DNA of 64,000 bases, from positions 354,508-418,507 of the forward strand of contig JBAYFZ010000001.1 in NCBI GenBank assembly GCA_041666915.1, in the 5' to 3' direction. The position numbers and the translations under genes were made by a program. Positions within the stretch are counted from its first letter, which is position 1; each line of letters starts with the position of its first letter. This stretch comes from Minisyncoccota bacterium (GTDB lineage Bacteria > Patescibacteriota > Minisyncoccia > Phycocordibacterales > PALSA-1337). This document shows, one piece after another, positions 1-64,000 of this stretch. The notes beneath the pieces are model-generated. The model did not search any database. It worked only from the letters and a program-made list of their open reading frames with translations, and was not told where the DNA came from.

Positions 1-363
1 ATCCTTCATTAGAGAAGTTAAAGGCTCTTCGTGTGTTGATGCCAAACCTGCTTCACTACCATTCTTGAGTTTGGTCTTGAACCAATTGTCTACAACAGCA
101 TCATCCCAACGATTTGTAGCTTCCCAAGTTTTTTTATCTTGCAAAGCAGTGAGATGAACTTCTTGTCCACCGATAGCATTCATTTCTTCACGAATAATAC
201 CGATAATTTTATTTAATGTTCTAAGTCCCAATGGCAAAAAAGAATATACTCCAGCCATTTCTTTGTTGATGAATCCAGCTCTGATGAGCAACTTGGCATT
301 CTTGGAGACTTCATCTTTTGGAGCTTCACGACGAGTCTTTGTAAATAAGTTTGATTGTTTCAT
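1..363 (-). CDS. proS: prolyl-tRNA synthetase, N-terminal part (gene continues past window start)
   Basis: Minus-strand translation from the ATG at 361-363 gives MKQSNLFTKTRREAPKDEVSKNAKLLIRAGFINKEMAGVYSFLPLGLRTLNKIIGIIREEMNAIGGQEV..., a typical class II ProRS N-terminus. It is absent from the ORF track because the window edge truncates it. Confidence 0.8.
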   Translation of the reverse strand, partial: MKQSNLFTKTRREAPKDEVSKNAKLLIRAGFINKEMAGVYSFLPLGLRTLNKIIGIIREEMNAIGGQEVHLTALQDKKTWEATNRWDDAVVDNWFKTKLKNGSEAGLASTHEEPLTSLMKD

Positions 364-384
364 TTTATTATTATAACTCACTGT

Positions 385-484
385 GTCATTCCCGCGAAGG
401 CGGGAATCCAGGATTATTACGGATAAATAGTTATCGCTAACCCAATGGTAACACACTGGATTCCCGCCTTCGCGGGAATGACAA
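385..484. repeat. MITE/REP-like palindromic element copy 1 (terminal inverted repeats GTCATTCCCGCGAAGGCGGGAATCCAGGAT ... ATCCTGGATTCCCGCCTTCGCGGGAATGAC)
   Basis: Near-perfect inverted termini flank a ~40 bp AT-rich core, in the intergenic gap between proS and rseP. Confidence 0.8.
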
Positions 485-489
485 CAAAA

Positions 490-1626
490 TTATTTAAACA
501 TCTTAGCAATATCTTTATAAGTTACAACTACCATAAGTATCATAAGGAGAACAAAACCGACAGCATTGACCGCATTGGAATACTTCGGCGGTAGTCTGCG
601 TCTGATAACCCCTTCAATAATAACAAATAAGACTCTTCCGCCATCCAAAGCTGGAAAAGGAATGAGGTTAATAACTCCAAGATTAATGGAGATCAAAGCT
701 GTGATCATAAGTAGATAAGTAAAACCTAGTTCAGCAGCACCGCCCACTATGCCAGCAATACCAATAGGACCAGAAACGTCTGAGAAATTTGCATCACCTT
801 TGAAAATATTTGCAATAAAATTATAAAGACCAACGGCAGTATCACGAATCATTATGAGAGTATAGTGAGCACCTTCATAAATCGCAGAGAAGAAAGAAAG
901 TTTTATATCAACGACACCACTCATGGCAATACCGATAGCATATTTATCTTTTACAATTCCAGCGATTGGTTCTATGGTAGTAGTCGCGAGATTATTGGCA
1001 CGCTTGTAAGTCATGAGAACTGGAGTTCCCTTGCTTGAATTTATTACATCTTGAATACTAGTTATAGAAGAATTTGAAAATGGTTCATCAGATACGACCA
1101 TGCTAGAAAAACTTTCTCCATTACTTCCCTTTATGTCACCGATGACATCTCCAACTTTCAAACCAGCTTTTTCTGCTGGAGAACCGGGAGATACGAGAGT
1201 TATCATTACTCTTTCATTCTTGAAATCAGAAGAATATCTTTCAAAACCTTGAGGATCTGCAGTCACACCAGAAATAAAAACTATAATGTAAAGAACCCAA
1301 GCAAAAATAAAATTAAATAAAACACCAGCAACCAAAACCATAATCTGTTGCCAACCTTTTTTATTAACAAAACTCCTATCTTTATCAGAACCACTAATAG
1401 ATTCCTCATCAGGATTTTCTCCATGAATCTTCACGTAACCACCAAAAGGAATAAGGTTTAGACCATATTTCGTCTCCTTTTTTCCCCAAGACAGAATCCT
1501 TGGACCAAAACCAATCTTGAATTCATCAACCCTGATACCGTTCCATCTAGCAAAAAGGAAATGTCCGAGTTCGTGGACGAAGATGAGGACTGCGAGGACG
1601 AGGAGGAAGATTATGGCGGTTAGCAT
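490..1626 (-). CDS. rseP: RIP site-2 zinc metalloprotease (RseP family) with PDZ domain
   Basis: HELGH zinc motif at the N-terminus, multiple TM segments, a central PDZ-like region and a C-terminal LDGG motif. Confidence 0.85.
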   Translation of the reverse strand: MLTAIIFLLVLAVLIFVHELGHFLFARWNGIRVDEFKIGFGPRILSWGKKETKYGLNLIPFGGYVKIHGENPDEESISGSDKDRSFVNKKGWQQIMVLVAGVLFNFIFAWVLYIIVFISGVTADPQGFERYSSDFKNERVMITLVSPGSPAEKAGLKVGDVIGDIKGSNGESFSSMVVSDEPFSNSSITSIQDVINSSKGTPVLMTYKRANNLATTTIEPIAGIVKDKYAIGIAMSGVVDIKLSFFSAIYEGAHYTLIMIRDTAVGLYNFIANIFKGDANFSDVSGPIGIAGIVGGAAELGFTYLLMITALISINLGVINLIPFPALDGGRVLFVIIEGVIRRRLPPKYSNAVNAVGFVLLMILMVVVTYKDIAKMFK

Positions 1627-1668
1627 AGAGAAATGAATTTCTAATTTTTAATTACTAATTTCTTGCGT

Positions 1669-1793
1669 TGTCATTCCCGCGAAGGCGGGAATCCATGTTT
1701 ACCACATGGTGAATTAATTATTTGTTCGTAATAATCCTGGATTCACCGGTCCATACGACATGATTTTGCTAAATCACCTTCGCGGGAATGACA
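1669..1793. repeat. MITE/REP-like palindromic element copy 2 (right terminus degenerate)
   Basis: The left terminus GTCATTCCCGCGAAGGCGGGAATCCA is intact; the right terminus is partly eroded (CACCTTCGCGGGAATGACA). It shares the flanking motif CTAATTTTTAATTACTAATTTCTTGCGTT with copies 4 and 6. Confidence 0.7.
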
Positions 1794-1801
1794 CAGTACA
1801 A

Positions 1802-2353
1802 TTATCCCAACACTTCCTTCTCTTTTCTATTAAAATGTTCCTCCAACTTTTTATTGAGATCATCAACCAATTTTTGAGTATCGCCTTTCAAACGGAAGAT
1901 TTCATCTTTACCATAACCACCGTCTTTTTCCTTGGCTTGCAAATCCTTGATAATAGTATCGCGATGACCACGAACTTGTTTCTTGGCTTCTTCAAGCTTG
2001 TCCTTGGCCAACTTGGCAACATCTTTACGACGATCTGCCGTGAGCTCTGGGAACATGGCACGGAGACCTTGATCATCTACAACTACTGAAACTCCTAGAT
2101 TGGCGACAGTAATAGCCTTTTCAATATCCTTCGTCTGACCTTTTTCCCAAGGAGAAATACGCAACGTCCTTGCGCCTTCAATAGTGACACTAGCCAACTC
2201 CTTTATACTCATAGGAGCACCGTAAATCTCTACCCTGACTCCATCTAGAATCTGAGGCGATGCTTGACCAGTACGAATCTGAGTAAATTCTTTCTTGAGC
2301 CATTCTTCGGTATTGGCGAGCTGTTTTTTGAACGGATTGAAATCGTAGGCCAT
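1802..2353 (-). CDS. frr: ribosome recycling factor
   Basis: 183 aa; IRTGQASPQILDGVRVEIYG...LASVTIEG...DRRKD pattern typical of Frr. Confidence 0.9.
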   Translation of the reverse strand: MAYDFNPFKKQLANTEEWLKKEFTQIRTGQASPQILDGVRVEIYGAPMSIKELASVTIEGARTLRISPWEKGQTKDIEKAITVANLGVSVVVDDQGLRAMFPELTADRRKDVAKLAKDKLEEAKKQVRGHRDTIIKDLQAKEKDGGYGKDEIFRLKGDTQKLVDDLNKKLEEHFNRKEKEVLG

Positions 2354-2448
2354 AGGTTTAATGATTAATTGATAGTAATTGCATTATAGCATATATCACT
2401 ATTCACTAAATAACTACAACTTTGCACTTTGCATTTTTCACTTTGCAC

Positions 2449-3156
2449 TTAGATATTCAATGCCACATATTCCAATAACATCTTCAACGAAGGCGATCTA
2501 TCACTGACATATTTCCTAGCTGTCTCTGTAGCAATCAAAGATTCCAAATTCCCTGCCACACCTTTTTTCTTATAGACTTCTTCTTGAATTGCATTAAGGA
2601 AATTTATAGCATGTTGCTTGGTCTTTTTTTCTTTTGTTATTTCATCCAAAAGATTTTTGACCATTTCCAATCGCTTGGCAGGATTGAGACTGACAAACTT
2701 CTTTGCGTCAGCAGTGACTTCAGAATCATTACCGGAATTCCCTCCACTCTTTCCACCTTTTCCCTGAATCATTTCAACAAATGAAAGACGCGACTTGACC
2801 GTCGGTAAAAGTAGATGAGACCCCGGGATTATGAGGAAAAAATGAGCATACTCAGCAGGCTCTTCTAATAATTTGAGTAAAGCATTTTGAGCTTCAACAT
2901 TTATATTGTCAGCGGTAATAATAAAAATTTTTTTACCCTCATTTTGTATTGGTCGCATTTCGTGAGCCAATTTCAATTCGCGAGCATCGTCAATAGTAAA
3001 ATTCTCATATCTTTTTTGAAACAAATCAGAATTGCCATGAATTGGTATGGAGTGCTCTTCATTCAAGATAACTACGAGCTGATCCCTGACAGAATCTCCA
3101 CCTATCAAACAATACGCGTGATGAGAAAGTGATTTTATAGAAAAAGAAGGAGACAT
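2449..3156 (-). CDS. holB: DNA polymerase III delta-prime subunit-like clamp-loader protein
   Basis: AQNALLKLLEEP box and TVKSR sensor motif; AAA+ clamp-loader fold; the Walker A region looks weak. Confidence 0.65.
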   Translation of the reverse strand: MSPSFSIKSLSHHAYCLIGGDSVRDQLVVILNEEHSIPIHGNSDLFQKRYENFTIDDARELKLAHEMRPIQNEGKKIFIITADNINVEAQNALLKLLEEPAEYAHFFLIIPGSHLLLPTVKSRLSFVEMIQGKGGKSGGNSGNDSEVTADAKKFVSLNPAKRLEMVKNLLDEITKEKKTKQHAINFLNAIQEEVYKKKGVAGNLESLIATETARKYVSDRSPSLKMLLEYVALNI

Positions 3157-3195
3157 GGGGGTATTATAGCAGAATCAAGGTGCGACCTTGATAAA

Positions 3196-4209
3196 CTACC
3201 TCTTTGAAATCATCGCCTTTTTGTAGACATCCAAATGATCTAGAGCAATGCCAGTTCCCTTCACAACACAAAGCAAAGGCTCATCAGCCAACTGGGCTTT
3301 GACACCAGTGCGACGAAAGACAAGTTCAGGAAGGTTGCGTAACATAGAGGAACCGCCAGTCATTGTAATACCTTGATCAATGATGTCTGATGCCAATTCT
3401 GGAGGAGTCTCTTGAAGAACATCGCGAACAGCCTTGATCATTTCTCGTAAAGGTGTTGCTAGAGCTTTGACTATCTCATTAGTTTTGATCTCAACTGAAC
3501 GTGGTAAACCAGAAATATAATCACGTCCTTTTACCATCATAGAAAGTTCTTGATCTAGAGGCACAGCTGAGCCAATAGTAATTTTTATAATTTCTGCCAT
3601 GTGGTCACCAATAGCAAGATTGAAAGTCTTTTTAATATAATCGGTAATAGCAACATCCATCTTATTACCAGCACATTTGACTGAAGTTGAAGCGACGATG
3701 CCTCCAAGAGAAATAACAGCAACATCGGTAGTACCACCACCAATATCTACAACCATATGACCTTTTGCTTCTTGGATCGGTATGCCAGCACCGATAGCAG
3801 CCAAAACTGGTTCCTTTACAACATAAGCATTCTTGGCACCAGCACGGATGGCGGCTTCTATGACAGCGCGTCTCTCGGTGGAACTGATACTAGCCGGAAC
3901 AGAGACGATCACATCTGGTCTAAATAAAGAAAATTTTCCAAGAGATTTATCAATAAAATATCGCAACATTGCTTCAGTTATGTGGTAATCGGCAATGACT
4001 CCATCTCTCATTGGCCTATAAGCGATGATGTCGTCTGGAGTTCTACCGATCATTTCTTTGGCTTCATTGCCAACTGCCAAAACTCTTTTGTCTATCTGAG
4101 AAACAGCGACTACCGAAGGTTCGTTCATGACTATGCCTTTACCAGGCAAAAAGACCAAAGTATTAGCCGTACCTAGATCAATTCCCAATTTCGGAGAAAA
4201 AATACTCAT
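3196..4209 (-). CDS. mreB: rod shape-determining actin homolog MreB
   Basis: GIDLGTANTLV phosphate-1 motif, DIGGGTTD phosphate-2 motif, 337 aa. Confidence 0.9.
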   Translation of the reverse strand: MSIFSPKLGIDLGTANTLVFLPGKGIVMNEPSVVAVSQIDKRVLAVGNEAKEMIGRTPDDIIAYRPMRDGVIADYHITEAMLRYFIDKSLGKFSLFRPDVIVSVPASISSTERRAVIEAAIRAGAKNAYVVKEPVLAAIGAGIPIQEAKGHMVVDIGGGTTDVAVISLGGIVASTSVKCAGNKMDVAITDYIKKTFNLAIGDHMAEIIKITIGSAVPLDQELSMMVKGRDYISGLPRSVEIKTNEIVKALATPLREMIKAVRDVLQETPPELASDIIDQGITMTGGSSMLRNLPELVFRRTGVKAQLADEPLLCVVKGTGIALDHLDVYKKAMISKR

Positions 4210-4270
4210 AGGGCTGATGTTAGCACAAAATAAATTTCCCGCTAGGTCGGACCTAGCGGGAAATGAGATG

Positions 4271-4960
4271 TTAATTTACAAGTACGGCTGATAAGGAATT
4301 TCTTCCATACCAACTTCTTTTGACTTCGCGAAGACCTGAACTCCAAGTAGAATCAGACCACCACAACACAAGGACATGACTTAGACCTTCTGGACTACGA
4401 AGGATAGTTCCATCAAAAGTTATAAGTGTAACTTCATCATTAGTTTCTTTTTTCCATTGAGATGGAATAAATTGCTGATTCTCTAAAAGAGTTTGGAGGA
4501 TTTTAATATCAAGACAAATATAATTATATTTCTTAAGACGATAAAACCTAGCATTACCCCTAATGACGTTTCCATCTACTAACACTAATTTAACCTTACT
4601 AACGTCAATTTCCTTTAAAACTATCGAGTGAGAATTTTGTTCTTCTTCACCATCTAGACCATCGCCGTCCAGCGGACCTTTCCAGATGGTCCACCCTTTT
4701 TGGGTGTAATACGTAGATCCAGACTTAACAGAAAATCTATTGGGATCAAATGGTTTAGAACGATCAATAGTGAGAATTCTCGGCTCAACAAAAGGAAGTC
4801 TGGCGCCATTATTGAGGAAATCGGTAAACTGTTTCGCCGCTTCAACCGAATTACGAATTAGCTGTTCCTGCAGATTAGCTCTTTCAAATTGAACCTTAGT
4901 CCAATCTACATTTGTCGCCAACGTAGCCATTATCTGATGAGACTGTTTAGTCGTCGTCAT
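4271..4960 (-). CDS. hypothetical protein
   Basis: 229-aa ORF between murA and mreB on the same strand; no recognisable motif. Confidence 0.4.
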   Translation of the reverse strand: MTTTKQSHQIMATLATNVDWTKVQFERANLQEQLIRNSVEAAKQFTDFLNNGARLPFVEPRILTIDRSKPFDPNRFSVKSGSTYYTQKGWTIWKGPLDGDGLDGEEEQNSHSIVLKEIDVSKVKLVLVDGNVIRGNARFYRLKKYNYICLDIKILQTLLENQQFIPSQWKKETNDEVTLITFDGTILRSPEGLSHVLVLWWSDSTWSSGLREVKRSWYGRNSLSAVLVN

Positions 4961-5098
4961 ATTTTTCTCTTTCTAATTCTATTACGTTTCTCCTTCAACG
5001 ATAGAAGGGTTTCGGTAATATTTCAAAGAACTACTTTGATAACAAAAATTTACATCTTAAATAAGATGCTGTCAACCTGATGTCACACATCCGGAAAA

Positions 5099-6436
5099 TT
5101 ACCTTCTAATATCCGCCCCCAAAGCTTTCAACTTCTCTTCCAACTTTTCGTATCCTCTATCTATAAGATGAATATTATTGACCTTAAATTTACCTTCACC
5201 AACGAGAGCGGCGAGCACGACAGCAAAGCCAGCACGAATATCGTGAGCATTTAATTCCTCATCATCTGGCAGTTGGCGAAGTAGCGTAGGACCTTTTACC
5301 AAAATTTCTCTTGGGTTCATAGAAATAATGTTTGCACCCATATTGATCAAATCCTCAACATATTTGAATCGTCCTTCAAAAATAGTTTCCAAGACACCAC
5401 TCTCTCCTGAAACTTGAGTGAGATATGTAACCATCTGAGCTTGTAAGTCTGTAGGAAAACCGGGGTATTCTTGAGTCTTAACATTGAAAGGTTTGAAGGT
5501 AGAATTTTTCGCATAATTATTATAAATAATAATTTCTCCAACCTTTCCATCTTTACCAACCGTGGTTTTTATAGGCACACCAGAATCTTTCAAAACAGAA
5601 ATGACTGACTCCAAATGTTCAGGGCAACAATTTTTTATGACCAAATCCTTTGCACACAAAGCTCCAAGAATTAGGAAACTACCAGCTTCAATACGATCTG
5701 GAATAGTAACGAAAGGTTTTTTTGGAGAAAGGAGTTTGCCGGCAGTTCCCTCTATCTCTAGAGTAGAAGTACCTATTCCTTTTATATTAGCACCGCATTC
5801 ATTGAGCCACATAGCGACATTGCCTATCTCTGGCTCCATGGCACAATTTTTCAGAACAGTTTTGCCTTTTGCCAAAACGGCGGTCATCATCAAAGTCTCG
5901 GTAGCACCGACAGAAATCTTTTCAAAGAATATTTCTGTACCATTCAAAGACTTGGTCGTCTTCATATCATAGAGACAATTGGAATCATTGAGCGTCACAC
6001 TTGCACCCATCTTCTCATAACCACTAGTGAAGAGGTCAATAGGTCTTGCACCGATGACACAACCACCCGGTGCTGGAAAAGTTACTTTATGAAAACGGGC
6101 GAGTAGTGGTCCAGTGAGAACAACTGAAGCTCGCATGGTCTTTGCTAGGCCAATGTCTATATCGGTAGATTTGAAGTTTGAAGCGTCAATCAAAAGAGTC
6201 TTGCTTCCGCTATCACCCTGCCAAGAAACAGAAGCTCCGAGTTTCTTCAAGACTTCGGTCATTGTATGGATATCGTCAGTATTTGGAATGTTATTCAAGA
6301 CAACTGGACCATCGAAAAGTACCGATGCCACCATTGCTTTCAAGGCAGAATTCTTGGCGCCGTTTATTTCCACGGTGCCGTTGAGCTTTTTCTCCCCCGC
6401 CAGCCCTTCTATGATAAAAGATTCTTTTGTATTCAT
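5099..6436 (-). CDS. murA: UDP-N-acetylglucosamine 1-carboxyvinyltransferase
   Basis: 445 aa; EPSP-synthase-like fold; N-terminal IEGLAGEKKLNGTVEINGAKNSALK is typical of MurA. Confidence 0.9.
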   Translation of the reverse strand: MNTKESFIIEGLAGEKKLNGTVEINGAKNSALKAMVASVLFDGPVVLNNIPNTDDIHTMTEVLKKLGASVSWQGDSGSKTLLIDASNFKSTDIDIGLAKTMRASVVLTGPLLARFHKVTFPAPGGCVIGARPIDLFTSGYEKMGASVTLNDSNCLYDMKTTKSLNGTEIFFEKISVGATETLMMTAVLAKGKTVLKNCAMEPEIGNVAMWLNECGANIKGIGTSTLEIEGTAGKLLSPKKPFVTIPDRIEAGSFLILGALCAKDLVIKNCCPEHLESVISVLKDSGVPIKTTVGKDGKVGEIIIYNNYAKNSTFKPFNVKTQEYPGFPTDLQAQMVTYLTQVSGESGVLETIFEGRFKYVEDLINMGANIISMNPREILVKGPTLLRQLPDDEELNAHDIRAGFAVVLAALVGEGKFKVNNIHLIDRGYEKLEEKLKALGADIRR

Positions 6437-6490
6437 GCCCTGCTATTCTAAACTTTTTATGAGTATTTCACAAATTGAATAATTAATTAA

Positions 6491-6529
6491 CCAACAAAAA
6501 ATCTCGCACACCCAATGAGTATGCGAGAT
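6491..6529 (-). terminator. rho-independent terminator (minus strand) for the gene ending at 6571
   Basis: The minus strand reads ATCTCGCATACTCATTGGGTGTGCGAGAT followed by TTTTTTGTTGG. Confidence 0.6.
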
Positions 6530-6570
6530 GAGACCAAGAGCCAAAGTGTCCAAGTTTCCAAGGACACACC

Positions 6571-7254
6571 CTAGATACAAGTACCCAAGGACTTAGAGAC
6601 CTTTTTACGAACGCCGAGGAAGCGGCAGGAGGCAAGCCAGTCAAAGTCCCACCAACCGAGGTAGAGGACGCGCCTGGAATCATCCTCGCTGAGGCACGGA
6701 ACGCGGCGGTGGCCATCGACCAAGCCAACGGAGCCCAGACCAACAATCGAAAGCTTTCGATGTTTTTTGGGATTATATTTCCCATACACAAGTAGATGCT
6801 CAATATTCGCAGGTTGCCAAGGATTAACCGTATCGTCGGCTCTAATACCATTAACAGCATCTTCCGACGAGATTGTTAGATCGAAGTGGAATATTTTAAA
6901 TTCCCACTCATCCGCACCAGTACTCTTGATAGGAAAATTTTCCTTCGTAATATTAGAATTGACTGGGTAGTAATCACCAGCCTTGATCATCTCTTCAAGA
7001 GACAAAGTGCAATCCACAACATAAGTCACGATTATATCTTTAACAGCCTGAATCGTATCAGCCACCCAACAAGGTTCCTTACGAAGGAACTTTTTGAGCA
7101 TTTCCCACCAGGTATCCGCCTCCTTACTTTTCAACTTCGCAAGGAGGTCTTTCAGGACACGAATCTCATGCTGAGATTCAGTATTCACGATCTGGTCGAG
7201 CTTCTCGAGCAGATAGTTTAACAACGTACCATTGAGTATGATTTTCATAGTCAA
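6571..7254 (-). CDS. hypothetical protein
   Basis: 227-aa ORF; the 3' ~170 nt has noticeably higher GC than the rest of the gene; no family recognised. Confidence 0.4.
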   Translation of the reverse strand: MTMKIILNGTLLNYLLEKLDQIVNTESQHEIRVLKDLLAKLKSKEADTWWEMLKKFLRKEPCWVADTIQAVKDIIVTYVVDCTLSLEEMIKAGDYYPVNSNITKENFPIKSTGADEWEFKIFHFDLTISSEDAVNGIRADDTVNPWQPANIEHLLVYGKYNPKKHRKLSIVGLGSVGLVDGHRRVPCLSEDDSRRVLYLGWWDFDWLASCRFLGVRKKVSKSLGTCI

Positions 7255-7413
7255 CTTCCTTTCTTACCGACTCATAACAAGTCAGCTTTTTGTTTATGTT
7301 TTTGTTCGCAAATAGGTTGTAAAAGAACCCTATAATTGCTCATACAAGTATATACCATATTACGGTGTTTGTCAATAGTAATAATGAGAGACAACCCATG
7401 CTATAAATAACCC

Positions 7414-9435
7414 ATGAACATCATCACCGTCATCCCACTATCACGTTCCAAGATAGCTGATGAGCTTCTATATTTCACTTCCTCAGATGTCCCAGTAGGT
7501 GCTATTGTCTCCGTACCATTACAGAGAAAAAGCATTTTCGCTATTGTCATCAAATCCGAACTAGGTGAAAAATTGAAAACCGACATCAAGAGAGCTTCCT
7601 TTGAGATTCGCAAAGTAGATAAGATAAAAGCAACCGCATTCTTCCCTGTTTCTTTCATAGAATCATGTAAGATTTTGGCAGAATATTATGCTACGACAGC
7701 AGGAGCTATCATAGACACAATGGTTTCTGATCTCATATTAGAAAACGCAAACAAGATCGCTCCGCCATTACCATCACAACCTAGCTTCTCTATTCCAGCC
7801 GACAAAGAGCAAAAAACATTCCAAAAAGGAAATGAGAAAATTTTGGCAGTGCAAGGTGATGATCCAGATAGGATGAGTTCATGGCGCAGTCTCATCAGAC
7901 AAGAATTTGCTTTGAAAAAATCAATCGCTATATACGCACCAACTATTGAAGATTGCGAACGAGTATTTTCTGCAGTTGAAAAAGGTATTGAGGGTTACAT
8001 CTTCAAACTTCATAGTGGTCTAACGAAAAAGAATGTTGCTGATACTTGGAAAGCTATAGCTGAAACCGAGCATCCCGTCGTCATCGTTTCAACTGGTTCA
8101 TTTTCTATTTTGCCACGCAGTGATATACGAACTGTGATCATAGAAAAAGAAAATGGTCGTGGTTGGATATCACAAAAAGCTCCATATCTAGATATTCGTC
8201 ACGCTCTTTCCATCATCGCCAAAGGAAACAAGCAGATAGTCTATTTAGCTGACAGTATGTTGCGCATAGAAACATTACACGCTGTGGAAAATGAAAGAAT
8301 AGAAGAAGGTTCACCTTTCAAATGGCGTTCCATTTCTTCTGCTAGAGATATTCTAATAGATATGAGACCCCTTCCGTCAAATTCAAAACAAATAAGAAAT
8401 CCAAATCTCTCAACCGATTCAACTTTCTCCACTAACATAGATTCAAGCGATTCTAATTCTTCAACGAAAGCACCCGAACCCCGATTCAAAATTCTTTCCA
8501 CAGAATTGGAAGCTCTCATCAGACAAAATACCGAAGAAAATACCCAGCTCTTCATTTTCGCTGTACGCCGAGGTCTTGCTCCTCTCACTATCTGTGATGA
8601 TTGTGGGAATATTGTAATGTGCAGACAATGCAAAGCAACCGTCGTACTACACACCTCACCAGAAACTGGTAAAAACTTCTTTATGTGTCACATTTGCGGA
8701 GACAGGAGAAGTGCTGATGAAAATTGTACATTCTGCGACAGTTGGCGTCTCACACCACTCGGTATTGGTATAGATAGAGTATATGAACAGATCAAAGCTG
8801 TTTTTCCAGATGTTGATATTATAAAAATAGATGCGGATTCAACCAAAACTGACAAACAAGTTCGCGAAGCTTTGGAAAAATTCAAATCAAAACCCGGCAA
8901 TATTCTTCTAGGTACCGAGATGGCTATGCAAAATTATAATGATAAAGTTGACCACGTCGCTGTCGTCTCTCTGGATTCCCTTTTTAGTCTGCCAGATTTT
9001 CGCATCCAAGAAAAAATAATGTATACCCTAGTTCGTCTACGTGCCCAAGCAACACGCTCTATATTAGTCCAAACTCGCAAGTCTGAACAAAAAGTTTTTG
9101 AATTTGGTCTGAAAGGAAATCTAAGTGACTTTTACAGAGCGACTTTGGAAGAACGTAAACAGTTTGAATATCCTCCTTTTTCTATACTCGTAAAGATCAC
9201 GATTGAAGGCAAGAAAGATGCTATCGCCAACGCCATGGCCGATGTTGCCAAATTCCTAGAACCCCATGAGATAGACATTTTCCCCGCTTTCACTTCAACT
9301 GTTCGTGGTAAATCTATCATTCACGGACTCGTGAAGATCGCTTCACATGCTTGGCCAGATCATGAATTAGCAAAAAAACTCAGGTCATTGCCACCAAATG
9401 TAGCGGTTAAAGTTAATCCTGAGAGTTTGTTATAA
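7414..9435 (+). CDS. priA: primosomal protein N' (PriA)-like, helicase Walker A apparently degenerate
   Basis: LHSGLTKKNVADTW...VVIVSTGSFSILP block typical of PriA motif III and a C-terminal Cys4 zinc ribbon (CDDCGN...CRQC...CHICGD...CTFC). No GxGKT Walker A is found where it is expected. Confidence 0.6.
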   Translation: MNIITVIPLSRSKIADELLYFTSSDVPVGAIVSVPLQRKSIFAIVIKSELGEKLKTDIKRASFEIRKVDKIKATAFFPVSFIESCKILAEYYATTAGAIIDTMVSDLILENANKIAPPLPSQPSFSIPADKEQKTFQKGNEKILAVQGDDPDRMSSWRSLIRQEFALKKSIAIYAPTIEDCERVFSAVEKGIEGYIFKLHSGLTKKNVADTWKAIAETEHPVVIVSTGSFSILPRSDIRTVIIEKENGRGWISQKAPYLDIRHALSIIAKGNKQIVYLADSMLRIETLHAVENERIEEGSPFKWRSISSARDILIDMRPLPSNSKQIRNPNLSTDSTFSTNIDSSDSNSSTKAPEPRFKILSTELEALIRQNTEENTQLFIFAVRRGLAPLTICDDCGNIVMCRQCKATVVLHTSPETGKNFFMCHICGDRRSADENCTFCDSWRLTPLGIGIDRVYEQIKAVFPDVDIIKIDADSTKTDKQVREALEKFKSKPGNILLGTEMAMQNYNDKVDHVAVVSLDSLFSLPDFRIQEKIMYTLVRLRAQATRSILVQTRKSEQKVFEFGLKGNLSDFYRATLEERKQFEYPPFSILVKITIEGKKDAIANAMADVAKFLEPHEIDIFPAFTSTVRGKSIIHGLVKIASHAWPDHELAKKLRSLPPNVAVKVNPESLL

Positions 9436-9483
9436 TTCAAAACCTCATTTTGCAATCTATCATTTCTCTGTTATAGTTTCCCA

Positions 9484-10017
9484 ATGAAAGACATCGTCCA
9501 AAGAGACAACCCAGTCTTACGAGAAACGGCAAAGAATGTGCCTTTGGCTGATATTGGCGGAGAAAAAATCGCTCAAATTATAAAGAATATGAGTGCCTCT
9601 ATGGCATTACAAAAAGATGGTGTCGCTATCGCTGCCCCACAGATAGGTGTAAATCTCCGAATATTCGTTGTCTCTGGCAAACTACTCAAAGAAGCTGATA
9701 AGTCATTCAAAGGTGACGGCGTTACCGACCTAGTCTTCATCAATCCTGAAATAATAAAACTCTCCAAAGAAAAGAAAGATGTTGAAGAAGGTTGCCTATC
9801 AGTCCGTTGGTTGTATGGCAAAGTCCGTAGAGCTGTCCGCACCACCATCACCGCCTACAATGAAAAAGGAGAAAAGATAGAGCGTGGTGCCAGTGGAGTT
9901 TTGGCTCAAGTGTTCCAACACGAGATTGACCATTTGAATGGAGTTCTCTTTATAGATAAAGCAAAGGAAGTTTGGGAGATGACGGAGGAGGAGATAGCAG
10001 AGATGCAGAGGAAGTAA
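9484..10017 (+). CDS. def: peptide deformylase
   Basis: GVAIAAPQIG, EGCLS and QHEIDHLNG motifs. Confidence 0.9.
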   Translation: MKDIVQRDNPVLRETAKNVPLADIGGEKIAQIIKNMSASMALQKDGVAIAAPQIGVNLRIFVVSGKLLKEADKSFKGDGVTDLVFINPEIIKLSKEKKDVEEGCLSVRWLYGKVRRAVRTTITAYNEKGEKIERGASGVLAQVFQHEIDHLNGVLFIDKAKEVWEMTEEEIAEMQRK

Positions 10018-10023
10018 GGACAT

Positions 10024-10160
10024 GTTGTCATTCCCGCTTTTTATGTCATTCCCGCGAAGGCGGGAATCCAGGATAATACCACAATAAATAGCATGTATTT
10101 AAAAACCATTTAACAAACTTTCCATTCGTAATAATCCTGGATTCCCGCCTTCGCGGGAAT
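10024..10160. repeat. MITE/REP-like palindromic element copy 3, inserted between def and fmt
   Basis: Both inverted termini are present, plus an extra partial left terminus (GTCATTCCCGCTTTTTATGTCATTCCCGCGAAGG). The right terminus abuts or overlaps the annotated fmt start. Confidence 0.8.
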
Positions 10161-11076
10161 GACAAAACAAAAAACTATGCCCACCCCCTTCTCCTTCTTC
10201 GGATCCTCACGTTTCTCGGTAATAGTTCTCGAGCAACTTTTTCGTAAAGGATTGATCCCTTCATACATCATAACAACGGTAGACAAACCAATTGGACGAA
10301 AACAAATCATAACAGCCAACGTGGTCAAACAATGGGCCAATGAAAAAAATATTCCTGTTTATGACCCAGCCAAATTGAATCAGGAATTCGTAGATCAATT
10401 GATTAAATTAAATAAAAATACGGACGGTTCAGAAAAATGTCCAGTTTTCCTAGTCGCTTCTTACGGCAAAATAATTCCAAAGGTAATAATAGACTTACCT
10501 TCAAGAAAAACCCTCAACATCCACCCTTCTCTATTACCAAAATATCGTGGACCTTCCCCATTACCTTCGGCAATGTTGGATGACGATAAAAAGACTGGTG
10601 TGACTATCATGAGAATAGATGAGGAGATGGACCACGGCCCAATCGTAGCAAAGAAAGAAGTTGTGGTAACCGAATGGCCTATTTATGAAAAATACGAAGC
10701 AATGATGGCGGACGAAGGAGCAAAATTATTTGCAGAAATATTACCAAAATGGATAGCGGGAGAAATCAAAGAGCAAGAACAGGATCATTCCATTGCTACA
10801 TATACAAAAAAGATTACAAAAGAAGATGGGTTAATTGACCTCTCCGGTGACGCTTATACCAATTTTAGAAAAATCCAAGCCTACCACGAATGGCCAAAAG
10901 CGTATTTCTTCATGAAGCATACCGCCCGTTCGACCGGCTCAGGGCAAGACAAAGAAATCCGTGTAAAAATAACTGAGGCAAGTTTCAGTGATGGTCAATT
11001 GAAAATTCAGAAAGTAATTCCTGAGGGCGCAAAAGAGATGGCATACGAAGACTTCCTTCGTGGTTACAAAAATTGA
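10159..11076 (+). CDS. fmt: methionyl-tRNA formyltransferase
   Basis: Formyltransferase core with the HPSLLPKYRG motif and a C-terminal Fmt domain. The true start may be an internal Met because the first codons lie inside the repeat. Confidence 0.85.
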   Translation: MTKQKTMPTPFSFFGSSRFSVIVLEQLFRKGLIPSYIITTVDKPIGRKQIITANVVKQWANEKNIPVYDPAKLNQEFVDQLIKLNKNTDGSEKCPVFLVASYGKIIPKVIIDLPSRKTLNIHPSLLPKYRGPSPLPSAMLDDDKKTGVTIMRIDEEMDHGPIVAKKEVVVTEWPIYEKYEAMMADEGAKLFAEILPKWIAGEIKEQEQDHSIATYTKKITKEDGLIDLSGDAYTNFRKIQAYHEWPKAYFFMKHTARSTGSGQDKEIRVKITEASFSDGQLKIQKVIPEGAKEMAYEDFLRGYKN

Positions 11077-11276
11077 GTAAAACTAAGTTTAAAAACTACT
11101 AAAAACAGTATCCCAAGATACATAAGATTCTCCTAGAATGTAAGCTTTTTCTGTAAAATAATACAGGACTACCCAAAAACAGAATAGAGAAATAAAAGCA
11201 ATACAAAGCCATTGATTTACTGGCTGTCTCGCTTCTGACATACTAAAGAAATTCTTGTCCATTACAACTTTTTCAA

Positions 11277-11654
11277 TTAAGCCTTATCACCCCAAGGCCA
11301 TAGACCTTTTACAAAACCTTTCATCTTGGCACCACTCCTTCTGAGCAAAGAAACTTTTTTGCTTTTGACAACACGGAGTTCATTCATCATTTCTTCTTGA
11401 GCCATATCAATAGCGGTGTAGAGATCACTTCTCTCTGAACTAACATAAGCATTTTTACCAACGGCAACGATGTGAATTTCTGCTTTGAAAATCTCACCCT
11501 TCTGATGATGTTCGGTTGTCTTGGCTAGTTCCACATCACACAGAGCTGTAGGATCATTGCCGAGTAGTGAATTAAACTTTTGCAAACGCTTGTCGGCATA
11601 TTCTGAAATAGCTGGAGTAAGAGTGATGTTGGTAACTTTTATGTTTATCTTCAT
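11277..11654 (-). CDS. hpf: ribosome hibernation promoting factor / ribosome-associated inhibitor A family
   Basis: 125 aa; MKINIKVTNITLTPAISEY...HIVAVGKNAYVSSERSDLYTAIDMAQEEM matches the sigma-54 modulation protein fold. Confidence 0.8.
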   Translation of the reverse strand: MKINIKVTNITLTPAISEYADKRLQKFNSLLGNDPTALCDVELAKTTEHHQKGEIFKAEIHIVAVGKNAYVSSERSDLYTAIDMAQEEMMNELRVVKSKKVSLLRRSGAKMKGFVKGLWPWGDKA

Positions 11655-11753
11655 GTCTTTGAATATTAACTATTGGTAAATATTAATCGCAATAATCGCA
11701 CAGCACCAATCTCTTTCACACTCTTTCCTATTCCTGTATCAATTTTAGCATAA

Positions 11754-11975
11754 TCAATCATTCTCTTCTACGGAAATAAGTTTGCTCCTAGAATGATGAC
11801 CGTTGATGATCCTAACCAAAGTATTTGGATACATCTTCTGAACAAGTGCAATTATACGTTTGTTTGCCAAATTTTGTTTAGCTGGCTCTTTGACTGATAT
11901 TTCAAAATGATCAGCCGAGATTTTCTTGATCTCTTCCTTATTAGCACCTGTAGTGGCTTTTACGTGGATGTACAT
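11754..11975 (-). CDS. DUF167 (YggU-like) small protein
   Basis: 73 aa; the VKATTGANKEEI...ISVKEPAKQNLANKRII pattern resembles the YggU family. Confidence 0.5.
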   Translation of the reverse strand: MYIHVKATTGANKEEIKKISADHFEISVKEPAKQNLANKRIIALVQKMYPNTLVRIINGHHSRSKLISVEEND

Positions 11976-12068
11976 TTTGATATGGCTTTTGATTTCAGTC
12001 GCTAGATGTGCTACATTTTCTCATGTAAGTACATTAAAAGAAACGTAGACGAAAGTCTATTAATACAT

Positions 12069-12388
12069 TCCGGAGTAGCTCAGCGGTAGAGCGATCGCCT
12101 GTAGAGTATGCAGCTTTCTGTCGAAAGGCAGATCGAATAACGAGGTGAATTCGGGGAAACCCCAAACGTAATTGTGGGCAATCCCGAGCCGAGCCCGCCA
12201 AATGGTGGGAAGGTGTAGAGACTATCCAATTTTGGAGTAGCTTGAATTATTTATATAATAATTCTTGCGAAGCCCCTCGTCCCTAAACTGTGGCATTGCC
12301 ACGATATGGGAATGATATAGTCCGTACCATTAGTAATAATGGATTAAACGTAAGCGATTGGTCACAGGTTCGAATCCTGTCTCCGGAG
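12069..12388 (+). tRNA. tRNA-Asn(GUU) interrupted in the anticodon loop (between positions 35 and 36) by a group I intron; mature tRNA 72 nt
   Basis: The 5' exon 12069-12102 is TCCGGAGTAGCTCAGCGGTAGAGCGATCGCCTGT. The 3' exon 12351-12388 is TAAGCGATTGGTCACAGGTTCGAATCCTGTCTCCGGAG. Joined, they give a perfect cloverleaf with acceptor TCCGGAG/CTCCGGA, anticodon stem ATCGC/GCGAT, loop CUGUUAA and discriminator G73. Confidence 0.85.
12103..12350 (+). ncRNA. group I self-splicing intron (248 nt) within tRNA-Asn
   Basis: Core elements are recognisable: P-like AATTGTGGGCAA, Q-like AATCCCGAGC, R-like GTAGAGACTATCC, S-like GATATAGTCC. A P9 hairpin CCATTAGTAATAATGG precedes the terminal omega-G at 12350. 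The 5' exon ends in U, which can pair in P1 (CUGU/GCAG). Confidence 0.75.
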
Positions 12389-13933
12389 CAAAGCTGGATG
12401 AAGGGGCGTAATAACGCCCTTTTGTCCTTTCTGGACAAGGGTTTTCTGTGGTTCGAAAAGCTTTTCTGAGTCAATCTTCTCTTGAACACGTTTAGCAATC
12501 ATCTCCACCGATTTCTCCAATGTATAGCTCACTTTTTCGTTGTTAATGACTAAGTTCGAAAAAATCTTCTTCAGAATCATTCGACGTTCCATTGGATTTC
12601 TTTTTTCATAAATCTCTCGGGACCTTCGAGCTATGTCAATAATATCAATGTATCGTTCGAAATATTTAACCTCATCATTCTTGAGTCTCGCAATTTGTGA
12701 TTGGATTCCTTCCTGTTCAGACATTATCTCCGCTTGTTTTGACTCCCAGCGGTCCCTAGTAATCTTCTCGTCTAAGTGATCATCATAAAGTATGTCCAAT
12801 CGCTTCTGTAGGCTGTTATAGCGTTCCTGAAGAGCTTTTAACATATTCTCCTTGTATTCAGATTCGCCTTTATGATCATCACGGATCTTTTGATATAGTT
12901 GCTCAGCTTCGACAGGTGTAATTGCCTCAAATATTCTAAATACAGACAAGATCGAGTTCTCAATTTCTTCTTCTCGAGTCGAATACCTCTGTGAGCAAGT
13001 CTTGTAGTGCTTACATGAGTAATAAATATGACCTTTCTGGACCTCCCCGTAGATTGTACTGCCACATTCTCCACAATGAATCATCTTAGAGAATATATGC
13101 TGACGCCTCTTATAATGTGGCGCACCGTCCCGGACCAAAGCTGTTTGCACTGAGTCAAACAGTTCCTTAGATATTAACGGTTCCTGTTTTCCACCTCTAT
13201 ACAAGACTCCCTTCCAAATCATATCTCCATAGAAAAAAGGATCTTTTAGTATCTCATGTAAACAGGACTTACCAAGCTGACAACCATTTCTTGCTCGTAA
13301 TCCCTCTGAGTATAGCTTGTCACTTAGGGCCATCAATGAATAATTGCCTGTAGCATAATATTCAAAAGCCTTTTTCATGAACGGTCCCCGGACCTCATCT
13401 ATGACGTGTATTTTGTGACCCTTGTCGCCAATAGTCTTATATCCGAGTGGTGGCGTACATGGGAGCCAACCCTGAGCGATTTTCTCCTTCTGACCTTTCT
13501 TCACCTCTTCTGAGAGATTGTTGGTGTAGAAGCGTGCAATAGCTATCTTCATATCCCAGACCAGATTCTCGTGAGCACGGGTATTCTTGTTAACTACTGA
13601 ATTCTCCTTCACAAAGTGCACTTCACGAGCTTCATCTTCCTGAATCCAGTCATTAACTATCGAAGCATCTTTCAAATTACGTGTTAGACGATCTATTTTC
13701 TCACAGAGGATAATATTCACATCATTCTTAACTGTATATTCCAACATCTCGTTAAACACAAGGCGTATTTGCTTGCCACTGGCTGATTCACTGATCCTAA
13801 AAACTTTTGATATTGTAAGGTTCCTTTTACCTGCATATTCCTTCAAGAGCTTTTCTTGTGCATCAAGAGAGTAACCGGTTTCCTCCTGTTCTCGAGATGA
13901 TACACGTGCATATATGACGCAGTCGGTTTTCAT
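12362..13933 (-). CDS. large serine recombinase (resolvase/invertase catalytic domain + recombinase domain + zinc ribbon)
   Basis: N-terminal VIYARVSSREQ catalytic-serine motif and DRLTRN; central recombinase domain; Cys-rich segment CGECGSTIYG...YYSCKHYKTC. The 3' end of the ORF overlaps the 3' exon of tRNA-Asn. Confidence 0.85.
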   Translation of the reverse strand: MKTDCVIYARVSSREQEETGYSLDAQEKLLKEYAGKRNLTISKVFRISESASGKQIRLVFNEMLEYTVKNDVNIILCEKIDRLTRNLKDASIVNDWIQEDEAREVHFVKENSVVNKNTRAHENLVWDMKIAIARFYTNNLSEEVKKGQKEKIAQGWLPCTPPLGYKTIGDKGHKIHVIDEVRGPFMKKAFEYYATGNYSLMALSDKLYSEGLRARNGCQLGKSCLHEILKDPFFYGDMIWKGVLYRGGKQEPLISKELFDSVQTALVRDGAPHYKRRQHIFSKMIHCGECGSTIYGEVQKGHIYYSCKHYKTCSQRYSTREEEIENSILSVFRIFEAITPVEAEQLYQKIRDDHKGESEYKENMLKALQERYNSLQKRLDILYDDHLDEKITRDRWESKQAEIMSEQEGIQSQIARLKNDEVKYFERYIDIIDIARRSREIYEKRNPMERRMILKKIFSNLVINNEKVSYTLEKSVEMIAKRVQEKIDSEKLFEPQKTLVQKGQKGVITPLHPALLRRQDSNL

Positions 13934-13976
13934 TTGTTTAATTAATTATATATTATCTTAATTTACTAAAAATTTA

Positions 13977-14459
13977 TTAGGCCTTAAATTTATTGTTAAG
14001 ATATTTCTTACCGTAATTAAGAATATCTATATTTGTGTTGTTTATTTGTTTGCTATATGAAGTAGTTTTTGATATAGCACTACCACTGTTCTCGGCTTTT
14101 CTTGAAACAAGATTGGTACTATTCATGAAACTTAAAAGTAAAGCAACTAATTTTTCTTTATTAATATGAAAATGTCTTTTTGCGGGTATACCTTTTAATT
14201 TAACTTCAAGAATTCCTTTATTCTTACATATCCTAATCGCTGTATCTTGTTCATTTCTCGTTAATGCAGTCTCCATGTATAAATCATCCGCAGTTTTATA
14301 TGTCCAATATTTATCTGCTCCCTTACCATCCCAAAAAAGAAGTTGACAAATTAGTATTCCAGCCTTAACACTTCCTAAAGCTCTAGCAATAATAGCATGA
14401 TAGGCTACGATTTTATCACCTAACAAACCATAAATTACCCTCTGGTGTTTATTACTCAT
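13977..14459 (-). CDS. hypothetical winged-helix protein (possible replication/excision-associated DNA-binding protein)
   Basis: 160 aa; an N-terminal YGLLGDKIVAYHAIIARALGSVKAGILICQLLFW helix-rich segment resembles phage replisome-organiser / DnaD-like N-terminal domains; weak. Confidence 0.35.
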   Translation of the reverse strand: MSNKHQRVIYGLLGDKIVAYHAIIARALGSVKAGILICQLLFWDGKGADKYWTYKTADDLYMETALTRNEQDTAIRICKNKGILEVKLKGIPAKRHFHINKEKLVALLLSFMNSTNLVSRKAENSGSAISKTTSYSKQINNTNIDILNYGKKYLNNKFKA

Positions 14460-14480
14460 ACGATTTTATGTTCCGGACCC

Positions 14481-14521
14481 AATACTGATACCTTAATGGT
14501 CGAAACTAAGGTGTCAGTATT
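14481..14521. repeat. imperfect 15-bp inverted repeat with 11-bp spacer (candidate recombinase binding / attachment site)
   Basis: AATACTGATACCTTA-ATGGTCGAAAC-TAAGGTGTCAGTATT, 14/15 arm match, in the AT-rich gap between the recombinase module and tRNA-Arg. Confidence 0.4.
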
Positions 14522-15021
14522 GATCCCGGGGTTTTGTTTATCCTCATAATCAAACTCGGCGAGTAGATTAAATAACGACGCCAATCCGATAACGTCATTT
14601 TCTTGATTATTTAATTTTGAATTATTTTCGACCATTTGTGTATGATGGTGTGAACGATTTACTCACCATTGACGACCATCATACTAAAACAGCCATTTAC
14701 GTTTAAAATAAAAATTAAATATGGCTTAACTAAGCCAATTATACAAAATAATCCAATACACACTTATTCTTACTCCTATAATATTTTATATTCTTTTCCG
14801 TTGATAAGTAGAACAGGTTTTGATACTATAATCACATATAAGAATACTGACGCCAGAAAGGCCCAGCTGGCGCGCGCCTTCATTAGAAGGAAGAGCGAAT
14901 GGAGGAACTGCCGCCCTCCCAGATCTATCTAAAAAACTTCCTTCAATAAAGGAAGTTTTTTAGTTTAAAACCATTACTTTCTGTTCGACCAATTGGGTAC
15001 AAACTTTAATACAACTAGCAG

Positions 15022-15094
15022 TACCCTCGGAAGGACTCGAACCTTCAACCTTGCCGATAGAAGCGACTTGCTCTGTCCATTGAGCTACGAAGGC
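15022..15094 (-). tRNA. tRNA-Arg(UCU)
   Basis: The reverse complement GCCTTCGTAGCTCAATGGACAGAGCAAGTCGCTTCTATCGGCAAGGTTGAAGGTTCGAGTCCTTCCGAGGGTA folds as a 73-nt cloverleaf with anticodon loop CUUCUAU and T-arm GAAGG-TTCGAGT-CCTTC. Confidence 0.8.
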
Positions 15095-15234
15095 ATAACA
15101 CCTAACAAAAAACCGCAAGAAAGCAACAACCAGTTGGGTTGTCAGCTATTGCGGTTTATCTTCTTCTCTTAATGGAATTCACTATGTTTATTATACTAAC
15201 AGATAAGTATCCAATCCTCAAGAAAGATGCGCCC

Positions 15235-15438
15235 TCAGATTAAAGTTAATCTATACCATATTTTTGCTTCAATTTGAGCAACTCTAGTATCGCTAATATT
15301 AAATTTCTTACCCGTAACCTTTTGAGTATGTCTAATCCCGTCAATTACTCCATACCTATACTCAAAGATGGCTGTATGTCTATCATTTAAGTTTAAAAGT
15401 GGTTTATTATTACAATATTTCTGTATCTGCTTTTTCAT
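15235..15438 (-). CDS. small sigma-70 region-4-like HTH protein
   Basis: 67 aa; C-terminal ISDTRVAQIEAKIWYRL resembles sigma-70 region 4.2 (xSxxRVRQIEAKALRKL). Its start overlaps the recombinase stop. Confidence 0.5.
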   Translation of the reverse strand: MKKQIQKYCNNKPLLNLNDRHTAIFEYRYGVIDGIRHTQKVTGKKFNISDTRVAQIEAKIWYRLTLI

Positions 15439-16796
15439 TATATTTTTATATTTTTAACAAAAGGCATAATATTTTCATAAATATTTTCTGGTTTAATAAT
15501 ATACTCAAGATATTGATTGTCATCTGAAAATAAAACAAAATTGCACTGATTAAAAACATTTGTCGGTATAAGGAAAACATCATCTATCAATTCTTTTTTA
15601 CCTAATGTAATACTAACAGCAAAAACTTTATCGTAACTCCTCTTTTCTTCTTCAATGACAAAGATCGTAGACTTCTTACCAGAATTGACTTCATATGAAT
15701 TAACACTATAAGCAAGAGGAAACTTCTTTATTTTAGATTCAGCATCATCTACACTAAAACCCTCTTTCACAAGGAGTTCTCTCATCTCTCTCTCAACAAA
15801 ATTCTGTGCTTTACGTATCATATAAATACCTTTTTTCCATCTCGAAGGTGTGGACCAAAAGAGACGATCTTGAGCCATCCAAAATATTTTCTCATCAATA
15901 ACAGCCGGAAACGCTTTCGGAGCAATGGCCCACTCATTTCGTGGATTTTTTACCTTCTTCTGCTTTAATTTACCTGATGTCTTATTGTAAAGTCTTGTAC
16001 CAGTATAAACTTCATTCCCTAAAATATGACTAACTTTTCCTTTACTCCATACCCCACCATTCGCAGAAGGAATACTCTTCTCATTTAAAATATCGACAAT
16101 ATCACTTGTGGTAAGCCACTTATTTACAAACATATCGAAAATATCTTTCACTACATCTGTAGTCTCGTCATTAAGGGGTGCAAATGTAACGCGTTGATTA
16201 CTAATTTGTTTATGTTCACCTTTTTTAAGTTCACGTATAGGTTTTTTATTCTCATCCAGAAGAAGCCTTACCATACCATAGCAGGCTGTACCACCAGCAG
16301 AATAACCATCTTTTGAAATCTTCATGCAACCGTACCAAACTTTACCACTCAATTGTCGCGAGTATTGTGCGGCCATCCAACGTTCCATTGGCGTAATGAT
16401 ACTATCAGTTATCTCTTGCTCCTCTCTTGGAAATGGCTTACTTGTGTATAGAACTTTCTTACCATGTTGTTCGCAAAGATGTTCGTAATAAGCTGCTTCG
16501 TTTTGGTTTTGGAATCTACCCCAACGAGAAACATCATATACGAGTATGTAATCGAAGTGGGGTGCGTTTGGATTAAGCACCCAATCTTTCATAAGACTTT
16601 GAAAACCTGGACGGTTTGCCGTTAAACCACTTACACCCTCATCAGCAAGATGATCAATAATTTCTCCACCGAATTTTGTAGCAAAACGTGCATGATGATC
16701 TTTTTGGATAGGAACAGAATTTTCTTGTTTATCTTCAGCAGAATGACGGTTATACGTAATTCCTACCCATATTCGTTTTGATTGTAAAAATTGCAT
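15438..16796 (-). CDS. large serine recombinase (second copy, divergent sequence)
   Basis: N-terminal resolvase-like domain (VGITYNRHSAEDKQ, DVSRWGR) and central recombinase domain (GKVWYGC...ERWMAAQYSRQLS). Confidence 0.75.
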   Translation of the reverse strand: MQFLQSKRIWVGITYNRHSAEDKQENSVPIQKDHHARFATKFGGEIIDHLADEGVSGLTANRPGFQSLMKDWVLNPNAPHFDYILVYDVSRWGRFQNQNEAAYYEHLCEQHGKKVLYTSKPFPREEQEITDSIITPMERWMAAQYSRQLSGKVWYGCMKISKDGYSAGGTACYGMVRLLLDENKKPIRELKKGEHKQISNQRVTFAPLNDETTDVVKDIFDMFVNKWLTTSDIVDILNEKSIPSANGGVWSKGKVSHILGNEVYTGTRLYNKTSGKLKQKKVKNPRNEWAIAPKAFPAVIDEKIFWMAQDRLFWSTPSRWKKGIYMIRKAQNFVEREMRELLVKEGFSVDDAESKIKKFPLAYSVNSYEVNSGKKSTIFVIEEEKRSYDKVFAVSITLGKKELIDDVFLIPTNVFNQCNFVLFSDDNQYLEYIIKPENIYENIMPFVKNIKI

Positions 16797-16797
16797 A

Positions 16798-17655
16798 CTA
16801 GAGAATCTTCTTAAGTTCCGTGATTAAATTCTTTTCTTTTTCATCAAAAGGGATACCATTTTTCCTTTTCTTTTTTACTTCTTCTATAAGTTGTAATATG
16901 TGAAGAGAAAAATCCGATTGAATAGTGTCTCGATCAAGTTCAGCTACCGTTGCATCAGGGTCTGATAAAAATCTATAGATTTCGGCTTCATTGGCAGCGG
17001 CACGGGCAAATATCTTCTGTATCTTGCGAAAATCTTTAGCATTTTTAATAATACGATGCTTAACCTTTTCAAAGAGTATTTTAATTATATCCGGCGTCTC
17101 AAAGTTTCTTATCTTTCTCAATTTTGGCCACAATCTCACGAACTCCATCCGGTACACTTCCTTAAGATCATACTTAACCATAAGCTCAAGATAATCTAAT
17201 TTTTGTTCTCTCAATTGAAGAGACGACGCAATAGTTGTCCTCGAGAGATTCAAAAGTTTTGAAAGTTCTTCATTACTCTTAAGTCCTAGCATTATCTTTG
17301 CTCTATGAAGGGAGTTTGATTTTTCCATAGGTTTCCACCCTTTTCGGTTATTCTGTTTTTCATATCGTCGTATTTCTAACTCTCCATCATCAAGATCTGG
17401 ATAAATCTGACACATAGCTTTTTCTACACCCAGACCTTTTAAACAAAGATAACGACGATGCCCATCAATTATTAAGTAACGATTATCGTCTTTCTGGGTA
17501 ACCATTATCGGTTCTTGAAGTCCAAATTGCTTAAGAGAACTAGTAAGCTTTTCTTGTTCTGATGGATTACCATATTCTTTTCGTGGCTGATTACTATCTA
17601 ATTCAATTTCTGAAATTAATACTTCCTTAAAGATTGTTGTATGTTTCCCTATCAT
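16798..17655 (-). CDS. ParB/Srx-fold nuclease-like domain protein
   Basis: N-terminal ParB box (LIIDGHRRYLCL, GxRR) with a C-terminal helical region. Confidence 0.7.
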   Translation of the reverse strand: MIGKHTTIFKEVLISEIELDSNQPRKEYGNPSEQEKLTSSLKQFGLQEPIMVTQKDDNRYLIIDGHRRYLCLKGLGVEKAMCQIYPDLDDGELEIRRYEKQNNRKGWKPMEKSNSLHRAKIMLGLKSNEELSKLLNLSRTTIASSLQLREQKLDYLELMVKYDLKEVYRMEFVRLWPKLRKIRNFETPDIIKILFEKVKHRIIKNAKDFRKIQKIFARAAANEAEIYRFLSDPDATVAELDRDTIQSDFSLHILQLIEEVKKKRKNGIPFDEKEKNLITELKKIL

Positions 17656-17688
17656 AATAAATGGATGTTATATATTAAAATTAAATAC

Positions 17689-17723
17689 GAGCCAAAAATT
17701 ACCTAAAAGAGCCAAAAATTACC
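17689..17723. promoter_or_regulatory. tandem 15-bp direct repeat GAGCCAAAAATTACC x2 upstream of the ParB-like gene (candidate operator/parS-like site)
   Basis: Two exact copies 5 bp apart, ~35 bp upstream of the ParB-like start codon. Confidence 0.4.
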
Positions 17724-17851
17724 CGTTTTGAAAAAAGCTATCATACAAACAAATGATTGTAAAGATGTAAGACGGCACATTCAATCTTGTTGTATTGCTA
17801 TTTAAAATTAAATATTGTAAATTATAAATAAGTCAATTTAACTATAAAAAC

Positions 17852-18082
17852 ATGAAAAAAGTCTTCATCACATTCTTTGCTTTTGCTTTACTATTTACTT
17901 TCAATAACGCCGAGGCTCGCACAACAAGAGTTAGTGGCTACTACAAGCCTTCTACTGGCACCTACGTAAGTTCGTACTACAAGACGTCACCAAACTCTAC
18001 CAGGCTTGATAATTGGTCAACCAAGGGCAATTACAACCCATATACTGGAAAGAAAGGATACACTAGCCCTTACAAGTGGTAA
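17852..18082 (+). CDS. small secreted Tyr/Ser/Thr-rich protein
   Basis: Signal peptide MKKVFITFFAFALLFTFNNAEA, then YYKPSTGTYVSSYYKTSP-type repeats. Confidence 0.5.
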   Translation: MKKVFITFFAFALLFTFNNAEARTTRVSGYYKPSTGTYVSSYYKTSPNSTRLDNWSTKGNYNPYTGKKGYTSPYKW

Positions 18083-18306
18083 ATGCAGTAACATTAGACT
18101 GCATGAATACAAACTCAATACAAATAAGGAAACTGGACGGGAGCGATCTAGTGGAACTTCTAGTCAAGAACCACAAGCTGTCCCAAGCGGAAGCCGAAAA
18201 AGCCTATCAGACGTACTTGGAAAACGTACGTCCATATTACGACAATCCATCGACACTGGATGGACAAGCCGCAGCAATCGCCGCGTATCACTCGCAAAAG
18301 AATTAG
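18076..18306 (+). CDS. hypothetical small protein
   Basis: 76-aa ORF; helical; no motif. Confidence 0.3.
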   Translation: MVNAVTLDCMNTNSIQIRKLDGSDLVELLVKNHKLSQAEAEKAYQTYLENVRPYYDNPSTLDGQAAAIAAYHSQKN

Positions 18307-18362
18307 AGCGACTATAAAAAAACGACTAAATCCTTAGAGCCTGAAGCATACGACGAAGATAT

Positions 18363-18758
18363 CTATGGGATGCAAATACCCTCAAACCTGCTGATTAGCT
18401 CCCCTTCGTCACTTATCACATCTGGGACCGAGCACCATCTTCCAAAGATATGCCAGACGATATTTCCGGAGTCATTTCTAGTTTTTATGAACTTAGTCAG
18501 GCTGAATGCTATCCACTTACCATCGATTTCGTAGTAGCCACCTGATATATCTCCCGAATCTACGTAAATTATCTTATTCGTCTCCTCATCAGATAGGATT
18601 TTATTTCTGTGGACCCAAAATACTATTCCCGGACCTTCATCAATTTCAGATTTATAGGTTACATTTACATACTCCGTCGACAGGTGGCCACGTATACGAG
18701 CATCAAAAATACATTGCGGAATTGGACACCATGATGGAGCTTTGAAATCTTTGTTCAT
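18363..18758 (-). CDS. hypothetical protein
   Basis: 131-aa ORF, first (3'-most) of nine co-directional genes of unknown function. Confidence 0.4.
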   Translation of the reverse strand: MNKDFKAPSWCPIPQCIFDARIRGHLSTEYVNVTYKSEIDEGPGIVFWVHRNKILSDEETNKIIYVDSGDISGGYYEIDGKWIAFSLTKFIKTRNDSGNIVWHIFGRWCSVPDVISDEGELISRFEGICIP

Positions 18759-18837
18759 TTGATTACAGTTATTCGAAAACTATCCAAGAATAATCTAAGC
18801 TGATTTTCATCCTTTCGTAAATTAGACTTGTCTCAAT

Positions 18838-19287
18838 CTATTTCTTTGCAAGGTTTTCTATGTGTAGAGCTTTTAATTGTTTAACCAGCTTATCATATTC
18901 CTCTTTATTAAACTCGAGTGGAGGATATATTATTAGTTTACCTATCATAGATGGAAAATTACGAACCTCATATCCATCGTTACCATCTGGCATTCGAATT
19001 GGTATTTCAGACACTCTAACTCCATCCATATTTTCTAAAAACCTTTTCCAAATTACTTTATCTTCTCTATGTACAACTTCTACATAGACACCGCAACAGG
19101 CACTTATCAAACATCTTCCGAGACATATTTCATAAAACCCATCTTTTTCTAGGCTTTTTTCAAATTCCTGAATGTTAAAAAATCGTCTCTGAGGATTGCC
19201 ATCCAGCACAACTTCAAAAGCCCCGCTATTAGCAATGAGATCTTTAAACAAAACATCTTTATTTATTCTATATGATAATGTGTTCAT
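18838..19287 (-). CDS. hypothetical protein
   Basis: 149-aa ORF. Confidence 0.4.
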   Translation of the reverse strand: MNTLSYRINKDVLFKDLIANSGAFEVVLDGNPQRRFFNIQEFEKSLEKDGFYEICLGRCLISACCGVYVEVVHREDKVIWKRFLENMDGVRVSEIPIRMPDGNDGYEVRNFPSMIGKLIIYPPLEFNKEEYDKLVKQLKALHIENLAKK

Positions 19288-19316
19288 TTTATTAAATACC
19301 CTTGATTTGTTCTTTG

Positions 19317-19790
19317 TTATTTTCCATGAGTATATGATTTCAATAAATTACTAATCATTCTACCAATACGTGTCCTCCCACGTATAAGTCTTGGCTTTTT
19401 CGTCCCCGCATAGAGTTTATATAGTTCAAGAAGAACCCCATCAATGAACGCTCTGCTATGTTCAGTATCAACTTGCATTTTTTCAACATATTCATGCAAG
19501 AATGCCAACTTATCGACCGGCTTCTCTTTTTCTAGACAATCAAAGAAATGGAAACAAGTGCTTTGGACCCTATCTGCAACAGAGCCTTCGTACCACGCAT
19601 TGGGTCTATAGCGTCCATATTTAATTTTATTGATGGTCATACTTACCAGCACATCAGTGAGGAAGCCGTGATATTTTTCGGTATTATCGTCAACATAACC
19701 GCACCAAAAACACGCTACACCCCGTTTGAATGGTATATATTGTTTAGAGCATTTCGGGCATGCGTATTCAGCTTTGATGTGGAAGGTCAT
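19317..19790 (-). CDS. hypothetical protein with N-terminal zinc ribbon
   Basis: CPKCSKQ...CFWCGY Cys4 motif. Confidence 0.4.
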   Translation of the reverse strand: MTFHIKAEYACPKCSKQYIPFKRGVACFWCGYVDDNTEKYHGFLTDVLVSMTINKIKYGRYRPNAWYEGSVADRVQSTCFHFFDCLEKEKPVDKLAFLHEYVEKMQVDTEHSRAFIDGVLLELYKLYAGTKKPRLIRGRTRIGRMISNLLKSYTHGK

Positions 19791-19853
19791 ATAATTTATC
19801 GTTAACGAATGATATGTCTCATCTTAGTAATCTATTCGATACTACAAATATAA

Positions 19854-20156
19854 TCATACTATATAAAACATGTTGAATAATGCTTTAGTAAAAAGATAAT
19901 ACCCAAAAATTTCAATTAGAATGTTAAATATCCAAAAAATCGGACTCAAATTTTTTTCTATCCTATATTGAATAAACATTAACATTGCAGCAACGGCCCC
20001 ACTTAATGCAAATCCGATCGGAAGATAGAAAATTGATCTAATACTCAAAAAAGTAATACCGGTTGTCCAGAATAGGATTATAGAATAAATAATAAAATAT
20101 ACAATTGCACGATAATATGAATAGTATCTGGTTTCGTATTCGTACATATTTGGCAT
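19854..20156 (-). CDS. small membrane protein
   Basis: 100 aa, 3 predicted TM helices. Confidence 0.4.
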   Translation of the reverse strand: MPNMYEYETRYYSYYRAIVYFIIYSIILFWTTGITFLSIRSIFYLPIGFALSGAVAAMLMFIQYRIEKNLSPIFWIFNILIEIFGYYLFTKALFNMFYIV

Positions 20157-20747
20157 TTAATTATTTAACCACCTAGATACTCCTCCACGGTGTGAGCATG
20201 AATTGCTTTGGTTCAAACCAAAGCTGAATGTACCATCTCTGCATTGTGCAGTTGATCTTATTGAAATACTTCTGGGTGGATCTGCATACCCATGCATCAA
20301 AGCTAATGGGTCATTATAGTAACCTCTCACATGGGTTATACCTTGTTGTGTTGATATTTCATTAGTTGACCAACCACCACCTAAAGCAAATATAATAACA
20401 GATACTAATAGTAAAAATGTTGGTAACACTGCAACAATCCAAACTATTATCTTCATGTTTCTAAAAAACCTTTTTGATTTATTGACACGAAACTTTTTCA
20501 TTTGTCTTCGAAGAAGCCACGCAGAGAATACGATCCAAAAAATGCCCCCGACTAAAGTCATTGAACCATTTGCACTAGGTACTAATAAGATCAGTTCCTT
20601 GACTAGCACCATCGTGAACAGAGATAGCAACAAAATAGCGATTGTGACGAAAATCCAGTCTCGCAGAGTCAACTTGAACGTTCCTAGATCCAGAGCATCA
20701 ATGATTTTTTCATCGGGACCAAGAGTATTAGATGTGTTATTGCTCAT
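20157..20747 (-). CDS. membrane protein with C-terminal DUF3761-like Cys-rich domain
   Basis: C-terminal CRDGTFSFGLNQSNSCSHRGGVSRW resembles the DUF3761 signature (CxDGxxSxS...CSHHGGV..W); TM segments lie upstream. Confidence 0.5.
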   Translation of the reverse strand: MSNNTSNTLGPDEKIIDALDLGTFKLTLRDWIFVTIAILLLSLFTMVLVKELILLVPSANGSMTLVGGIFWIVFSAWLLRRQMKKFRVNKSKRFFRNMKIIVWIVAVLPTFLLLVSVIIFALGGGWSTNEISTQQGITHVRGYYNDPLALMHGYADPPRSISIRSTAQCRDGTFSFGLNQSNSCSHRGGVSRWLNN

Positions 20748-20818
20748 AAATTTGTTTAATTATTATCTAGAAATTGATTTTTATATTACTTTTAAGTACA
20801 TTTTCAAAGCTTCACTCA

Positions 20819-21094
20819 TTACCAAGTTAACCTTAAGAAAGACAGAAATCTATAACAAATCGAAACATATCTTTTTAGAATAATTACAGATCCACAGACT
20901 CGATCATTATTTAAGTTCAAATCGGTTGCAATAGGCTTAAGCTGATTTTCAATTTTCTTCATATATTCAACATAAGCATTACCGTAGTGATTGATATTGT
21001 ATACAGAGATATTAAACCACTTAAGCTCTTTCTCCATTCTTCCTATTACCAATTCAAAATCATCAGTATAATTAACTTGATGAAAAATCAACAA
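20819..21094 (-). CDS. hypothetical protein
   Basis: 91-aa ORF. Confidence 0.3.
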   Translation of the reverse strand: MLIFHQVNYTDDFELVIGRMEKELKWFNISVYNINHYGNAYVEYMKKIENQLKPIATDLNLNNDRVCGSVIILKRYVSICYRFLSFLRLTW

Positions 21095-21126
21095 CCAATA
21101 ACCATCTTCTTGTGATATTTTTTGGT

Positions 21127-21900
21127 TTAGATTTTTATCAAGATAACCAAGATACCTCTTAAAATAAGAGAGTTCTTTTTTTGTTTATATAAAGTTTTAT
21201 TTAATTCTGCAATTTTCTTAAGAAGTTTTACTTTATTATCTTTATGTATAGATAAGATATTTTTAATATAGCCATAAGCAAAAGAGAAATTATCATCCGA
21301 AAGATATCCGTAAGTGGTTGTCTGTGTAGTTGTTTGACTAGACAAATATTCGTGGTCAATAAAAGTTTTCACAACCTTTCTTCCTACCATCATAATATCA
21401 GCGAACCCTAACATCATTGCTGTAATATCAGTATAAAATTCATTATCTTTTTCCTTGTGCAACAATGAATATAGGACGATATGTGATAATTCATGAGCCA
21501 TCACAGTTATTAGTGTCGATGGATTCTCAATACAATTTTCACTTAGTCTAATGCTTATAGGAAAATTGATCATACTCGAAGTTCCGTAGAAAGGTAAGTT
21601 TGCAGGGATAGAGACCTGAGCTGTGATACCTCCTGTACCTCTACCTCTCCAATCAGTCTTTACAAGATGAGTGCTCCGGAATCCGTCGTTTGTATTTGGA
21701 CTATATCCTTTTGGTACATACGACAAATTTACTTCAATTGGTAAACCTAGATATCCTGCAATTTCCTTTATAGCTTCTTTTATCTTTTTTGAAAGAATTA
21801 AAGATATAATTTTTTGGTGATCAACAAATTCCTTAACACCAATTGTACTTGAAAGATGATTTATTGCATTCTCTATGTATTTATTATCAACTTCTTCCAT
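21127..21900 (-). CDS. HExxH zinc metallopeptidase-like protein (possibly ImmA/IrrE-type)
   Basis: VMAHELSHIV motif with acidic residues downstream; no other homology recognised. Confidence 0.4.
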   Translation of the reverse strand: MEEVDNKYIENAINHLSSTIGVKEFVDHQKIISLILSKKIKEAIKEIAGYLGLPIEVNLSYVPKGYSPNTNDGFRSTHLVKTDWRGRGTGGITAQVSIPANLPFYGTSSMINFPISIRLSENCIENPSTLITVMAHELSHIVLYSLLHKEKDNEFYTDITAMMLGFADIMMVGRKVVKTFIDHEYLSSQTTTQTTTYGYLSDDNFSFAYGYIKNILSIHKDNKVKLLKKIAELNKTLYKQKKNSLILRGILVILIKI

Positions 21901-21986
21901 TTATAAATATAATTTAACTATTAAGCTAGAGAAGATTAATCCAAAAAAACTAAATATGTACTTATTACAAAACTTTCTTCCAATTT

Positions 21987-23039
21987 TTAATAAGCATTGA
22001 ATTGAGCAGGGTCCATATAGCTCGTCTCAGCAGTACCACCAATCACGGGATTGAGTGTAATGGTAAACTTTGAGTATTTAACGTATTGACTGTCTTCCGT
22101 TGTTGTAATATCAAAAATATCATCAAATGACTGCGAGTTAGCACTTTTTACGAAGGTCTTATTTACTGTATCCCAGTCCACCCCTTGCATAAATGCAAGC
22201 AAATATTTTCCATCCGATATGTTTGTTATGGTGTAAGTGTTCTCAGCTCTGACGTAGACTGTGAAAATCGATGTGCCGTTGCGAAGCAATTTTGCTACAG
22301 CGTCATGGCTCGTTCCGTTTTTTATTAGGAGTTGACCATCACCATCCAGATAACTAGAAACCTTCTTAAACACATAACCATTATCAAGCGAATATGGGAC
22401 GGTTAAACCTGCTTGCCTGTCCTTAAGAAATTGTTGATGTGCCGTCGTTGTTGAATTAAATACTTCGTCAGACTTGTTAAGCCATGTACAATAATCCGGT
22501 TCAAATAGGCTTATAAGGCCACCAGCGCTACATGAGGCTTTAATTTTAGCTTGGGTAGCTTTCATGGCGTCACACTTTGCTCTCGTGGTAGGGTCTAATT
22601 TGTCCGTAGGTGTGTCTATGTGAAGACACTCTACTTCCTTACCAAGTTGGTCAATTTTCGTTGTGTCGATATGTTGAATCGGAGTTATGAATGAAGGTAA
22701 TGACGTTGGTTGTGGCAATGGCATTTTGGTTCCTCCGGTGTTTGAATCACTATCGCCAGAATAAGCCCAAGCAATAAAAATTATCACCGCAACGACTACG
22801 ACACATTTATTAAAGATAGCTTTTTTAAGAAACCTTGTGGCCATAGCGGTATAGTCTTTTACCAGTCTGATTTTTGCTTCGTAACCTTTATAAAACTTGT
22901 CGCTCTCGACTGTTTCTTTTACAGCACTAAAATGATTAGATGCATTATTTGCTATGCTTTCCACTAAAGAAAGCAGGCAGTACGGACATTTAATCGCCTT
23001 ATCATGAATCTCTTTTTTACAAAATGGGCATTTTTTCAT
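21987..23039 (-). CDS. membrane-anchored protein with N-terminal zinc ribbon and extracytoplasmic domain
   Basis: CPFCKKE...CPYC, a single TM (VVVVAVIIFIAWAY), then a ~250-aa domain. Confidence 0.4.
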   Translation of the reverse strand: MKKCPFCKKEIHDKAIKCPYCLLSLVESIANNASNHFSAVKETVESDKFYKGYEAKIRLVKDYTAMATRFLKKAIFNKCVVVVAVIIFIAWAYSGDSDSNTGGTKMPLPQPTSLPSFITPIQHIDTTKIDQLGKEVECLHIDTPTDKLDPTTRAKCDAMKATQAKIKASCSAGGLISLFEPDYCTWLNKSDEVFNSTTTAHQQFLKDRQAGLTVPYSLDNGYVFKKVSSYLDGDGQLLIKNGTSHDAVAKLLRNGTSIFTVYVRAENTYTITNISDGKYLLAFMQGVDWDTVNKTFVKSANSQSFDDIFDITTTEDSQYVKYSKFTITLNPVIGGTAETSYMDPAQFNAY

Positions 23040-23057
23040 GTTATTTGATTACACTTC

Positions 23058-23552
23058 CTAGTAAATTATCTGCTTGCAAGTTGAACATTTAACATCTTCG
23101 TATAGGTTTTTATTGACTGGCACCCTTAGTCGCTGGCCGCATTTTCTACAAATTACGATCTCTTTTTCTGCAAAGTACTTAATCTTTATAATTTTTATGA
23201 AAATAATTAGTCCTACTAGTGAAATCGGTATAGTAAACAATAAGATTTTTGGATCGCTAGCTCCTGTAAATATCTGAAATAAAATAAACGGTATAGCTAG
23301 ATAAAGATAAAAATATGTTTTAAAAACATGAGCTCTATCCAGGTTGACCTTCTGTTTCTGATATTGAGTCTTGCTACTGTTATAAAATCCTAAAAAGAAT
23401 CGATCTGTCTTACCTTCCCATAATCGATAAGAATCAAGTGGTATGATTGGAAGAAAAAATATAATAAACCACTCGGTGGCCACATATGAACCATCAGGTT
23501 TCTTATTACTCGCACCATAATATATGGTGCCTATACCATTGAATGAAGACAT
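23058..23552 (-). CDS. membrane protein with C-terminal zinc ribbon
   Basis: TM helices plus CRKCGQ...CSTCKQ. Confidence 0.4.
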   Translation of the reverse strand: MSSFNGIGTIYYGASNKKPDGSYVATEWFIIFFLPIIPLDSYRLWEGKTDRFFLGFYNSSKTQYQKQKVNLDRAHVFKTYFYLYLAIPFILFQIFTGASDPKILLFTIPISLVGLIIFIKIIKIKYFAEKEIVICRKCGQRLRVPVNKNLYEDVKCSTCKQIIY

Positions 23553-24144
23553 TTTAAATCATTTTACAAACACAAAAAGCCCACCACGGGTAGAGGCCGA
23601 AGCCCCTCATATCAGTTTCCCGATATGGCAGATTAAGGCGACCCCATGATGGGTTCTTTGTCCTTAATCTGACTAACTTTTCACCATGCCAGAAATCACT
23701 TATTTCTGGTTTAGGCTACTTATACATATTCAGTTGTATGTTTAGGATACCACTCTATTACGTCCATGCCAATATTCAGCTCTTTAACAATCGTGTAATG
23801 CATGTCTCCCTTCACCACATAATAGTGTATAATAAAGCTATGAAATACGCTTATCTATCCATAATAATTCTTTTAATAATCAGTGGTTTTTATTGGTTTC
23901 AGTTGCGACCAAGCCAAATTAAAAAACATTGTTTTTATACCAGTGCAACATTAAAAGAAAATTTATCGCCTCATGCCGATTTAACTTCTCCAGATAGCTT
24001 TAGTCTCGCCAGCGTAGAAGCACAATCCAATTACCATTCTTGTTTAACCTCGAATGGACTTTAAGGTTGAACTCGAAGAAAAAATGTGATGTAAGTCACT
24101 ATCCACAGTTTTTTTATTTCTATTTGGTTGATATAATGTTGCTC

Positions 24145-24705
24145 AACATTCAATAGTGAATGTTGAAATTGACAACACATGCTCGCTTGCCTGAACAACA
24201 AGCACACAAGAGCGACCGGTTATCCCCGAGATTCCTTAGACGGGTACTCTAGCAGGGACAGTGATGTCCCATGCTAGCGTTCACTAGTAATGGGAACATC
24301 GGATTTATTTTCGAAGTTCTTGTTAAGAGTGCCGGTCTAAGGAATTTTTGCGTATTGTTTCGCCTCATCTGTACATCACGAATTGATGTGCGGATTCTGG
24401 CGGAATTAATACCGCAGAAGCAGAGTGTCGATAGCTCTTATCTGGCAGAAACGCCAGGAAGTTTGATTTTGCAATACCATGCAGAAAACAAACAAAAGTC
24501 AGATCTGCTTTCCGTCAAAAGACGGTCTCAAGTTGATCTGCAACGCCGTTGATAGGTACGGTGACGGACAGTTGTGGGAAACCATCTCTGGACGTTGGAT
24601 TCCTATCGATATAGAAAATGCACCGGCTTTTACCAGTGCATTTTCAAGAAAATCCTGACGTGGTTTTTCTTACACAACCGCTCCCGCAAGGGAGCTTTTG
24701 TGTTT
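24145..24705 (+). ncRNA. candidate structured ncRNA / non-coding transcription unit of unknown class
   Basis: Extended -10 promoter TGATATAAT at 24129-24137. The region has elevated GC and many hairpins (e.g. CAACATTC-AATAG-GAATGTTG; GAAAATGCACCGG...CCAGTGCATTTTC). Terminator GCTCCCGCAAGGGAGCTTTTGTGTTT at 24680-24705. The only ORF (24271-24552) has no RBS and low-complexity content. Confidence 0.4.
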
Positions 24706-24847
24706 GAGTTATTATATTATAGACTACGAACGGCTTGTCAAGGAAGCATAAAACCTGTGTATAGCAATTTTATGATTAACAAATAATAAAAAGTCAAACT
24801 TAAAACTGCCCTATTGGCTTTAAATATGTACAAAAACGCGTCTCAAA

Positions 24848-25387
24848 ATGTCACAATGGACTAAAGATTTTATTGGCATTATACTATTGGTTATGATCAA
24901 TGAAATACAAACGGAAAAAGATTTCTCTGAACAACTTATTAAAGGAAAAATTACTGAGCTTGTCTTTGAACGAATGTTTCGTACGGTTGGACACTTTACT
25001 GTGATACCTTTCGGTTATGAAAATACTTTGCCCGAAATAGTCCAGTATCAACACTTGGCAAAATATCCTCAAGTCTTTGATACAATCAAAACAGCTCCCG
25101 ACTTTGCAATTGTATCTCATGACAGAAGTGAGGTTTTTCTAGTTGAAGTCAAGTACCGAACAGGTCATACCGATAAAGCTATACTAGAGCTAGCAGGAGA
25201 AATTCAAAAGAAATGGAAACTTGTTAGATTGTTTCTTGCCACACCTTCTGGTTTCTATTTTGATTCCTGTAGTAACATCATTAAAAATGAAGGTAAAATA
25301 TCCACTCTTGGACCACAATGGGTAAATGATGAGGTACAAAAGGAATACCTAGAACTATTAAATCAATTTATCATTAGACCTAACTAA
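24848..25387 (+). CDS. PD-(D/E)xK nuclease-fold protein
   Basis: PDFAIVSHDRSEVFLVEVKYR contains D...EVK spaced as in restriction-endonuclease-like folds. Confidence 0.5.
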   Translation: MSQWTKDFIGIILLVMINEIQTEKDFSEQLIKGKITELVFERMFRTVGHFTVIPFGYENTLPEIVQYQHLAKYPQVFDTIKTAPDFAIVSHDRSEVFLVEVKYRTGHTDKAILELAGEIQKKWKLVRLFLATPSGFYFDSCSNIIKNEGKISTLGPQWVNDEVQKEYLELLNQFIIRPN

Positions 25388-25437
25388 AAATATCTACCGT
25401 TTATTACGGGGACTTTTCTATTTTAACAAGGCAAAAA

Positions 25438-27318
25438 CTAATCGTTCTTACTCTTAGATGTAACCCAACTTTCTTCAAGATCAACGGTACCACTATTTGG
25501 TCGTCTCGATTTCTCAAGAAGCTCAATATCGACTTTAACCGGTATATCCGAAGCTAATCCAGCAACAAAACAACTTCCCACAGAAAGAATTGGAATGCTT
25601 TGAAATGACAATTTATCAAGATAAGCGACAGCTTTTTCTACTGCGCTTATATCATTATCATTTATAAGTCTATGAATAAAATAGTTATGTAGCTGAGAAA
25701 TTATTGTGGCTGATATATCATAAGGCCTTTGGCTTGCAATAGTTAGAAAGACACCAAATTTTCTTCCCTCCTTTATAATTTCTTCAAAAGTCTCTAGACG
25801 ATAATCCTTCCATGTCTCACTTTCTCGCTGAGACATTGTGGAGAGAATATTATGAGCCTCATCTATAATTATATGTAGCGATTTTTTGTCAGACTCCTTT
25901 TTGTTTTCGTACAACTGTTTCGCAATTATTAGCGGAACAATCTTCTTCATCTCAATATTTACATCTCTTAAAGAAATGACGGATAGATTCTTTGATTCGG
26001 GGCTATCTTTAATATCAATCAGTTTCTCCAACATATCAAACTTTCTGAACATTCTGCCCACTAATGGTCCAATATGTTCTTGGTTTGAATATCCCTTTAC
26101 GATTTCATGAAAATAATTAAAAACGATTTTCAATTTCAGCTTACTAAATTCGTCAGCCTTAAAGACCAGTGCATCCACAGATGTTTTAAGTCGAGTGTCG
26201 TATATAGGGTTTTTATTGTTGTAATTATTGCCATCATTTGATGCGTCCCAGTAATACTCCTTTGTAAGGGAGTGATAGTGTAGTTTATTTTCAATATCTT
26301 TTTTAAGTGCAATTACATCATCCTTCTTCTCATCTGTAACAAGATTTATCAGGTCTCTAAAAAGCTCGATGATTACCCCTTCTCTAAGGTTTCCATCCTT
26401 CTTATCAATAACACCAGTACACAGATCTTCGATACTTGTAATAGCTCGAGTATTAAAAGTCGTATTATCATCAAGATAATCATTACGTATAACTCTATCG
26501 AGAAAGGGCTTTTGTGTTTTTTCTGTTGCCTCCAGTAAAACAGACAGGATTTCTGTCTTGTGAATACTTTCTCTAGGAAGCGGGTATTTTTTCTTACTGC
26601 CTTTTTTACCAGTTGATAGCTCATAGACCACTTTGTCTTTCGTAATCATTTCATCACCAGTATATTCACCATTGAAATCAATTATCACAAAATCTGATTT
26701 GGTTTTGAAATCACCTTGATCTGAGAATGTTTTAAAAAGCTCAGTGTATATTTTCGCAAGTGTATTTGATTTACCGCTTCCGGTGTTGCCGAAAATACCA
26801 ATATGGCTGGCAAACAATTTATTAACACCTAGCTTTATCTTTTGTGACGGCTCTTCTGTTAGACTGCCGACCGCAATAGTTTTGTCACCCTTTTTGTAAA
26901 ACTGGTGAAGTACATTAAATTCATCTCTATTTAGCAAATAGCACTCATTATCGATCAAGGGCATTTCTTTTATACCCTGCTTTACACAATTACCTTCAAA
27001 ATGACCAAAGAGAGACAATTGCAAAACCCTATTTATCCTAGTCTCTTCTTTGTTGTATTCTTTATTAAAAAACTTTTCTTCAGAGGTAAATTCGCCCTCA
27101 ACTTTTCCAATAATACTCACGAAACCCTTTACTATCTTTACATAGCTACCTACAGACACATTTTTTACAGTTTTTCCTTCGAATAAAATATGCGAATGAT
27201 TTTTATTTTTATTTAGTTTTACCCTAACAATTCTACCGTCAACTGAGAGAACGCGGCCAATTATAAAAATCGACTCTTGCATCAATTCTTGCTCAATTGT
27301 TTTACTCTTTGTCTCCAT
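25438..27318 (-). CDS. herA: HerA-like (DUF87) ATPase, partner of SIR2 in the SIR2-HerA antiphage system
   Basis: N-terminal HAS-barrel-like segment, Walker A GNTGSGKSN, Walker B HIIIDEAHN, and the GRKFGVFLTIASQRP motif typical of HerA/FtsK-like ATPases. Confidence 0.8.
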   Translation of the reverse strand: METKSKTIEQELMQESIFIIGRVLSVDGRIVRVKLNKNKNHSHILFEGKTVKNVSVGSYVKIVKGFVSIIGKVEGEFTSEEKFFNKEYNKEETRINRVLQLSLFGHFEGNCVKQGIKEMPLIDNECYLLNRDEFNVLHQFYKKGDKTIAVGSLTEEPSQKIKLGVNKLFASHIGIFGNTGSGKSNTLAKIYTELFKTFSDQGDFKTKSDFVIIDFNGEYTGDEMITKDKVVYELSTGKKGSKKKYPLPRESIHKTEILSVLLEATEKTQKPFLDRVIRNDYLDDNTTFNTRAITSIEDLCTGVIDKKDGNLREGVIIELFRDLINLVTDEKKDDVIALKKDIENKLHYHSLTKEYYWDASNDGNNYNNKNPIYDTRLKTSVDALVFKADEFSKLKLKIVFNYFHEIVKGYSNQEHIGPLVGRMFRKFDMLEKLIDIKDSPESKNLSVISLRDVNIEMKKIVPLIIAKQLYENKKESDKKSLHIIIDEAHNILSTMSQRESETWKDYRLETFEEIIKEGRKFGVFLTIASQRPYDISATIISQLHNYFIHRLINDNDISAVEKAVAYLDKLSFQSIPILSVGSCFVAGLASDIPVKVDIELLEKSRRPNSGTVDLEESWVTSKSKND

Positions 27319-28321
27319 GATTCATGCTATTTAAGACTTCACTGAGGACCGACTGATTGATTTTTTCTAGGTTAAATCTACTTGCTGGCTCATCATCTGA
27401 GGGTTCAATGATTTCAATATTTGAATACCTCAATTTTCCAAGTTGCATTTTTGTCTTCATACTTGAATCCGTATCCTTTCCGTGGCAAAACACATAAATT
27501 TTTAGTGTAGGATTCGATTCTGCTGCTCTTATCGTTATTTCTCGAATATGTTCATCTTCCATAGAGAATCCTAGAACAAAAAGAACGGTATTTTCTTTTT
27601 CCAGTTCACCTGAATACATTCTGAGCAATTCGTAGTAAGTTACATCGATTACCGTTTCTTCAAGTTTTTTCCTTTCTGGATTTACTATTGCTAATCTTTC
27701 ATAACCAGCCTCAAAAGCTCGTTGTCCCTTTTTTAACAAAGATTTATCGAAATGTTCTAGCTTTGAAAAATGAATTTTATTTTCAACCTTTTCCCATGTC
27801 AAAGATCCGTGGACTTTCATAAGATTAAACAAAGGTATTTCTGAAACATTCTCATAGTGCAAACTTCTTTTTTGTATTGATTTTTTAAAATTACTCAGGC
27901 TAAAAGTAGCATTTAATCGACCATTGAAACCATCGTTATATTCAAGACTACTATCTTCCAAAACAGTTTCCATCAGTATATCTATGTTTGTAGTAAATAT
28001 GTTAACTTGCTTACTGAGAATTGTATTCTTGCGCTTCAAAAGTATACGTGCAAGCATTTCAAAAAAATCCTTATACGCCTTACATGTTGTATCAAAATCG
28101 CCTTTTTTAGCTATTGATTTACTAATAATTTCAAGATTAGGAATTATTACTCTCTCAAAATACTCCTTCTTTATCTTTACCCGCTCAGATTTCTTTTTTT
28201 CGCTAGATAAACGAGTCTCAATATCACCAAGTATTGGCAAAAACGGTGTTGAAAGACCAGCCCCAACTAGGACATTTATGTGCGAGCTCTGTATGGCCTC
28301 TTTTATTTCTTGAGGTTTCAT
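27302..28321 (-). CDS. SIR2-family (DHS-like NAD-binding) protein, SIR2-HerA antiphage system
   Basis: VLVGAGLS (GAGxS), IFTTNIDIL (TTNYD-like) and MKVHGS (HGS) motifs; overlaps the herA start by 17 nt. Confidence 0.8.
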   Translation of the reverse strand: MKPQEIKEAIQSSHINVLVGAGLSTPFLPILGDIETRLSSEKKKSERVKIKKEYFERVIIPNLEIISKSIAKKGDFDTTCKAYKDFFEMLARILLKRKNTILSKQVNIFTTNIDILMETVLEDSSLEYNDGFNGRLNATFSLSNFKKSIQKRSLHYENVSEIPLFNLMKVHGSLTWEKVENKIHFSKLEHFDKSLLKKGQRAFEAGYERLAIVNPERKKLEETVIDVTYYELLRMYSGELEKENTVLFVLGFSMEDEHIREITIRAAESNPTLKIYVFCHGKDTDSSMKTKMQLGKLRYSNIEIIEPSDDEPASRFNLEKINQSVLSEVLNSMNHGDKE

Positions 28322-28650
28322 AAATTTTCCAAAGAATAAATATCAAAGGCGACCTCATCGTATGGATGAATTTTTTTGACTGCTTTAACAAGCTCAGAAA
28401 GATTTTCACGAGCGCACACGGTCTCAATTCTTTCTTCGGCTACTTCTTCAAATTTACCAACTTCGCCGATATGCGGATCCGCTCCCGCATCGGGTCTGAA
28501 CCGACCAGTTCCCTTCGAGGAGAAGGTGCAGAAACTGTAATTACCGATCTTACCAGCTCCGGCCTTACCCATAGCTTCACGAACCACATCGGTATGGGTT
28601 TCTGGTACGAAAACAACAATTTTTACATTCCTACTTGCAACTGATTTCAT
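28318..28650 (-). CDS. small CutA/PII-like fold protein (family uncertain)
   Basis: 110 aa; the VVFVPETH...AGAGKIGNY...HPYDEVAFD pattern resembles small PII/CutA-like or Nif3-insert-like proteins; stop overlaps the SIR2 start (ATGA). Confidence 0.35.
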   Translation of the reverse strand: MKSVASRNVKIVVFVPETHTDVVREAMGKAGAGKIGNYSFCTFSSKGTGRFRPDAGADPHIGEVGKFEEVAEERIETVCARENLSELVKAVKKIHPYDEVAFDIYSLENL

Positions 28651-28738
28651 TATGTGGTCAACTTTAGCACTTTTTATAGAAAAAATATACTAATCTATGA
28701 TGCCAAAAAGTAAACAAAAGTAAACATTTTTAATACGT

Positions 28739-29149
28739 TTATTTATCATCTTGCGGCCTCAAGAATCGGTAATTACCAATCGTCTTAAGAAGTCTATTAG
28801 CTTGCTGTTTTGCACTCTTGGGACTATAACCAGCAATAATTGCTGCTTGTGTAGCGTTACAAGAAGTGAGATACGCTTCCAGAAACCTTAACCTCCGCAT
28901 ATCCTTGGCACACAAAATTGTACCTTGATCATAAAGAGCGCCAACTAGTTCATATATTAGGCGCCTGTATGGTCTATAAAAGATGATTCTGGTGAGCAAC
29001 ACAGCCTCTTCTGTTGAAAATTTAGGGAATCTTCCGGTACGCCCATACTTTTGTCGAAGCAGTTTCTCGTCGAATACCATACCTGCCCAGATCATAACCA
29101 TATCCCGTGTATTCATTGTTCTCTTACTTTGTATATTCTTGTCGCTCAT
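28739..29149 (-). CDS. phage terminase small subunit-like protein (orphan)
   Basis: C-terminal AYLTSCNATQAAIIAGYSPKSAKQQANRLL matches the Terminase_2/P27-type HTH signature; no large subunit nearby. Confidence 0.6.
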   Translation of the reverse strand: MSDKNIQSKRTMNTRDMVMIWAGMVFDEKLLRQKYGRTGRFPKFSTEEAVLLTRIIFYRPYRRLIYELVGALYDQGTILCAKDMRRLRFLEAYLTSCNATQAAIIAGYSPKSAKQQANRLLKTIGNYRFLRPQDDK

Positions 29150-29248
29150 ATATTTATATGCACGCAGGCTTAGCTATACAATCCATCGTTCGAAAGTCGT
29201 AAGCCAGCGCGAGCCAATATTGACTTTTATGATATACTTTTAAACATT

Positions 29249-29635
29249 ATGTTAGAAGGTCTAGAAGACACAATCACAGAGACCAACTTGTCAGCCGAGA
29301 GCAATGATATTTTTGAATTTAAAGATGAAGATGGTGATAAAAGTATCGGAGTTATCGTCGGAGAATATATCGTATTCGCAACAGAACAAATCGACGGAAA
29401 GTGGACTGTAAATTTTGCTTTAAAGGATGAATTAAAAGGTAGTTCATGGATGGATACTCTTACAAACAAAGGAGCGTTTTCTACGATAATTGAGCTTAAG
29501 CCAGCTTTTGAAAAAATAATTAATCAATTGGAAAAAGAGGGTAAAGATTGGTTTTGTGCTTGTGACGAAAGAAGAGCAAAGCTCTATGCCAGATACATCC
29601 CTAAAGAAAAAATTCAGATTGTCGATAAAACTTGA
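29249..29635 (+). CDS. hypothetical protein
   Basis: 128-aa ORF. Confidence 0.35.
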   Translation: MLEGLEDTITETNLSAESNDIFEFKDEDGDKSIGVIVGEYIVFATEQIDGKWTVNFALKDELKGSSWMDTLTNKGAFSTIIELKPAFEKIINQLEKEGKDWFCACDERRAKLYARYIPKEKIQIVDKT

Positions 29636-29743
29636 TTTAAACAAAATAATTCCTTGTCCACTTTTTGCCAGTTAACAATTCTGAACTCGTCCAACAGTTC
29701 TATTCATACTTGACAAACTCTACGGATATGATAAGATACCATA

Positions 29744-30096
29744 GTCGACGATAAGTGAGCTGGTTGTCGATACGGCCGAAAGGCAATGTAAATTAGCTCT
29801 CGGGGTTTGTATCCGTCAACGGGAGATACCCCTAAACGAACAGTTGATTTGGTACATCAAAAAAGTCGGCACTTGAGCATAAGCTCAGCCCATCATCGGC
29901 GCAAGCTCGTTAGTTATCTGATCCTGCGAGTAGCACCGGCAGAGGGCACTTTGCCGACACAAAAGAAAGAGTGGCACGATGTGCATGTCTAGCTTGCACG
30001 CCACAGGTTTGGTGGTACTTAGTCTCCACCCGATGAAGTACGCGACTTCATGAGTCAATTCGCCCGGAACCACCACTTTGGTTCCGGGCTTTTTTA
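29744..30096 (+). ncRNA. candidate structured ncRNA of unknown class
   Basis: Promoter TTGACA-16-TAAGAT at 29710-29737. A ~350-nt GC-rich ORF-free region ends in the terminator GCCCGGAACCACCACTTTGGTTCCGGGCTTTTTT. The small ORFs inside (29807-29992 and 29885-30076) look spurious. Confidence 0.4.
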
Positions 30097-30100
30097 TTTC

Positions 30101-30190
30101 CTCATGTCCTTCATAAACAACGACTGATTGTAAATTCCCTACATGTATTCCCTATCTGAGAATATGGTTATAATAATCTCATGTTCGGGG
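30101..30190. repeat. ~90-bp repeat R copy 1 (CTCATxxCTTTCATAAACAA...GTATTCCCTATCTGAGAATRTGGTTATRATAATCTCA)
   Basis: ~85% identical to copies at 32141-32230 and 34367-34455; each follows a rho-independent terminator. Confidence 0.75.
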
Positions 30191-30201
30191 ATGGCATACA
30201 A

Positions 30202-30897
30202 TTATTTTTCGTTATCGTGCATTACTTTCAATAAAAAGATGGTATCAGTCTTTAACTTTGCACGAGCAGAATCCTTCTGTGAATCAGTGATCAATTCACC
30301 AAGCCCATCTAAAATATGTTTATTATCCATTGACTCCAACATGGCAATACATTTCTCTAATGCTTCCTTATATGGAACTCCCGATCTTTCTTCCACAATC
30401 TTGCGGTTAATAGGCCAGTTATTTTTAGCAAAATACTGAACATCAAAAATATCACGACTTGTCTTACCGATTCGCTCAAACATTGCCATCAACTTATGTG
30501 CAAACATGTCTTCTTGGACCATTACGAGCATTGAGATGCCGAGATATGTTTTCATTTCATACTTTGAGCCAAGTTGGCGACGATTCACCTCAACCTTAAT
30601 TTTCTGAGCATTAGTATCATAAGAGATAACATTCTTTAAATTGAATCTCTGCATGTATGAATCAGTAATTTTGCCGTAATTACTTACAATCTTGTTTATT
30701 TTCTCAAAAACGTCCTTTTCTTTTGTCTCATCCAACAAATCAAGATCCAAATCTACAGAGTTTCTGGGCAAATCATAAAACATCATAGCTGCGGTACCAC
30801 CTTTGAATCCCAAATAAGGTGCAATAGAGGTATCAGAATAGATATCTTTTAAGATCTGTAACAAGATATTCTTATGTTTTGAGTAATCTAATGTCAT
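30202..30897 (-). CDS. abiEii: AbiEii/AbiGii-family nucleotidyltransferase toxin (type IV TA / abortive infection)
   Basis: LGFKGGTAAMMFYDLPRNSVDLDLDL matches the DUF1814/AbiEii signature. Confidence 0.75.
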   Translation of the reverse strand: MTLDYSKHKNILLQILKDIYSDTSIAPYLGFKGGTAAMMFYDLPRNSVDLDLDLLDETKEKDVFEKINKIVSNYGKITDSYMQRFNLKNVISYDTNAQKIKVEVNRRQLGSKYEMKTYLGISMLVMVQEDMFAHKLMAMFERIGKTSRDIFDVQYFAKNNWPINRKIVEERSGVPYKEALEKCIAMLESMDNKHILDGLGELITDSQKDSARAKLKTDTIFLLKVMHDNEK

Positions 30898-31478
30898 ATA
30901 ATTTTTTGATATTCTTTTACCTTCTTTTCTAAACGCTTGTTGTTATAAATTGGTAATATTTCCATCACCTTATTCCAATCCAATGAACGCAAATTATCAA
31001 AGTGATAATCTTTGCTTACATATACACGGTCTAAAAAGGCACGTTCACGTGATGCGGTGGCAATACCACTTGTATGTTCTATTCCCATTGAATTACTCAA
31101 AACGTAATCTTTCATCCGAACGAAAGTAATTTTTTGATCACCAATTGTAATTTCTCGATTCATGTATGATGCAACGAAAATATTTCCGTAATATTGGAAA
31201 TTTACCCCTTCACGAGTCAAAATGGTTTCAAAGCTAATATATGATGGGGTGTAGATACGAGTTGCTAATTCGAAACGATTGTAATTTTTATCTTTAGCAT
31301 AAAATCCTCTGTGAACTCTGATCAACTTTTCCGCTTTTACATAATAGTTCAAACGGACCCTAGCCGCTGATTCATTTTGTTCCCCCCACATCAAAACCAC
31401 ATCCTTTGTTGAAAAGATGGTCTGGGGTGATCTTAATAAGATCTCCAAAAATTCGCCTTTTGTGGGTTTATTATCCAT
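30894..31478 (-). CDS. abiEi: AbiEi-family antitoxin / transcriptional regulator
   Basis: KLIRVHRGFYA motif typical of AbiEi N-terminal domains; stop overlaps the abiEii start by 4 nt. Confidence 0.65.
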   Translation of the reverse strand: MDNKPTKGEFLEILLRSPQTIFSTKDVVLMWGEQNESAARVRLNYYVKAEKLIRVHRGFYAKDKNYNRFELATRIYTPSYISFETILTREGVNFQYYGNIFVASYMNREITIGDQKITFVRMKDYVLSNSMGIEHTSGIATASRERAFLDRVYVSKDYHFDNLRSLDWNKVMEILPIYNNKRLEKKVKEYQKII

Positions 31479-31595
31479 ATTGTTGCTGGAAGTTAGTTTT
31501 AACCTAACATCCAGTCACAATATTAGCATATTCTAAGAAAATCAACAATATGTGCACTAGATTAGTACTTCAGGCTAGAATTCAATAGATATATA

Positions 31596-31624
31596 TTGAC
31601 AGTATATCCTACATATGCTATAAT
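31596..31624 (+). promoter_or_regulatory. sigma-70-type promoter TTGACA-17-TATAAT
   Basis: Perfect -35 and -10 hexamers with 17-bp spacer, 39 bp upstream of the 31663 ORF. Confidence 0.6.
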
Positions 31625-31662
31625 CTACACGGAACAACAGAAACATTAACAAAAGGAACTTT

Positions 31663-32085
31663 GTGAAAACAATATTAGTCGGTATTTTCTTCATGAGCCA
31701 ATTGATTTTGGCTTTGGGACAAAATGATCCCACCGTACGGTATCCGGCCATCAACAATAATGTGTTCACGAATATGATTTCGTGGAACGCTCTTATGACC
31801 GACACTTATGCGTGGCCGATCATAGCAACCGAGGTCGTCGTCGATCAGCCAATACCTTCGAAGGTGTCATTGGAAATCTTCAAGATCCAGAATGACCCGG
31901 ATTACGGCAACGGCACCCTGGTAACCTCTACCAAGACGAACGAGGTGTGTCTAGTCCAGTCATCGGTTGACCTGAAAAACTGGACAATGGAGACGAATTC
32001 TCCGCTTGTCATAGCAGGCTATACCGCCTACTATTTCTATCCGGAAGATGGAGCGAAAGTAAAATTTTACCGGACACGCAATTGA
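31663..32085 (+). CDS. secreted hypothetical protein
   Basis: Signal peptide MKTILVGIFFMSQLILALG; 140 aa; followed by a terminator and R copy 2. Confidence 0.5.
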   Translation: MKTILVGIFFMSQLILALGQNDPTVRYPAINNNVFTNMISWNALMTDTYAWPIIATEVVVDQPIPSKVSLEIFKIQNDPDYGNGTLVTSTKTNEVCLVQSSVDLKNWTMETNSPLVIAGYTAYYFYPEDGAKVKFYRTRN

Positions 32086-32140
32086 GCGTAACCCGCCCGA
32101 ACAGAGAAACCCTCCGTTCACGGCGGGTTTTCTTTTTATA

Positions 32141-32230
32141 TTCTCATCACTTTCATAAACAACAACCGATTGTGCATCCCCTACATGTATTCCCTATCTG
32201 AGAATGTGGTTATGATAATCTCATGTTCAG
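32141..32230. repeat. ~90-bp repeat R copy 2
   Basis: See copy 1. It is preceded by the hairpin CCCGCCCGAACAGAGAAACCCTCCGTTCACGGCGGG+T-tract, itself reused at 38338. Confidence 0.75.
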
Positions 32231-32248
32231 GAAGCATAAGATTGTAAT

Positions 32249-32956
32249 TTAATCTTTCGGTTCATCCCAAAACTTATATTTCTTATTTTGGACTTCAACT
32301 AGTTTTTCTAACTTATTCCAATTTTGCTTTTTATTGCCTTCGTCAAACATCTTATTTACTTCTTCTCCACTTATACCAGCATACATACCAGATAAAACGT
32401 ATCTAACACCTTGATTATCATTTGGATTTAATTTGAGCAACAACCTATACAATTCAATAGCTTTTTCTTTTTCTCCTTCATCTCCATATATATCTGCCCT
32501 ATATTGAATAGCTCTCAAATAGGCTCTATTTTCTAAAACTCCCCACTCTATCTTTTTGGGCCATTTTGGAAACTTTTTCAAGACTTTATCAAAAGCTATC
32601 TTAATATTTTCTAGCGCCTTATTTTTATCCTTCGGACGTCCGTAAACTGAAACCAACCCAACATACGTCTGTACATAATCAGAATCCATTTCTTTTGCTT
32701 TTAGTAGCATCTTTTCGGCAGAATCATAATCGTCAACATTCAGTGCGTCCATGGCATCATAGTAAAGATCATTTTTATTTTGTACTCTCATAGCCATATG
32801 TCCATTCTTAATATTCTGCTTGTCAAAAGCTTCCATGAGACCATCAAATGAATCTGCTTTCCCATTTTTCATCGCCTGACAAATAGCACAATCATCAAAA
32901 CCCTTCCATTCGGCATTTTTCTTTTTTGTTTTTGGCTTTGATTTTGTCTTTTTCAT
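32249..32956 (-). CDS. hypothetical helical (TPR-like) protein
   Basis: 235 aa, Lys-rich N-terminus, repeated helical pairs. Confidence 0.4.
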   Translation of the reverse strand: MKKTKSKPKTKKKNAEWKGFDDCAICQAMKNGKADSFDGLMEAFDKQNIKNGHMAMRVQNKNDLYYDAMDALNVDDYDSAEKMLLKAKEMDSDYVQTYVGLVSVYGRPKDKNKALENIKIAFDKVLKKFPKWPKKIEWGVLENRAYLRAIQYRADIYGDEGEKEKAIELYRLLLKLNPNDNQGVRYVLSGMYAGISGEEVNKMFDEGNKKQNWNKLEKLVEVQNKKYKFWDEPKD

Positions 32957-33111
32957 ACAATTATTTTTCGTTTCTATGCCTTTTAATAAAAACTTTATTA
33001 GACCTAAATATTAGTATATTTTAAGAAAAACGACAATATAAATCTTGTGTGTACAAATGTTGCAGTGGATGTATAATAGTGTTAACTTATCAATCTAATC
33101 TCATCAATGCT

Positions 33112-33399
33112 ATGGTCGACAATCAAAACAATGAGGAACTCATAAAAAAAGCTGACATCCAAAAAATCGCTGAAAAAGGAAAGACTATATATGAGCAAAT
33201 AAAAGTGATCTATGATCCGAAGGAAAAGGGTAAGTTTTTGGCTATTGATGTTGATAGCGAGAAGGTTTATCTTGGAAAGACTAGTGCTGAGGCGGTAGTA
33301 CTCGCAAAACAAAATCATCCTAACAAAGTCTTCTATGTAGTAAAAATCGGTTTTGATGTCGCAGAAACGATGGCAAAGTCATTTCTGGAATACAAATAA
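33112..33399 (+). CDS. small hypothetical protein, translationally coupled to the downstream aspartic protease
   Basis: Start taken at the internal ATG at 33112, because a TGTATAAT -10 element lies inside the longer track ORF. Stop TAA at 33397-33399, one nt before the next ATG. Confidence 0.4.
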   Translation: MVDNQNNEELIKKADIQKIAEKGKTIYEQIKVIYDPKEKGKFLAIDVDSEKVYLGKTSAEAVVLAKQNHPNKVFYVVKIGFDVAETMAKSFLEYK

Positions 33400-33400
33400 T

Positions 33401-33766
33401 ATGATCAAAGGCGTCTTTACTGAAAACATGCCGCTTTTTCCGGTACTTGTAGCTTGGGGTCAATCCGTCCAGGCTCCTTTTGTAATTTTGGACACAGGAT
33501 TTACCGGTGATTTACAAGTCACACCAGAGATAGCAAAAGAATTGGGACTGAAAGTCACAGGTGTCATAAATGTTCGTATAGCCAACGGACAAGTCGTGGA
33601 GGTCCCCACGGCTTTGGCTTTCGCCGTGATGGAAGGCATGAAAAATTACATCGATGTTTTGATATCTGACAGTATGCCGCTCGCTGGTATTAGCTTTCTT
33701 TCAAAATTTAACTATAAGGCTATAGTTGACTGTAAATACAAAACGGTCAATCTTGAAAGGGTTTAG
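33401..33766 (+). CDS. retropepsin-like (clan AA) aspartic protease
   Basis: ILDTGFTGDL contains the D-T-G active-site triad in a hydrophobic context; size ~120 aa is typical of single-domain bacterial retropepsin-like proteases. Confidence 0.55.
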   Translation: MIKGVFTENMPLFPVLVAWGQSVQAPFVILDTGFTGDLQVTPEIAKELGLKVTGVINVRIANGQVVEVPTALAFAVMEGMKNYIDVLISDSMPLAGISFLSKFNYKAIVDCKYKTVNLERV

Positions 33767-33864
33767 TTGTATGGAACTTAGATAATCTATAACATACTCC
33801 AAATCAACCTAAAAATAATTGACACATGTTTCTAACTATGATTAGATAAAATCATAGTAGTTTT

Positions 33865-34311
33865 TTGACATACATGGATAGTGGCCTTAAAGAAGCCCTG
33901 GCAGTCCAAACAATCTGCCTAAATAAAGTAATTATGATAAACAAGAAACTGTCACGGACGAAAATGAAAACTATGAAATTCAAGAAAATACTAATATGGT
34001 CATTTATCAATGGCCAACCTCACAAACTATTAACAAAAGAGGAATCAAAAATCGCAAACACTATGGGCGTCCTTCATACACTTTTTCCTGGAATCAACTA
34101 TTACTCAACCTCTGGTTTCCACACTGCTGTAAGCACATGTGTTCAACCTGTTCTGGAGAAACTTTTCCCAGAACTTATCGGCACAAGAAACGATAGTATG
34201 ACTAGGGAGGATAAAGTGGAGATCAGTGTATTTCTTCCATCAAAAGGATATGAGTGGCAAGATAGCAAAGTATGGAGACGAAAGTTCGAAAAACTCTTGG
34301 CTACCAAATAA
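33865..34311 (+). CDS. hypothetical protein
   Basis: 148-aa ORF followed by the terminator CCCGCCCGAAC...GTTCGCGGCGGGTTTCTTTTTT and R copy 3. Confidence 0.35.
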   Translation: MTYMDSGLKEALAVQTICLNKVIMINKKLSRTKMKTMKFKKILIWSFINGQPHKLLTKEESKIANTMGVLHTLFPGINYYSTSGFHTAVSTCVQPVLEKLFPELIGTRNDSMTREDKVEISVFLPSKGYEWQDSKVWRRKFEKLLATK

Positions 34312-34366
34312 ATCCCCCGCCCGAACACGAAGCCCATCGCTTCAGTTCGCGGCGGGTTTCTTTTTT

Positions 34367-34455
34367 CTTCTCATCGCTTTCATAAACAATAACTGATTGT
34401 ACATCCTCTATATGTATTCCCTGTCTGAGAATGTGGTTATGATAATCTCAGGTTC
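34367..34455. repeat. ~90-bp repeat R copy 3
   Basis: See copy 1. Confidence 0.75.
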
Positions 34456-34630
34456 GGAAAGTGTTGCACTTCAGAGTGGAATTTTAGGAGCCAAGTTGAC
34501 AACATTGATTAAAAGATGTAATTTAAGTCTAAATTGCTCTAACAAAATTAAAACGAAGGTAAATTATGAAATCAGGAAGAAACGTCGCACTTGCGAACAA
34601 TGATAGATTTTTTCTCTTCATCGTATTCAA

Positions 34631-34984
34631 ATGATTGAAAAACTTGGTTTAACAGTGATATTTTGTAGGAACACAAAAGAAGTTCTTCAATCATTCGAAA
34701 AACCAGAAGACGAAAGACCTTTCCTTCTCATTACTGACAACCTACTTGCTCATGGTGGTGAATTTAAATCATCGGAAACAAATGGTGGAAGAGATACCGG
34801 TGTAGCTATATACAAAAAGTTACGCCTACAAGACCCACGGCTTCCAATCATCATACACACCATTGAAGATCGTACCATCCGAGAGCTTCAGGGACTTAAT
34901 GACCCATTTATGGTTGCAATCTATGACCGCGCTTCTAATTCAAAAGAAAAAATGCTTGAAGCAATAAAAAAATTCAACCATTGA
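34631..34984 (+). CDS. receiver (CheY-like) domain-like protein, possibly degenerate
   Basis: The LLITDNLL...PIIIHT...K layout resembles REC domains; it is preceded by a 22-codon ORF whose stop overlaps its ATG. Confidence 0.35.
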   Translation: MIEKLGLTVIFCRNTKEVLQSFEKPEDERPFLLITDNLLAHGGEFKSSETNGGRDTGVAIYKKLRLQDPRLPIIIHTIEDRTIRELQGLNDPFMVAIYDRASNSKEKMLEAIKKFNH

Positions 34985-35140
34985 GACTTCTGCGCGATTG
35001 ACCCTCCAGTAAAATGGAGGGTTTTTCTTTTACCCAAAACATACCTCATCCAAAAGTTCTAAAAATGTCCTACCAGACCCTGAATTGTCACTCTAATCGC
35101 AATCCTTGACAAACAACAACCAACATGCTATACTACCCTA

Positions 35141-35566
35141 GTCCTTCAAAGACGGACATCTAGTACAAAAACCCGCCGTGAAGATTATCATTATTGACAC
35201 GGCATAACGGCAAAAGAAAGGAGAATTGCTCCTCCAAACTGGAAAATTCGAAAAGCTAAGTAGTCTTAAAGGTAACAGCGATATTCTGCCCTTATTATGC
35301 GAATTGCGCATGTGCAACTAGCATCATATTAAGGGTAAGAAATAACTGTTACTGGCGGAACAAAAAGCGAGTACGAATGGACTGGGCGATCCACTTGAGA
35401 ATTTCTCTTTGGATCATAGGGGGGTTCGTCACATGACGTGAAAAAATGCGCTGACCGACAAGGTCACCTGGAGACAACCAGAGAAACCGTGTGGAAGGAA
35501 AACCACCGCAGTGTAACGCCACAAAAATTTCCATAGCTCGTCTTCAGGTGAAGACGAGTTTTTTTA
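35141..35566 (+). ncRNA. candidate ~425-nt ncRNA of unknown class
   Basis: Strong promoter TTGACA-17-TATACT (35106-35134) and terminator CTCGTCTTCAGGTGAAGACGAGTTTTTTT (35537-35566). No credible ORF between them; moderate GC with many hairpins. Confidence 0.45.
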
Positions 35567-35627
35567 TACCTGAAATAGGGTTAAACTCACGATAAAAATT
35601 TCTCATTAATATGTTAAAATTATAGCA

Positions 35628-36173
35628 ATGCAAGAATTTTATAATAAACACTCCAAAATTATTATTTTTGGCACTTTCGCCCTAGTAGCAATCATTGAAC
35701 TTCTCATGGGTCGCAATTTATGGTGCCCAGCTGGCGATATTTCTATTTGGTCAATTGATATAAATTCAATACACAATTCTCAACACCTTATTGACGCTTA
35801 TTCTTTGACCCACATTTCACACGGTATAATTTTCTTGATCCTACTTTCAATTATTCCCTATTTCAAAAAAAGTACTTTCTCAACTAAACTCCTAATCGCA
35901 GTATTTATAGAATCATTTTGGGAAATTATTGAAAATTCCAGCATCATCATAAACCGTTTTAGAGAATCAACAATTTCACTAGGTTACCTTGGAGATAGTA
36001 TTGCCAATTCATTATCTGATATCATATTCATGATGCTTGGCCTATGGATCGCTTCAAAGATGCCAACAAAATATGCATTTACCCTTGTAATCATATTTGA
36101 AATAGTCTGCTACCTACTTATACGTGACAATCTTATTCTAGAAATTATTCAAATTATTCATCCGTTAAAATAA
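35628..36173 (+). CDS. integral membrane protein, hypothetical
   Basis: 181 aa, ~5 TM helices. Confidence 0.45.
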   Translation: MQEFYNKHSKIIIFGTFALVAIIELLMGRNLWCPAGDISIWSIDINSIHNSQHLIDAYSLTHISHGIIFLILLSIIPYFKKSTFSTKLLIAVFIESFWEIIENSSIIINRFRESTISLGYLGDSIANSLSDIIFMMLGLWIASKMPTKYAFTLVIIFEIVCYLLIRDNLILEIIQIIHPLK

Positions 36174-36480
36174 TCATTCATGCAAAAAATTTCAACTCGC
36201 ATCTTCATCTGTGCTTCAATAGCTTTCGGAATTGTCGGTCTTTGCTTGGTCTTATTTGGTGGACAAAATGATAATGCCCCAGTCAACCAATTTATTATGA
36301 GATTACTTATGACTTGTGTCTTTATCATACTTCCATCTTTCGCACTGAGTGTTGCGGGTAAATATCTCAAATAGCAGGAAATTGAATCCGCCAATACTTT
36401 TCTTGCCTCAATCGCTTTTCTGTTGTAGAGTCGTAGAGTCACAATAGTCCTTTAACAACTCAACAAAGAAAGGAGCTTAT

Positions 36481-37254
36481 ATGCCCTTACTTCCCTATAT
36501 CGGTATTACCGATTTCACCAATTTCGAGCAAGTACAAAGGATGCTCGGAATAATGCACAAGCAAAAACCTAAAGATTCCAGGCGACAATTACATGTCGGT
36601 GTCATGATGAGCCGTAAAACGCTCAACAACATTGAAACAGAATGGTCAAAAGTTTTTCCACCAAAAGAGGTGATTGCTAGCATCTTTGGTTCTGGTGAAA
36701 CTTACAATTGTCTCCATTATGCTGACTATAAAAACAAAGTGTGGTTCTCCGGTGACCTGTCTAGAGCAATCGGTTACGGCGGTATCGGTATCAATGCTGT
36801 ACAACTGGACATGACATGGCCAGATCCAGGTCAAATCGCAGATGCTATACATACGTCACGAAAACAAATTGAAGTAATCCTTCAAATTGGCAGAGGTGCG
36901 ATTGAAGGAGCTAACAACAATCCTGCAGAGATTATTCAACGACTCAAGGATTACGAAGGAGTGATCCATCGTGTCTTGCTCGACAAGAGTATGGGACGAG
37001 GTATTTGTATAGACGCCACGGGACTCATTCCATTTATATCGGCAATCAAGAGGCAGTTTCCAGACCTTGGAATTACCGTTGCTGGTGGCCTCAACCATGA
37101 GACCTTATTCATGATTGAACCACTCATCAAAATGTTTCCTGATCTAAGCATTGATGCTCAAGGGAGACTTCGACCAAGTGGTAATCCTCTCGATCCGATT
37201 GACTGGGATATAGCAGAAAAATATCTCTCTAGAGCTTTGAGGCTCTTGAAGTAA
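36481..37254 (+). CDS. phosphoribosylanthranilate isomerase (TrpF)-like TIM-barrel protein
   Basis: Colinear blocks YIGITDF (KICGIT-like), HVGVMM (VGVF), AVQLD (QLHG), RVLLDKS.GRG (LLD..GGTG), ITVAGGLNHE (ILAGGL..eN). Confidence 0.45.
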   Translation: MPLLPYIGITDFTNFEQVQRMLGIMHKQKPKDSRRQLHVGVMMSRKTLNNIETEWSKVFPPKEVIASIFGSGETYNCLHYADYKNKVWFSGDLSRAIGYGGIGINAVQLDMTWPDPGQIADAIHTSRKQIEVILQIGRGAIEGANNNPAEIIQRLKDYEGVIHRVLLDKSMGRGICIDATGLIPFISAIKRQFPDLGITVAGGLNHETLFMIEPLIKMFPDLSIDAQGRLRPSGNPLDPIDWDIAEKYLSRALRLLK

Positions 37255-37407
37255 ATTATTTAAACAAAAAACCTATCTCGTGGTATACACCATGAGGCGG
37301 GTTTTCTTTTTTATAAATCCCCTATTTCTTTTACGTCATTTGACAACCAAATCCGAAAGTCATACTGTAGTACCAGTAGTTATTCAATAAAAAAGAAAGA
37401 TTAGATT

Positions 37408-37596
37408 ATGAAAAAGTTTTCTCAAATCCTCGGAAAAGCTGGCATTATGTTCGTGGCGGTCGGTTTCTTGTCCATGATACTAGCGATCTTCCACGCGATA
37501 ATACGCCTTGATACATATGTAATCGGACTAATACTGTTGATTGGAATAGTAATGGTAGCCGTATCACTATTCCTCGCTTCAAGGTTAAGGGGTTAA
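37408..37596 (+). CDS. small membrane protein
   Basis: 62 aa, two TM helices; terminator at 37654-37697. Confidence 0.4.
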   Translation: MKKFSQILGKAGIMFVAVGFLSMILAIFHAIIRLDTYVIGLILLIGIVMVAVSLFLASRLRG

Positions 37597-37716
37597 TGTG
37601 GATGCTGTAGAAGTGATATCAGAGTCCCCGCCTTCATCGCGCTAAAACATACGAAACCCGCACACAGAAACCTGTTGTACGGGTTTCTCTTTTTTATAAT
37701 GAAATTTTTCTCCCAT

Positions 37717-37745
37717 TTGACAAATACCACTAACGTGCTAATATA
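37717..37745 (+). promoter_or_regulatory. promoter TTGACA-16-TAATAT within a reused promoter module (TTTTTTATAATGAAAT...CATTTGACA)
   Basis: Similar modules occur near 37300 and 38380, upstream of small genes. Confidence 0.45.
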
Positions 37746-37816
37746 TTCCTAATTGCGTCAAAGTAACTTTGAGCAAGTGCACAAACTAAAAACAAAATAG
37801 AATACAAAGGTACGAT

Positions 37817-38329
37817 ATGAGTAAAAGCATTATAGCGTTAGCGGCCGAAGTCAATCTCTCAAAGGTAAAGCTTGAAACGGAAAAAATGGCCTCAGGCGAA
37901 GTGGCTGTCGGTGTAATGAGTAACGACCTGAAAAGATTGTTTTACCTATACAGCAAATCGGTAGACCTCCTGAACGGTATCAACCAAAAAATCAGAGAAA
38001 AAATGGCTGAACATGCCGAATCGCACAAAAAGGGTAACCCCCGCATCGAAAAATGTGCAAAACACTCGGCGGAAATGGATAAAATCGTGGCCGACAGGAA
38101 CGAGATTGCCATGAGACACGGGCAGCTGCATAACATTTTCTGGGGCGCTGTACGCATTGAATTCCCAGAGCTCTTGGATAAATGTACTATCAAGATCTGT
38201 GAGAATTTCACGGTGACCTACAAGAAAGAGAGTACACCAGCAGGAGTTACTGAAGAAATGCTCGCTATTCTGAAAGAGGCAATCCAACAAGCTCAGCAAA
38301 AACACAAGTCTAAATCATTCTCTCAGTAG
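37817..38329 (+). CDS. hypothetical coiled-coil protein
   Basis: 170-aa ORF with its own promoter and terminator (38338-38390). Confidence 0.4.
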   Translation: MSKSIIALAAEVNLSKVKLETEKMASGEVAVGVMSNDLKRLFYLYSKSVDLLNGINQKIREKMAEHAESHKKGNPRIEKCAKHSAEMDKIVADRNEIAMRHGQLHNIFWGAVRIEFPELLDKCTIKICENFTVTYKKESTPAGVTEEMLAILKEAIQQAQQKHKSKSFSQ

Positions 38330-38500
38330 TATCACAAACCCGCCCGAACAGAGAAACCCTCCGTTCTGGTGGGTTTCTTTTTTTATATAATGAAATCCCC
38401 AAATCAATCACATTTGACTATATATCTATATAATATCATACTGAAACAAGTCAATTTGATATTCACAAAAAACAACAAATAACAAACGGAGGAACATTTA

Positions 38501-38998
38501 ATGAAGACATTCTTAAATATCGGTATTCTGATTATTGCTTGCGGTGCACTTATGGCAATTAACGGCAAAATCGGTGGTATGACACTATTGAAAGATGGTC
38601 TAGGTATTGGTTTTAAATTCTTCTGGAGAATTCTCCCAATGATAATAGTGTTTACAATCCTAGCAGGACAGATTGAGGCCTTTTATTCAAAACACCCCGA
38701 CGCTATCCGCTCCGCCACCACAGGTAATGCGGGCATCATCAAAGCCGCCTTGGCTGGAGCATTGATCCCAGGAGGAACTTCCGCTGGACCGATCCTCAAA
38801 AGCGAATGGAGTAATGGTGGCAACAAATTTGCAATCATCGCCTTCATCATCGCTATGAGTCTCATCAACTGGAACATGCTCCTATTCCGATTACCATTCT
38901 TCGGTGAAAAAATCACTCTGTGCATATATGGAATTGGGATAGCAATCGTCAGTGTTGTAGTTACAATTATGGTTCTAATCCACCATTTCAAAGGATAG
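38501..38998 (+). CDS. integral membrane protein, hypothetical
   Basis: 165 aa, 4-5 TM helices; terminator CCCCACCACGAGCCCGTGCTCATGGTGGGG+T-tract follows. Confidence 0.45.
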   Translation: MKTFLNIGILIIACGALMAINGKIGGMTLLKDGLGIGFKFFWRILPMIIVFTILAGQIEAFYSKHPDAIRSATTGNAGIIKAALAGALIPGGTSAGPILKSEWSNGGNKFAIIAFIIAMSLINWNMLLFRLPFFGEKITLCIYGIGIAIVSVVVTIMVLIHHFKG

Positions 38999-39083
38999 GT
39001 ACTCTTCCCCATCACTCCCCACCACGAGCCCGTGCTCATGGTGGGGTACTTTTTTATCAAAAATCATTTGCTATACTTAGACC

Positions 39084-39251
39084 ATGAGTCAAAAACAATT
39101 GATCTGGATAGGGGTATTCGTAGGCTCAACTATCGGTGGTTTTATACCTAGCTTATGGGGTGCAGGACTTTTCTCCATGTCTTCCGTATTATTCACTACT
39201 ATTGGCGGAATAGTCGGGGTATACGTAGGATTTAAGATGGGTAATTATTAA
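39084..39251 (+). CDS. small GxxxG-rich membrane peptide (55 aa, below ORF-track cutoff)
   Basis: MSQKQLIWIGVFVGSTIGGFIPSLWGAGLFSMSSVLFTTIGGIVGVYVGFKMGNY, found by manual translation. Confidence 0.3.
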   Translation: MSQKQLIWIGVFVGSTIGGFIPSLWGAGLFSMSSVLFTTIGGIVGVYVGFKMGNY

Positions 39252-39269
39252 TTAATTTATTTAAAAAAT

Positions 39270-39587
39270 ATGGAAAACACAACAACAGCCTTTGAGTTAC
39301 CAGGAAAAAAGATTGTCAAAAATCTAGGAATAGTAAGAGGGGTTATTGTTCGTTCAAGATCTATTATTGGTACAGTCGGTGGTTCATTACAAACGATTTT
39401 TGGTGGAAACATTAGCTTATTTACAGAATTATGTGAGAAAACTCGAGAAGAAGCTTTCGGGCTCATGATGAAACATGCCCAAGAAAAAGGTACCAACGCA
39501 GTCATCGGTGTCCGCTACGACACTACCGAGCTTTTACAAGGAGTGACTGAAGTTTTGTGTTACGGAACGGCGGTTATGGTTGAATAA
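39270..39587 (+). CDS. YbjQ/UPF0145 (DUF74) family protein
   Basis: 105 aa; the [13 protein letters not shown]...NAVIGVRYD pattern matches YbjQ_1. Confidence 0.75.
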
Positions 39588-39649
39588 AAAAAATCGCGCA
39601 GTATGTCCTGCACGATTTTCATGATATTTTCCTCGCAACCTATTCTGAC

Positions 39650-40330
39650 CTACTTTGGCCAAGGATAGAGACCCACTTCAGTAGCCTGACTTACCACCAG
39701 GGCCTGCCAGTCTTTGATGAATTGGAAATACTTTTCTCCAAGTTCCTTTGCCATCGGTAGCCGTAGCATTTCCCGCCACTCAAGATTGTAAAACGTGGCG
39801 TCAAAGCAAGACATCGGTCGGCTGAATGTTGACAATGGATGTAGTTGACCCAATGTCTCCGGAATATAAGCCGGTATGCATGGTCGGTGCTGTCCACCGC
39901 GAATCAGATTGATTGCGCCAAGATTCGCCAACCGATCGGCATCCTTGATCACCATCGTAACGATCCCGTCAGTGTCTTGGTTCATTTTGGAGTGTTCCTC
40001 CACTGCCGTTCTAATCTCCTGAATCTCAACAGCGGTGAAATGTTGAGCGACCATACTCAAACCCTCTTCAACATATCTCCGCGTCTCATCAGCAGAGAAA
40101 TGACGGTCAAGAGAGTGGAGGAGTCCTGCAACCCACGCTAACTCTCCAACACGTTTATTTGGAGCGATCTTAGCTCCATACTGTGCAACTGTAAGATCAT
40201 GGTCAAGGCCATGACCGTGAGTACTCTTGCCAGAGGCGATTATACCTTCATGAACTGTCTTCACGAAGTTATAAAGATTGTGAAATTTCGCACGAAATTG
40301 TGCGAAAATATCAGATGCTGTTTTTTTCAT
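39650..40330 (-). CDS. HD-domain phosphohydrolase-like protein
   Basis: HGHGLDHD ... IKDADRL metal-binding His/Asp pattern. Confidence 0.5.
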   Translation of the reverse strand: MKKTASDIFAQFRAKFHNLYNFVKTVHEGIIASGKSTHGHGLDHDLTVAQYGAKIAPNKRVGELAWVAGLLHSLDRHFSADETRRYVEEGLSMVAQHFTAVEIQEIRTAVEEHSKMNQDTDGIVTMVIKDADRLANLGAINLIRGGQHRPCIPAYIPETLGQLHPLSTFSRPMSCFDATFYNLEWREMLRLPMAKELGEKYFQFIKDWQALVVSQATEVGLYPWPK

Positions 40331-40548
40331 TTTTAAAAAACTGAATTTGATTGTCTATTTAGATGTTTTAAACTCCGTAAGCAACGCTTACTAGAAACAC
40401 CATTCTACCCTTGATGTTAGCATAGTTATAGCAAATAGTCAATAGATACGTATAGCCCATTGACAAATAACACCCAATATCTTATAATTGACACGGACAT
40501 CTGTTTTGTAGTCCAATTTCAAAAACAAATAAAGAAAGAAGGTACTCA

Positions 40549-40848
40549 ATGAAAGGTTCTCTCAAACTGTGTTTGTCGGCCCTTTACCGTTCGGTAACAT
40601 ATTCAGCGGTATCTTGTTTTGGGTTATTCATACTCTCAACAATAAACTCAATCCTTATTGAAGGTGGAATGGAAGGTGTCTGCTTGGAAAGTTGGGTGAT
40701 CTGGTTCTTTGCCCTACTATTCGTCGTCTTAACACTTTTGTTCTTTATCCGTAGTTTGTTCATAATCAGCGAAAACATACTTTCCGGCAAGACTGCGGAT
40801 GAAAGTCCCGTCAGATTAAAAGATATTATCAGCAGTATACTGCCCTGA
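40549..40848 (+). CDS. small membrane protein
   Basis: 99 aa, 2 TM helices. Confidence 0.35.
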   Translation: MKGSLKLCLSALYRSVTYSAVSCFGLFILSTINSILIEGGMEGVCLESWVIWFFALLFVVLTLLFFIRSLFIISENILSGKTADESPVRLKDIISSILP

Positions 40849-40914
40849 ATTCCCTTTTCAAAAAGACCGCACACCTATGAGGTATGCGGTCTTTCTTTGT
40901 ACATTATCTCTGAT

Positions 40915-41289
40915 TTACCAACCTAATAGAGATAACCAACCATGTGAAGAGAAATCAGACTGCATAGCTATTTTGGTTATAGGACCATAATATCCAACAG
41001 CTGGAGTGACACCTCTTGAAGCCTGATATCTGGCTAGAGCGTCTCTAGTGAGAGAACCGTAATAACCGAATGGAATTCCAATGGGAACATTAAGATAACC
41101 CATCTCTGATAACAAACCTTGAAGGACAACAACGTTTTGATTTTGAGATCCAACGGTAAGATTTTGGCCTACCAAGATATTTGGATACTCTGAGGCCTTA
41201 GCTTGTGGAGCGGTGACCAATATTGCCATAGCGATAATCAGCGTTAAACTAACTCCAACGAATAAACTAGATTTGAGGAAATTAATCAT
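40915..41289 (-). CDS. secreted peptidoglycan-binding domain protein
   Basis: Signal/TM N-terminus then LQGLLSEMGYL...YGSLTRDALARYQ (PG_binding_1-like). Confidence 0.6.
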   Translation of the reverse strand: MINFLKSSLFVGVSLTLIIAMAILVTAPQAKASEYPNILVGQNLTVGSQNQNVVVLQGLLSEMGYLNVPIGIPFGYYGSLTRDALARYQASRGVTPAVGYYGPITKIAMQSDFSSHGWLSLLGW

Positions 41290-41388
41290 ATATTTGTATT
41301 ATTTATTTGTTTATAAAATGATAAAAAAGCTCGACCTGCTATTTACTGTTACATAGTAGATGCCGTCTCTATAGACAAAATATTACAA

Positions 41389-41958
41389 CTACATTTTATA
41401 TCCCTTTTTAAGATCACCTATCTCTTTCTCTAATGAAGAAATATGCCTATCCATTTGTAACGTCCTCTCAGTAATTTTTATCTCAAATTTATTCGTATGA
41501 TCTGCAAGTTGTTTGGCGACATCCATCATATCCGTAACGTCTTCTATAGCAAGAAGTATGATTGCTGGTAATGATTCAGAAGTATTTTCCCTTTTGACAT
41601 GAATCTGACGAGCATTCAATATCATTATTTTCTGACCTATCAAAGGAAAAGAATGAGACACTTCAAAACCCTTGAAAAAAGTATGCTTTGGTAAAATATT
41701 TTCCAAAAGCTTTTTTAAAGCTGGAATATTCCATTGACCATTACCCAATTCGTACACAATCTTACCTTCAGTATCTTTTTGTTCAACGTGGAACATTTGA
41801 TAAAAAGGCCAGTTAGCAGCAATGACGTGGAATTCCGCATCCAAGATCAAAACCGGCTCATGCACAACATCTACTACAGTCTTTATATACGTCCAACTTT
41901 CTTCCCATGAACGTTCAAAAAAATCTGATCCTATTTGTTTTTTATTATCTGTTTGCAT
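41389..41958 (-). CDS. PAS-domain protein
   Basis: PAS-like fold in PVLILDAEFHVIAANWPFYQMF...GKIVYELGNG. Confidence 0.45.
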   Translation of the reverse strand: MQTDNKKQIGSDFFERSWEESWTYIKTVVDVVHEPVLILDAEFHVIAANWPFYQMFHVEQKDTEGKIVYELGNGQWNIPALKKLLENILPKHTFFKGFEVSHSFPLIGQKIMILNARQIHVKRENTSESLPAIILLAIEDVTDMMDVAKQLADHTNKFEIKITERTLQMDRHISSLEKEIGDLKKGYKM

Positions 41959-42181
41959 ACTAATAAAGACGGAGGAATACTCTATTCATTACATCTTAAC
42001 AAATAACAAAAAATGTGATACACTTTTGTTACAAATACCTACTAGTTGCTGTAATACTTGTGCAATGAACAAAAGATCGTCCACTGTCATTACACACCTA
42101 AAAATATAGATATGTTACCTATTATTACAGCCTTCTGTAATATTTGTGTAATGAAAAGTCATTACATACGTCTCAATATAT

Positions 42182-42715
42182 ATGACAATAGAAAGAAAAA
42201 TATCAATAAACAAGGAATTGACCGTAGCTCACCATAACTACAATAAAGGTCTCAACTCGTATGCCCTTTTCAAAACACAAGACGGTGCCGTAGGCGAAGA
42301 CATGGTGCAAGATACTTTTTTGAAAACTTGGAAATATCTCATAAAAGGAGGCAAAATTAACATAATGAAAGCTTTTCTTTATCATATTTTGAACAATCTA
42401 ATAATTGATGAGTATCGTAAACGTAGGAATAAAGCTACTTCATTAGATACTCTCTTGGAAAAAGACTTTGAAGTCGGTGACGACAATTCTGAACATCTTG
42501 TGAATTTCTTGGATGGCAAAAAGGCGATCCTTCTCATCAAACAACTTCCAGAAGTATATAAAAAGGTGATACGTATGCGTTATGTGCAAGATTTATCACT
42601 CAAAGAAATGTCACTCCTGACAGGACAAACTAAAAATGCCTTGGCCGTAAAAGTACATCGTGGTCTAGAAAAGCTCAAAGTTTTGTATGGGAAAGGGTTC
42701 TCGTTTATTAATTAA
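42182..42715 (+). CDS. ECF-type RNA polymerase sigma factor
   Basis: Region 2 (DMVQDTFLKTWKYL...YHILNNLIIDEYRKR) and region 4 (LPEVYKKVIRMRYVQDLSLKEMSLLTGQTKNALAVKVHRGLEKL). Confidence 0.85.
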   Translation: MTIERKISINKELTVAHHNYNKGLNSYALFKTQDGAVGEDMVQDTFLKTWKYLIKGGKINIMKAFLYHILNNLIIDEYRKRRNKATSLDTLLEKDFEVGDDNSEHLVNFLDGKKAILLIKQLPEVYKKVIRMRYVQDLSLKEMSLLTGQTKNALAVKVHRGLEKLKVLYGKGFSFIN

Positions 42716-42727
42716 TAATATAAATAT

Positions 42728-42859
42728 ATGATCTGGACACTAATTATAGTTTTGTTTGTTCTCTGGCTTCTAGGATTCACCTTCAATTTTGGTGGAAACT
42801 TGATCCACACTCTTTTGGTAATAGCATTGGTAGCTCTTATCATCAGACTTCTTTCGTAA
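42728..42859 (+). CDS. lmo0937-family-like small membrane protein (43 aa)
   Basis: MIWTLIIVLFVLWLLGFTFNFGGNLIHTLLVIALVALIIRLLS; classic WLLGF...GG.LIH pattern, found by manual translation. Confidence 0.5.
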   Translation: MIWTLIIVLFVLWLLGFTFNFGGNLIHTLLVIALVALIIRLLS

Positions 42860-42922
42860 TTTATCCACCATTTGGTCTAGTAAGTACCTACTATTAGGAG
42901 TAATATTACCCATAGCGGTTAA

Positions 42923-43204
42923 TTGTACAAAAAATTTCATGGAAGGAGGTCTATCATGAAAACTTTAAACTTTAGACTGCAAGGAAAAGCGGAGCTTGAT
43001 CAAGCTATACATGATCCAGAAAATCGTCAGCGCACTTGTGAGGAACATCACTGTACCGAACAAGAATTAGATCAACATCCTGGGTGGCTAATAATCAGAT
43101 TCGCCATGACTGGCGGAGCAGCGAGGTTCGCAAGAGAACATCGTAATGAATTCCTTGAGGAGAAAAAGGTTCCCGAAGGATCTGTACTAAGTCACGGCGG
43201 ATAA
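42923..43204 (+). CDS. hypothetical protein
   Basis: 93-aa ORF rich in charged residues. Confidence 0.3.
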   Translation: MYKKFHGRRSIMKTLNFRLQGKAELDQAIHDPENRQRTCEEHHCTEQELDQHPGWLIIRFAMTGGAARFAREHRNEFLEEKKVPEGSVLSHGG

Positions 43205-43307
43205 AAGTTACGTTAGGCGGGACAAGGCAACATCATTAATGTAATGTTGCTTTTTTGTTACCGTGATTCGCTCCACCAGTCGGTAGATGGCGAATTCTCA
43301 GTTTTAA

Positions 43308-43340
43308 TACCCCCTCCCCCCTAGGGGGTATCAAGACTAA
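43308..43340. repeat. CCCCCTCCCCCCTAGGGGGTATCAAGA palindromic repeat (copy A)
   Basis: G/C-run palindrome centred on CTAG; related copies at 47483-47500, 47800-47872 and 53288-53420, all at 3' ends of minus-strand genes. Confidence 0.7.
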
Positions 43341-43741
43341 AGAGATACAGTAAACTCAACTTCAAAAGGATACATACCCATTCCACATGTTCCTGAAAGC
43401 TTACCAACCTTACCCACACCAATATCAATATCAGTAGAACCAGTCTGTGGTAACGCTTTAGAAATATTCATACTTGGAATACGTACGTAAGATGAACAAT
43501 CAAAAGTCCCGTTAGTATTGAACCTAATAACAGTAGGAATGCCTGCCTTTGCAATACTTTTCCTAGGCTGATAACCACCTCTAGCGGTTATTTCAATAAT
43601 CTGTTTTCCATCAATAACAGAAACATTATTTGCATTAGTTGCAACTTGTCCTGAAGTAACCGTATTACCACCTCTCACCAATAACAAAGCTCCTGCAATG
43701 AGGGTAACTGCGACTATAATAGATAAAATGGTTGCTTTCAT
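43337..43741 (-). CDS. secreted cupredoxin-like/metal-binding protein (putative copper-handling accessory)
   Basis: TM/signal anchor, Cys/Met-rich C-terminus (CSSY...GTCGMGMYPF); adjacent to the copper-efflux genes. Confidence 0.4.
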   Translation of the reverse strand: MKATILSIIVAVTLIAGALLLVRGGNTVTSGQVATNANNVSVIDGKQIIEITARGGYQPRKSIAKAGIPTVIRFNTNGTFDCSSYVRIPSMNISKALPQTGSTDIDIGVGKVGKLSGTCGMGMYPFEVEFTVSL

Positions 43742-43763
43742 ATGGTATTAATATTAACACGTA

Positions 43764-44804
43764 CTAAAAATTGAATACTGGCGGAATAATCCCAACAACA
43801 ACCAGACTATTTATCAGATTGAATAATGCAAACATTATAACTACAAGTCCAGCACTCTTGAAAAAGATTCCTGATTTTGAACTATTTTTAATACTAAATG
43901 AACTGAAACTTACCAAAGCAAGGACAGGAAGAGTACCTAGAGCAAAAGATAACATTGTGAGACCACCGGTAAAAAAATTCCCTGTTGTAAGAGTATAAAG
44001 TTGCATTGATTGAGTGAATCCGCAAGGCAAGAAAAATGTTGCAGTACCTACCAAAAGCGGTGTGAGTGTATGGTTGAATTTTGATACACCATGAGCATGT
44101 TTGGCAATGAATCTTGGCATTGATGGTTGTAACCTCTTGGCCCAAGGAAAAACATCCAAAAGATTTATACCCAAAACAAGCATTACAATACCAATAATCA
44201 GACTTAAAATAAACGTTGCAGAAGTATTGAGAGTAAAAGCCGAACCGAGCGCACCTATGATTCCACCGAGAATAAAAAAGGAGACTATACGACCAATATG
44301 GAACATTACTTGAGGTTTGATCTTGTCACCTTCTTTTGCGAATGTTGCAGACATAGAAAGTAAAAGTCCACCTACAACTGCCATGCAAGTAGAGAGTGAG
44401 GCGACAATACCTATCACAAAAGCTGTACCATAAGTAACATTTCCAGCACTTACCATATTGATGAGACCAATCTTTTGCAGGACAACAAATAAAACAGCAA
44501 AACCAAAAGCTATTGGTACTGCTATCTTGAAATCAGACCAATCCACTTTTTTGACCAATTTTTCTACAGAAACCGTATAACCGTGAGGTTTGAGCGGTAC
44601 AGTCAATTCTTCTGCAATCTGTTCTAATGTTTTGTTACCAAAATTTCCAGCAATCTCAACTGTATGGCTACCAAGATCTGATTTGACATAACTAACATTT
44701 GGTAAATCTTGTAGCTCACTTTCTGTCATAAGGACACAAGCATTACAATGCATACCGTGAATATGGAATTTATATTTATTTTGCATATTTTTATAATCTT
44801 TCAT
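43764..44804 (-). CDS. HMA-domain-containing membrane permease (putative metal transporter)
   Basis: N-terminal heavy-metal-associated motif HGMHCNAC followed by ~8 TM segments. Confidence 0.55.
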   Translation of the reverse strand: MKDYKNMQNKYKFHIHGMHCNACVLMTESELQDLPNVSYVKSDLGSHTVEIAGNFGNKTLEQIAEELTVPLKPHGYTVSVEKLVKKVDWSDFKIAVPIAFGFAVLFVVLQKIGLINMVSAGNVTYGTAFVIGIVASLSTCMAVVGGLLLSMSATFAKEGDKIKPQVMFHIGRIVSFFILGGIIGALGSAFTLNTSATFILSLIIGIVMLVLGINLLDVFPWAKRLQPSMPRFIAKHAHGVSKFNHTLTPLLVGTATFFLPCGFTQSMQLYTLTTGNFFTGGLTMLSFALGTLPVLALVSFSSFSIKNSSKSGIFFKSAGLVVIMFALFNLINSLVVVGIIPPVFNF

Positions 44805-44808
44805 ATTT

Positions 44809-47154
44809 TTATAATTTTTTAGCTTTAATTCTTAATGAATTTGACACCACCGAAACACTTGAAAATGCCATCGCCAATCCTGCAAAAACTGGATTCAATA
44901 ACCAACCAAATATTGGATAAAATACACCAGCTGCCAAAGGAATACCTATGACATTATAAATAAATGCCCAGAATAAATTTTGTTTTATACCTCTCATAGT
45001 CATCTTTGAAAGTTTTATTGCCTTCACAAGCTTTGAGATATCTCCTCCAAGCAAAGTGATGCCGGCTGACTCTATTGCCACATCAGTACCAGTATCCATA
45101 GCGATACCAACATCGGCCTGAGCCAATGCTGGAGCATCGTTCACACCATCACCTGCCATTGCTACTATTTTCCCTTGCGATTGTAATGATTTTATCTTTG
45201 CCAATTTATCTTCTGGCATTACATGAGCGACAACATCGTGAATACCCACAAGTCCTGCCATGTATTTTGCAGCCTTTTCATCATCTCCAGTGAGCATAAC
45301 TACTTTGATACCAAGTTTATGAAGATCCGATATGGCTTGCTTGGATTGTGGTTTTATCTCATCTGCTACCATGACAAAGCCGAGTACTTTTTCTTTATTT
45401 GCAAGAATAACTGGCGTCTTCCCTTGTGCAGTAAATTGTTCAATCTTGGAAACGTCAAAAGATAATCCCAAATCTTTGATGAGTTTTACATTACCAACAT
45501 AATATTCAGAACCAGCAATAGAACCTTTCAAACCTTTACCTTGAATACCTTCAAAATTTGAAACTTCGCTAATCTTTATATTTTTTTCTTTTGAATAATT
45601 TACAATCGCGTGTGCAATAGGATGTTCAGATTTATTTTCAAGTGAAGCAAGGATGGAAACAAACTCTTCATCTTTCAAATCAGAAAAATTTGCGATATCA
45701 ACAAGAGTGGGCTTACCAATAGTGATAGTACCCGTCTTATCTACAATGACCGTATCAACTTTATGAAGTTTTTCTAATGTTGCAGCGTCTTTTATCAAAA
45801 TACCTTCTCTAGCACCTTTTCCAACACCCACAATAATAGCTGTCGGTGTAGCAAGTCCAAGAGCACAAGGACAAGCAATGACAAGAACTCCTACGAATGA
45901 GACGAGGCCAAAAGATAAGGCTTGCGAAAATCCGAGTGGACCAGTTCCAAGGAGTAGCCATGTTCCTAGAGTAAGAAAAGCTATTACAAGTACAATCGGT
46001 ACGAAAACACTAGAGATTTTATCGGCAAGAGCTTGAATAGGTGCTTTGCTACCCTGAGCTTCTTCAACCATTTTAATAATTTGTGCAAGGAGTGTTTCTG
46101 AACCAACTTTGGTGGCTTTGAATGTAAATGAGCCACTTGTATTCATTGTTCCAGCAGTGACATTGTCACCAATCTTCTTTTGGGCTGGCATGGGTTCACC
46201 AGTAACCATAGATTCATCTACGAATGATGAACCATCTGTGATAATCCCGTCCACAGGAATCTTTGTCCCCGGCTTAACAATAATAGAATCCCCGTGCTTC
46301 ACATCATTCACTGAAATCTCTATTTCTTTACCATCACGGATAACCAAAGCTGTTTTTGCTTGAAGATTGAGAAGTTTTTCTATAGCATCACCAGTTTTGA
46401 TTTTTGAGCGAGCCTCTAAATATTTACCAAGGGCGATAAAAGTGATGACAACAATGGCGACATCGTAATAGGTATTATCAACATTCAAGAAAGGTCTCAA
46501 AGCTTCTTCAAAAGAAGTAACTATAAAACTATATGAGAATGCAGAAACTGTTCCAATACCGATCAGAGTGTCCATATTGGCTTTGCCGTAGCGTAGAAAA
46601 CGATAAAAACCAAGAAGGTATGGCTTACCAACTACAAAAAGTATATAAGTCGCCATAACTGGCAAAAGATGATGGAAAAATTCTTTGACAGTAAAAGTCA
46701 TCTCCGGAGCCAAACTGGATTGTGCAAGAATATCCCAAGTCATTATGAATACACTGATAACGGCCAAAGGAATGGCTGATATGACTTTCGTCTTCATATC
46801 TCTGATCTCTGCTAATTTTTCTTTCTTTGATTGGTTTAAGCCCAAATGCTCAGCATGCTCGTCCTCTGACATACCCATTTCTTTTGCACCCATAGAAGAA
46901 TGGCCAGAATCATTTTTTGTTGTCATACCACTTTTTGTTACCATAGGAATCTCCAAGGAATAACCCAATTTTTCTATCTTTTGAGAAAGGCTTTCTGGAT
47001 TAGTTTTTGAATTATCAAAAGCCAGTTTAACTGTTTCTGTACCATAATTTACAGAGACAGATTCTACCCCATCAGTCTTTTTGAAAGTCTTTTCTATAAT
47101 ACTTGCACAAGAAGCGCAGTGCATTCCTTTTACTTTATATGTTTTATTTTGCAT
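44809..47154 (-). CDS. copA: copper-translocating P1B-type ATPase
   Basis: N-terminal HMA (GMHCASCA), CPC motif (ACPCALGLATP), DKTGTIT phosphorylation site, GDGVNDAPAL hinge. Confidence 0.9.
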   Translation of the reverse strand: MQNKTYKVKGMHCASCASIIEKTFKKTDGVESVSVNYGTETVKLAFDNSKTNPESLSQKIEKLGYSLEIPMVTKSGMTTKNDSGHSSMGAKEMGMSEDEHAEHLGLNQSKKEKLAEIRDMKTKVISAIPLAVISVFIMTWDILAQSSLAPEMTFTVKEFFHHLLPVMATYILFVVGKPYLLGFYRFLRYGKANMDTLIGIGTVSAFSYSFIVTSFEEALRPFLNVDNTYYDVAIVVITFIALGKYLEARSKIKTGDAIEKLLNLQAKTALVIRDGKEIEISVNDVKHGDSIIVKPGTKIPVDGIITDGSSFVDESMVTGEPMPAQKKIGDNVTAGTMNTSGSFTFKATKVGSETLLAQIIKMVEEAQGSKAPIQALADKISSVFVPIVLVIAFLTLGTWLLLGTGPLGFSQALSFGLVSFVGVLVIACPCALGLATPTAIIVGVGKGAREGILIKDAATLEKLHKVDTVIVDKTGTITIGKPTLVDIANFSDLKDEEFVSILASLENKSEHPIAHAIVNYSKEKNIKISEVSNFEGIQGKGLKGSIAGSEYYVGNVKLIKDLGLSFDVSKIEQFTAQGKTPVILANKEKVLGFVMVADEIKPQSKQAISDLHKLGIKVVMLTGDDEKAAKYMAGLVGIHDVVAHVMPEDKLAKIKSLQSQGKIVAMAGDGVNDAPALAQADVGIAMDTGTDVAIESAGITLLGGDISKLVKAIKLSKMTMRGIKQNLFWAFIYNVIGIPLAAGVFYPIFGWLLNPVFAGLAMAFSSVSVVSNSLRIKAKKL

Positions 47155-47205
47155 GTATTTTTATGGTAAGAACAAATGACTATTAAATGACGAGGTATAA
47201 TCTGA

Positions 47206-47469
47206 TTATTTGCGCTTGAGGCGATAAACTTTGAGAATTTCATCAACTGCAATACTTTGTTTTCCTCCTTTGATCTGTTTTACAACACAAGTATTCAAGT
47301 GATTTTCCATGAGAGAATCTTCTACACTAGAGAGAGCTCTCTTTACTGCAGAGGTCTGACTTATAACATCAATACAATACGTATCTTTTACTAACATGTT
47401 CCTAAGACCATGTACTTGTCCTTCAATGACTTTCAATCTATCTATCAATTTCTGTTTTGATGGGTTCAT
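47206..47469 (-). CDS. csoR: CsoR/RcnR-family metal-sensing transcriptional repressor
   Basis: 87 aa; the RLKVIEGQVHGL...CIDVISQTSAVKRAL pattern (DUF156). Confidence 0.8.
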   Translation of the reverse strand: MNPSKQKLIDRLKVIEGQVHGLRNMLVKDTYCIDVISQTSAVKRALSSVEDSLMENHLNTCVVKQIKGGKQSIAVDEILKVYRLKRK

Positions 47470-47799
47470 AATGAATACATGGTATACCCCCTAGGGGTAT
47501 CTTGTCAATATTACTAACTGGTGTTATTGATGTCATTGTAAAATTATGCATCACAAAAATCGCAAAACACTATTAAGAAGGTTTTTTACTCAGTAAGAGG
47601 GCACTTTCGCGGGAAGATTACACAATTTATCTCCGTCCGACAGATAGGTCACAACGGACAGGGTTTCCTGCGTATTAAAGATACTAAAAAAGTGACGGAT
47701 TTTTCGTCACTTTTTTATAGTTATATTACAGTTGAAAGGAACTAACCAATAAAAATACTTTTACTTCGCCACCCGCTCAATTAGATAAACACGAACACA

Positions 47800-47872
47800 A
47801 TACCCCCTCCCCCCTAGGGGGTATCAAGACCAAAGAAATGTAATGCACCCCCTCCCCCAGGGGGAGGGGGTC
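47800..47872. repeat. CCCCCTAGGGGG-family palindromic repeat (copy C, compound)
   Basis: ATACCCCCTCCCCCCTAGGGGGTATCAAGACCAAAGAAATG...CCCCCTCCCCCAGGGGGAGGGGG. Confidence 0.7.
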
Positions 47873-48569
47873 AATCACTAATCTTCAAAGAATCGTTACC
47901 ACTCTCCCTATCCATAAAAACCACCAACCTCGTAGAATAACTTTTTTCAGCTTTATTCCAAACACCACCACAAGTTATGAGATTCAAATGCACTTTTCCA
48001 TCACCAAGACCAAAAGCTTCTGGCACATCTTCATTCTCACCATAGACTCGTGATTTACGTACAACAAAAGTAACGACTACCCCATTTTCATCTTCAACAT
48101 AAACCCTATCTCCCCCCCTCAACTTATCTAAATTATCAAAAACCGCCGATACCCCATCTTTCCAACCATAATGACCAACGATAACTGCATTACCTTTTTC
48201 TCCCGGACGTGGACCGAGATTGAACCACCCCGCATTCACTGGACCCTTTGGTACAGCCACAGCACCTTTTGATGTGAGACCTACGGATTCAATAAGAGTA
48301 TCAACGCCTATCGTTGGGATTTTGATGCGAGTAGGAATCCCTGAGACTGATACTTCAAGATCTACTGGAACGACCGTAGTTGAAGTGGCAATGCCACCGA
48401 TTTCAACCAACTTTTTATTATTAAGACCTTGTGAATACCGATCTTCTTTAACATTCATCACAAAAAATACTAATAGCAATAGAAAAGCTACTACTGCAAC
48501 AATAACAAAAAAACTTTTTAATGAAATTCTCATTACAAAAACCAGAACAAATTCACAATCATATCCCAC
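47871..48569 (-). CDS. srt: sortase family transpeptidase
   Basis: TLITC active-site motif and VIVGHYG His; N-terminal TM anchor. The true start is probably the internal MRISLK. Confidence 0.8.
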   Translation of the reverse strand: MGYDCEFVLVFVMRISLKSFFVIVAVVAFLLLLVFFVMNVKEDRYSQGLNNKKLVEIGGIATSTTVVPVDLEVSVSGIPTRIKIPTIGVDTLIESVGLTSKGAVAVPKGPVNAGWFNLGPRPGEKGNAVIVGHYGWKDGVSAVFDNLDKLRGGDRVYVEDENGVVVTFVVRKSRVYGENEDVPEAFGLGDGKVHLNLITCGGVWNKAEKSYSTRLVVFMDRESGNDSLKISD

Positions 48570-49516
48570 AAAGATCCACCTTCTGGAGCAAAACCGGTAT
48601 TAGGAAGCTTGGGGAAAGATAAAGTAACAATTGCAGACGAGGTGGCCGTAGCAGTTAAATTATTCGCATGACCTTCAGCGGTAGCAATATTTGTAGTCGT
48701 CTGTTTAAGGTCTACTTCGCAAGTATATGTCCACGTTTCTGAAGTCTCGAGCATTTGATTGATATTTGCATCGCCAGAAACATAAACCGATGGATTACAT
48801 TTATCATCAACAACAGTTACATTACTCAAAGTAGTCGTGCCGGGATTAGTTACAAGATAGGTATAGATAACTTTTCCTCCAATAGCAGGCAAAGTAAGCA
48901 CACTAGGAGTCTTCTTCAAAGAGATCACTGGCGGTGACAACACTACAGGAGTATAACCACCTCCCCCTCCACCTCCACCACCAATAGGAGGTGGCGGTGT
49001 GACGACAACAGGTGGTGGCGGAGGAGGCGGAGGTGGAGTAACAACAATTGTTATATTCACACCCTGACTACCTCCACCTTGGCTATTCGTATCATTCTGA
49101 TGGATATCTCCTATAACATTAGCAGTAGCTTTTAGAGAACCGTCTGTCTTGATATCTTGACCTCGTGCCGTATAAGTCACGACACTTGAATAAACATCTA
49201 TTTGACCACTAGAAAGTGCTGTACGCGAAAGTGTAACTGGATGAGTCTGACCATCTGGAGTGACGATAGAAGCTTGGATATTGGTAGCGTCACAAGCAAG
49301 TCCGGCACCAGTACCATTGAAAATATCTATACTAAAAGAAACACTATCCCCAATACGAACTTCTGGACTACTTGTATAGAGATTGATAGACAAAGCACTA
49401 CCAGAACAACCGAGAGGACTTCTATGTGCAAAAGTAGTAGGAGTCCACAACATTAATAGAGACAGTATTAAAACTAATTTAAAAGGGTTACCAGAGATAT
49501 TTATATTTTTCACCAT
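48533..49516 (-). CDS. LPXTG-anchored cell-surface protein (sortase substrate)
   Basis: Signal peptide, Pro-run and Gly-run linkers (PPPPPPPPP, GGGGGGGGG), and a C-terminal KLPNTG sorting signal followed by a hydrophobic tail. Confidence 0.75.
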   Translation of the reverse strand: MVKNINISGNPFKLVLILSLLMLWTPTTFAHRSPLGCSGSALSINLYTSSPEVRIGDSVSFSIDIFNGTGAGLACDATNIQASIVTPDGQTHPVTLSRTALSSGQIDVYSSVVTYTARGQDIKTDGSLKATANVIGDIHQNDTNSQGGGSQGVNITIVVTPPPPPPPPPVVVTPPPPIGGGGGGGGGYTPVVLSPPVISLKKTPSVLTLPAIGGKVIYTYLVTNPGTTTLSNVTVVDDKCNPSVYVSGDANINQMLETSETWTYTCEVDLKQTTTNIATAEGHANNLTATATSSAIVTLSFPKLPNTGFAPEGGSLWDMIVNLFWFL

Positions 49517-49693
49517 ATTTATAGTATATACTCAATATTGACAAATAGCTATTATATTGTATTACGACACACTTCCACCTTTAATCCTAATAAAGAACAC
49601 AAGACCTACCCCACAGAGCAGATCTTGTCTTCAAAAGTATCAACAGAAACATTAATATCTCACCTAAAATCTCAAAGTGCTCCCCGTACACCC

Positions 49694-49987
49694 TTACGAT
49701 TGAAAGGCTTGATTTAACTCTGTTAACCCGCCCTGATTCACCCCATTTACAAAATTCTCTTCAGCTACTTCTTCTTCTAAACAAGCTGGACACTGCGTGA
49801 AGCGTACAGAAACGATAGAATCCGTATTCTTCTCCAACTGTTCTGGCTTATAAAAATGCCAGGAATGCTTGTAATAAAACGTATAGCACTTCTTGCACAT
49901 AGTGAGTGCACCGAACTTGCGACTCTTTGAAAACTTTTTCTTGCTACCCATACCCCAGTTATCTAGAGATTTGAATTTTACTAGCAT
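49694..49987 (-). CDS. small zinc-ribbon protein, hypothetical
   Basis: CKKC...CPAC pairs. Confidence 0.35.
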   Translation of the reverse strand: MLVKFKSLDNWGMGSKKKFSKSRKFGALTMCKKCYTFYYKHSWHFYKPEQLEKNTDSIVSVRFTQCPACLEEEVAEENFVNGVNQGGLTELNQAFQS

Positions 49988-50121
49988 ATATTTTTTGTGA
50001 TTAATATTAATGTCTAGATCAAATTGATATAATATTTAATCTAGTTTTAATATTGTATTCCCGTTTTTTCCAAACGTCAATCAATATATGTACATAAACC
50101 TGTTAACAACCTGTGGATTGT

Positions 50122-51381
50122 TTAATGTATTTTTAATGTAGGCAATGTTACAATGAAGATAGTTCCTTTTCCCAAAATACTCTCTACTTCTATTGATCCA
50201 GAATGAGCTTCCACTATCCATTTGACTATAGGCAGACCCAATCCAACGCTGTTTCCGTCAGGACTGTGAGACCTATCTACTCTATAGAAACGATTGAATA
50301 TATAAGGTAGGTCATCTTTACTTATACCGATACCATTATCTTCAACTTTTATTTTTACAAAATTCCCTTCCCTTTTGATATCCACTTTGATCCATCCCCC
50401 GACTTTGCCATAGTTGATACCATTTCTAATAAGGTTCAAAAAGAGTTTCCTGAGATTGGCTTCATCACCAGAAATAACAGCGTCATCTGTGTTTACCATT
50501 TTCACAGATATATTTTTCTTATCAGCCAGAGTCTTACACCTCTTTATAGTATTTTTGATAATTTTTAACAAATCCACCTCTGTAAAAGCAGTATTCTCTT
50601 TAAGGGACGTATCACTTGAGATCATAAGCGTTAAATTGGAAATGATTTCAGAAAGATGTTCTACCTCATGATTGATAGCTTTTAGGGCTTTTGCCGTACA
50701 AGCTGGAACTTCTTTACATCGAAGCAAGGCAAGGTCAGCATTACCCCTTATGATAGCGAGCGGGGTACGTATTTCATGAGTGGCATTTGCTATAAATTCA
50801 TTCTTCAATCGTTCTTCTTTCAACTGAACTTCCTGTTTAGCAGAAGCAAGTAAGACTTCTTGTTCTTTTTCTTTTAGACGATGTATAGTGACAGCTTTGG
50901 CTGTCGCATTACCCAAAGAGACTGCCAATTCCTTCTCTTCTTCAAGAAAAATATGCTCTTTTTTGAAACACATGATCACATTGCCATATAAATTTTCCTT
51001 ATAAATAACCGGTATGATAACGTAACTCTTCATATATGGTCTTATATGAAATTCTTTTTCATAATTTTCTTTTACAATACGTTCAACAAACAACGGTTTT
51101 CCAGGTTTATCTTTCTTGGTCTTGCCACCATTCCTCTTTGGTAACTTCGGTTCATATGGTGTATTTGGACTTTTATAAATCAAGTGATACTTCAACGTCT
51201 TCAAATCTTTCCACCAAGTAAAACTAAAGTCGGCACCTAAAATCTTTAGGCCAGTTTCTGTAAAACGTTTGATTATCTCCTCAGGATAAGTATCCGCAAA
51301 AGACTCCAATGTAGTTTGGTTGAGTAACGCTATCTTTTTTGAAATTGATAATTTCATGATAAAAATAATTGACCTAATCAA
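50122..51381 (-). CDS. sensor histidine kinase
   Basis: H-box ATHEIRTPLAIIRGN and HATPase_c (DNGIGI...GLGLPIV). Confidence 0.85.
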   Translation of the reverse strand: MIRSIIFIMKLSISKKIALLNQTTLESFADTYPEEIIKRFTETGLKILGADFSFTWWKDLKTLKYHLIYKSPNTPYEPKLPKRNGGKTKKDKPGKPLFVERIVKENYEKEFHIRPYMKSYVIIPVIYKENLYGNVIMCFKKEHIFLEEEKELAVSLGNATAKAVTIHRLKEKEQEVLLASAKQEVQLKEERLKNEFIANATHEIRTPLAIIRGNADLALLRCKEVPACTAKALKAINHEVEHLSEIISNLTLMISSDTSLKENTAFTEVDLLKIIKNTIKRCKTLADKKNISVKMVNTDDAVISGDEANLRKLFLNLIRNGINYGKVGGWIKVDIKREGNFVKIKVEDNGIGISKDDLPYIFNRFYRVDRSHSPDGNSVGLGLPIVKWIVEAHSGSIEVESILGKGTIFIVTLPTLKIH

Positions 51382-51410
51382 ATAAGATAAAATGCGTATA
51401 TAAAAGTTTT

Positions 51411-52079
51411 TTACTCCTTAACCACAAAACCAACTCCGCGTATTGTGTGAATAAGTGGTTTTTGACCTTTGCCGTCAATCTTCCTGCGCAAATATCTTAC
51501 ATGAACATTGAGCTCATTATTATTTTCAGAATGATCTGGTTTCCAAATACTATCTATAAGCCTCTTCCTACTGATGGCTTCACCGCGATGGTTGAGTAAA
51601 ACTCCAAGTAGTTTGTACTCTTTTGGAGTAAGCCTGATAATCCTCCCAGCTCTTGTAACCTCATGTCTAACCCTGTCTACAATCAAATCTGAAATAGTTA
51701 AAATATCTGAATCAGTAGTTTTTCTTCTACGCAAAACTGCTCTGATACGAGCAAAAAGTTCATTCATACCGAAAGGTTTAAGCAAATAATCATCTGCACC
51801 AGCGTTAAGACCTATCACCCTATCTTCATGAGTACCTTTTGCAGTAAGCATTATTATAGGAGTATGAATATGATTTACACGCAATTCCCTACAAATTTCT
51901 ACACCATCTTTCTTTGGAAGCATTATATCCAAGATGATAAGGTCATAATTATTTTTTACAGCCTTCTGTAAACCTTCTTCTCCATCAAAAGCACAATCTG
52001 TAGAATAATTCTCAGTCTTCAGAGCTCTTTTCAAAACATCTGCTAATTTCTTCTCGTCTTCAATTATTAGTATTATCAT
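51411..52079 (-). CDS. OmpR-family response regulator
   Basis: Receiver (IILIIEDE...ILDIMLP) plus a C-terminal winged-helix. Confidence 0.85.
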   Translation of the reverse strand: MIILIIEDEKKLADVLKRALKTENYSTDCAFDGEEGLQKAVKNNYDLIILDIMLPKKDGVEICRELRVNHIHTPIIMLTAKGTHEDRVIGLNAGADDYLLKPFGMNELFARIRAVLRRRKTTDSDILTISDLIVDRVRHEVTRAGRIIRLTPKEYKLLGVLLNHRGEAISRKRLIDSIWKPDHSENNNELNVHVRYLRRKIDGKGQKPLIHTIRGVGFVVKE

Positions 52080-52258
52080 AGTGCGTATTTATACACCCTA
52101 CAAAATAATTTTGCAAGTCCATTTATTAACAGTTTATTAACATTATATCCATTAATAGCTTTATAGGATTATATACGCAATCAAAAAGATTAAATTGGTA
52201 TTAACTATTTTTATTCAAGGTCTACCCTCAAAGATGGACCTCGTATATACTTACAGCA

Positions 52259-52636
52259 ATGAAAATCAAAACTGTATTTATATTTGGTAACCCCGATTTG
52301 GAGATGGATTCGTTACCTATTAGACTGGTTCCTAGGCTTCAAAAAATCTTTCCTGAGGTTTCGTTTCAAATAAAAGACCCTAATGAGGAATGGGATATTC
52401 CGGAAGAGATGACTATTATAGATACAGCTGTTGGAGTTGACGAGGTGACGATTTTTGATGATCTTGAATCATTTGATAAGACCCCTCAACTTTCAATGCA
52501 TGACTTTGACGCCCTAACCAATCTTCGTTATATGAAAAAACTCGGTAGGCTCAAAAAAATAATGATTATTGGGGTGCCACCGGATATTAGTGAAGAAAAA
52601 GCGGTTGAGGAGATTAAAAAAATACTATTAAAATAA
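52259..52636 (+). CDS. hydrogenase maturation protease (HycI/HyaD family)
   Basis: VFIFGNPDLEMDSLPIRL, IIDTAVG, SMHDF and IIGVPPDI blocks are colinear with HycI. Confidence 0.65.
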   Translation: MKIKTVFIFGNPDLEMDSLPIRLVPRLQKIFPEVSFQIKDPNEEWDIPEEMTIIDTAVGVDEVTIFDDLESFDKTPQLSMHDFDALTNLRYMKKLGRLKKIMIIGVPPDISEEKAVEEIKKILLK

Positions 52637-52701
52637 CGCCCGCACTAAAATCGCTCCCCATAACAACTTAAAAGAAAAGGTGACCAAATTATGATCACCT
52701 T

Positions 52702-53175
52702 TTATGATTTGACTACCTCTGCAATAAAGTTGTAGTGAAAATAGACAGTATCACCTTTCTCTACTGGCAGATTGTACCTATTTACTAAAAACTTTATCCT
52801 TTTAGCGTGGCGAACCTTAACAAATTGATTGACTTCTTCCACTACCTCATGCATTACGGCACATTGAGGACTCTTCCCCTTATGGTTACGCCAGAATTCC
52901 CTGACTTTTTCTACTGGCCAAGGAGTTGACAAAGAAGTTATATTCGCAAAACTTATAAATGAATCAGCAGCGTTTTGAAAACATTCCCTCAACAACAAGT
53001 GGGACGGTTCTCGACAACTATTTAATACATTATTCAATTCTGCGGCATAAATAGACTTCACAACATTTGCAGCCACTTTACCTTCTAAACACGGAAATGC
53101 ATACAACAGAAACAATCTTTCACCTGAAATATTGATTTTATTCAATCTTCCTTTCCGATAACGTACTGATAACAT
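52702..53175 (-). CDS. hypothetical protein (C-terminus weakly HypC-like)
   Basis: C-terminal GDTVYFHYNFIAEVV is reminiscent of the HypC GDxVLVHVGFA block, but the MC N-terminus is absent. Confidence 0.3.
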   Translation of the reverse strand: MLSVRYRKGRLNKINISGERLFLLYAFPCLEGKVAANVVKSIYAAELNNVLNSCREPSHLLLRECFQNAADSFISFANITSLSTPWPVEKVREFWRNHKGKSPQCAVMHEVVEEVNQFVKVRHAKRIKFLVNRYNLPVEKGDTVYFHYNFIAEVVKS

Positions 53176-53287
53176 GTTTACGTTATCTATTTGTTTTTCT
53201 GCTTACTACTATTATCTAAGCTCATATTAACCAAAAAGAGTGTTTTTGCAAGGAATTTAGATGTTCCTCTTCTATTTCCAGATTGAC

Positions 53288-53420
53288 TCCTCCCCCCTAG
53301 GGGGGAGGGGGTGGTTTTCTTACCCAGGAAACCTCGAACGAAGCGACGGCGAGAGCCCGAGGAGGAGGTCATCGTATCTTTCCTAACTTGATACCCCCTA
53401 GGGGGGAGGGGGTATCAAAC
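53288..53420. repeat. CCCCCTAGGGGG-family palindromic repeats (copy D, two palindromes bracketing ~75 bp of GC-rich spacer)
   Basis: CTCCTCCCCCCTAGGGGGGAGGGGG ... ATACCCCTAGGGGGGAGGGGGTATCAAAC. Confidence 0.7.
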
Positions 53421-53452
53421 ATAAAATGTCATGTGAATCTACCAACCCGTCT

Positions 53453-54751
53453 TTACTTCTTCCCTTTCCAATTAACCTTCAAAAAGTGTGCGCCGCAACT
53501 CATACAAGGATCGTAAGCACGAATCAATTTTTCAATTTCAGGATTGATTTTGTCCTCTGGCATTTTGCCAATCAACTCTTCTACCAAAACACCGACATCA
53601 CGTTCAATATTGACTTGATTTTGACCAGTAGGAACTATGACTTCACCATCTAACACAATTCCCTTGTCATCTATTACAACCTTATGATAAAGCGTTCCTC
53701 GAGGTGCTTCTATGACACCTATACCAACACCAGCTTTCATAGGGACTTTCACTATCGGCTCTGGTTTGAAAACATTATTTGAAAGTATATCTATAGACTC
53801 ATCTATACCGTGGAGTATTTCTATAGCCTGCGCAAGATTGTTATGATAAATATCCGTTGATGGGAATAATTTCAAAGCTTCCACAGCAGACTCCTTGGTA
53901 TTTGGATGTAACTTATCTTTTGCCAAGTTTATTCTGGCCAATGCACCAACCATATAGCTCTCACCTTTGTATGTATATGCAGAAGCCTGTGAATATGGTA
54001 AAACCACATGCTCCAAATGTGAACGAAAATCTTTTTGCTCGTAGACTTCACCTTTGTCTGTAATGATTTTTCCACCAATGTAGCCAAAAGTATCATCTGG
54101 CACCAAAGCCATGTATTTTGTTTTTCTATCTAGATGAAAAGGTGCGTTCTTGAATATTTCTATGAGACGCAAGACGGCTGGACGAACAGCTTCCAATTCT
54201 GCAATAGACTGTGCCCCTGCTTCAGCTGAAGGAAATTGTAAAAATCCTCCCATAACTGGAAAAGTTGCATGAACGCTACGCCCAGCAATGATCTGAGCCA
54301 AATGATTGCCCGAAGCTTTGATATCAAAACCATCGTGTAATAACTGATGTTGGACTGGATCCGTATCATCAAAATCCAGAAATGCATCTTTACTATACAT
54401 ATCTGGCATTACAAATAAATATAAATGCAAAGCATGGTCACGAATCATAAGACCGTGCATAGTAAGCTTACGTAAAAGTTTTGTTTGCGGAGTGACTTCT
54501 ATACCCAAAGCATTCTCACAGGCCATAATAGCGGCCATGACGTGAGCGTTGGAGCATGTGCCACAAATACGAGCTAGGTGAGCTGGAATAGCTACAATAC
54601 TCTTTCCTTTCATAGCTGTAGTGAAAAATCTCTTGTATTCAACAATAGCAAACTTCACATTTGTCACTTTTCCATCTTCAACCACAACGTCCATGGAGGC
54701 GTCGCCTTCTATTTTTGTTATATGATCCAAGCGTAGGTCTATGCGGTGCAT
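53453..54751 (-). CDS. [NiFe]-hydrogenase large subunit (group 3-like, cytoplasmic)
   Basis: N-terminal RICGTCSNAH and C-terminal DPCMSCGAH Ni-binding motifs; 432 aa. Confidence 0.85.
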   Translation of the reverse strand: MHRIDLRLDHITKIEGDASMDVVVEDGKVTNVKFAIVEYKRFFTTAMKGKSIVAIPAHLARICGTCSNAHVMAAIMACENALGIEVTPQTKLLRKLTMHGLMIRDHALHLYLFVMPDMYSKDAFLDFDDTDPVQHQLLHDGFDIKASGNHLAQIIAGRSVHATFPVMGGFLQFPSAEAGAQSIAELEAVRPAVLRLIEIFKNAPFHLDRKTKYMALVPDDTFGYIGGKIITDKGEVYEQKDFRSHLEHVVLPYSQASAYTYKGESYMVGALARINLAKDKLHPNTKESAVEALKLFPSTDIYHNNLAQAIEILHGIDESIDILSNNVFKPEPIVKVPMKAGVGIGVIEAPRGTLYHKVVIDDKGIVLDGEVIVPTGQNQVNIERDVGVLVEELIGKMPEDKINPEIEKLIRAYDPCMSCGAHFLKVNWKGKK

Positions 54752-54770
54752 GATAGTTATGAAAATTTCT

Positions 54771-54886
54771 AATTACTAATTTTTAATTTCTTGCGTTGTC
54801 ATTCCCGCGAAGGCGGGAATCCAGGATATTACCAAAAAATTCTGTTAGTTGCCTTCATGGATTCCCGCCTTCGCGGGAATGACACA
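54771..54886. repeat. MITE/REP-like palindromic element copy 4, between the hydrogenase small and large subunit genes
   Basis: Both inverted termini plus the shared flank AATTACTAATTTTTAATTTCTTGCGTT. Confidence 0.8.
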
Positions 54887-54890
54887 ACTA

Positions 54891-55373
54891 CTAACTCCTC
54901 AACTCCACCACCAGCGAATTCACCTTTTCCAAAAACACCTTCGGATCCATCGGACACCCTGGTATCTCCGCATCAACTTTGACAACATCAGAAACTTTCT
55001 TTACTTCCGGCAAAGCACCAAACCTAGTCACCAAATAATCTATACTAGCTTTTTGTTCTTCTGTAAAAGTATTACGCTGACCAGCTGGTAAGCCAACGAT
55101 TGCACAAGAACCAACAGCGACCAACTTTTTGGAACGACTACGGATGTCTTTGAGTTTTTCTATATGTTCTGGACCAGCCATAGCACCTTCTATAAAAGCG
55201 ATATCAAAACTATCCATAATATTGTTGGACTTCATGACTCGTGCATGACGAAAATCAAAAAGTTGCTTCCATTCTTGCCAATGGTCGTTCATAACTTCGG
55301 TCATGACAATAGTATTATCCTCGCAACAAGAGAAAGAAAACCAGCCAACTTTGATCTTTGGTAAATCTGTCAT
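54891..55373 (-). CDS. [NiFe]-hydrogenase small subunit (NuoB-like Fe-S subunit)
   Basis: FSCCEDN, AVGSCA and IPGCPMDP cysteine motifs. Confidence 0.75.
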   Translation of the reverse strand: MTDLPKIKVGWFSFSCCEDNTIVMTEVMNDHWQEWKQLFDFRHARVMKSNNIMDSFDIAFIEGAMAGPEHIEKLKDIRSRSKKLVAVGSCAIVGLPAGQRNTFTEEQKASIDYLVTRFGALPEVKKVSDVVKVDAEIPGCPMDPKVFLEKVNSLVVELRS

Positions 55374-55484
55374 GAAATTGTTGTCATATTATAGCATTTT
55401 TATTAGATATGAGTGTTGCAATTAATTGTTGAACTCGGGTTATCTGTATTTGATTAATTCTAACAATTAGCTACAATCATACAT

Positions 55485-56243
55485 ATGAAAGATAACAATG
55501 AATATTTCAAAAAATGGTATCTACACCTAACTTTAGATGACAAAAGAATAGGTGCTGAACAAACTAAAAAAGAGACGGATTTTATAAAATCTGTCCTTAA
55601 CTTAAAGAAAGGATCAAAAATTCTAGATTTGTGTTGCGGTCACGGGAGACACGCAGTTTTGTTAGCAAATGATTTTGATGTTACTGGACAAGATCTAGAT
55701 CAAAATGCATTGAATATGTTATCCGACACCGCTACAAAAGAAAAGGTTCGTATCAAAACAATATGCTCTGATATGCGAATAATTCCAAATATTAACGAGT
55801 TTGAAGCTGTTATTATGATGTATTCATCATTCGGATATTTTAGCGATGATGAAGAAAATGAAAAAGTTATGAAATCAGTAAACAAATCCCTAAAACCAGG
55901 TGGTCTATTTCTATTTGATATAAGAAATAAAAATCTTACATTAAAATACTCCACTCAAAAGACGTGGGAAGAAAAAAATGACTCATTTAGGTTATATAAT
56001 TCAAGTTTTGATGAAAAAACAAATTTAGCTGTTATGAACATAACTATAATTCAGAAAGGTAGCAACGTAGTTGAAAAAACATCTTTCATTTTGAAGCTCT
56101 ATAGTCTAGAACAAATAAAGGCTATGCTAGAAAAAAATGGCTTCAAATTAATCAAAGTTTTTGGTGATACCACGTTAGCTAAAGAATTTAATCCAGAAAC
56201 TAGCAAAAGAATGGTATTTTTAGCAAAAAAGGGTAGCCTATAG
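55485..56243 (+). CDS. class I SAM-dependent methyltransferase
   Basis: Motif I ILDLCCGHGRH, motif post-I, LFLFDI. Confidence 0.7.
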   Translation: MKDNNEYFKKWYLHLTLDDKRIGAEQTKKETDFIKSVLNLKKGSKILDLCCGHGRHAVLLANDFDVTGQDLDQNALNMLSDTATKEKVRIKTICSDMRIIPNINEFEAVIMMYSSFGYFSDDEENEKVMKSVNKSLKPGGLFLFDIRNKNLTLKYSTQKTWEEKNDSFRLYNSSFDEKTNLAVMNITIIQKGSNVVEKTSFILKLYSLEQIKAMLEKNGFKLIKVFGDTTLAKEFNPETSKRMVFLAKKGSL

Positions 56244-56365
56244 AATAAGCTACCCAAACCAGTTATACACGAGAACATCAATCATTCGCGTCGCCACCGA
56301 GCCACGATATACTAGACCCGACAACAATCACTTTGATTCTTCGCTTACTGGTTTTGTTTTTATGC

Positions 56366-57379
56366 TTATTTTTCATAAGCCACCACCTTCTTTTTCTCAA
56401 TCTCAACATTAAGATGAGTTCCTACAAAGCTTAACAGTTCCCAAGGAACAGTCAAATCAATGTTTTTAAGTACAAACTGACTCTTTAAATCATCATTGAA
56501 GATAGAGCCGGTATGTCTCGATGATTCCGTACGATCTGTAATATAGATTCCTCCATCATAATTGATAAAGAAATACTTAGGACGAGTTGAAATGCCATTA
56601 CTAAACATCCAAAACATAATCTGTATATCCGTTCCATTTAACATCCTGCAATATCTTGACGTGTTGAAAAGTGGAATCAATTTTTTAACCACATCAAGTT
56701 GAGATACGCTCGTAGCCAGATTTGATCTGCCTTTTTGCATAAGTGTATTATAAGACCACCCAGCAACACCCAATCTCATACAGAAGTCTAACATACGATT
56801 TAAACCATCGAAGTTACCTTCATGAATAACTGTTTTTATAGCCACTTTTTTATTTAAAGTTAGAGTAGATTCAATACCGATTACAATAGGTCTAAACGTT
56901 CCAACTCCTCTATACTTAGAATTAATCCTCTCGTTCCAACCATCAAGGGACGCTTTGATAACAACCGACGGATGTCCAATAAGATCAGGACGAGTTAACG
57001 TTGCGTGACGTAAAAGAAGACCGTTAGTCTGCAATCGACAAATACAACCTTTTGCTAATATATATTCAATGAGAGAATATATATCTGGATAAAGAAATAC
57101 CTCACCACCAGTCAATTGAATATACTTTGTTTTTTCTGGTTCCATAGATACAAAAAAATCTATGGCCTTTTTGATAGACTCTAACGGTAACATTTTACGT
57201 TTAGCAACATCGCATTCACGTAAACAATAAGAACAACTCATGTTGCATTTATCAGTCAAACAGATTGATAAGCTGCGAAAGATACTGTCGCCCTCATCAA
57301 TATTTTTCATAACTATTTTAGTTTTCATAGAACAAAATTCCTTTCTTTTAACTAATTTTACAATACTACAGATAAACAA
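56366..57379 (-). CDS. radical SAM protein of unknown function
   Basis: CNMSCSYC CxxxCxxC cluster motif; no SPASM-like Cys-rich tail. The start is probably the internal MKTKIV. Confidence 0.65.
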   Translation of the reverse strand: MFICSIVKLVKRKEFCSMKTKIVMKNIDEGDSIFRSLSICLTDKCNMSCSYCLRECDVAKRKMLPLESIKKAIDFFVSMEPEKTKYIQLTGGEVFLYPDIYSLIEYILAKGCICRLQTNGLLLRHATLTRPDLIGHPSVVIKASLDGWNERINSKYRGVGTFRPIVIGIESTLTLNKKVAIKTVIHEGNFDGLNRMLDFCMRLGVAGWSYNTLMQKGRSNLATSVSQLDVVKKLIPLFNTSRYCRMLNGTDIQIMFWMFSNGISTRPKYFFINYDGGIYITDRTESSRHTGSIFNDDLKSQFVLKNIDLTVPWELLSFVGTHLNVEIEKKKVVAYEK

Positions 57380-57463
57380 ATAGTCAATATTTACAACGTA
57401 GATTATCTATAACTCTATTTTCAAAACAAATAATGAAAAAACATAATATGCTATAATTTATAG

Positions 57464-59221
57464 GTGAAGAAATCCCACGACAGTGTTTTTACTATTGGCA
57501 TCGGCGGAGCGGCTGGTGACGGTATCCATGAATCAGGCATCACACTAGGTGCTATCTTGGCCGAACTTGGTTACGAATCATATTTATCATACACTTACCC
57601 TTCACTTATCCGTGGAGGGCACAATTTTGCCCGTCTTTCATTCAGTAAGGAAAAAATATACTCTGACCACGAAGCTTTGGATGTTCTCATCGCTCTCAAC
57701 GAAGAAAGCATCGTGCTTCATCGCAAAGAAATGGCAGACAATTCGGTTGTTTTGGCTGATTCTTTTGAAAAAGATGATTTGGACATACTCAAAGACAATG
57801 CCGTAGTTATACCGATGGACATTACAGTCAAAGAGATGAATGTTTCTCCTATTACCAGAAACTCAATGGCTTTGGGAGCGCTTTGTTACCTACTAGACTT
57901 GGATTTCAAGCTCATGGAAAAAGTCTTAGGTGATGTCTTCAAAAACAAAAAACCAGAAATAAACATCAAACTTGCTGATATAGGTTACGAATTACTCAAA
58001 AGCAAAAATTTCCGACATTCCAAAAAGATTCACCCTAGTGAAGGTAAAAAAGAATTCATAGATGGTAATAGTGCCCTAGCAAAAGGCCTTCTAACAGCTG
58101 GTTTAGATTTCTACATTGGTTACCCAATGACACCAGCTACAAGTATCTTGCAATATTTAGCTACACACCAACACGACAATATTGGACACAATCAAAAGAT
58201 GCGTGTCATTCAACCAGAGAGTGAGCTCTCGGTTATCAATATGGCACTAGGCATGTCTTACGCCGGCAAACGCGTAGCAGTTGGTTCTGCTACTGGAGGT
58301 TTCGCCTTGATGCAAGAAGCTTTTAGTTTCGCTGGTATAGCCGAATTACCTTTGGTAGTAGCTGTCTCCCAAAGACAAGGACCTGCCACAGGACTTCCTA
58401 CTTATTCTAGTCAAACAGATTTGCGATTTGCCATACATGCTGGACATGGAGAATTCCCGAGAATAGTCATCGCCCCCGGAGATCCAGAAGAATCCTTCTA
58501 CCTTGGTGCACAAGCCTTGAATCTGGCTTGGGAATACCAACTACCAGTCATAGTCCTTATGGATAAAATCATTTCCGAACATTCTGCTACGAGTCTTTTG
58601 AAAGCTGAGAATATTAAAATAGAAAAAGGAAACGTCGCAAAAAATACAGATGAAAAATATGGTAGATATGAAATAACAAAAGACGGTATATCTCCTATGG
58701 CTTTTCCTGGCACAGCCAATACTACAGTAAAAGTTACTAGCTATGAACATGACCATGCAGGTATCACCGTAGATGAACCAGAGTTAGCCGAAAAAATGTT
58801 AGATAAAAGGTTTGCTAAATCAGAAACCTTAAAAAAATCTTTAAATCACCACGAGACCGTCAAAGTCTACGGCGATCACTCCAGTGACAATATAGTTGTT
58901 TTCTGGGGTTCAACCAAAGGTCCCGCTTTGGAGTCAGCCAGATATTTGAAAAAACCAGTCAAGTTTGTACAAATTGTTTGGTTAGAACCTTTTGATGTTA
59001 AAAAAGTAAAACAAGAATTATCTGGAGCCAAAAAGATTATTGACGTTGAATGTAATCATGATGGTCAATTATCTGCTTTAATCCGCGAAAAAACTGGCAT
59101 AGAAGTCACAGACAAGATTCTGAAATACGATTCAAGACCTTTTGAACCAGTTGAGTTGGCAGAAAAGATCAATTCATTATGTCATTCCCGCGAAGGCGGG
59201 AATCCAGGATGTAACCAATAA
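57464..59221 (+). CDS. 2-oxoacid:ferredoxin oxidoreductase alpha subunit (gamma-alpha fusion type)
   Basis: N-terminal gamma-like TIGIGGAAGDGI domain then an alpha domain. The last ~15 codons (LCHSREGGNPGCNQ) are supplied by MITE copy 5. Confidence 0.8.
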   Translation: MKKSHDSVFTIGIGGAAGDGIHESGITLGAILAELGYESYLSYTYPSLIRGGHNFARLSFSKEKIYSDHEALDVLIALNEESIVLHRKEMADNSVVLADSFEKDDLDILKDNAVVIPMDITVKEMNVSPITRNSMALGALCYLLDLDFKLMEKVLGDVFKNKKPEINIKLADIGYELLKSKNFRHSKKIHPSEGKKEFIDGNSALAKGLLTAGLDFYIGYPMTPATSILQYLATHQHDNIGHNQKMRVIQPESELSVINMALGMSYAGKRVAVGSATGGFALMQEAFSFAGIAELPLVVAVSQRQGPATGLPTYSSQTDLRFAIHAGHGEFPRIVIAPGDPEESFYLGAQALNLAWEYQLPVIVLMDKIISEHSATSLLKAENIKIEKGNVAKNTDEKYGRYEITKDGISPMAFPGTANTTVKVTSYEHDHAGITVDEPELAEKMLDKRFAKSETLKKSLNHHETVKVYGDHSSDNIVVFWGSTKGPALESARYLKKPVKFVQIVWLEPFDVKKVKQELSGAKKIIDVECNHDGQLSALIREKTGIEVTDKILKYDSRPFEPVELAEKINSLCHSREGGNPGCNQ

Positions 59222-59272
59222 AATTTATCGCCAGTATTCATGGATTCCCGCCTTCGCGGGAATGACACAAAA
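59176..59272. repeat. MITE/REP-like palindromic element copy 5
   Basis: Intact termini; the core CCAGGATGTAACCAATAAAATTTATCGCCAGTATTCATGGATTCC is nearly identical to copy 6. Confidence 0.85.
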
Positions 59273-59286
59273 AACAAAACAACATT

Positions 59287-60072
59287 ATGCCTCTAAACTT
59301 ATCAACAACTTCAAAGATCACTTGGTGCCCGGGTTGTCCAAACTCACAGATTTTAGTTGCTTACAGACAGGCTATAGAAAGTTTGGTCAATTCTGGTTCA
59401 CTCAAAATAGAAAACTTGGTAGCTTGTGCAGGTATCGGTTGCCACGGCAAGATTTCTAATTATTTAAACGTAAATAGCTTCACCGCTCTACACGGTAGAG
59501 TCATTCCAGCCATGACCGGTATCAAATGTGCCAATCCGAATCTAACCGTTATAGGTATGAGTGGAGACGGTGATTCATATTCAGAAGGTTTAGAACATCT
59601 CATCCACGCTGCAAGGCGCAATTCTGATATAAAAATATTTATTCACGATAACCAAGTCTTTGCCCTCACCACTGGTCAAACTTCTGCTATGAGTCCAAAA
59701 GGTTTCAAGAGTAAAACTACCCCTTACGGTAGTATTGATGAACCATTTGAACCTTTCTCTGTATTACTTTCAGCTGGTGCTTCATTCGTAGCCAGAACAT
59801 ATGCCGGAGATATTGCTGGTACAAAGAAAATCGTTGAAGAAGCTATCAAACACAAAGGTTTTTCTTTCGTTGAAATCATCCAACCTTGTATTACCTTCTT
59901 TGACACAAGAGATTACTTCAAAGAAAGGGTCTTCTTGCGCGAAGGCGGTCCTGCCGACAATATTGATACGGCGATCAAGCTTTCTAGAAAAGAAGGAGAG
60001 CGGGTACCACTGGGCATCTTCTATAACGTGGAAAGACCAACGTTTGAGGAGCAACTACTTGGGAATTTCTAA
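59287..60072 (+). CDS. 2-oxoacid:ferredoxin oxidoreductase beta subunit (TPP-binding)
   Basis: WCPGCPNS, IGCHGKI and GDGDSYSEG motifs. Confidence 0.85.
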   Translation: MPLNLSTTSKITWCPGCPNSQILVAYRQAIESLVNSGSLKIENLVACAGIGCHGKISNYLNVNSFTALHGRVIPAMTGIKCANPNLTVIGMSGDGDSYSEGLEHLIHAARRNSDIKIFIHDNQVFALTTGQTSAMSPKGFKSKTTPYGSIDEPFEPFSVLLSAGASFVARTYAGDIAGTKKIVEEAIKHKGFSFVEIIQPCITFFDTRDYFKERVFLREGGPADNIDTAIKLSRKEGERVPLGIFYNVERPTFEEQLLGNF

Positions 60073-60109
60073 TTTTTAATTCCTAATTTCTAAATAATTT
60101 CCAAATTCC

Positions 60110-60290
60110 AATGACTGAATTCCTTAAGATATATAAGTCTTCATCAGAAATTAGTCTTTGTGTCATTCCCGCGAAGGCGGGAATCCAGGATGTAACCAAT
60201 AAAATTTGTCGCCAGTATTCATGGATTCCCGCCTTCGCGGGAATGACAACACAAGAAATTAAAAATTAGTAATTAGAAATTCTCCTAACT
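60110..60290. repeat. MITE/REP-like palindromic element copy 6 with extended AT-rich flanks
   Basis: Intact termini at 60160-60250. The flanks (AATTTTTAATTCCTAATTTC... / ...AAATTAAAAATTAGTAATTAGAAATT) mirror the flanks of copies 2 and 4. Confidence 0.8.
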
Positions 60291-60293
60291 ATC

Positions 60294-62399
60294 ATGCAAC
60301 TAAATAACCTATTCAACCCTCGTTCTGTCGCTGTCATCGGAGCATCATCTGACAAGAATAAAGTAGGTTATGCATTGATGTCCAATTTACTTTACGAAGG
60401 TGCAGAAGAAAAACCTGCTTCCAAATTTGCCAACATAATCAAATCCCTTACATCCAATAAAAAGAGGGTTATATACCCTATAAGTATTTCTGAAAAAGAA
60501 ATTCTCGGATTAAAGACTTACAATTCCATAAAAGAAATTCCTGCCGAAATAGACTTAGCAGTTATAGCTGTACGCTCTGACGTAGTACCTTCTATATTAG
60601 AGGAATGCGCCTCAAAAAATATAAAAACTGTCATTATCATCTCAGCAGGATTCAAGGAGATTGGACATGAGGGTCTTGAAATTGAAAAGAAAGTTGCAGA
60701 AATAGCCAAGAAAAATGGTATCACTATGCTCGGTCCAAACTGTCTTGGGGTTATAGACGTCCACACAAACATGAATGCTTCGTTTGCTTCCAGTCATCCC
60801 AAAAAGGGCAATATCGCTTTCCTGTCGCAATCTGGAGCTCTAGGGACGGCCGTACTGGACAAAGCTCTAGCCGAAGGTATCGGTTTCTCCAAATTCATCA
60901 GTCTTGGCAATGAAGCCGTTCTGACCGAGATTGAATTCATGGAATTTCTACGTGACGACGAAGATACCTCGGCCATCTTGATGTACGTTGAACAATTGAC
61001 CAACGGTCATAGATTCATGGAATTGGCAGAAGAAATAACAAAAAAGAAACCTATCATTCTCATAAAAGCTGGCAAAGGAGAACGTGGTCAACAAGCTGTC
61101 ATGTCTCATACTGGCTCATTGGCTCCAGAAGATGCCGTCTTCTCTGCCGCTTGCAAACAATCTGGTATCATCGTCGTCCAATCAATCCGAGAATTCTTCA
61201 ATATGGCAAAACTTTTGGAACTCAAAATATTCAAGCCTCTCCAAAAAATGATTGTCCTTACCAACGCTGGCGGTCCAGCCGTTGTTGCCTCAGATCTCAT
61301 AGAATCATCTCATTCATTGTCTTTGATAGAATTCTCCGAAGAAACAATAGGTAAACTCAAAAAATCTTTGCCACCTATGGCGGCTTTCAATAATCCCGTA
61401 GACATCATCGGTGATGCCCTAAGTAGTAGATACGAAATTGCTTTGAAAATTCTAATAGAAGAAAGAGAAGCTGACGCTATCATTGTCATAGTCACACCAC
61501 AAATGATGACTGAAGCAGAAAAAACCGCTGAGCTCATCGTTAAATACAATGCACAGAAAACTATTATTCCCGTATTCATCGGCGGAGCAAACCTAGATGC
61601 TGGTCTAAAAATTCTACAAGAAAACAATCTGGTTAACTTCACTTTTCCAAAAGATGCTGTTGAAGCACTAGATGATATGGCTTGTAATGCTTTGAAAATA
61701 GAGAGACCGAAGGTCGCAAGGAAGCTGGGAGCTGGGAGCTTGGAGATAGAGAAGATGATGTCTTTTGGTGATACTAGGAAATTATTCAGTGAATTTGATT
61801 TGTCTATATCTGGAATTTTTATCAAAGAAAAAAGTGAATTAAAAGATACGATAAATAAATTGGGTGGTGATAGATTCATCTTAAAAACAATGTCACCAGA
61901 CGTTGTTCATAAAACCGAAATGGGTGCGGTTAAATTGAATATAAAATCATTTGAGGAAGCCGAAAAAGCTTGGGATGAGATGTTGGTAAGTATCAAAGAC
62001 AAAAAACCAGACGCGGTCATAGACGGTGTGTTGGTACAAAAAAAGGCTTTGGGGAAAGAGATTATTATTGGTATGAAAAAAGATCCAATTTTTGGTCCAA
62101 CCGTACTTTTTGGTTTGGGTGGAATATTCACCGAAGCTCTAAAAGATACTTCTATACGTATAGCACCTATTTCAAAAGAAGTTGCTCAAAAAATGATCCA
62201 TGAAATACACGGCATCAATATTCTAACAGGACTTCGCGGTGAAAAACCTATTGATTTTGAAAGTATTGCCGATGTTATCGTCAAAATATCAAAACTAGCT
62301 ATGGAACATCCAGAGATAATAGAAATAGATCTAAACCCAGTCATGGTTCGTTCCAATGAAGCTGAAATCGTTGACGCAAGAGTTATGGTGAATAACTAA
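60294..62399 (+). CDS. acetyl-CoA synthetase (ADP-forming), fused alpha-beta
   Basis: CoA-binding N-terminus (RSVAVIGAS..KVGY), succinyl-CoA-synthetase-like flavodoxin domain, C-terminal ATP-grasp. Confidence 0.85.
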   Translation: MQLNNLFNPRSVAVIGASSDKNKVGYALMSNLLYEGAEEKPASKFANIIKSLTSNKKRVIYPISISEKEILGLKTYNSIKEIPAEIDLAVIAVRSDVVPSILEECASKNIKTVIIISAGFKEIGHEGLEIEKKVAEIAKKNGITMLGPNCLGVIDVHTNMNASFASSHPKKGNIAFLSQSGALGTAVLDKALAEGIGFSKFISLGNEAVLTEIEFMEFLRDDEDTSAILMYVEQLTNGHRFMELAEEITKKKPIILIKAGKGERGQQAVMSHTGSLAPEDAVFSAACKQSGIIVVQSIREFFNMAKLLELKIFKPLQKMIVLTNAGGPAVVASDLIESSHSLSLIEFSEETIGKLKKSLPPMAAFNNPVDIIGDALSSRYEIALKILIEEREADAIIVIVTPQMMTEAEKTAELIVKYNAQKTIIPVFIGGANLDAGLKILQENNLVNFTFPKDAVEALDDMACNALKIERPKVARKLGAGSLEIEKMMSFGDTRKLFSEFDLSISGIFIKEKSELKDTINKLGGDRFILKTMSPDVVHKTEMGAVKLNIKSFEEAEKAWDEMLVSIKDKKPDAVIDGVLVQKKALGKEIIIGMKKDPIFGPTVLFGLGGIFTEALKDTSIRIAPISKEVAQKMIHEIHGINILTGLRGEKPIDFESIADVIVKISKLAMEHPEIIEIDLNPVMVRSNEAEIVDARVMVNN

Positions 62400-62432
62400 A
62401 ATTTCCGGAGGTGTAACCTCCGTAAAATTGAA

Positions 62433-64000
62433 TTACCTCTCCCCTCCAGAAGAACTGGTTACATTGAGTTTGACTAAGGAAGTTTGTATATCGTTGTTCC
62501 CATTATCTGCATAAGTACAGGTGATTTTGAAATCAAATGTTCCAACGATAGGAGTGTTCATTCCTGAGATATCACCATTTGAACTAAGGTCGCTAAAGCT
62601 CTTACCTCCAAAATCATCCCAATTGGAACCATTAACAGAAGGTATTGAAGCTACACACTTATAACCTTTACTTGTATCAGCATCAAACTTTGGATCTAAT
62701 GTGTTTTTCCATTTCAAACCAAATGGATAACCCTTCTTTACTGTAAATGATGTTTTGTCAGCATTAGGACCTGTGGTACCTATTTTGAGAGAAAAAACTG
62801 ACGGAGGTATTATGACCCCAACTTCTACACTAGTCTCTTTTTTCGCCACTGGGTTTCCGCACTTTATTGAGAATGTTGTTGTTGATAGTAGTGCGTTAGA
62901 ATCAACCGAACCGCTTACAGCCGTATATACCGCAGGCCATGGATAAGTGGTCAAACACGATGTAGTGTTTTCTGATGACCATGTAAGCTTTGTTTTATTC
63001 CCCGGAGTAGTTCCTAATGTGACTTTAGTTGGATTAGCTGATAGACTAACGCTGATATCGCTACCATAAGCATAGATAGTTACCGTAGCTGGTGCACTTG
63101 TTCCACCCGGACCAACACAGGTCATACTATATGTAGTCTCTTCATTAGTTAAATCACCAACATCTACATTGCCAGATATACTCAAACCAGTCTTTGTCGT
63201 ATTTGGCCAGGCAGTAGCTTCGCAAGAAGTAGGCAAAGATACATCTTTATTCATGACTAACCAAGTCAATTGCAGAGGAAGGCTTCTCTTGAAACTATCC
63301 TTCAGAACATAAAGATCGTTGGCTGTTAGGGAGACTTCTGGAACGGGTGGAAGTGGTGGATCGCTTAAATTAATAGTATACGTCCCCCAATCAACTGAAG
63401 GCATATCATGTTCATCGTAGGCCATAACCTTAAATGAATGATTTCCGGTCGCTACATTCGTTGACCATGCTTTTGTACCCCAAAGAGTCGTGCCAGAATT
63501 TGTATTACCTGAGCTTGGTAATATCTGATCCACATTACCGTCACTATCCCAATCAATTTTATATCTAACCTGATCTCCGTCAGGATCCGTAGAAGAAGCA
63601 AAGAAGGTATATGTAATTCCTTTAAAACCTGTTGTTGGACCTACTATAGTAGGGATCGTAGGGGGGTTGTTGGTTACTGGAGCTGAACCAACATCCAACA
63701 TATATCTAACCGTTACACTAGGAACCTCTAAGACATACGGGGTTTTTACAAAAGAACCACCAAACGATAATGGAATATTATTCCCATAGCAGCCTTTATT
63801 GTAAGATCCACCACCATTTCTAAAATCATAATAACGATAATAGAACTTACCTATTGTTGAACCGAAATTAAATTTTATATCAAGTCCACCGGCATAACTT
63901 ACACCATAATTAGGCCAACCATAGCCATATGGTTCACCCCAAGTTCCCCATACTCCACCAGTACCAACATTGCCATTAGTTATCGTGTAATCTGCATAAT
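62433..64000 (-). CDS. large secreted repeat-domain (PKD/Ig-like) surface protein, N-terminal part beyond window end
   Basis: Thr/Ser-rich repeated beta-domain sequence (DPDGDQVRYKIDWDSDGNVDQ). Coding-like composition continues to the window edge upstream of the annotated Met. Confidence 0.5.
   Translation of the reverse strand, partial: YADYTITNGNVGTGGVWGTWGEPYGYGWPNYGVSYAGGLDIKFNFGSTIGKFYYRYYDFRNGGGSYNKGCYGNNIPLSFGGSFVKTPYVLEVPSVTVRYMLDVGSAPVTNNPPTIPTIVGPTTGFKGITYTFFASSTDPDGDQVRYKIDWDSDGNVDQILPSSGNTNSGTTLWGTKAWSTNVATGNHSFKVMAYDEHDMPSVDWGTYTINLSDPPLPPVPEVSLTANDLYVLKDSFKRSLPLQLTWLVMNKDVSLPTSCEATAWPNTTKTGLSISGNVDVGDLTNEETTYSMTCVGPGGTSAPATVTIYAYGSDISVSLSANPTKVTLGTTPGNKTKLTWSSENTTSCLTTYPWPAVYTAVSGSVDSNALLSTTTFSIKCGNPVAKKETSVEVGVIIPPSVFSLKIGTTGPNADKTSFTVKKGYPFGLKWKNTLDPKFDADTSKGYKCVASIPSVNGSNWDDFGGKSFSDLSSNGDISGMNTPIVGTFDFKITCTYADNGNNDIQTSLVKLNVTSSSGGER

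Follow-up and report, generated by a model that had tools for sequence, protein, structure and literature searches.

Palindromic repeats between core operon genes of a Patescibacteria genome match inverted pairs of the CGTC-1 REP hairpin

The window analysed here is a 64,000-nt stretch of a 450,810-bp contig from the metagenome-assembled genome of an uncultured member of the Patescibacteria (CPR; Parcubacteria). It carries proS, rseP, and frr; def and fmt; the delta and alpha subunits of a NiFe hydrogenase; and the OFOR alpha and beta subunits with an ADP-forming acetyl-CoA synthetase (acd), the same neighbors that a preliminary description of this DNA had assigned to six palindromic elements. 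Searching the whole window with the 30-mer GTCATTCCCGCGAAGGCGGGAATCCAGGAT at up to 3 mismatches gave 11 arm matches, compared with a mean of 0.00 in 100 dinucleotide shuffles, and the same 11 sites were recovered with an 18-nt core. These arms make up six elements of ~86 to 123 bp (c1 to c6, given here without a strand) at the positions described previously, where chance predicts none. A further 18 kb of the contig adds a seventh element, for a total of seven dimers (14 units) in 82 kb. All seven copies lie between co-directional genes, mostly ≤10 nt past the upstream stop codon. No window element falls within 10.2 to 54.8 kb, a 44-kb stretch holding an integrated island and accessory genes, which fits old inactive repeats as well as it fits selection. 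The same elements occur in independent assemblies (JGI loci L003 and L205; Logan contigs L002, L206, and L208, whose ends fall within element arms), and are therefore not an assembly artefact.

Each element consists of two inverted arms of ~27 nt, TGTC-ATTCCCGC-GAAG-GCGGGAAT-CCA (the arm motif is also written TGTCATTCCCGCGAAGGCGGGAATCC), and every arm is a hairpin on its own. In the monomer of ~45 nt, an unpaired TGTC tag is followed by an 8-bp stem (ATTCCCGC/GCGGGAAT) with a GAAG loop, and then by a CCA tail with a semi-conserved GGATATTACCAATAAAT extension of ~16 nt. Two facing monomers build a near-perfect palindrome of ~90 to 120 nt, arranged head-to-head with the tags outward in 6/6 window elements and in the seventh, with 32 to 65 nt between the 27-nt arms. 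The perfect 30-bp terminal inverted repeats attributed to the family are found only in c3; the repeats are 27 nt long in c1 and 26 nt in c4 to c6, while the right arm of c2 is interrupted by a 27-nt insert rather than decayed. In the seventh element, outside the window, one arm has a CGTC tag. Predicted RNA folds of the elements are strong, at -56 to -64 kcal/mol with z scores of -7 to -12, and no Rfam family matches any of them. Small open reading frames called over elements are repeat-derived (52 aa, L207:9818-9976; 61 aa, L207:17405-17590), as are the peptides HSREGGNPG and VIPAKAGIQ, the latter of which we take to be a motif of spurious database ORFs.

Element c1 (385-482; arms 385-411 and 456-482) lies 7 nt past the rseP stop codon and 21 nt ahead of the proS start, with both genes on the minus strand, and its predicted RNA fold reaches -63.3 kcal/mol (z -11.2). 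Element c2 (1670-1792) begins 9 nt past the frr stop codon and combines a normal left arm (1670-1696) with a long-loop right arm (1737-1792), whose 27-nt insert (1750-1776) contains the mini-hairpin TGATTT-TGCT-AAATCA. This insert recurs in the seventh element with a compensatory C-G/T-A change. Joined directly to the c2 tag, between the element and the rseP start codon (1626), is an AT-periodic motif (NNNAATT x4) followed by TCTTGCGTT (1633-1669, no strand assigned). Element c3 (10045-10163) has 30-nt perfect arms and separates def (stop 10017) from fmt. It was said to abut the fmt start, and does end 14 nt before the ATG at 10178, but its right arm includes the ATG at 10159 chosen by the gene caller; the ATG at 10178 is likely the true start. 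The half-site GTCATTCCCGC (10027-10037, plus strand) precedes c3 by 7 nt and represents a partial duplication on the tag side, and a comparable half-site accompanies 16/121 REP instances in other genomes compared with 1/126 control windows.

In the hydrogenase operon, c4 (54798-54883) is located 7 nt past the stop codon of the small (delta) subunit, and an AT-periodic leader (54752-54797, minus strand) fills the space between it and the large-subunit start codon (54751). Element c5 (59181-59266) lies at the end of the OFOR alpha gene, 20 nt ahead of the OFOR beta start. It supplies codons and the stop of this gene, as claimed, with 13 element-encoded codons (CHSREGGNPGCNQ; 59181-59221, plus strand) rather than ~15. 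Element c6 (60162-60247) occupies the spacer between OFOR beta and acd and is followed by an AT-periodic leader (60248-60293, plus strand) that ends at the acd start codon (60294). Another AT-periodic motif (60061-60091, no strand assigned) overlaps the OFOR beta stop codon and is inverted relative to the copy to the right of c6. The shared AT-rich flank described earlier is real and occurs solely beside these elements: c2, c4, and c6 each carry a linked AT-periodic leader running toward the downstream start codon. The c4 and c6 leaders are identical at 48/52 positions despite being beside unrelated genes, and the orientation of the dimer core relative to the leader is flipped between the two. 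Reading the AT motif as a sigma-70 promoter gave no convincing match. Separately, the end of c1 contributes one -35-like ATGACA.

By sequence, the elements are inverted pairs of the known CGTC-1 REP hairpin, which is the same hairpin as the Neisseria dRS3/NTS repeat and the Ssn-related motif (SRM). CGTC-1 has been equated with dRS3, with CGTC as the tag and TGTC and CCTC as accepted variants (Di Nocera, De Gregorio and Rocco, 2013; PMC3733652). The family has A and T in the first two stem positions, mainly head-to-head dimers whose partners are 20 to 100 bp apart, and tens to thousands of units per genome, and includes Neisseria dRS3 and Rickettsia RPE-6 (PMC3733652). The criteria of sequence and form fit the window elements: the tag, the 8-bp stem with AT first, the 4-nt loop, the CCA tail, and the head-to-head dimers. 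The TGTC tag opens all 11 intact arms, and the SRM pattern HGTCWYN(0-2)YYVSBRHN(0-5)WNVSBRGN(0-2)RNCYNB is matched by 11/11 of them (11/12 arms overall). Apart from the first base, which gives one mismatch, 7/11 intact arms match the NTS (CGTCATTCCCGCGMAVGCGGGAATCYRG), and the four arms ending in CCAT have two mismatches to it. The exact 25-mer is present in >120 IMG/VR viral or prophage contigs with GC contents of 0.38 to 0.73, including Neisseria-type contexts, so that the repeat is, from its occurrences, widespread rather than lineage-specific.

As in published CGTC-1 repeats, the dimers here can fold into one long hairpin, sit between co-directional genes close to where the upstream ORF ends, occasionally contribute in frame to a protein, and have no adjacent transposase. 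The host differs, being a member of the Patescibacteria rather than of the listed Proteobacteria, Chlorobi, Bacteroidetes, Spirochaetes, and Thermotogae (PMC3733652). Three further features set the copies here apart: the conserved ~16-nt tail extension of the monomer, the arm subfamily with a structured 27-nt loop insert, and the AT-periodic leader linked to half of the copies. The elements also resemble Rickettsia palindromic elements (RPE), which are likewise palindromic repeats in a reduced genome with in-frame insertions that add protein residues, but the window holds a single coding C-terminal extension, in OFOR alpha, and its remaining copies are intergenic. Besides the OFOR alpha tail, a single REP inside acd in two relatives (L133 and L135) exemplifies such in-frame insertion. 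The window copies are an ordinary addition to a known repeat family, in a host phylum that is not discussed in Di Nocera 2013 or Chenal 2025.

Comparison with relatives shows the elements to be insertions, by a route that we infer. In four close relatives (L124, L125, L128, and L137), the orthologous hydS/hydL, ofA/ofB, and ofB/acd junctions are short, repeat-free spacers of 0 to 55 nt. The spacer between OFOR beta and acd is 221 nt in the window versus 3 to 36 nt in relatives, and the AT-periodic leader is absent from the relatives' hydrogenase junction. Their OFOR alpha proteins (568 aa in L124, L125, and L128; 586 aa in L137) have native, non-REP C termini, and in L124, L125, and L128 the protein stops directly after ...INKKL/I. 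These empty junctions and the element-encoded OFOR alpha tail support the earlier description: a REP/MITE-like family, inserted between partners within operons, that donates codons. In L126, a different REP dimer with other arm variants occupies the same OFOR alpha codon position, suggesting that c5 may be ancient rather than recent. Collapsed palindromes were found in L145, L159, and L213. The pentamer GACAC is possibly common to c5, at its right border, and to L128, at the empty site, which is one case.

Copies c5 and c6 are near-identical (85/86), as noted before, and this pair is the sole basis for the recent mobility that was proposed; they lie 981 bp apart, and local duplication or gene conversion would explain their similarity equally well. 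Together with the 27-nt insert common to c2 and the seventh element and the similarity of the c4 and c6 leaders, the pair points to the whole dimer, and not the single arm, as the copied unit. Target-site duplications, which were looked for at the six copies, are not visible, and neither is any other footprint of transposition. A classical MITE was rejected, with no flanking direct repeat at any of the six copies and no DDE transposase in the region, and no transposase of any kind was found in 82 kb of the source contig. CRISPR, integron attC, and tRNA-like readings were dismissed on anatomy alone, as the repeats are inverted and not direct and core sites of the matching kind are lacking.

The Neisseria hairpin has a protein partner, SsnA, a GIY-YIG single-strand nuclease of ~95 aa that binds dRS3/NTS (Chenal et al, 2025; PMC11893778). 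The ssn gene is usually flanked by the motif, and the enzyme recognises the hairpin only in ssDNA, with cleavage a few nucleotides 5' to the tag; SsnA requires the sequence and does not bind RNA, and the published effects are limited to ssDNA cleavage and an influence on transformation (PMC11893778). That study searched RefSeq reference or representative genomes, and its main text does not mention CPR (PMC11893778). In CPR relatives, a single-domain GIY-YIG gene of 96 to 106 aa is found between the same inward-pointing arms. In L175, an SRM-ssn-SRM unit directly follows OFOR beta, and in L209/L210 and L213 the gene is enclosed by head-to-head dimers or by a collapsed palindrome. Among 80 metagenomic ssn loci, 58 have an SRM ≤400 nt from ssn, typically one pointing inward on each side, and at several loci the arms do not differ from window arms. 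Labels of Paceibacterota or Parcubacteria are carried by many of the best 120 of 7,956 Ssn homologues. The presence of ssn between the same inverted arms in CPR relatives and metagenomes makes the dimers look like ssn-less, MITE-like derivatives of SRM-ssn-SRM.

The window and the additional 18 kb of contig contain no ssn by regular expression, by tblastn with six Ssn proteins, or by a hidden Markov model built from 120 homologues, in a search for which L175 served as positive control (3e-53). Among the best 120 of 7,956 Ssn homologues, none is on the 450,810-bp source contig, nor are the listed homologues of DUF3326, a neighbor of ssn in CPR relatives. A metagenome scan with CPR Ssn returned no contig of the source species. 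Two Ssn homologues from the same samples (P0008 and P0010; ERZ27249449 and JGI 3300037810) were considered and rejected: they are on other contigs that differ in GC content, SRM variant, and assembly behavior, and that we judge to belong to other CPR species. The window and the NTS/SRM-Ssn system share an arm that equals the NTS except at its first base, and a hairpin conserved, with a nuclease of ~65-80% identity, across very different GC contents, but differ in that no ssn was found in 82 kb of the source contig. Nothing here points to the Neisseria role, modulation of natural transformation with clustering at surface-protein genes; the repeats are in housekeeping operons.

We consider the best overall explanation, with a probability of roughly 0.7, to be that these are non-autonomous CGTC-1/SRM dimers that spread in an Ssn-dependent manner and are mostly tolerated passengers in core operons. 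Non-autonomous selfish repeats would have entered short intergenic spacers of core operons in this Patescibacteria (Parcubacteria) lineage, and in three cases the AT-periodic leader found today ahead of the next start codon would have arrived together with the insertion. Both their spread and their sequence conservation would depend on an Ssn-type single-domain GIY-YIG nuclease, which, if it treats the window arms as SsnA treats the NTS, would nick the single-stranded hairpin a few nucleotides 5' to its tag. Most elements would then be tolerated, forming hairpins of -56 to -64 kcal/mol within polycistronic mRNAs when transcribed, and would have remodelled the OFOR alpha C terminus and several 5' leaders. 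A bolder variant, which we think quite improbable, makes the copied unit a ~140-nt intercistronic cassette of REP dimer and AT-periodic leader that replaces the native stop-to-start spacer and supplies both the downstream 5' leader and an Ssn-cleavable ssDNA mark.

The same dimers could instead be fossils that have lost their Ssn partner and become immobile, persisting because deletion from tight junctions is rarely neutral. We regard this as possible, if on balance somewhat unlikely. The lack of an ssn hit, both within the 82 kb and, for the homologues listed, on the source contig, and the 44-kb element-free stretch with its island and accessory genes agree with it; the L126 dimer at the same OFOR alpha codon, with its other arm variants, is compatible with an old shared insertion, and the collapsed palindromes in L145, L159, and L213 show routes of decay. 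However, the arms are near-perfect, 11/12 fitting the SRM pattern, c5 and c6 agree at 85/86 positions and the c4 and c6 leaders at 48/52 beside unrelated flanking genes, sites are empty in four equally distant relatives, and the ssn search covered 82 kb of a 450,810-bp contig. A role as mRNA stabilisers or processing sites is possible, but as a full account, in which the elements are selected regulators whose hairpin shields the upstream cistron from 3' exonucleases or whose cleavage by RNase III uncouples cistrons, it is unlikely. E. coli REPs are known mRNA stabilisers, and the window elements fold very stably, with three copies having a leader that extends to the downstream start codon. All seven copies lie between co-directional genes, usually ≤10 nt from the upstream stop codon, and for CGTC-1 repeats such proximity to the upstream ORF 3' end was taken as a hint of RNA function (PMC3733652). 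Against this, the same operons in relatives run with spacers of 0 to 55 nt and no hairpin, the dimer core is flipped relative to the leader between c4 and c6, and the arm sequence, beyond its pairing, is conserved across phyla. Such conservation points to a DNA-binding protein: SsnA depends on the sequence and shows no RNA binding (PMC11893778).

A REPIN identity, with mobilisation by an IS200-like tyrosine transposase (RAYT) as known from Pseudomonas and enterobacteria, is highly improbable. REPINs share the architecture, a short spacer with an inverted REP hairpin on either side, scattered through intergenic DNA, and both systems have an inverted doublet as the non-autonomous replicating unit and a repeat-flanked partner gene (Bertels and Rainey, 2011; PMC3116915). 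The tag, however, is (C/T)GTC and not GTAG, the gene between such arms in other genomes encodes a GIY-YIG nuclease rather than an HUH tyrosine transposase, no tyrosine transposase was found beside CGTC repeats in any species (PMC3733652), and the called genes of the 82 kb include no Y1 transposase domain and no RAYT. The suggested role as intrinsic terminators or attenuators within operons fares as badly. They are GC-rich, very stable intergenic hairpins, but neither strand has a T-run after any of them, the flanks being A/C-rich or mixed, and a terminator scan calls none of them while calling other T-run hairpins in the same regions. Termination would also be harmful where elements separate subunits of single enzymes, the hydrogenase and OFOR.

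For annotation and assembly, the consequences are peptides and small ORF calls that derive from repeats, and Logan contigs that end in repeats. Chenal et al proposed ssDNA tools (PMC11893778), for which the compact Ssn enzymes of CPR are candidates. A 25-nt hairpin identical over GC contents of 0.30 to 0.73, with a nuclease of ~95 aa that keeps 65-80% identity between phyla, suggests that the two have often spread horizontally together. If the cassette reading were true and the organism depends on DNA uptake, the marks could restrict recombination of the incoming strand across essential operons. The window extends the host range of the dRS3/NTS-type hairpin to ultra-small Patescibacteria genomes in which nearly every base is coding, and by association that of the Ssn system as well. 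It indicates that such repeats are tolerated inside essential operons, where they can rewrite a protein C terminus and several 5' leaders.

Six palindromic elements lie in the window where the preliminary description had placed them: copy 1 at 385-482, copy 2 at 1670-1792, copy 3 at 10045-10163, copy 4 at 54798-54883, copy 5 at 59181-59266, and copy 6 at 60162-60247. The 30-mer reported there as the terminal repeat matches 11 arm sites in the window with ≤3 mismatches, compared with a mean of 0.00 in 100 dinucleotide shuffles, and a search with an 18-nt core returned the identical 11 sites. NCBIfam assignments agree with the flanking operon genes as originally named: proS, rseP, frr, def, fmt, the delta (hydS) and alpha (hydL) subunits of a group-3 NiFe hydrogenase, OFOR alpha and beta (ofA and ofB), and an ADP-forming acetyl-CoA synthetase (acd). 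Independent assemblies of the same organism, from JGI and Logan, contain the elements as well. The source contig (450,810 bp, ENA assembly ERZ27249449) was followed beyond the window by searching with window proteins, which brought the readable sequence to ~82 kb and revealed a seventh head-to-head dimer ~3.8 kb beyond the window end (L207:17473-17587). It fills the gap from the nifU stop to a ferredoxin start codon, 4-10 nt from either gene, giving a density in the 82 kb of ~1 dimer per 12 kb (seven dimers).

Each arm has the layout TGTC-ATTCCCGC-GAAG-GCGGGAAT-CCA, in which an unpaired tag precedes an 8-bp stem closed by a 4-nt loop, with a short tail at the end. A single arm is thus already a hairpin. 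The tags point outward in every element. The perfect terminal inverted repeats are 26-30 nt long rather than uniformly 30. When all arms are aligned, conservation extends ~16 nt further along the monomer (GGATATTACCAATAAAT); what looked like an AT-rich core is thus the junction of two such tails. The right arm of copy 2 is not decayed but split by a 27-nt loop insert holding a mini-hairpin; one arm of the seventh element has the same insert, with a compensatory change between them, and its other arm is the variant CGTCATCCCCGCGAAAGCGGGGATCC. The 14-mer GATTTAGCAAAATC, which forms the mini-hairpin in these long-loop arms (window 1750-1776 and L207:17531-17557), also occurs in another Paceibacterota MAG (L141), where eight copies in 20.8 kb occupy the loop of an unrelated GC-rich hairpin repeat with stems CTCGAGGCC...GGCCTCGAG, a member of a repeat family with a 13-nt period. 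The loop module is identical in the two settings and the stems are different.

The repeat is not lineage-specific, since the exact 25-mer GTCATTCCCGCGAAGGCGGGAATCC occurs in >120 IMG/VR contigs with GC from 0.38 to 0.73 and unrelated flanks, some of them typical Neisseria mosaic contexts. Both the family to which the elements belong and its partner enzyme have been described. In family 1 (CGTC-1) of the CGTC-tagged REPs defined by Di Nocera et al (PMC3733652), the stem is 8 bp long and starts with AT, the loop is 4 nt, the tail is CCA, and the tag is sometimes TGTC. CGTC-1 units mostly form head-to-head dimers 20-100 bp apart, lie near the 3' end of the upstream ORF with occasional coding insertions, have no associated transposase, and were equated with Neisseria dRS3 and Rickettsia RPE-6 (PMC3733652). 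The window arms share every one of these features, and the initial reading of a REP-like family was correct. The 28-nt NTS, CGTCATTCCCGCGMAVGCGGGAATCYRG, is a lengthened dRS3 introduced by Chenal et al (PMC11893778), who also defined a degenerate 'Ssn-related motif' (SRM). The SRM pattern matches 11/11 intact window arms, and 7 arms match the NTS except at the first base. SsnA, a 94-aa single-domain GIY-YIG nuclease, binds the hairpin solely in single-stranded DNA and cleaves a few nucleotides upstream, and the ssn gene is typically flanked by the motif (PMC11893778).

This link between repeat and nuclease gene recurs in other genomes. Of the viral loci retrieved by the 25-mer, six encode a small GIY-YIG protein, the gene for which starts within ~65 nt of the repeat in 4/6. 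An SRM lies within 400 nt in 58/80 metagenomic ssn loci (GC 0.29-0.69), usually with one SRM 30-60 nt upstream and another 3-20 nt downstream, tags outward, and with arms identical to window arms in several loci. In one CPR relative (L175), a 97-aa ssn with SRMs on both sides is inserted directly after OFOR beta, the junction held by copy 6 in the window. A search with its protein yielded 7,956 homologues; many of the top matches carry Paceibacterota or Parcubacteria names, and those from unrelated phyla share 63-75% identity with the query. Other CPR loci have ssn between head-to-head dimers or beside a collapsed palindrome (L209/L210 and L213). Because ssn is flanked by the same arms in CPR and metagenomic loci, the window dimers appear to derive from an SRM-ssn-SRM unit, without its ssn.

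A tag-side half-site adjoins copy 3 (window 10027-10037), and the half-site is also found beside 16/121 REPs elsewhere compared with 1/126 control windows. Half-site arrays (GTCATTCCCGC plus 7-10 nt, 1-3 repeats) stand directly tag-side of full REPs in viral and metagenome loci (for example L006, L041, L081, L123, L224, L231, L235, and L259), on the side of the reported SsnA cut, and may be a footprint of nick-associated slippage. Collapsed palindromes, GTCATTCCCGCCTTCGCGGGAATGAC (L145:13740, L159:3321, L213:9958-9985), have the form expected of a head-to-head dimer after deletion of the whole interval between its two direct ATTCCCGC repeats.

Dozens of relatives share the gene order of the hydrogenase/OFOR/acd cluster; the closest genomes in an OFOR beta search are Patescibacteria MAGs (labelled Minisyncoccia, Parcubacteria, Paceibacterota, Taylorbacteria, or Zambryskibacteria), with a best identity of 83%. 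In relatives L124, L125, L128, and L137, no repeat is present at the hydS-hydL, ofA-ofB, or ofB-acd junctions, which are shorter than in the window: the hydS-hydL spacer is 17-55 nt (139 nt in the window) and the ofB-acd spacer 3-36 nt (221 nt). OFOR alpha in these four has a native, non-REP end, and its stop either overlaps the OFOR beta start or precedes it by ≤29 nt; the protein ends ...INKKL/I in L124, L125, and L128. The window ofA-ofB junction is 65 nt, plus 13 extra codons. Copy 5 does donate the end and stop of OFOR alpha, as proposed, but contributes these 13 codons rather than ~15. Compared at the sequence level with such orthologous loci, the window elements are insertions. At copy 3, thought to abut the fmt start, the called start codon lies inside the element, and family alignment prefers an ATG 14 nt downstream of it. 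Elsewhere, two CPR relatives have a single REP in frame inside acd (L133:3072 and L135:3887), encoding ...CHSRESGNPG... in a variable linker.

The OFOR alpha-beta and beta-acd junctions are repeatedly occupied across lineages. A dimer of different arm variants sits at exactly the same OFOR-alpha codon in L126 (9906-9990), the collapsed palindrome of L159 follows OFOR beta, and so does the SRM-ssn-SRM unit of L175 (2540-3050). Either one ancient insertion or an insertion hot spot could account for this occupancy, including the codon shared with L126. No ssn, RAYT, or DDE transposase gene was detected in the 82 kb by tblastn, HMM search (for which the positive control worked), or Pfam tables of all called genes, and no REP dimer lies between 10.2 and 54.8 kb of the window, a stretch that includes an integrated island carrying serine recombinase, ParB, terminase-subunit, and defence genes. 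The dimers may therefore be fossil repeats, left without an Ssn partner in this lineage. Among the matches listed, no homologue of Ssn or of DUF3326, an ssn neighbour in CPR relatives, is on the source contig. Two Ssn genes from the same samples were considered as the partner and rejected, being on other contigs and apparently from other CPR species.

The probable integrated element (window ~12300-38000, without any REP dimer) has two large serine recombinases (12362-13933 and 15438-16796) around a tRNA-Arg (15021-15094), as well as ParB, a terminase small subunit, AbiEii, a SIR2-like gene, and a DUF87 ATPase. Inside it is an Rfam LOOT RNA match (23592-23717, minus strand; 78.6 bits, gathering score 46.4). 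A 101-nt repeat occurs three times at 85-88% identity (30092-30192, 32134-32234, and 34361-34461), each copy following a T-rich hairpin end and holding a TGTGGTTATGATAAT box that by eye resembles an extended -10; these are perhaps repeated promoter or operator sequences of the island. The window also contains two more families of small repeats, namely C/G-rich palindromes on CCCCCTAGGGGG (43306-43346, 47799-47871, 53287-53311, and 53390-53430), with the copy at 53287-53311 called terminator-like, and two copies of a 52-nt hairpin, AACCCGCC...GGCGGGTT, followed by a T-run (32090-32141 and 38337-38388).

The AT-rich flanks that some copies had been said to share proved to be a 7-nt-periodic motif, always beside a dimer. 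It occurs at four places in the window (8 matches, each place being counted on both strands, compared with 0.08 in shuffles), adjoins a dimer at 4/4, and is joined directly to an arm at 3/4 as TTTCTTGYGTT/GTCATT. Copies 4 and 6 have leaders identical at 48/52 positions, the match running on across the start codons of two unrelated genes, and the spacers of relatives at these junctions are unrelated to them, which suggests that dimer and leader were copied as one cassette. Phage-like contigs L022, L077, L080, L091, L095, L098, and L118 offer a parallel: purine-rich short-period repeats (GTGAATAGTGAATAG...) lie tag-side of single REPs, with an AGGA-type ribosome-binding site and start codon within ~10-30 nt after the REP.

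As RNA, every element folds into one long, very stable hairpin (-56 to -64 kcal/mol, z -7 to -12 compared with shuffles). The suggested terminator or attenuator role was not borne out: none of the six copies is followed by a T-run or called terminator-like, while the scan did call other T-run hairpins in the same regions. Transcriptional read-through is expected because the elements separate subunits of single enzymes, and the long perfect duplex makes a role as stabiliser or RNase III substrate plausible. A 10/12 promoter-like match toward proS (window 362-389, minus strand) takes its -35-like hexamer from the outer end of copy 1 (TGTCAT, read ATGACA), and REP ends could create outward-reading promoters. 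SsnA needs sequence as well as structure and cannot bind RNA (PMC11893778); together with the conservation of arm sequence across phyla, this points to a DNA-level constraint on the arms. For this family, the host phylum, the operon-internal positions, and some of the structural variants are new here.

What the first reader, a model, noticed from the sequence alone, without database searches (positions are those of the whole stretch)
12069..12388. tRNA-Asn(GUU) split by a 248-nt group I intron with recognisable P/Q/R/S core
The two exons reconstitute a textbook 72-nt tRNA-Asn. The intervening 248 nt carries the conserved group I elements in the canonical order: P-like AATTGTGGGCAA, Q-like AATCCCGAGC, R-like GTAGAGACTA, S-like GATATAGTCC. 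It also has a P9 hairpin and a terminal G, and the 5' splice site follows a U that can form a P1 U-G pair. Group I introns in bacterial tRNAs are best known for Leu(UAA), fMet, Ile and Arg(CCU). An Asn(GUU) host inserted between anticodon positions 35 and 36 would be unusual. Here it sits immediately next to a serine-recombinase gene.
Basis: partly seen in the sequence, partly recalled or inferred. Interest (0 to 1): 0.75.

Follow-up and report, generated by a model that had tools for sequence, protein, structure and literature searches.

The report
Self-splicing intron in tRNA-Asn gene
The asparagine tRNA gene of this tiny-genome (Patescibacteria) bacterium is interrupted in its anticodon by a 248-base self-splicing group I intron; the call is correct, but this intron family was described and shown to self-splice in 2025-2026, so it is a known feature.

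Summary
Exons 12069-12102 and 12351-12388 join into a canonical 72-nt tRNA-Asn(GUU). The 248 nt between them (12103-12350) is a group I intron inserted between anticodon positions 35 and 36.

- **Detection:** intron-aware ARAGORN finds exactly this gene. Rfam Intron_gpI scores 45.9 bits (E = 1.7e-8 for the whole window), just under its cut-off of 50.
- **Structure:** a helix model tested on 36 homologous introns from other species has 93% of cells paired, against 72% in shuffles and 37-45% when the partners are slid. P2, P3, P4, P5, P6a, P7.1, P7.2, P8, P9.0 and P9 carry compensatory changes. The P7.1/P7.2 insert marks subgroup IA.
- **One correction:** The true P is AAUUCGGGG (12148-12156).
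- **Host:** a Candidatus Paceibacterota (Patescibacteria) bacterium.
- **Novelty:** tRNA-Asn introns at 35/36 in this phylum were published, with in vitro self-splicing, by Nakagawa et al. (mSystems 2026). Williams' 2020 tFind preprint is credited there with the class. One capped scan found 112 further species with the same interruption, so this is not new.
- **Side observation:** the adjacent large serine recombinase ORF ends inside the tRNA's 3' exon, and this arrangement recurs in many species.

The parts
12069..12102 (+). tRNA-Asn(GUU) 5' exon: acceptor 5' strand, D arm, anticodon stem 5' strand, and loop nucleotides C32 U33 G34 U35. It ends in U-1.
   Evidence: ARAGORN with introns allowed. 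The same exon, ending in CTGT, is found in 112 other species.
12103..12350 (+). Group I intron, 248 nt, IA-type, with no ORF. Window coordinate = 12102 + intron position.
   Evidence: Rfam RF00028 at 45.9 bits, E = 1.7e-8. Comparative structure on 36 homologues. The MFE fold reproduces most helices, z = -3.65. 58% identical over aligned columns to the intron shown to self-splice in vitro.
12351..12388 (+). tRNA-Asn 3' exon: U36 A37 A38, anticodon stem 3' strand, variable loop, T arm, acceptor 3' strand and discriminator G. CCA is not encoded.
12099..12113 (+). P1: exon CUGU (12099-12102) paired with the internal guide GCAG (12110-12113), including the U12102.G12110 wobble at the 5' splice site. 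The loop is 7 nt; relatives carry the endonuclease ORF at this position.
   Evidence: All four pairs are invariant in 36 of 36 sequences. Long relatives have an insert of about 320 nt here.
12117..12132 (+). P2 hairpin: 6 bp with a GAAA tetraloop at 12123-12126.
   Evidence: All 6 pairs show changes on both sides; 95% of cells paired.
12141..12145 (+). P3 5' strand, CGAGG. It pairs with 12275-12279 and forms a pseudoknot with P7.
   Evidence: 4 of 5 pairs show compensatory changes; 98% of cells paired. The Rfam alignment had placed P3' at CUUG (12241-12244), which the comparison does not support.
12148..12187 (+). P4-P5 domain. The true 'P' element AAUUCGGGG (12148-12156) contains P4 5' (12151-12156). 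P5 is 12160-12162 with 12176-12178. P4 3' ('Q') is 12182-12187.
   Evidence: P4 has 4 of 6 pairs with compensatory changes, and P5 has 2 of 3.
12189..12213 (+). P6 (12189-12190 with 12212-12213) and P6a (12194-12199 with 12204-12209).
   Evidence: All 6 P6a pairs show compensatory changes.
12218..12224 (+). P7 5' strand ('R'), G-A(bulge)-GACUA. It pairs with 12318-12323 ('S'). This is the guanosine-binding helix.
   Evidence: All six pairs are invariant in 36 sequences. That fits a catalytic core but says nothing by covariation.
12225..12268 (+). P7.1 (12225-12228 with 12233-12236) and P7.2 (12240-12251 with 12257-12268). These peripheral hairpins lie between P7 and P3', which is the hallmark of subgroup IA.
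   Evidence: P7.1 has 3 of 4 pairs with compensatory changes, and P7.2 has 10 of 10.
12275..12279 (+). P3 3' strand, CCUCG.
12280..12311 (+). P8 (12280-12283 with 12308-12311) with the inner hairpin P8a (12290-12294 with 12298-12302). Its internal loop CCUAAA / UAUGG resembles the 11-nt GAAA-tetraloop receptor.
   Evidence: P8 has 3 of 4 pairs with compensatory changes; P8a is lineage-specific and only about 50% paired in the alignment. The receptor resemblance is read from the sequence and was not statistically linked to an L2 of GAAA.
12318..12323 (+). P7 3' strand ('S'), within GAUAUAGUCC.
12324..12350 (+). P9.0 (12324-12325 with 12348-12349), P9 hairpin (12327-12332 with 12337-12342, GUAA loop) and omega-G (12350).
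   Evidence: Both P9.0 pairs covary and are 100% paired, which fixes the 3' splice site. P9 has 5 of 6 pairs with compensatory changes. G precedes TAA in all 115 parsed genes.
12404..12441 (+). Two consecutive terminator-like hairpins downstream of the tRNA: GGGGCG-uaauaa-CGCCC followed by UUUUGUCC, and 12419-12441 followed by UUUUCUGUGG.
   Evidence: L124 and L125 have a hairpin plus T-run at the same position.
12362..13933 (-). Large serine recombinase, 523 aa, convergent with the tRNA. Its ORF ends at a TGA inside the 3' exon, a 27-nt overlap. It belongs to the locus context, not to the intron.
   Evidence: Pfam Resolvase, Recombinase and Zn_ribbon_recom. The same arrangement is seen in other species.

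Best explanation
This is the chromosomal tRNA-Asn(GUU) gene of a Candidatus Paceibacterota (Patescibacteria) bacterium. It is interrupted between anticodon nucleotides U35 and U36 by a 248-nt group I intron of IA type that carries no endonuclease gene.

Proposed mechanism:
1. The gene is transcribed as a precursor of about 320 nt.
2. The intron folds into the P3-P9 core. The 5' splice site is presented in P1 (exon CUGU paired with guide GCAG, with a U.G wobble).
3. An exogenous guanosine bound in P7 attacks after U12102.
4. Omega-G (12350), positioned by P9.0, then occupies the same site, and the freed 3'-OH of U35 attacks the 3' splice site.
5. This joins ...CCUGU to UAAGCG... and yields a 72-nt tRNA-Asn, which must then receive CCA.

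Shown here: the boundaries, the tRNA fold, homology to a widespread intron family, and a conserved, covarying group I secondary structure.

Inferred: that this copy self-splices. This rests on homology to a family member shown to self-splice in vitro, and on the intact core.

The intron is most simply a vertically inherited, endonuclease-less descendant of an HNH-carrying mobile intron. A relative has a 574-nt version at the orthologous gene.
For: - **Boundaries and tRNA:** ARAGORN with introns allowed gives tRNA-Asn(gtt) with a 248-nt intron at 12103-12350.
- **Intron identity:** Rfam Intron_gpI matches the full model at 45.9 bits, E = 1.4e-10 locally and 1.7e-8 for the window.
- **Host:** the neighbouring Fmt is identical to a protein labelled Candidatus Paceibacterota. 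The window lies on a 450,810-nt contig from an ENA metagenome assembly.
- **Distribution:** 112 of them parse as tRNA-Asn with CTGT|intron...G|TAA, mostly Patescibacteria.
- **Structure:** on a MAFFT alignment of 36 IA-type homologues, my helix model has 93.1% of cells paired, against 72.0% in shuffles (0 of 500 reach it) and 37-45% with slid partners. 49 of 69 pairs show changes on both sides.
- **Independent fold:** the MFE fold recovers P2, P3, P5, P6, P6a, P7.1, P7.2 and P8, z = -3.65.
- **Orthologous genes:** behind the conserved PriA-Def-Fmt-HPF block, L124 has a 260-nt intron and L125 a 574-nt intron. The extra ~320 nt in L125/L126 sit in the P1 loop and encode a 107-aa ORF with a weak HNH match.
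- **Literature:** PMC13011429 reports this intron class in Patescibacteria, classifies it as IA, finds HNH endonucleases in four copies, and shows precise in vitro self-splicing that an omega-G to C change abolishes.
- **Relation to the tested intron:** the window's intron is 58% identical over aligned columns to that intron and shares all core blocks.
Against: - The Rfam score is below the curated gathering threshold (45.9 against 50).
- P1 has only 4 base pairs here, because exon position -5 is C opposite C. No convincing P10 can be drawn (sequence).
- No splicing or expression data exist for this organism.
- Only 64 kb of the genome is visible. I cannot show that this is the only tRNA-Asn gene, and therefore that it must be functional.
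- No recognisable sigma-70-type promoter lies upstream on the + strand. Promoters of this phylum may not fit that consensus.
Confidence: 0.93

Rival explanations
1. The gene is a tRNA-Thr(CGU) with the intron two bases further 5', at 33/34. The exons would be ...CCU and CGUAAGCG..., the kind of alternative ARAGORN and tFind often choose for this family.
For: ARAGORN calls most homologues tRNA-Thr(tgt) with the intron at 33/34. PMC13011429 reports the same miscalls. In the window the shifted reading would also leave a U before the 5' splice site.
Against: - The shifted intron would end in A (...UUAAA) rather than G.
- The P1 U.G wobble (U12102.G12110) is invariant in 36 of 36 sequences. The covarying P9.0 pairs place omega-G at 12350.
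- ARAGORN itself calls Asn for this copy.
- The body has U1-A72 and discriminator G73. From general knowledge these match bacterial tRNA-Asn, not tRNA-Thr (G1-C72, A73).
- Sequencing of spliced product in PMC13011429 confirmed the 35/36 junction for a homologue.
Confidence: 0.02
2. The locus is a dead gene: a tRNA-Asn inactivated by a decayed intron that can no longer splice, with another tRNA-Asn gene elsewhere doing the work.
For: - The score is below Rfam's gathering cut-off.
- P1 is short and there is no endonuclease ORF.
- The rest of the genome could not be inspected.
Against: - Every core helix is intact in this copy, and every invariant core nucleotide of the family is present.
- The tRNA exons are perfect.
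- Two relatives keep an intron-containing gene at the orthologous site.
Confidence: 0.04
3. The two tRNA halves are brought together by an integrated mobile element. In this reading the 3' exon belongs to the serine-recombinase island and the 'intron' is junction sequence.
For: The recombinase ORF overlaps the 3' exon by 27 nt. Such recombinases abut this tRNA in many species.
Against: - The intervening 248 nt is a complete group I ribozyme with covariation support.
- L124 has the same split gene with no recombinase next to it.
- L124 and L125 share about 75 nt beyond the tRNA end before they diverge. The element junction there is therefore downstream of the tRNA, not inside it.
- No displaced copy of the 3' exon exists in the window.
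Confidence: 0.01

Closest known systems
Patescibacterial tRNA-Asn(GUU)/tRNA-Asp(GUC) group I introns at position 35/36 (Nakagawa et al., mSystems 2026, PMC13011429; class 'Asn.4Ug' of Williams' tFind)
   Same: - Same host phylum, tRNA, insertion site (35/36), U-1 and omega-G.
- Same IA-type architecture and the same length range.
- Same conserved blocks: GCAGC guide, GGUGAAUU, AAUC..GAGCC, GAAGGU..AGAGACUA, GAAGCGCC, GAUGAUAUAGUCC.
- 58-61% identity over aligned columns to two introns listed in that paper's Table S3.
   Different: - This copy comes from a metagenome contig, whereas that paper analysed complete genomes only.
- It has both P7.1 and P7.2, whereas the experimentally tested Saccharimonadia intron lacks the P7.1 hairpin.
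- It has an extended P8 with a receptor-like internal loop.
- These are variations within the family.
Classical bacterial tRNA group I introns: tRNA-Leu(UAA) of cyanobacteria and plastids, tRNA-fMet, Azoarcus tRNA-Ile(CAU), Agrobacterium tRNA-Arg(CCU)
   Same: - A small self-splicing group I intron in the anticodon loop, with no ORF.
- P1 is built from anticodon-loop nucleotides.
- The J6/7-P7 block GAAGGUGUAGAGACUA is, from my memory of the Azoarcus ribozyme sequence, the same as in that ribozyme. This was not tested here.
   Different: - Those introns sit at 33/34, 34/35 or 36/37, and tRNA introns overall are mostly subgroup IC, with no P7.1/P7.2.
- This one is at 35/36 and is IA-type.
Subgroup IA group I introns of phages (T4 td and nrdB, Twort orf142-I2)
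   Same: From general knowledge of group I subgroups: extra P7.1/P7.2 helices lie between P7 and P3', the core is compact, and GNRA tetraloops occupy the peripheral loops.
   Different: Those introns interrupt protein-coding genes and often carry endonuclease ORFs in other loops. No direct sequence comparison was made here.

Membership tests
Group I intron (Rfam RF00028) | Score at or above the curated gathering threshold | tested here: not met
   45.9 bits against a cut-off of 50, with E = 1.7e-8 for the window. [quoted passage not shown]
Group I intron (Rfam RF00028) | Conserved core of P3-P9 in canonical order, with the P3/P7 pseudoknot | tested here: met
   The helix model has 93.1% of cells paired on 36 homologues. 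P3, P4, P5, P6a, P8, P9.0 and P9 carry compensatory changes, and P7 is invariant.
Group I intron (Rfam RF00028) | 5' splice site after a U that forms a U.G wobble in P1 with an internal guide sequence | tested here: met
   U12102.G12110 plus three Watson-Crick pairs, invariant in 36 of 36 sequences.
Group I intron (Rfam RF00028) | Intron ends in guanosine (omega-G) | tested here: met
   G12350. G precedes the 3' exon in all 115 parsed genes. The covarying P9.0 lies directly 5' of it.
Group I intron (Rfam RF00028) | Guanosine-dependent self-splicing | not testable with these tools
   Shown in vitro for a homologue from GCA_016700035.1 in PMC13011429. The window's intron is 58% identical to it over aligned columns.
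Subgroup IA | Additional helices P7.1 and P7.2 between the P7 5' strand and the P3 3' strand | tested here: met
   P7.1 (12225-12236) and P7.2 (12240-12268) have compensatory changes in 3 of 4 and 10 of 10 pairs. The subgroup-specific covariance models used in PMC13011429 were not available, so IA1, IA2 and IA3 were not resolved.
tRNA-Asn(GUU) | Cloverleaf with a GUU anticodon after exon joining | tested here: met
   ARAGORN run on the in-silico spliced sequence and on the genomic sequence with introns allowed.
tRNA-Asn(GUU) | Body resembles tRNA-Asn rather than the alternative tRNA-Thr reading | tested here: met
   59 of 72 and 61 of 72 positions are identical to two tRNA-Asn genes of PMC13011429 Table S3. 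U1-A72 and G73 are read from the sequence. No isotype-specific model was run.
Patescibacterial 35/36 tRNA intron family (PMC13011429) | Insertion between nucleotides 35 and 36 of tRNA-Asn or tRNA-Asp in a Patescibacteria genome | tested here: met
   Position. Host label Candidatus Paceibacterota.
Patescibacterial 35/36 tRNA intron family (PMC13011429) | Sequence homology to listed members | tested here: met
   It aligns end to end with two listed introns and with 35 scan-derived homologues.
Large serine recombinase (neighbouring gene) | N-terminal resolvase catalytic domain, recombinase domain and zinc ribbon | tested here: met
   PF00239 at E = 1e-22, PF07508 at 2.1e-10 and PF13408 at 6.7e-10.

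The most novel reading that the evidence does not exclude
The intron itself is known. The least-explored aspect is its context. The site just downstream of tRNA-Asn appears to be a preferred landing site for elements carrying a large serine recombinase across Patescibacteria.

The recombinase ORF has no stop codon of its own. It runs antisense through the tRNA terminator and ends inside the tRNA's 3' exon. If the crossover site lies inside the 3' end of the recombinase gene, integration and excision would swap the enzyme's C-terminal tail. Convergent tRNA transcription could also interfere with recombinase expression.

I found no description of this in the one literature search I made for it.
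Probability: 0.4. Interest if true: 0.45.

Novelty: already known. Interest (0 to 1): 0.15.

Why it matters
This result mainly confirms published work.
- **Annotation:** default tRNA finders and Rfam's gathering threshold both miss this gene. Genomes of this phylum therefore look as if they lack tRNA-Asn, which distorts completeness estimates. PMC13011429 makes exactly this point.
- **Extent:** the scan here shows the feature is far more widespread than the 15 cases in complete genomes.
- **Diversity:** at least two different intron architectures occupy the same 35/36 site.
- **Structure:** the comparative model (P3' placement, P7.1/P7.2, P9.0) could help build a better covariance model for the family.
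- **Lead to follow:** the recurrent serine-recombinase neighbour is the only lead that might go beyond what is published.

Tried and rejected
- **Default scans:** ARAGORN without introns and Rfam at gathering threshold both missed the feature. They were replaced by intron-aware ARAGORN and an E-value search.
- **First literature search:** 'group I intron' plus 'tRNA-Asn' returned only organelle papers. A broader query found the relevant papers.
- **Rfam's helix assignments:** its alignment placed P1 in the D arm and P3' at CUUG (12241-12244). I rejected both after the comparative analysis.
- **First structure string:** it wrote P3 and P7 with one bracket type and mis-nested the pseudoknot. I corrected this before counting.
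- **L2 to P8 docking:** I tested whether the 11-nt receptor-like motif in P8 co-occurs with an L2 of GAAA. With a strict motif definition the association is not significant (Fisher p = 0.30), so the docking is only a suggestion.
- **Displaced tRNA 3' fragment:** I searched the window for one as a sign of integration inside the tRNA and found none.
- **Family-specific covariance model:** not built, because the covariation count already answered the question.
- **Recombinase association:** one literature search found nothing relevant.

Full report
**1. The observation**

- ARAGORN in its default mode finds only a tRNA-Arg(tct) at 15021-15094 in the window.
- Rfam at gathering thresholds finds only that tRNA and a LOOT RNA.
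- When introns are allowed, ARAGORN returns tRNA-Asn(gtt) with a 248-nt intron between cctgt and taagc. The exons are 12069-12102 and 12351-12388, and the intron is 12103-12350.
- The in-silico spliced 72-mer is a standard cloverleaf with anticodon loop CUGUUAA.
- With a short D loop, sequence position 34 corresponds to standard position 35, so the insertion is at 35/36 as claimed.
- Rfam Intron_gpI matches 12078-12343 across the whole model at 45.9 bits. E = 1.4e-10 in a local search and 1.7e-8 for the whole window.
- This is well beyond chance, but below the curated cut-off of 50, which is why the default scan missed it.

**2. The organism**

The window is identical to part of a 450,810-nt contig from an ENA metagenome assembly. 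The neighbouring methionyl-tRNA formyltransferase carries the source label Candidatus Paceibacterota bacterium. Its relatives are Paceibacterota and Parcubacteria proteins. The host is therefore a member of the Patescibacteria (the candidate phyla radiation).

**3. What is already published**

Nakagawa et al. (mSystems 2026, PMC13011429; preprint 10.1101/2025.07.03.662931) report the following.
- 15 of the 22 intron-containing tRNA genes found in 95 complete genomes are tRNA-Asn.
- 19 of the 28 introns at 35/36 among 4,934 complete bacterial genomes are patescibacterial.
- 25 of those 28 belong to subgroup IA.
- Four tRNA-Asn introns carry HNH endonuclease genes.
- Two such introns splice precisely at 35/36 in vitro, and an omega-G to C change abolishes exon ligation.

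Williams' 2020 preprint (10.1101/2020.01.27.920355) expanded intron-split bacterial tRNA classes from 4 to 21. The class 'Asn.4Ug' is attributed to it in PMC13011429.

**4. Relatives**

I scanned species-representative genomes for the S element, a gap, omega-G, TAA and the T arm.
- Parsing the exons shows 112 further tRNA-Asn genes with CTGT|intron...G|TAA, besides the window and two orthologous loci (L124, L125). All begin with TC and end with discriminator G.
- Most are Patescibacteria (Saccharibacteria, Paceibacterota, Parcubacteria and others).
- A few are assemblies labelled Omnitrophota, Gammaproteobacteria, Planctomycetales or Oligoflexia.
- ARAGORN miscalls most of them as tRNA-Thr(tgt) at 33/34, as the paper describes.
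- Intron lengths run from 180 to 723 nt.
- In the long ones, about 320 extra nucleotides sit a few bases into the intron, in the P1 loop.

Two relatives were found through Fmt homologues. Both keep the PriA-Def-Fmt-HPF block, followed by an intron-containing tRNA-Asn.
- L124 has a 260-nt intron.
- L125 and L126 have a 574-nt intron.
- The insert in L126 encodes a 107-aa ORF with a weak HNH match (E = 3.7e-4, just under Pfam's cut-off).

The window's copy is thus an endonuclease-less member of a family with mobile relatives, sitting at a conserved chromosomal position.

**5. Structure**

From a 59-sequence alignment I derived a helix model. I then tested it on a MAFFT alignment of 36 introns of the same architecture.

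| Measure | Result |
|---|---|
| Cells forming standard pairs | 93.1% |
| Same, in shuffles | 72.0% (0 of 500 shuffles reach the observed value) |
| Same, with partners slid by 1-3 columns | 37-45% |
| Pairs with changes on both sides | 49 of 69 |

- P2, P3, P4, P5, P6a, P7.1, P7.2, P8, P9.0 and P9 all carry compensatory changes.
- P1 and P7 never vary.
- The comparison corrects two assignments.
The true P is AAUUCGGGG (12148-12156).
  - Rfam's alignment placed P3' at CUUG (12241-12244). The covarying partner of CGAGG (12141-12145) is CCUCG (12275-12279).
- Two hairpins between P7 and P3' (P7.1 and P7.2) give the IA architecture, in line with the paper's classification.
- P9.0 (GU at 12324-12325 with AC at 12348-12349) covaries and is paired in all sequences. 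This fixes omega-G at 12350.
- L2 (GAAA) and L9 (GUAA) are GNRA tetraloops, as in 35 of 36 sequences each.
- P8 contains CCUAAA/UAUGG, which resembles the 11-nt tetraloop receptor. A link to an L2 of GAAA was not significant (p = 0.30), so that docking is only a suggestion.
- Thermodynamic folding of the window sequence alone recovers P2, P3, P5, P6, P6a, P7.1, P7.2 and P8, z = -3.65.

**6. Relation to the experimentally tested intron**

Table S3 of PMC13011429 gives the sequences.
- The window's intron aligns end to end with the validated Saccharimonadia intron (GCA_016700035.1), at 58% identity over aligned columns.
- It aligns with a Paceibacteria intron (GCA_016699245.1) at 61%.
- It shares every core block with both.
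- The exons match those tRNA-Asn genes at 59 of 72 and 61 of 72 positions.

**7. Mechanism and rivals**

The best explanation is ordinary group I self-splicing that yields tRNA-Asn. Boundaries, fold and homology are shown here. Catalysis by this particular copy is inferred.

- **tRNA-Thr(CGU) at 33/34:** excluded. That intron would end in A, the invariant U.G wobble and the covarying P9.0 point to the 35/36 boundaries, and the body has Asn-like U1-A72 and G73.
- **Decayed pseudogene:** unlikely, because all core helices and invariant nucleotides are intact and relatives keep the split gene at the same site. I could not inspect the rest of the genome.
- **Mobile-element junction artefact:** excluded, as described in the next section.

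**8. The recombinase neighbour**

The 523-aa ORF at 12362-13933 (- strand) is a large serine recombinase.
- It has no stop codon before the host flank. It reads antisense through the two terminator-like hairpins (12404-12441; one search reports one, the other is read from the sequence).
- It ends at a TGA inside the tRNA's 3' exon.
- Homologous recombinases (24-51% identity) lie convergent with the tRNA-Asn 3' end, abutting or overlapping it. By my reading, this holds for about 14-19 of the scan-derived loci, depending on how close a gene must lie to count.
- Only 65 of the loci with a parsed tRNA have at least 1.5 kb of downstream sequence.
- L125 has one in the same reading frame relative to the tRNA. 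L124 has none.
- L124 and L125 share about 75 nt beyond the tRNA end, including a terminator hairpin, and then diverge. The element junction there is therefore downstream of the tRNA rather than in it.
- No displaced 3' exon copy is present in the window.
- A second serine recombinase and a ParB-like gene follow a tRNA-Arg(tct) a few kb further on.
- I could not test whether the association depends on the intron, because all scanned loci were chosen for having it.

**9. Verdict**

The finding is real and correctly interpreted apart from one mislabelled element. It is an instance of a published, experimentally validated and widespread feature of Patescibacteria. Interest is low. The recombinase context is the only part that may merit further work.

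Noticed in passing
window 12362-13933 (-); also L125 8087-9736, L031, L028, L101, L092, L039, L056, L048, L005, L114 and others: A large serine recombinase gene converges on tRNA-Asn. It lacks its own stop codon and terminates inside the tRNA's 3' exon. The same arrangement recurs, by my reading of the distances, in about 14-19 of the scanned loci, with recombinases only 24-51% identical. Only 65 loci have at least 1.5 kb of downstream sequence. L124 and L125 share about 75 nt beyond the tRNA, which puts the junction downstream of the tRNA terminator.
   Followed up: partly
window 15021-17655 (-): tRNA-Arg(tct) at 15021-15094 is followed on the same strand by a 67-aa ORF, a second serine recombinase (15438-16796; Resolvase and Recombinase domains, no zinc ribbon hit) and a ParB-N protein (16798-17655). 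This may be a second integrative element, or one composite island.
   Followed up: no
window 23592-23717 (-): LOOT RNA (Rfam RF03000) at 78.6 bits, E = 4e-13, full length, well above its gathering score of 46.4.
   Followed up: no
window 384-484, 1656-1695, 10038-10171, 54784-54840, 59177-59222, 60157-60258: A family of short (about 30-50 nt) repeats at 90-100% identity, present in both orientations. One pair flanks the def-fmt intergenic region. They look like dispersed palindromic intergenic repeats.
   Followed up: no
L013, L020, L027, L034, L043, L046, L048, L050, L061, L071, L096, L098, L108, L120 (alignment A1): A second, clearly different intron architecture occupies the same 35/36 site of tRNA-Asn in other Patescibacteria. 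Its blocks are GGGAUAACGGUGAA...ACCGUGGGAAC...GUAGAGACUAGAUACCGA, with no P7.1 or P7.2. At least two intron lineages therefore use this site.
   Followed up: no
L125/L126 7468-8113: The orthologous tRNA-Asn of a relative (Fmt 65% identical) carries a 574-nt version of the intron. About 320 extra nucleotides in the P1 loop encode a 107-aa ORF with a weak HNH match (E = 3.7e-4). The window's copy looks like the endonuclease-less state of a once-mobile intron.
   Followed up: partly
L124 8762-12903: In a relative without the recombinase, the region downstream of tRNA-Asn holds HigB toxin, an M78 peptidase, a Beta_protein, a phage P4 cII-like protein and an AlwI-type restriction enzyme. In L125 the recombinase is followed by XhoI-type and Eco57I-type restriction-modification genes. 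The locus is a variable, defence-rich hotspot.
   Followed up: no

What the first reader, a model, noticed from the sequence alone, without database searches (positions are those of the whole stretch)
12351..17723. Serine-recombinase gene overlapping the tRNA-Asn 3' exon, plus a second tRNA-Arg/serine-recombinase/ParB module: probable integrated element(s)
A 523-aa large serine recombinase ends inside the 3' exon of tRNA-Asn, the classic geometry of a tRNA-targeting integrase (though usually tyrosine-type). About 2.6 kb away, tRNA-Arg(UCU) is followed by a second, divergent serine recombinase. That recombinase overlaps a sigma-R4-like mini protein and a ParB/Srx-fold protein with tandem 15-bp direct repeats upstream. 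A 15-bp imperfect inverted repeat with an 11-bp spacer (14481-14521) sits between the two modules and looks like a recombinase site. Everything downstream to ~29 kb is hypothetical or defence cargo.
Basis: partly seen in the sequence, partly recalled or inferred. Interest (0 to 1): 0.6.

Follow-up and report, generated by a model that had tools for sequence, protein, structure and literature searches.

The report
tRNA-end serine-integrase islands in Patescibacteria
A large serine integrase whose gene runs into the end of a tRNA-Asn gene belongs to a widespread Patescibacteria family that inserts variable, defence-carrying DNA islands at the last bases of tRNA genes, a job normally done by tyrosine integrases.

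Summary
An intron-split tRNA-Asn(GTT) (12069-12102 / 12351-12388) overlaps by 27 nt the 3' end of a 523-aa large serine recombinase, LSR1 (12362-13933, - strand).

This is not chance. At least 57 of 79 related loci from other Patescibacteria have the LSR1 homologue ending inside a convergent tRNA gene. Most are tRNA-Asn; one clade uses tRNA-Gln.
- Three relatives carry 15-19-bp direct repeats of the tRNA 3' end, bounding 7-kb islands.
- One relative has a tandem second copy.
- The shared core, TGCTC, is the tRNA's last three bases plus a 2-nt trailer.
- Genes on the tRNA side are syntenic; genes on the recombinase side are variable cargo.

LSR1 travels with a lambda-O-like wHTH protein and a 59-aa ORF. 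It is more likely an operator or origin than a crossover site.

The second module is a separate recurring cassette, ParB-LSR2-sigma4, with conserved iterons. tRNA-Arg points away from LSR2, so the geometry differs from LSR1's.

LOOT RNA sits on the element side in 34 of 79 relatives and never on the host side.

The distal boundary in this window is unproven. The best candidate is AGCA at 15017-15020.

The parts
12069..12388 (+). tRNA-Asn(GTT). 5' exon 12069-12102, group I intron 12103-12350 inserted at position 35/36, 3' exon 12351-12388. G73 is at 12388 and no CCA is encoded. This is the attB-side (B arm) of the junction.
   Evidence: Sequence read. Rfam RF00028 at 45.9 bits, E 1.6e-10. Custom acceptor/T-arm search. 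The insertion position matches Nakagawa et al. 2026 (PMC13011429).
12386..12390 (.). Inferred crossover core GAGCA (antisense TGCTC). It comprises G71-A72-G73 of the tRNA plus the 2-nt trailer CA. This is attL.
   Evidence: It is the overlap of the repeat blocks in L010, L014, L022 and L044, mapped by homology onto the window.
12362..13933 (-). LSR1, a 523-aa large serine integrase. It overlaps the tRNA-Asn 3' exon by 27 nt.
   Evidence: Pfam Resolvase, Recombinase and Zn_ribbon_recom. phrog_95 integrase, E 5e-74. Invariant R10, S12, C287, C290, C307 and C313. The family profile hits the TP901-1 N-terminal domain and the A118 integrase C-terminal domain in the PDB.
13977..14459 (-). ORF160, a lambda-O-like N-terminal wHTH protein. 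It is the conserved partner of LSR1.
   Evidence: phrog_9773 'replication initiation O-like', E 1.3e-24. Homologues lie directly upstream of the recombinase in L005, L009, L010, L023, L096 and L097.
14456..14635 (-). ORF59, a conserved small protein (motif FFDLLA+FDYEDKQ). It is the first gene of the LSR1 module.
   Evidence: Homologues occupy the same position in L003, L005, L010, L013, L015, L018, L096 and L097.
14473..14529 (.). Conserved palindrome inside ORF59. Arms are 16-23 nt with an 11-nt spacer. It is a candidate operator or origin.
   Evidence: Found by the repeat finder as I1. Present at the same place in 9 of 9 homologues, with covarying arms and the loop WWTCAGCTC in the other eight.
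14842..14963 (+). Candidate small RNA (skipping-rope-like, below threshold) followed by a bidirectional terminator hairpin at 14929-14963.
   Evidence: RF02924 at 29.2 bits against a gathering score of 36.7, E 1.5e-4, full-length match. Fold z-score -4.0. It is not LOOT.
15017..15020 (.). Candidate attR core AGCA, abutting the tRNA-Arg 3' end. It would close a 2.63-kb LSR1 mini-element spanning 12391-15020.
   Evidence: It is the only AGCA in 14600-15030. L097 carries the same tRNA-Arg unit at the far end of its own LSR1 element. This boundary is inferred, not proven.
15021..15189 (-). tRNA-Arg(TCT) at 15021-15094 plus its conserved promoter and hairpin leader. It is probably host DNA separating the two elements.
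   Evidence: ARAGORN and Rfam. 78% identity to L097 218-387 and 77% to L098. L097 and L098 are 96% identical here but differ beyond the tRNA-Arg 3' end.
15235..17655 (-). ParB_N (16798-17655), LSR2 (15438-16796) and the sigma-70 region-4 mini-protein (15235-15438). The three genes form one operon with overlapping stops and starts.
   Evidence: Pfam and PHROGs. 67-77% nucleotide identity to the same cassette in L089, L091, L099 and L101.
17689..17745 (.). Promoter-proximal iterons, 2 x 15 bp (17689-17703 and 17709-17723), with the promoter-like -35/-10 upstream of ParB.
   Evidence: Exact repeat. Conserved with parallel changes in both copies in L091 and L089 (aligned); the same tandem repeat is visible upstream of ParB in L101.
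18363..23717 (-). LOOT RNA (23592-23717) heading a same-strand operon of hypothetical cargo genes: ORF164, ORF350, a SprT-like ORF257, a DUF3761 protein and others.
   Evidence: RF03000 at 78.6 bits. Model R1 at 110.9 bits. Partly shared with L091. ORFs.
25438..28321 (-). SIR2-HerA defence pair.
   Evidence: Pfam. PADLOC HerA E 5e-177 and SIR2 E 5e-63.
30202..31478 (-). AbiEii/AbiEi toxin-antitoxin defence pair.
   Evidence: Pfam. PADLOC E 2e-76 and E 2e-54.

Best explanation
LSR1 is the integrase of a mobile island family specific to Patescibacteria. The family inserts at the extreme 3' end of a tRNA gene, here tRNA-Asn.

**How it works**
- Strand exchange takes place in the last three tRNA bases plus the 2-nt trailer (sense GAGCA). 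The tRNA stays intact and only its trailer is replaced.
- The element's P' arm is the 3' end of the integrase gene itself. In the integrated state the ORF therefore reads on into the antisense tRNA until it meets a chance stop codon.
- The conserved integration module is ORF59 (containing a palindrome), a lambda-O-like wHTH protein, and LSR1.
- In relatives this module is followed by a LOOT RNA that heads a variable cargo operon.

**This window**
- The region is a composite of at least two elements.
- First comes an LSR1 element, most likely a cargo-less 2.6-kb version ending at AGCA 15017-15020, against the convergent host tRNA-Arg.
- Second, beyond the tRNA-Arg promoter, comes an island built around a ParB-LSR2-sigma4 cassette. 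It carries a LOOT-led operon and, at least as far as about 28-31 kb, SIR2-HerA and AbiE defence genes.

**Shown versus inferred**
- Shown: the overlap, the family-wide tRNA association, repeats and a tandem copy in relatives, variable cargo against a syntenic host flank, and conservation of the palindrome and iterons.
- Inferred: the exact crossover position, the window's distal boundary, current mobility, and the roles of the palindrome, LOOT and the ParB cassette.
For: 1. **Family-wide geometry.** Of 79 GTDB loci encoding LSR1 relatives, 25 have an intron-less tRNA-Asn overlapping the ORF end. At least 15 more have an intron-split tRNA-Asn, 13 have tRNA-Gln, and one each has Leu, Val, Lys or Arg(TCG). 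All are convergent with overlaps of 12, 27, 39 or 60 nt. Most of the remaining loci end at the contig edge.
2. **Antisense tails.** The C-terminal tails (LLRG, LLRRQDSNL, LLPRQDSNLRPIA and others) are antisense tRNA translations of varying length.
3. **att repeats in relatives.** L014 has TGCTCCGCGGCCAGG twice, L022 has TGCTCCGCGGGTAGG twice, and L044 has GCTCCGCGGGTAGGACTCG twice. Each pair lies 6.8-7.4 kb apart. L010 has a second family member in tandem ending in the same TAAATACAAAACATTGCTC. The common core is TGCTC.
4. **Synteny contrast.** Host-side genes (PF1765-like, HPF, fmt, def, priA, mreB) are shared by 10-15 loci. On the element side only ORF160 and ORF59 recur.
5. **Intact enzyme.** All three LSR domains are present, the catalytic and zinc-binding residues are invariant, and there is homology to the TP901-1 and A118 integrases.
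6. **Not core, rarely viral.** 182 hits among 185,579 species genomes. Only 2 close relatives in IMG/VR.
7. **Target tracks phylogeny.** There is a coherent Gln clade plus sporadic switches.
8. **Composition and cargo.** GC is 0.29-0.40 across 14-28 kb against 0.38-0.42 in the host flank. Defence cargo is confirmed.
9. **Window boundary.** L097, with the same host synteny, has the same tRNA-Arg unit at the far end of a different 5.2-kb LSR1 element. AGCA abuts tRNA-Arg in the window.
Against: - No empty site or circular junction was found for the window or for any relative. The predicted tRNA-Asn/tRNA-Arg tail-to-tail attB gave no hit in JGI metagenomes.
- All three samples holding this strain carry the island.
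- The window has no repeat of the tRNA-Asn end longer than 4 nt at a plausible boundary. A 4-nt core is weak evidence.
- L098 shows the tRNA-Arg unit next to different DNA, with no tRNA-Asn within 5 kb.
- L006 and L091 have tRNA-Arg(TCT) next to LOOT-led cargo. tRNA-Arg could therefore be cargo, and the LSR1 element could extend to 30 kb or beyond.
- Only 4 of 29 relatives tested show convincing repeats within the 10 kb fetched.
Confidence: 0.75

Rival explanations
1. There is one large composite island. LSR1 mobilises everything from 12.39 kb to at least 30 kb. On this reading tRNA-Arg(TCT), the ParB-LSR2-sigma4 cassette, the LOOT operon and the defence genes are all cargo of a single LSR1 element, or of a nested or accreted one.
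For: - Low GC and hypothetical or defence content run from 14 to about 32 kb.
- The Logan contig SRR6484324_81075 spans exactly 12362-30187.
- tRNA-Arg(TCT) sits at the end of a LOOT-led cargo operon in L006 and next to one in L091.
- L098 shows the tRNA-Arg unit in a different context.
- Other LSR1 elements carry LOOT and cargo.
Against: - In the window, LOOT and its cargo are oriented as in LSR2-type loci (L089, L091), not as in LSR1-type loci.
- L097 and the window share the tRNA-Arg unit but nothing else between it and the LSR1 module.
- No att-like repeat occurs near 30 kb.
- A JGI contig runs through 30187 without a break.
Confidence: 0.3
2. LSR1 is a fixed relic or domesticated gene. 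It was inherited with tRNA-Asn, is no longer an integrase of a mobile element in this genome, and the overlap is a frozen accident.
For: - No attR, empty site or circle was found for the window.
- The same arrangement appears in all three samples.
Against: - The ORF is intact with all catalytic and zinc residues conserved.
- The family has over 2600 homologues at 50-77% identity across very divergent Patescibacteria.
- Cargo is variable, repeats and tandem copies occur in relatives, and the tRNA target switches.
Confidence: 0.1
3. The palindrome at 14473-14529 is a site on which one of the serine recombinases acts.
For: - It is a 23-nt imperfect inverted repeat with an 11-nt spacer, about the size of a serine recombinase site.
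- It is conserved in every LSR1 module examined.
Against: - Element ends in relatives map to the tRNA 3' end, 2 kb away.
- The palindrome is internal to a conserved ORF.
- Its arms covary freely while the LSR is 60-87% conserved.
- It lies next to a lambda-O-like DNA-binding protein, and in lambda the origin lies within a coding sequence (established knowledge of lambda ori).
- Mismatches in the arms show no consistent strand for G-U wobble pairs. This argues for a duplex DNA site rather than an RNA hairpin.
Confidence: 0.1

Closest known systems
Phage-type large serine integrases (A118/LI, TP901-1, Bxb1, phiC31)
   Same: Same three-part architecture: a catalytic N-terminal domain, a recombinase domain, and a zinc ribbon with an inserted coiled-coil region. 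The family profile matches the TP901-1 N-terminal domain (E 3e-12) and the A118 C-terminal domain (E 2e-10). att sites are short, with little identity between attL and attR.
   Different: The target is the last bases of a tRNA gene rather than a protein-coding gene or intergenic site. The P' arm lies inside the integrase ORF, so the ORF crosses attL. Sequence similarity to solved integrases is too low for a single-sequence phmmer hit. The elements are mostly non-viral.
tRNA-integrating genomic islands and prophages with tyrosine integrases (P4-like, SSV-type; the classification of Williams 2002, from my own knowledge)
   Same: The integrase gene lies next to the tRNA 3' end and the tRNA is kept functional. 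Cargo is variable and often defensive, and elements accrete in tandem at one tRNA.
   Different: The enzyme class differs (serine, not tyrosine). The identity block is 4-19 bp at the very 3' end rather than 20-60 bp reaching into the T or anticodon arm. Overlap of an integrase ORF with the att site is otherwise known from SSV-type tyrosine integrases, where the gene is split. Here only a dispensable tail changes.
Rare serine-recombinase elements at tRNA genes: Paracoccus phage vB_PamS_Pami6 at tRNA-Met (PMC6536676) and the 27 of 937 Prochlorococcus tycheposons and cryptic elements that carry an LSR (bioRxiv 10.1101/2020.12.28.424599)
   Same: A serine recombinase is associated with a tRNA integration site. 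Tycheposons are modular, with integrase, replication genes and cargo.
   Different: Those are isolated cases. Here a whole family of hundreds of members across Patescibacteria shows the association, with a defined junction geometry, a LOOT RNA and an O-like/palindrome module.
Group I introns at position 35/36 of Patescibacteria tRNA-Asn (Nakagawa et al. 2026, PMC13011429)
   Same: Same tRNA, same insertion position, and the same failure of standard tRNA finders.
   Different: That paper does not mention recombinases or islands. In my data intron-bearing and intron-less tRNA-Asn genes are both targets, so the intron is not part of the element.

Membership tests
Large serine recombinase (serine integrase) | N-terminal resolvase-type catalytic domain with the nucleophilic serine and a flanking arginine | tested here: met
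   PF00239, E 1e-22. R10, V11, S12, E15 and Q16 are invariant in 31 family members.
Large serine recombinase (serine integrase) | Recombinase domain followed by a zinc-ribbon domain with four zinc ligands | tested here: met
   PF07508, E 2e-10, and PF13408, E 7e-10. C287, C290, C307, H309 and C313 are invariant. The profile aligns to residues 35-288 of the A118 integrase C-terminal domain.
Large serine recombinase (serine integrase) | Coiled-coil motif inserted in the zinc ribbon that controls directionality | tested here: inconclusive
   Residues about 340-440 are conserved and align with the A118 region that contains the coiled coil. No structure was predicted.
Large serine recombinase (serine integrase) | Catalyses attP x attB recombination at a 2-bp crossover; excision needs a directionality factor | not testable with these tools
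   Only junction anatomy in relatives is available.
tRNA-integrated genomic island | Integrase gene adjacent to the 3' end of an intact tRNA gene | tested here: met
   27-nt overlap in the window. The same geometry is seen in at least 57 of 79 relatives.
tRNA-integrated genomic island | Direct repeat of the tRNA 3' end at the distal boundary | tested here: inconclusive
   In the window only AGCA (4 nt) at 15017-15020 qualifies, and no longer repeat exists. The feature is met in relatives L014, L022 and L044, and by the tandem copy in L010.
tRNA-integrated genomic island | Presence/absence polymorphism (an empty site) among close relatives | tested here: not met
   No empty site was found. The three samples with this strain all carry the island. 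The predicted attB is absent from JGI metagenomes. Coverage of close relatives is very thin, so this is weak negative evidence.
tRNA-integrated genomic island | Variable cargo against a conserved host flank | tested here: met
LOOT RNA (Rfam RF03000) | Score above the family's gathering threshold over the full model | tested here: met
   78.6 bits against 46.4, model positions 1-121.
Group I intron in tRNA (Patescibacteria 35/36 type) | Group I core fold, insertion between anticodon positions 35 and 36, 5' exon ending in U and intron ending in G | tested here: met
   RF00028 at 45.9 bits, E 1.6e-10, slightly below the gathering score of 50. The exon junctions CCTGT|A...G|TAAGCG were read from the sequence. 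Splicing was not tested.
Phage lambda O-type replication initiator | N-terminal origin-binding wHTH domain plus a C-terminal domain that recruits the helicase loader | tested here: inconclusive
   ORF160 matches only the N-terminal part: residues 18-132 against profile positions 14-123 of 288 (phrog_9773, E 1e-24). No C-terminal domain is present.
ParB/Srx superfamily | ParB N-terminal (CTPase/Srx-like) domain | tested here: met
   PF02195, E 2.6e-10. phrog_4715, E 1e-18. parS binding and CTP binding were not tested.
SIR2-HerA and AbiE defence systems | Both component proteins adjacent and matching the system models | tested here: met
   PADLOC HerA 5e-177, SIR2 5e-63, AbiEii 2e-76 and AbiEi 2e-54.

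The most novel reading that the evidence does not exclude
Patescibacteria harbour a large, so far undescribed class of integrative elements. Its proposed features are:
- a serine integrase that recognises the 3' acceptor/T-arm end of tRNA genes and has its own 3' coding end as the P' arm;
- a lambda-O-like protein with a co-evolving palindrome that provides replication or control;
- the orphan LOOT RNA acting as the cis-acting leader that drives or gates expression of exchangeable defence cargo.

This would make the class a serine-recombinase counterpart of tyrosine-integrase tRNA islands and tycheposons. A second recombinase cassette, ParB-LSR2-sigma4, would move between such islands and tRNA-proximal sites.
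Probability: 0.35. Interest if true: 0.7.

Novelty: new variant of a known kind. Interest (0 to 1): 0.55.

Why it matters
- **A textbook rule has an exception.** tRNA genes are regarded as the preserve of tyrosine integrases. A whole family of serine integrases that target the last bases of tRNA genes would be an independent solution to the same problem.
- **Little is known about mobile elements in this phylum.** I found no paper in the searched library describing integrative elements of this kind in Patescibacteria.
- **Possible practical use.** Serine integrases with short, highly conserved natural targets such as tRNA 3' ends may interest genome engineers.
- **Context for an orphan RNA.** LOOT now has a reproducible genomic setting: it heads the cargo operon of these islands. 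That makes its function testable.
- **Annotation.** The intron-split tRNA-Asn is missed by standard tools, so the tRNA association of these integrases is invisible in automated annotation.

Tried and rejected
- **Long repeats of the tRNA-Asn 3' end in the window.** None found with up to 3 mismatches over 31 nt.
- **attR by similarity to the tRNA arm.** I scanned after every GCTC for similarity to the B arm and found no convincing candidate.
- **The 18/20 copy of the attL junction at 46701-46720.** It lies inside an intact copA ORF between its HMA and ATPase domains. I rejected it as a boundary; it is probably chance, at roughly 1%.
- **Logan contig ends at 12362 and 30187 as island ends or a circle.** There is no terminal overlap. 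The three D1 repeat copies share no exact 31-mer. A JGI contig runs through 30187. An 11-nt T-arm-like match at the D1 ends is too short to count.
- **Empty site by exact-protein look-ups.** Look-ups of flanking proteins (HPF, AbiEii, SIR2) returned only island-bearing contigs.
- **Predicted tail-to-tail tRNA-Asn/tRNA-Arg attB.** No hits in JGI metagenomes.
- **Repeats of the tRNA-Ser and tRNA-Arg 3' ends around LSR2-type loci.** None found.
- **LSR1 and LSR2 as a Ccr-like pair.** They share no similarity beyond the fold. LSR2 occurs without LSR1 in five other loci.
- **The small RNA at 14842-14927 as a diverged LOOT.** Rejected: 7.5 bits at best.
- **A prophage.** Only the HTH part of a small-terminase model matches and there are no structural genes. 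The family is nearly absent from IMG/VR.

Full report
**1. What is in the sequence**

The window comes from a Candidatus Paceibacterota (Patescibacteria/CPR) chromosome. The LSR1 protein is 100% identical to an NCBI/ENA protein on a 450,810-bp contig.

At 12069-12388 (+) there is a tRNA-Asn(GTT) gene split by a 248-nt intron.
- The 5' exon is 12069-12102 and ends ...CCTGT.
- The intron is 12103-12350.
- The 3' exon is 12351-12388, TAAGCG...CTCCGGAG, with G73 at 12388 and no encoded CCA.
- The intron matches the Rfam group I model over its full length at 45.9 bits, E 1.6e-10, just under the gathering score of 50.
- ARAGORN and Rfam at gathering threshold both miss the tRNA.
- The insertion point, between anticodon positions 35 and 36, is the one recently described and validated for Patescibacteria tRNA-Asn (PMC13011429).

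On the opposite strand, ORF 12362-13933 encodes a 523-aa protein, LSR1. It has Resolvase, Recombinase and Zn_ribbon_recom domains. Its stop codon lies 27 nt inside the 3' exon. Its last nine residues, LLRRQDSNL, are simply the antisense translation of the acceptor stem and T arm.

- tRNA-Arg(TCT) lies at 15021-15094 (-).
- A second recombinase, LSR2, spans 15438-16796 and is 452 aa.
- LSR2's ORF overlaps a 67-aa sigma-70 region-4 protein (15235-15438) and a ParB_N protein (16798-17655).
- Two exact 15-bp direct repeats lie at 17689-17723.
- The inverted repeat is larger than described: 23-nt arms at 14473-14495 and 14507-14529.

**2. The overlap is a family trait**

LSR1 has more than 2600 homologues. 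The best 120 are 52-77% identical and those carrying a source name are labelled Patescibacteria-type (Paceibacterota, Parcubacteria, Kaiserbacteria) or simply 'bacterium'.

In an alignment of 31 of them the catalytic R10/S12 motif and the zinc ligands are invariant. The C-termini end in variants of LL(R/P)(G/R)(Q)DSN(L/Q)..., which are antisense tRNA sequence of differing length.

I fetched 79 loci from GTDB species genomes and scanned them for tRNAs. I also ran a custom search for split tRNAs and Rfam. In every case below the tRNA is convergent and the ORF enters it from its 3' end, overlapping by 12, 27, 39 or 60 nt.

| Target | Loci |
|---|---|
| tRNA-Asn, intron-less | 25 |
| tRNA-Asn, group I intron | at least 15 |
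| tRNA-Gln | 13 |
| tRNA-Leu, Val, Lys, Arg(TCG) | 1 each |

Most remaining loci stop at a contig end. A neighbour-joining tree shows tRNA-Asn as the prevailing target, one coherent tRNA-Gln clade, and scattered switches. That pattern fits a site-specific integrase family that occasionally retargets.

**3. Evidence that these are insertions**

- *Synteny contrast.* On the tRNA side the window's genes (PF1765-like, HPF, fmt, def, priA, mreB) have homologues in the same order in 10-15 loci. On the recombinase side only the two small genes next to LSR1 recur, and everything beyond them differs.
- *Direct repeats.* Three relatives have direct repeats that start exactly at the tRNA 3' end and recur 6.8-7.4 kb upstream of it. 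L014 has TGCTCCGCGGCCAGG, L022 has TGCTCCGCGGGTAGG, and L044 has GCTCCGCGGGTAGGACTCG.
- *Tandem copy.* L010 has a second family member in tandem whose 3' end carries the same TAAATACAAAACATTGCTC as the tRNA-proximal copy.
- *Common core.* The blocks overlap in TGCTC, which is sense GAGCA: G71-A72-G73 plus the 2-nt trailer. I infer that strand exchange occurs there. This leaves the tRNA intact and replaces only its trailer.
- *The P' arm is coding.* The P' arm is therefore the end of the integrase gene. In L022 and L044 the stop codon falls inside the shared block, so the protein is the same in both states. In L014, and on my reconstruction in the window, only a non-conserved tail would change on excision. 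The read-through is thus incidental, not a sensor.
- *Not core, rarely viral.* 182 relatives were found among 185,579 species genomes. The family is almost absent from IMG/VR, with 2 close hits.
- *Enzyme class.* The family profile matches the TP901-1 catalytic domain and the A118 integrase C-terminal domain in the PDB. The single sequence does not.

**4.

ORF160 (13977-14459) matches the N-terminal DNA-binding part of lambda-O-like replication initiators (phrog_9773, E 1e-24). Homologues sit directly upstream of the recombinase in L005, L009, L010, L023, L096 and L097.

ORF59 (14456-14635) recurs in front of it in eight further loci.

The inverted repeat lies inside ORF59. It is present at the same position in all nine homologues examined. 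Its arms are 16-18 nt and differ between elements but stay self-complementary. The spacer is WWTCAGCTC in eight of them. Mismatches show no consistent strand for G-U pairs, which argues for a duplex DNA site rather than an RNA hairpin.

Element ends map to the tRNA, 2 kb away. I therefore read the palindrome as the operator or origin recognised by the adjacent O-like protein, co-evolving with it. This is an inference.

**5. The second module**

LSR2 is unrelated to LSR1 beyond the fold and has its own large family. That family includes about 50% identical proteins in Bacteroidota.

ParB-LSR2-sigma4 (window 15253-17745) recurs as a unit at 67-77% nucleotide identity in five other loci: L089, L090, L091, L099 and L101. 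Two of the copies are in one genome. Their neighbours differ and include restriction-modification genes, a reverse transcriptase, DUF3800, other integrases, and host genes.

The tandem 15-bp repeats are conserved just downstream of a promoter-like -35/-10. Both copies change in parallel in L089 and the repeats are also visible in L101. They are therefore iterons or an operator.

In L101 the cassette begins 96 nt after the 3' end of tRNA-Ser(GCT). In L091, tRNA-Arg(TCT) lies upstream of it. In the window, tRNA-Arg lies downstream of sigma4 and points away from LSR2. The tRNA-Arg/LSR2 pair therefore does not repeat the tRNA-Asn/LSR1 geometry. How the cassette moves remains unknown.

**6. LOOT RNA**

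The window's only other Rfam hit above threshold is LOOT (23592-23717, 78.6 bits).

A covariance model built from six copies found LOOT in 34 of the 79 LSR1 loci and in L089 and L091.
- Every copy is on the element side of the recombinase. None is on the host side.
- Most lie 1-3 kb upstream of the recombinase, on the opposite strand.
- Nearly every copy (35 of 36) is followed within about 140 nt by a same-strand ORF, and the family of that ORF varies.

LOOT thus heads the variable cargo operon. In the window its orientation and its roughly 6-kb distance from ParB match the LSR2-type loci L089 and L091. L091 also shares ORF350 and ORF157 homologues with the window.

**7. Where the window's elements end**

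No repeat of the tRNA-Asn end longer than 4 nt sits at a plausible boundary.

The most informative comparison is L097.
- It is a relative with the same host gene order. Its LSR is 65% identical to LSR1.
- It has a tRNA-Arg(TCT) plus a 95-nt promoter/hairpin leader that is 78% identical to window 15021-15189.
- This unit lies at the far end of a different 5.2-kb LSR1 element, in the same orientation as in the window.
- A JGI contig, L098, is 96% identical to L097 across this unit and beyond. It diverges right after the tRNA-Arg 3' end.

In the window the only AGCA between 14600 and 15030 abuts the tRNA-Arg 3' end at 15017-15020, and attL carries AGCA at 12387-12390.

My preferred reading is a cargo-less 2.63-kb LSR1 element (12391-15020) lying between two convergent host tRNA genes. 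It would be followed by a separate ParB-LSR2 island. I give this boundary about 45% confidence.

The rival is a single accreted island reaching 30 kb or more, with tRNA-Arg as cargo.
- tRNA-Arg(TCT) is linked to LOOT-led cargo in L006 and L091.
- L098 lacks tRNA-Asn within 5 kb.
- A Logan contig spans exactly 12362-30187.

The predicted empty site was not found in JGI metagenomes. All samples with this strain carry the island. Current mobility is therefore unproven.

**8. Comparison with what is known, and verdict**

LSR1 works like a phage-type serine integrase and passes the domain tests for that family. As an island it behaves like the tRNA-integrating elements normally run by tyrosine integrases.

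Serine recombinases at tRNA sites have been reported only as isolated cases.
- One Paracoccus phage integrates at tRNA-Met (PMC6536676).
- A small minority of Prochlorococcus tycheposons and cryptic elements carry an LSR.

My searches of the paper library found no description of this Patescibacteria family, of its junction geometry, or of the LOOT association. The tRNA-Asn intron itself is already known.

I rate the finding a new variant of a known kind, of moderate interest. The mechanism class is established. The target class, the scale of the family in CPR, the module with a co-evolving palindrome, and the link to an orphan RNA are new.

Noticed in passing
window 23592-23717; L001-L079, L089, L091: LOOT RNA (RF03000), an orphan motif, occurs in 34 of 79 LSR1 loci. 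It is always on the element side and never on the host side. Almost always (35 of 36 copies) an ORF follows directly on the same strand, and that ORF's family varies. LOOT looks like the leader of the exchangeable cargo operon.
   Followed up: partly
window 12103-12350; L001, L003, L005, L006, L008, L009, L020, L032, L033, L035, L043, L057, L064, L066, L075: A group I intron sits at position 35/36 of tRNA-Asn and hides the gene from ARAGORN. At least 15 of about 40 tRNA-Asn targets of this integrase family carry such an intron, 200-650 nt long. In L097 a GIY-YIG ORF lies next to an intron-less tRNA-Asn. The intron type is already published (PMC13011429).
   Followed up: partly
window 14842-14963 (+): A GC-rich structured segment matches skipping-rope RNA over the full model but below threshold (29.2 against 36.7 bits). 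A perfect 15-bp terminator hairpin follows it. It occupies the slot, upstream of and antisense to the integrase module, that LOOT holds in other elements.
   Followed up: partly
window 30092-30192, 32134-32234, 34361-34461: Three 101-nt repeats, 85-88% identical, each come directly after a terminator hairpin and contain an extended -10-like TGGTTATAAT. They are spaced 2.0 and 2.2 kb apart and separate small gene groups: AbiE, a TPR protein, and hypotheticals. Their function is unknown.
   Followed up: partly
window 384-492, 1656-1693, 10038-10177, 54784-54896, 59177-59277, 60158-60261: A REP- or MITE-like palindromic unit, GTCATTCCCGCGAAGGCGGGAATCC, mostly occurs as inverted pairs 66-100 nt apart. 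There are six sites in the outer 20 kb of the window and none between 10.2 and 54.7 kb. This hints that much of the middle of the window is flexible genome.
   Followed up: no
window 46701-46720 (-): An 18/20 copy of the attL junction (ATCCAGTTTGGCTCCGGAGA) lies inside an intact copA gene. No shuffle produced such a match, and my rough estimate of chance is about 1%. An intact ORF makes a real junction implausible.
   Followed up: partly
window 12362-30187 (Logan SRR6484324_81075); window 10140-12091 (SRR6484324_417294): In an independent sample the assembly breaks at 12091 (tRNA D arm), at 12362 (T arm, which is also the LSR1 stop) and at 30187 (the end of the first 101-nt repeat). The intron and anticodon region is missing from these contigs. 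Strain heterogeneity at the tRNA is possible but untested.
   Followed up: partly
L101 8869-9140; L099; L089; L091: The ParB-LSR2-sigma4 cassette occurs twice in one genome (GCA_974884615.1). In one copy it starts 96 nt after the tRNA-Ser(GCT) 3' end. In two loci (L089, L101) it lies beside a second, convergent zinc-ribbon LSR. This may be a separately mobile recombinase cassette.
   Followed up: partly
window 15095-15189; L097 218-313; L098 5181-5276: A conserved promoter plus a long hairpin (ACCGCAATAG...CTTGCGGTTTTTT) lies directly upstream of tRNA-Arg(TCT) in three related genomes. It may be a leader or small RNA co-transcribed with the tRNA.
   Followed up: no
window 42182-47154 and 50122-55373: These stretches hold accessory clusters unusual for a reduced CPR genome. 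One has an ECF sigma factor, a cupredoxin, a DsbD-HMA protein and a CopA copper ATPase. There is also a sortase with a DUF11 surface protein, a two-component system, and NiFe-hydrogenase subunits with a maturation protease.
   Followed up: no
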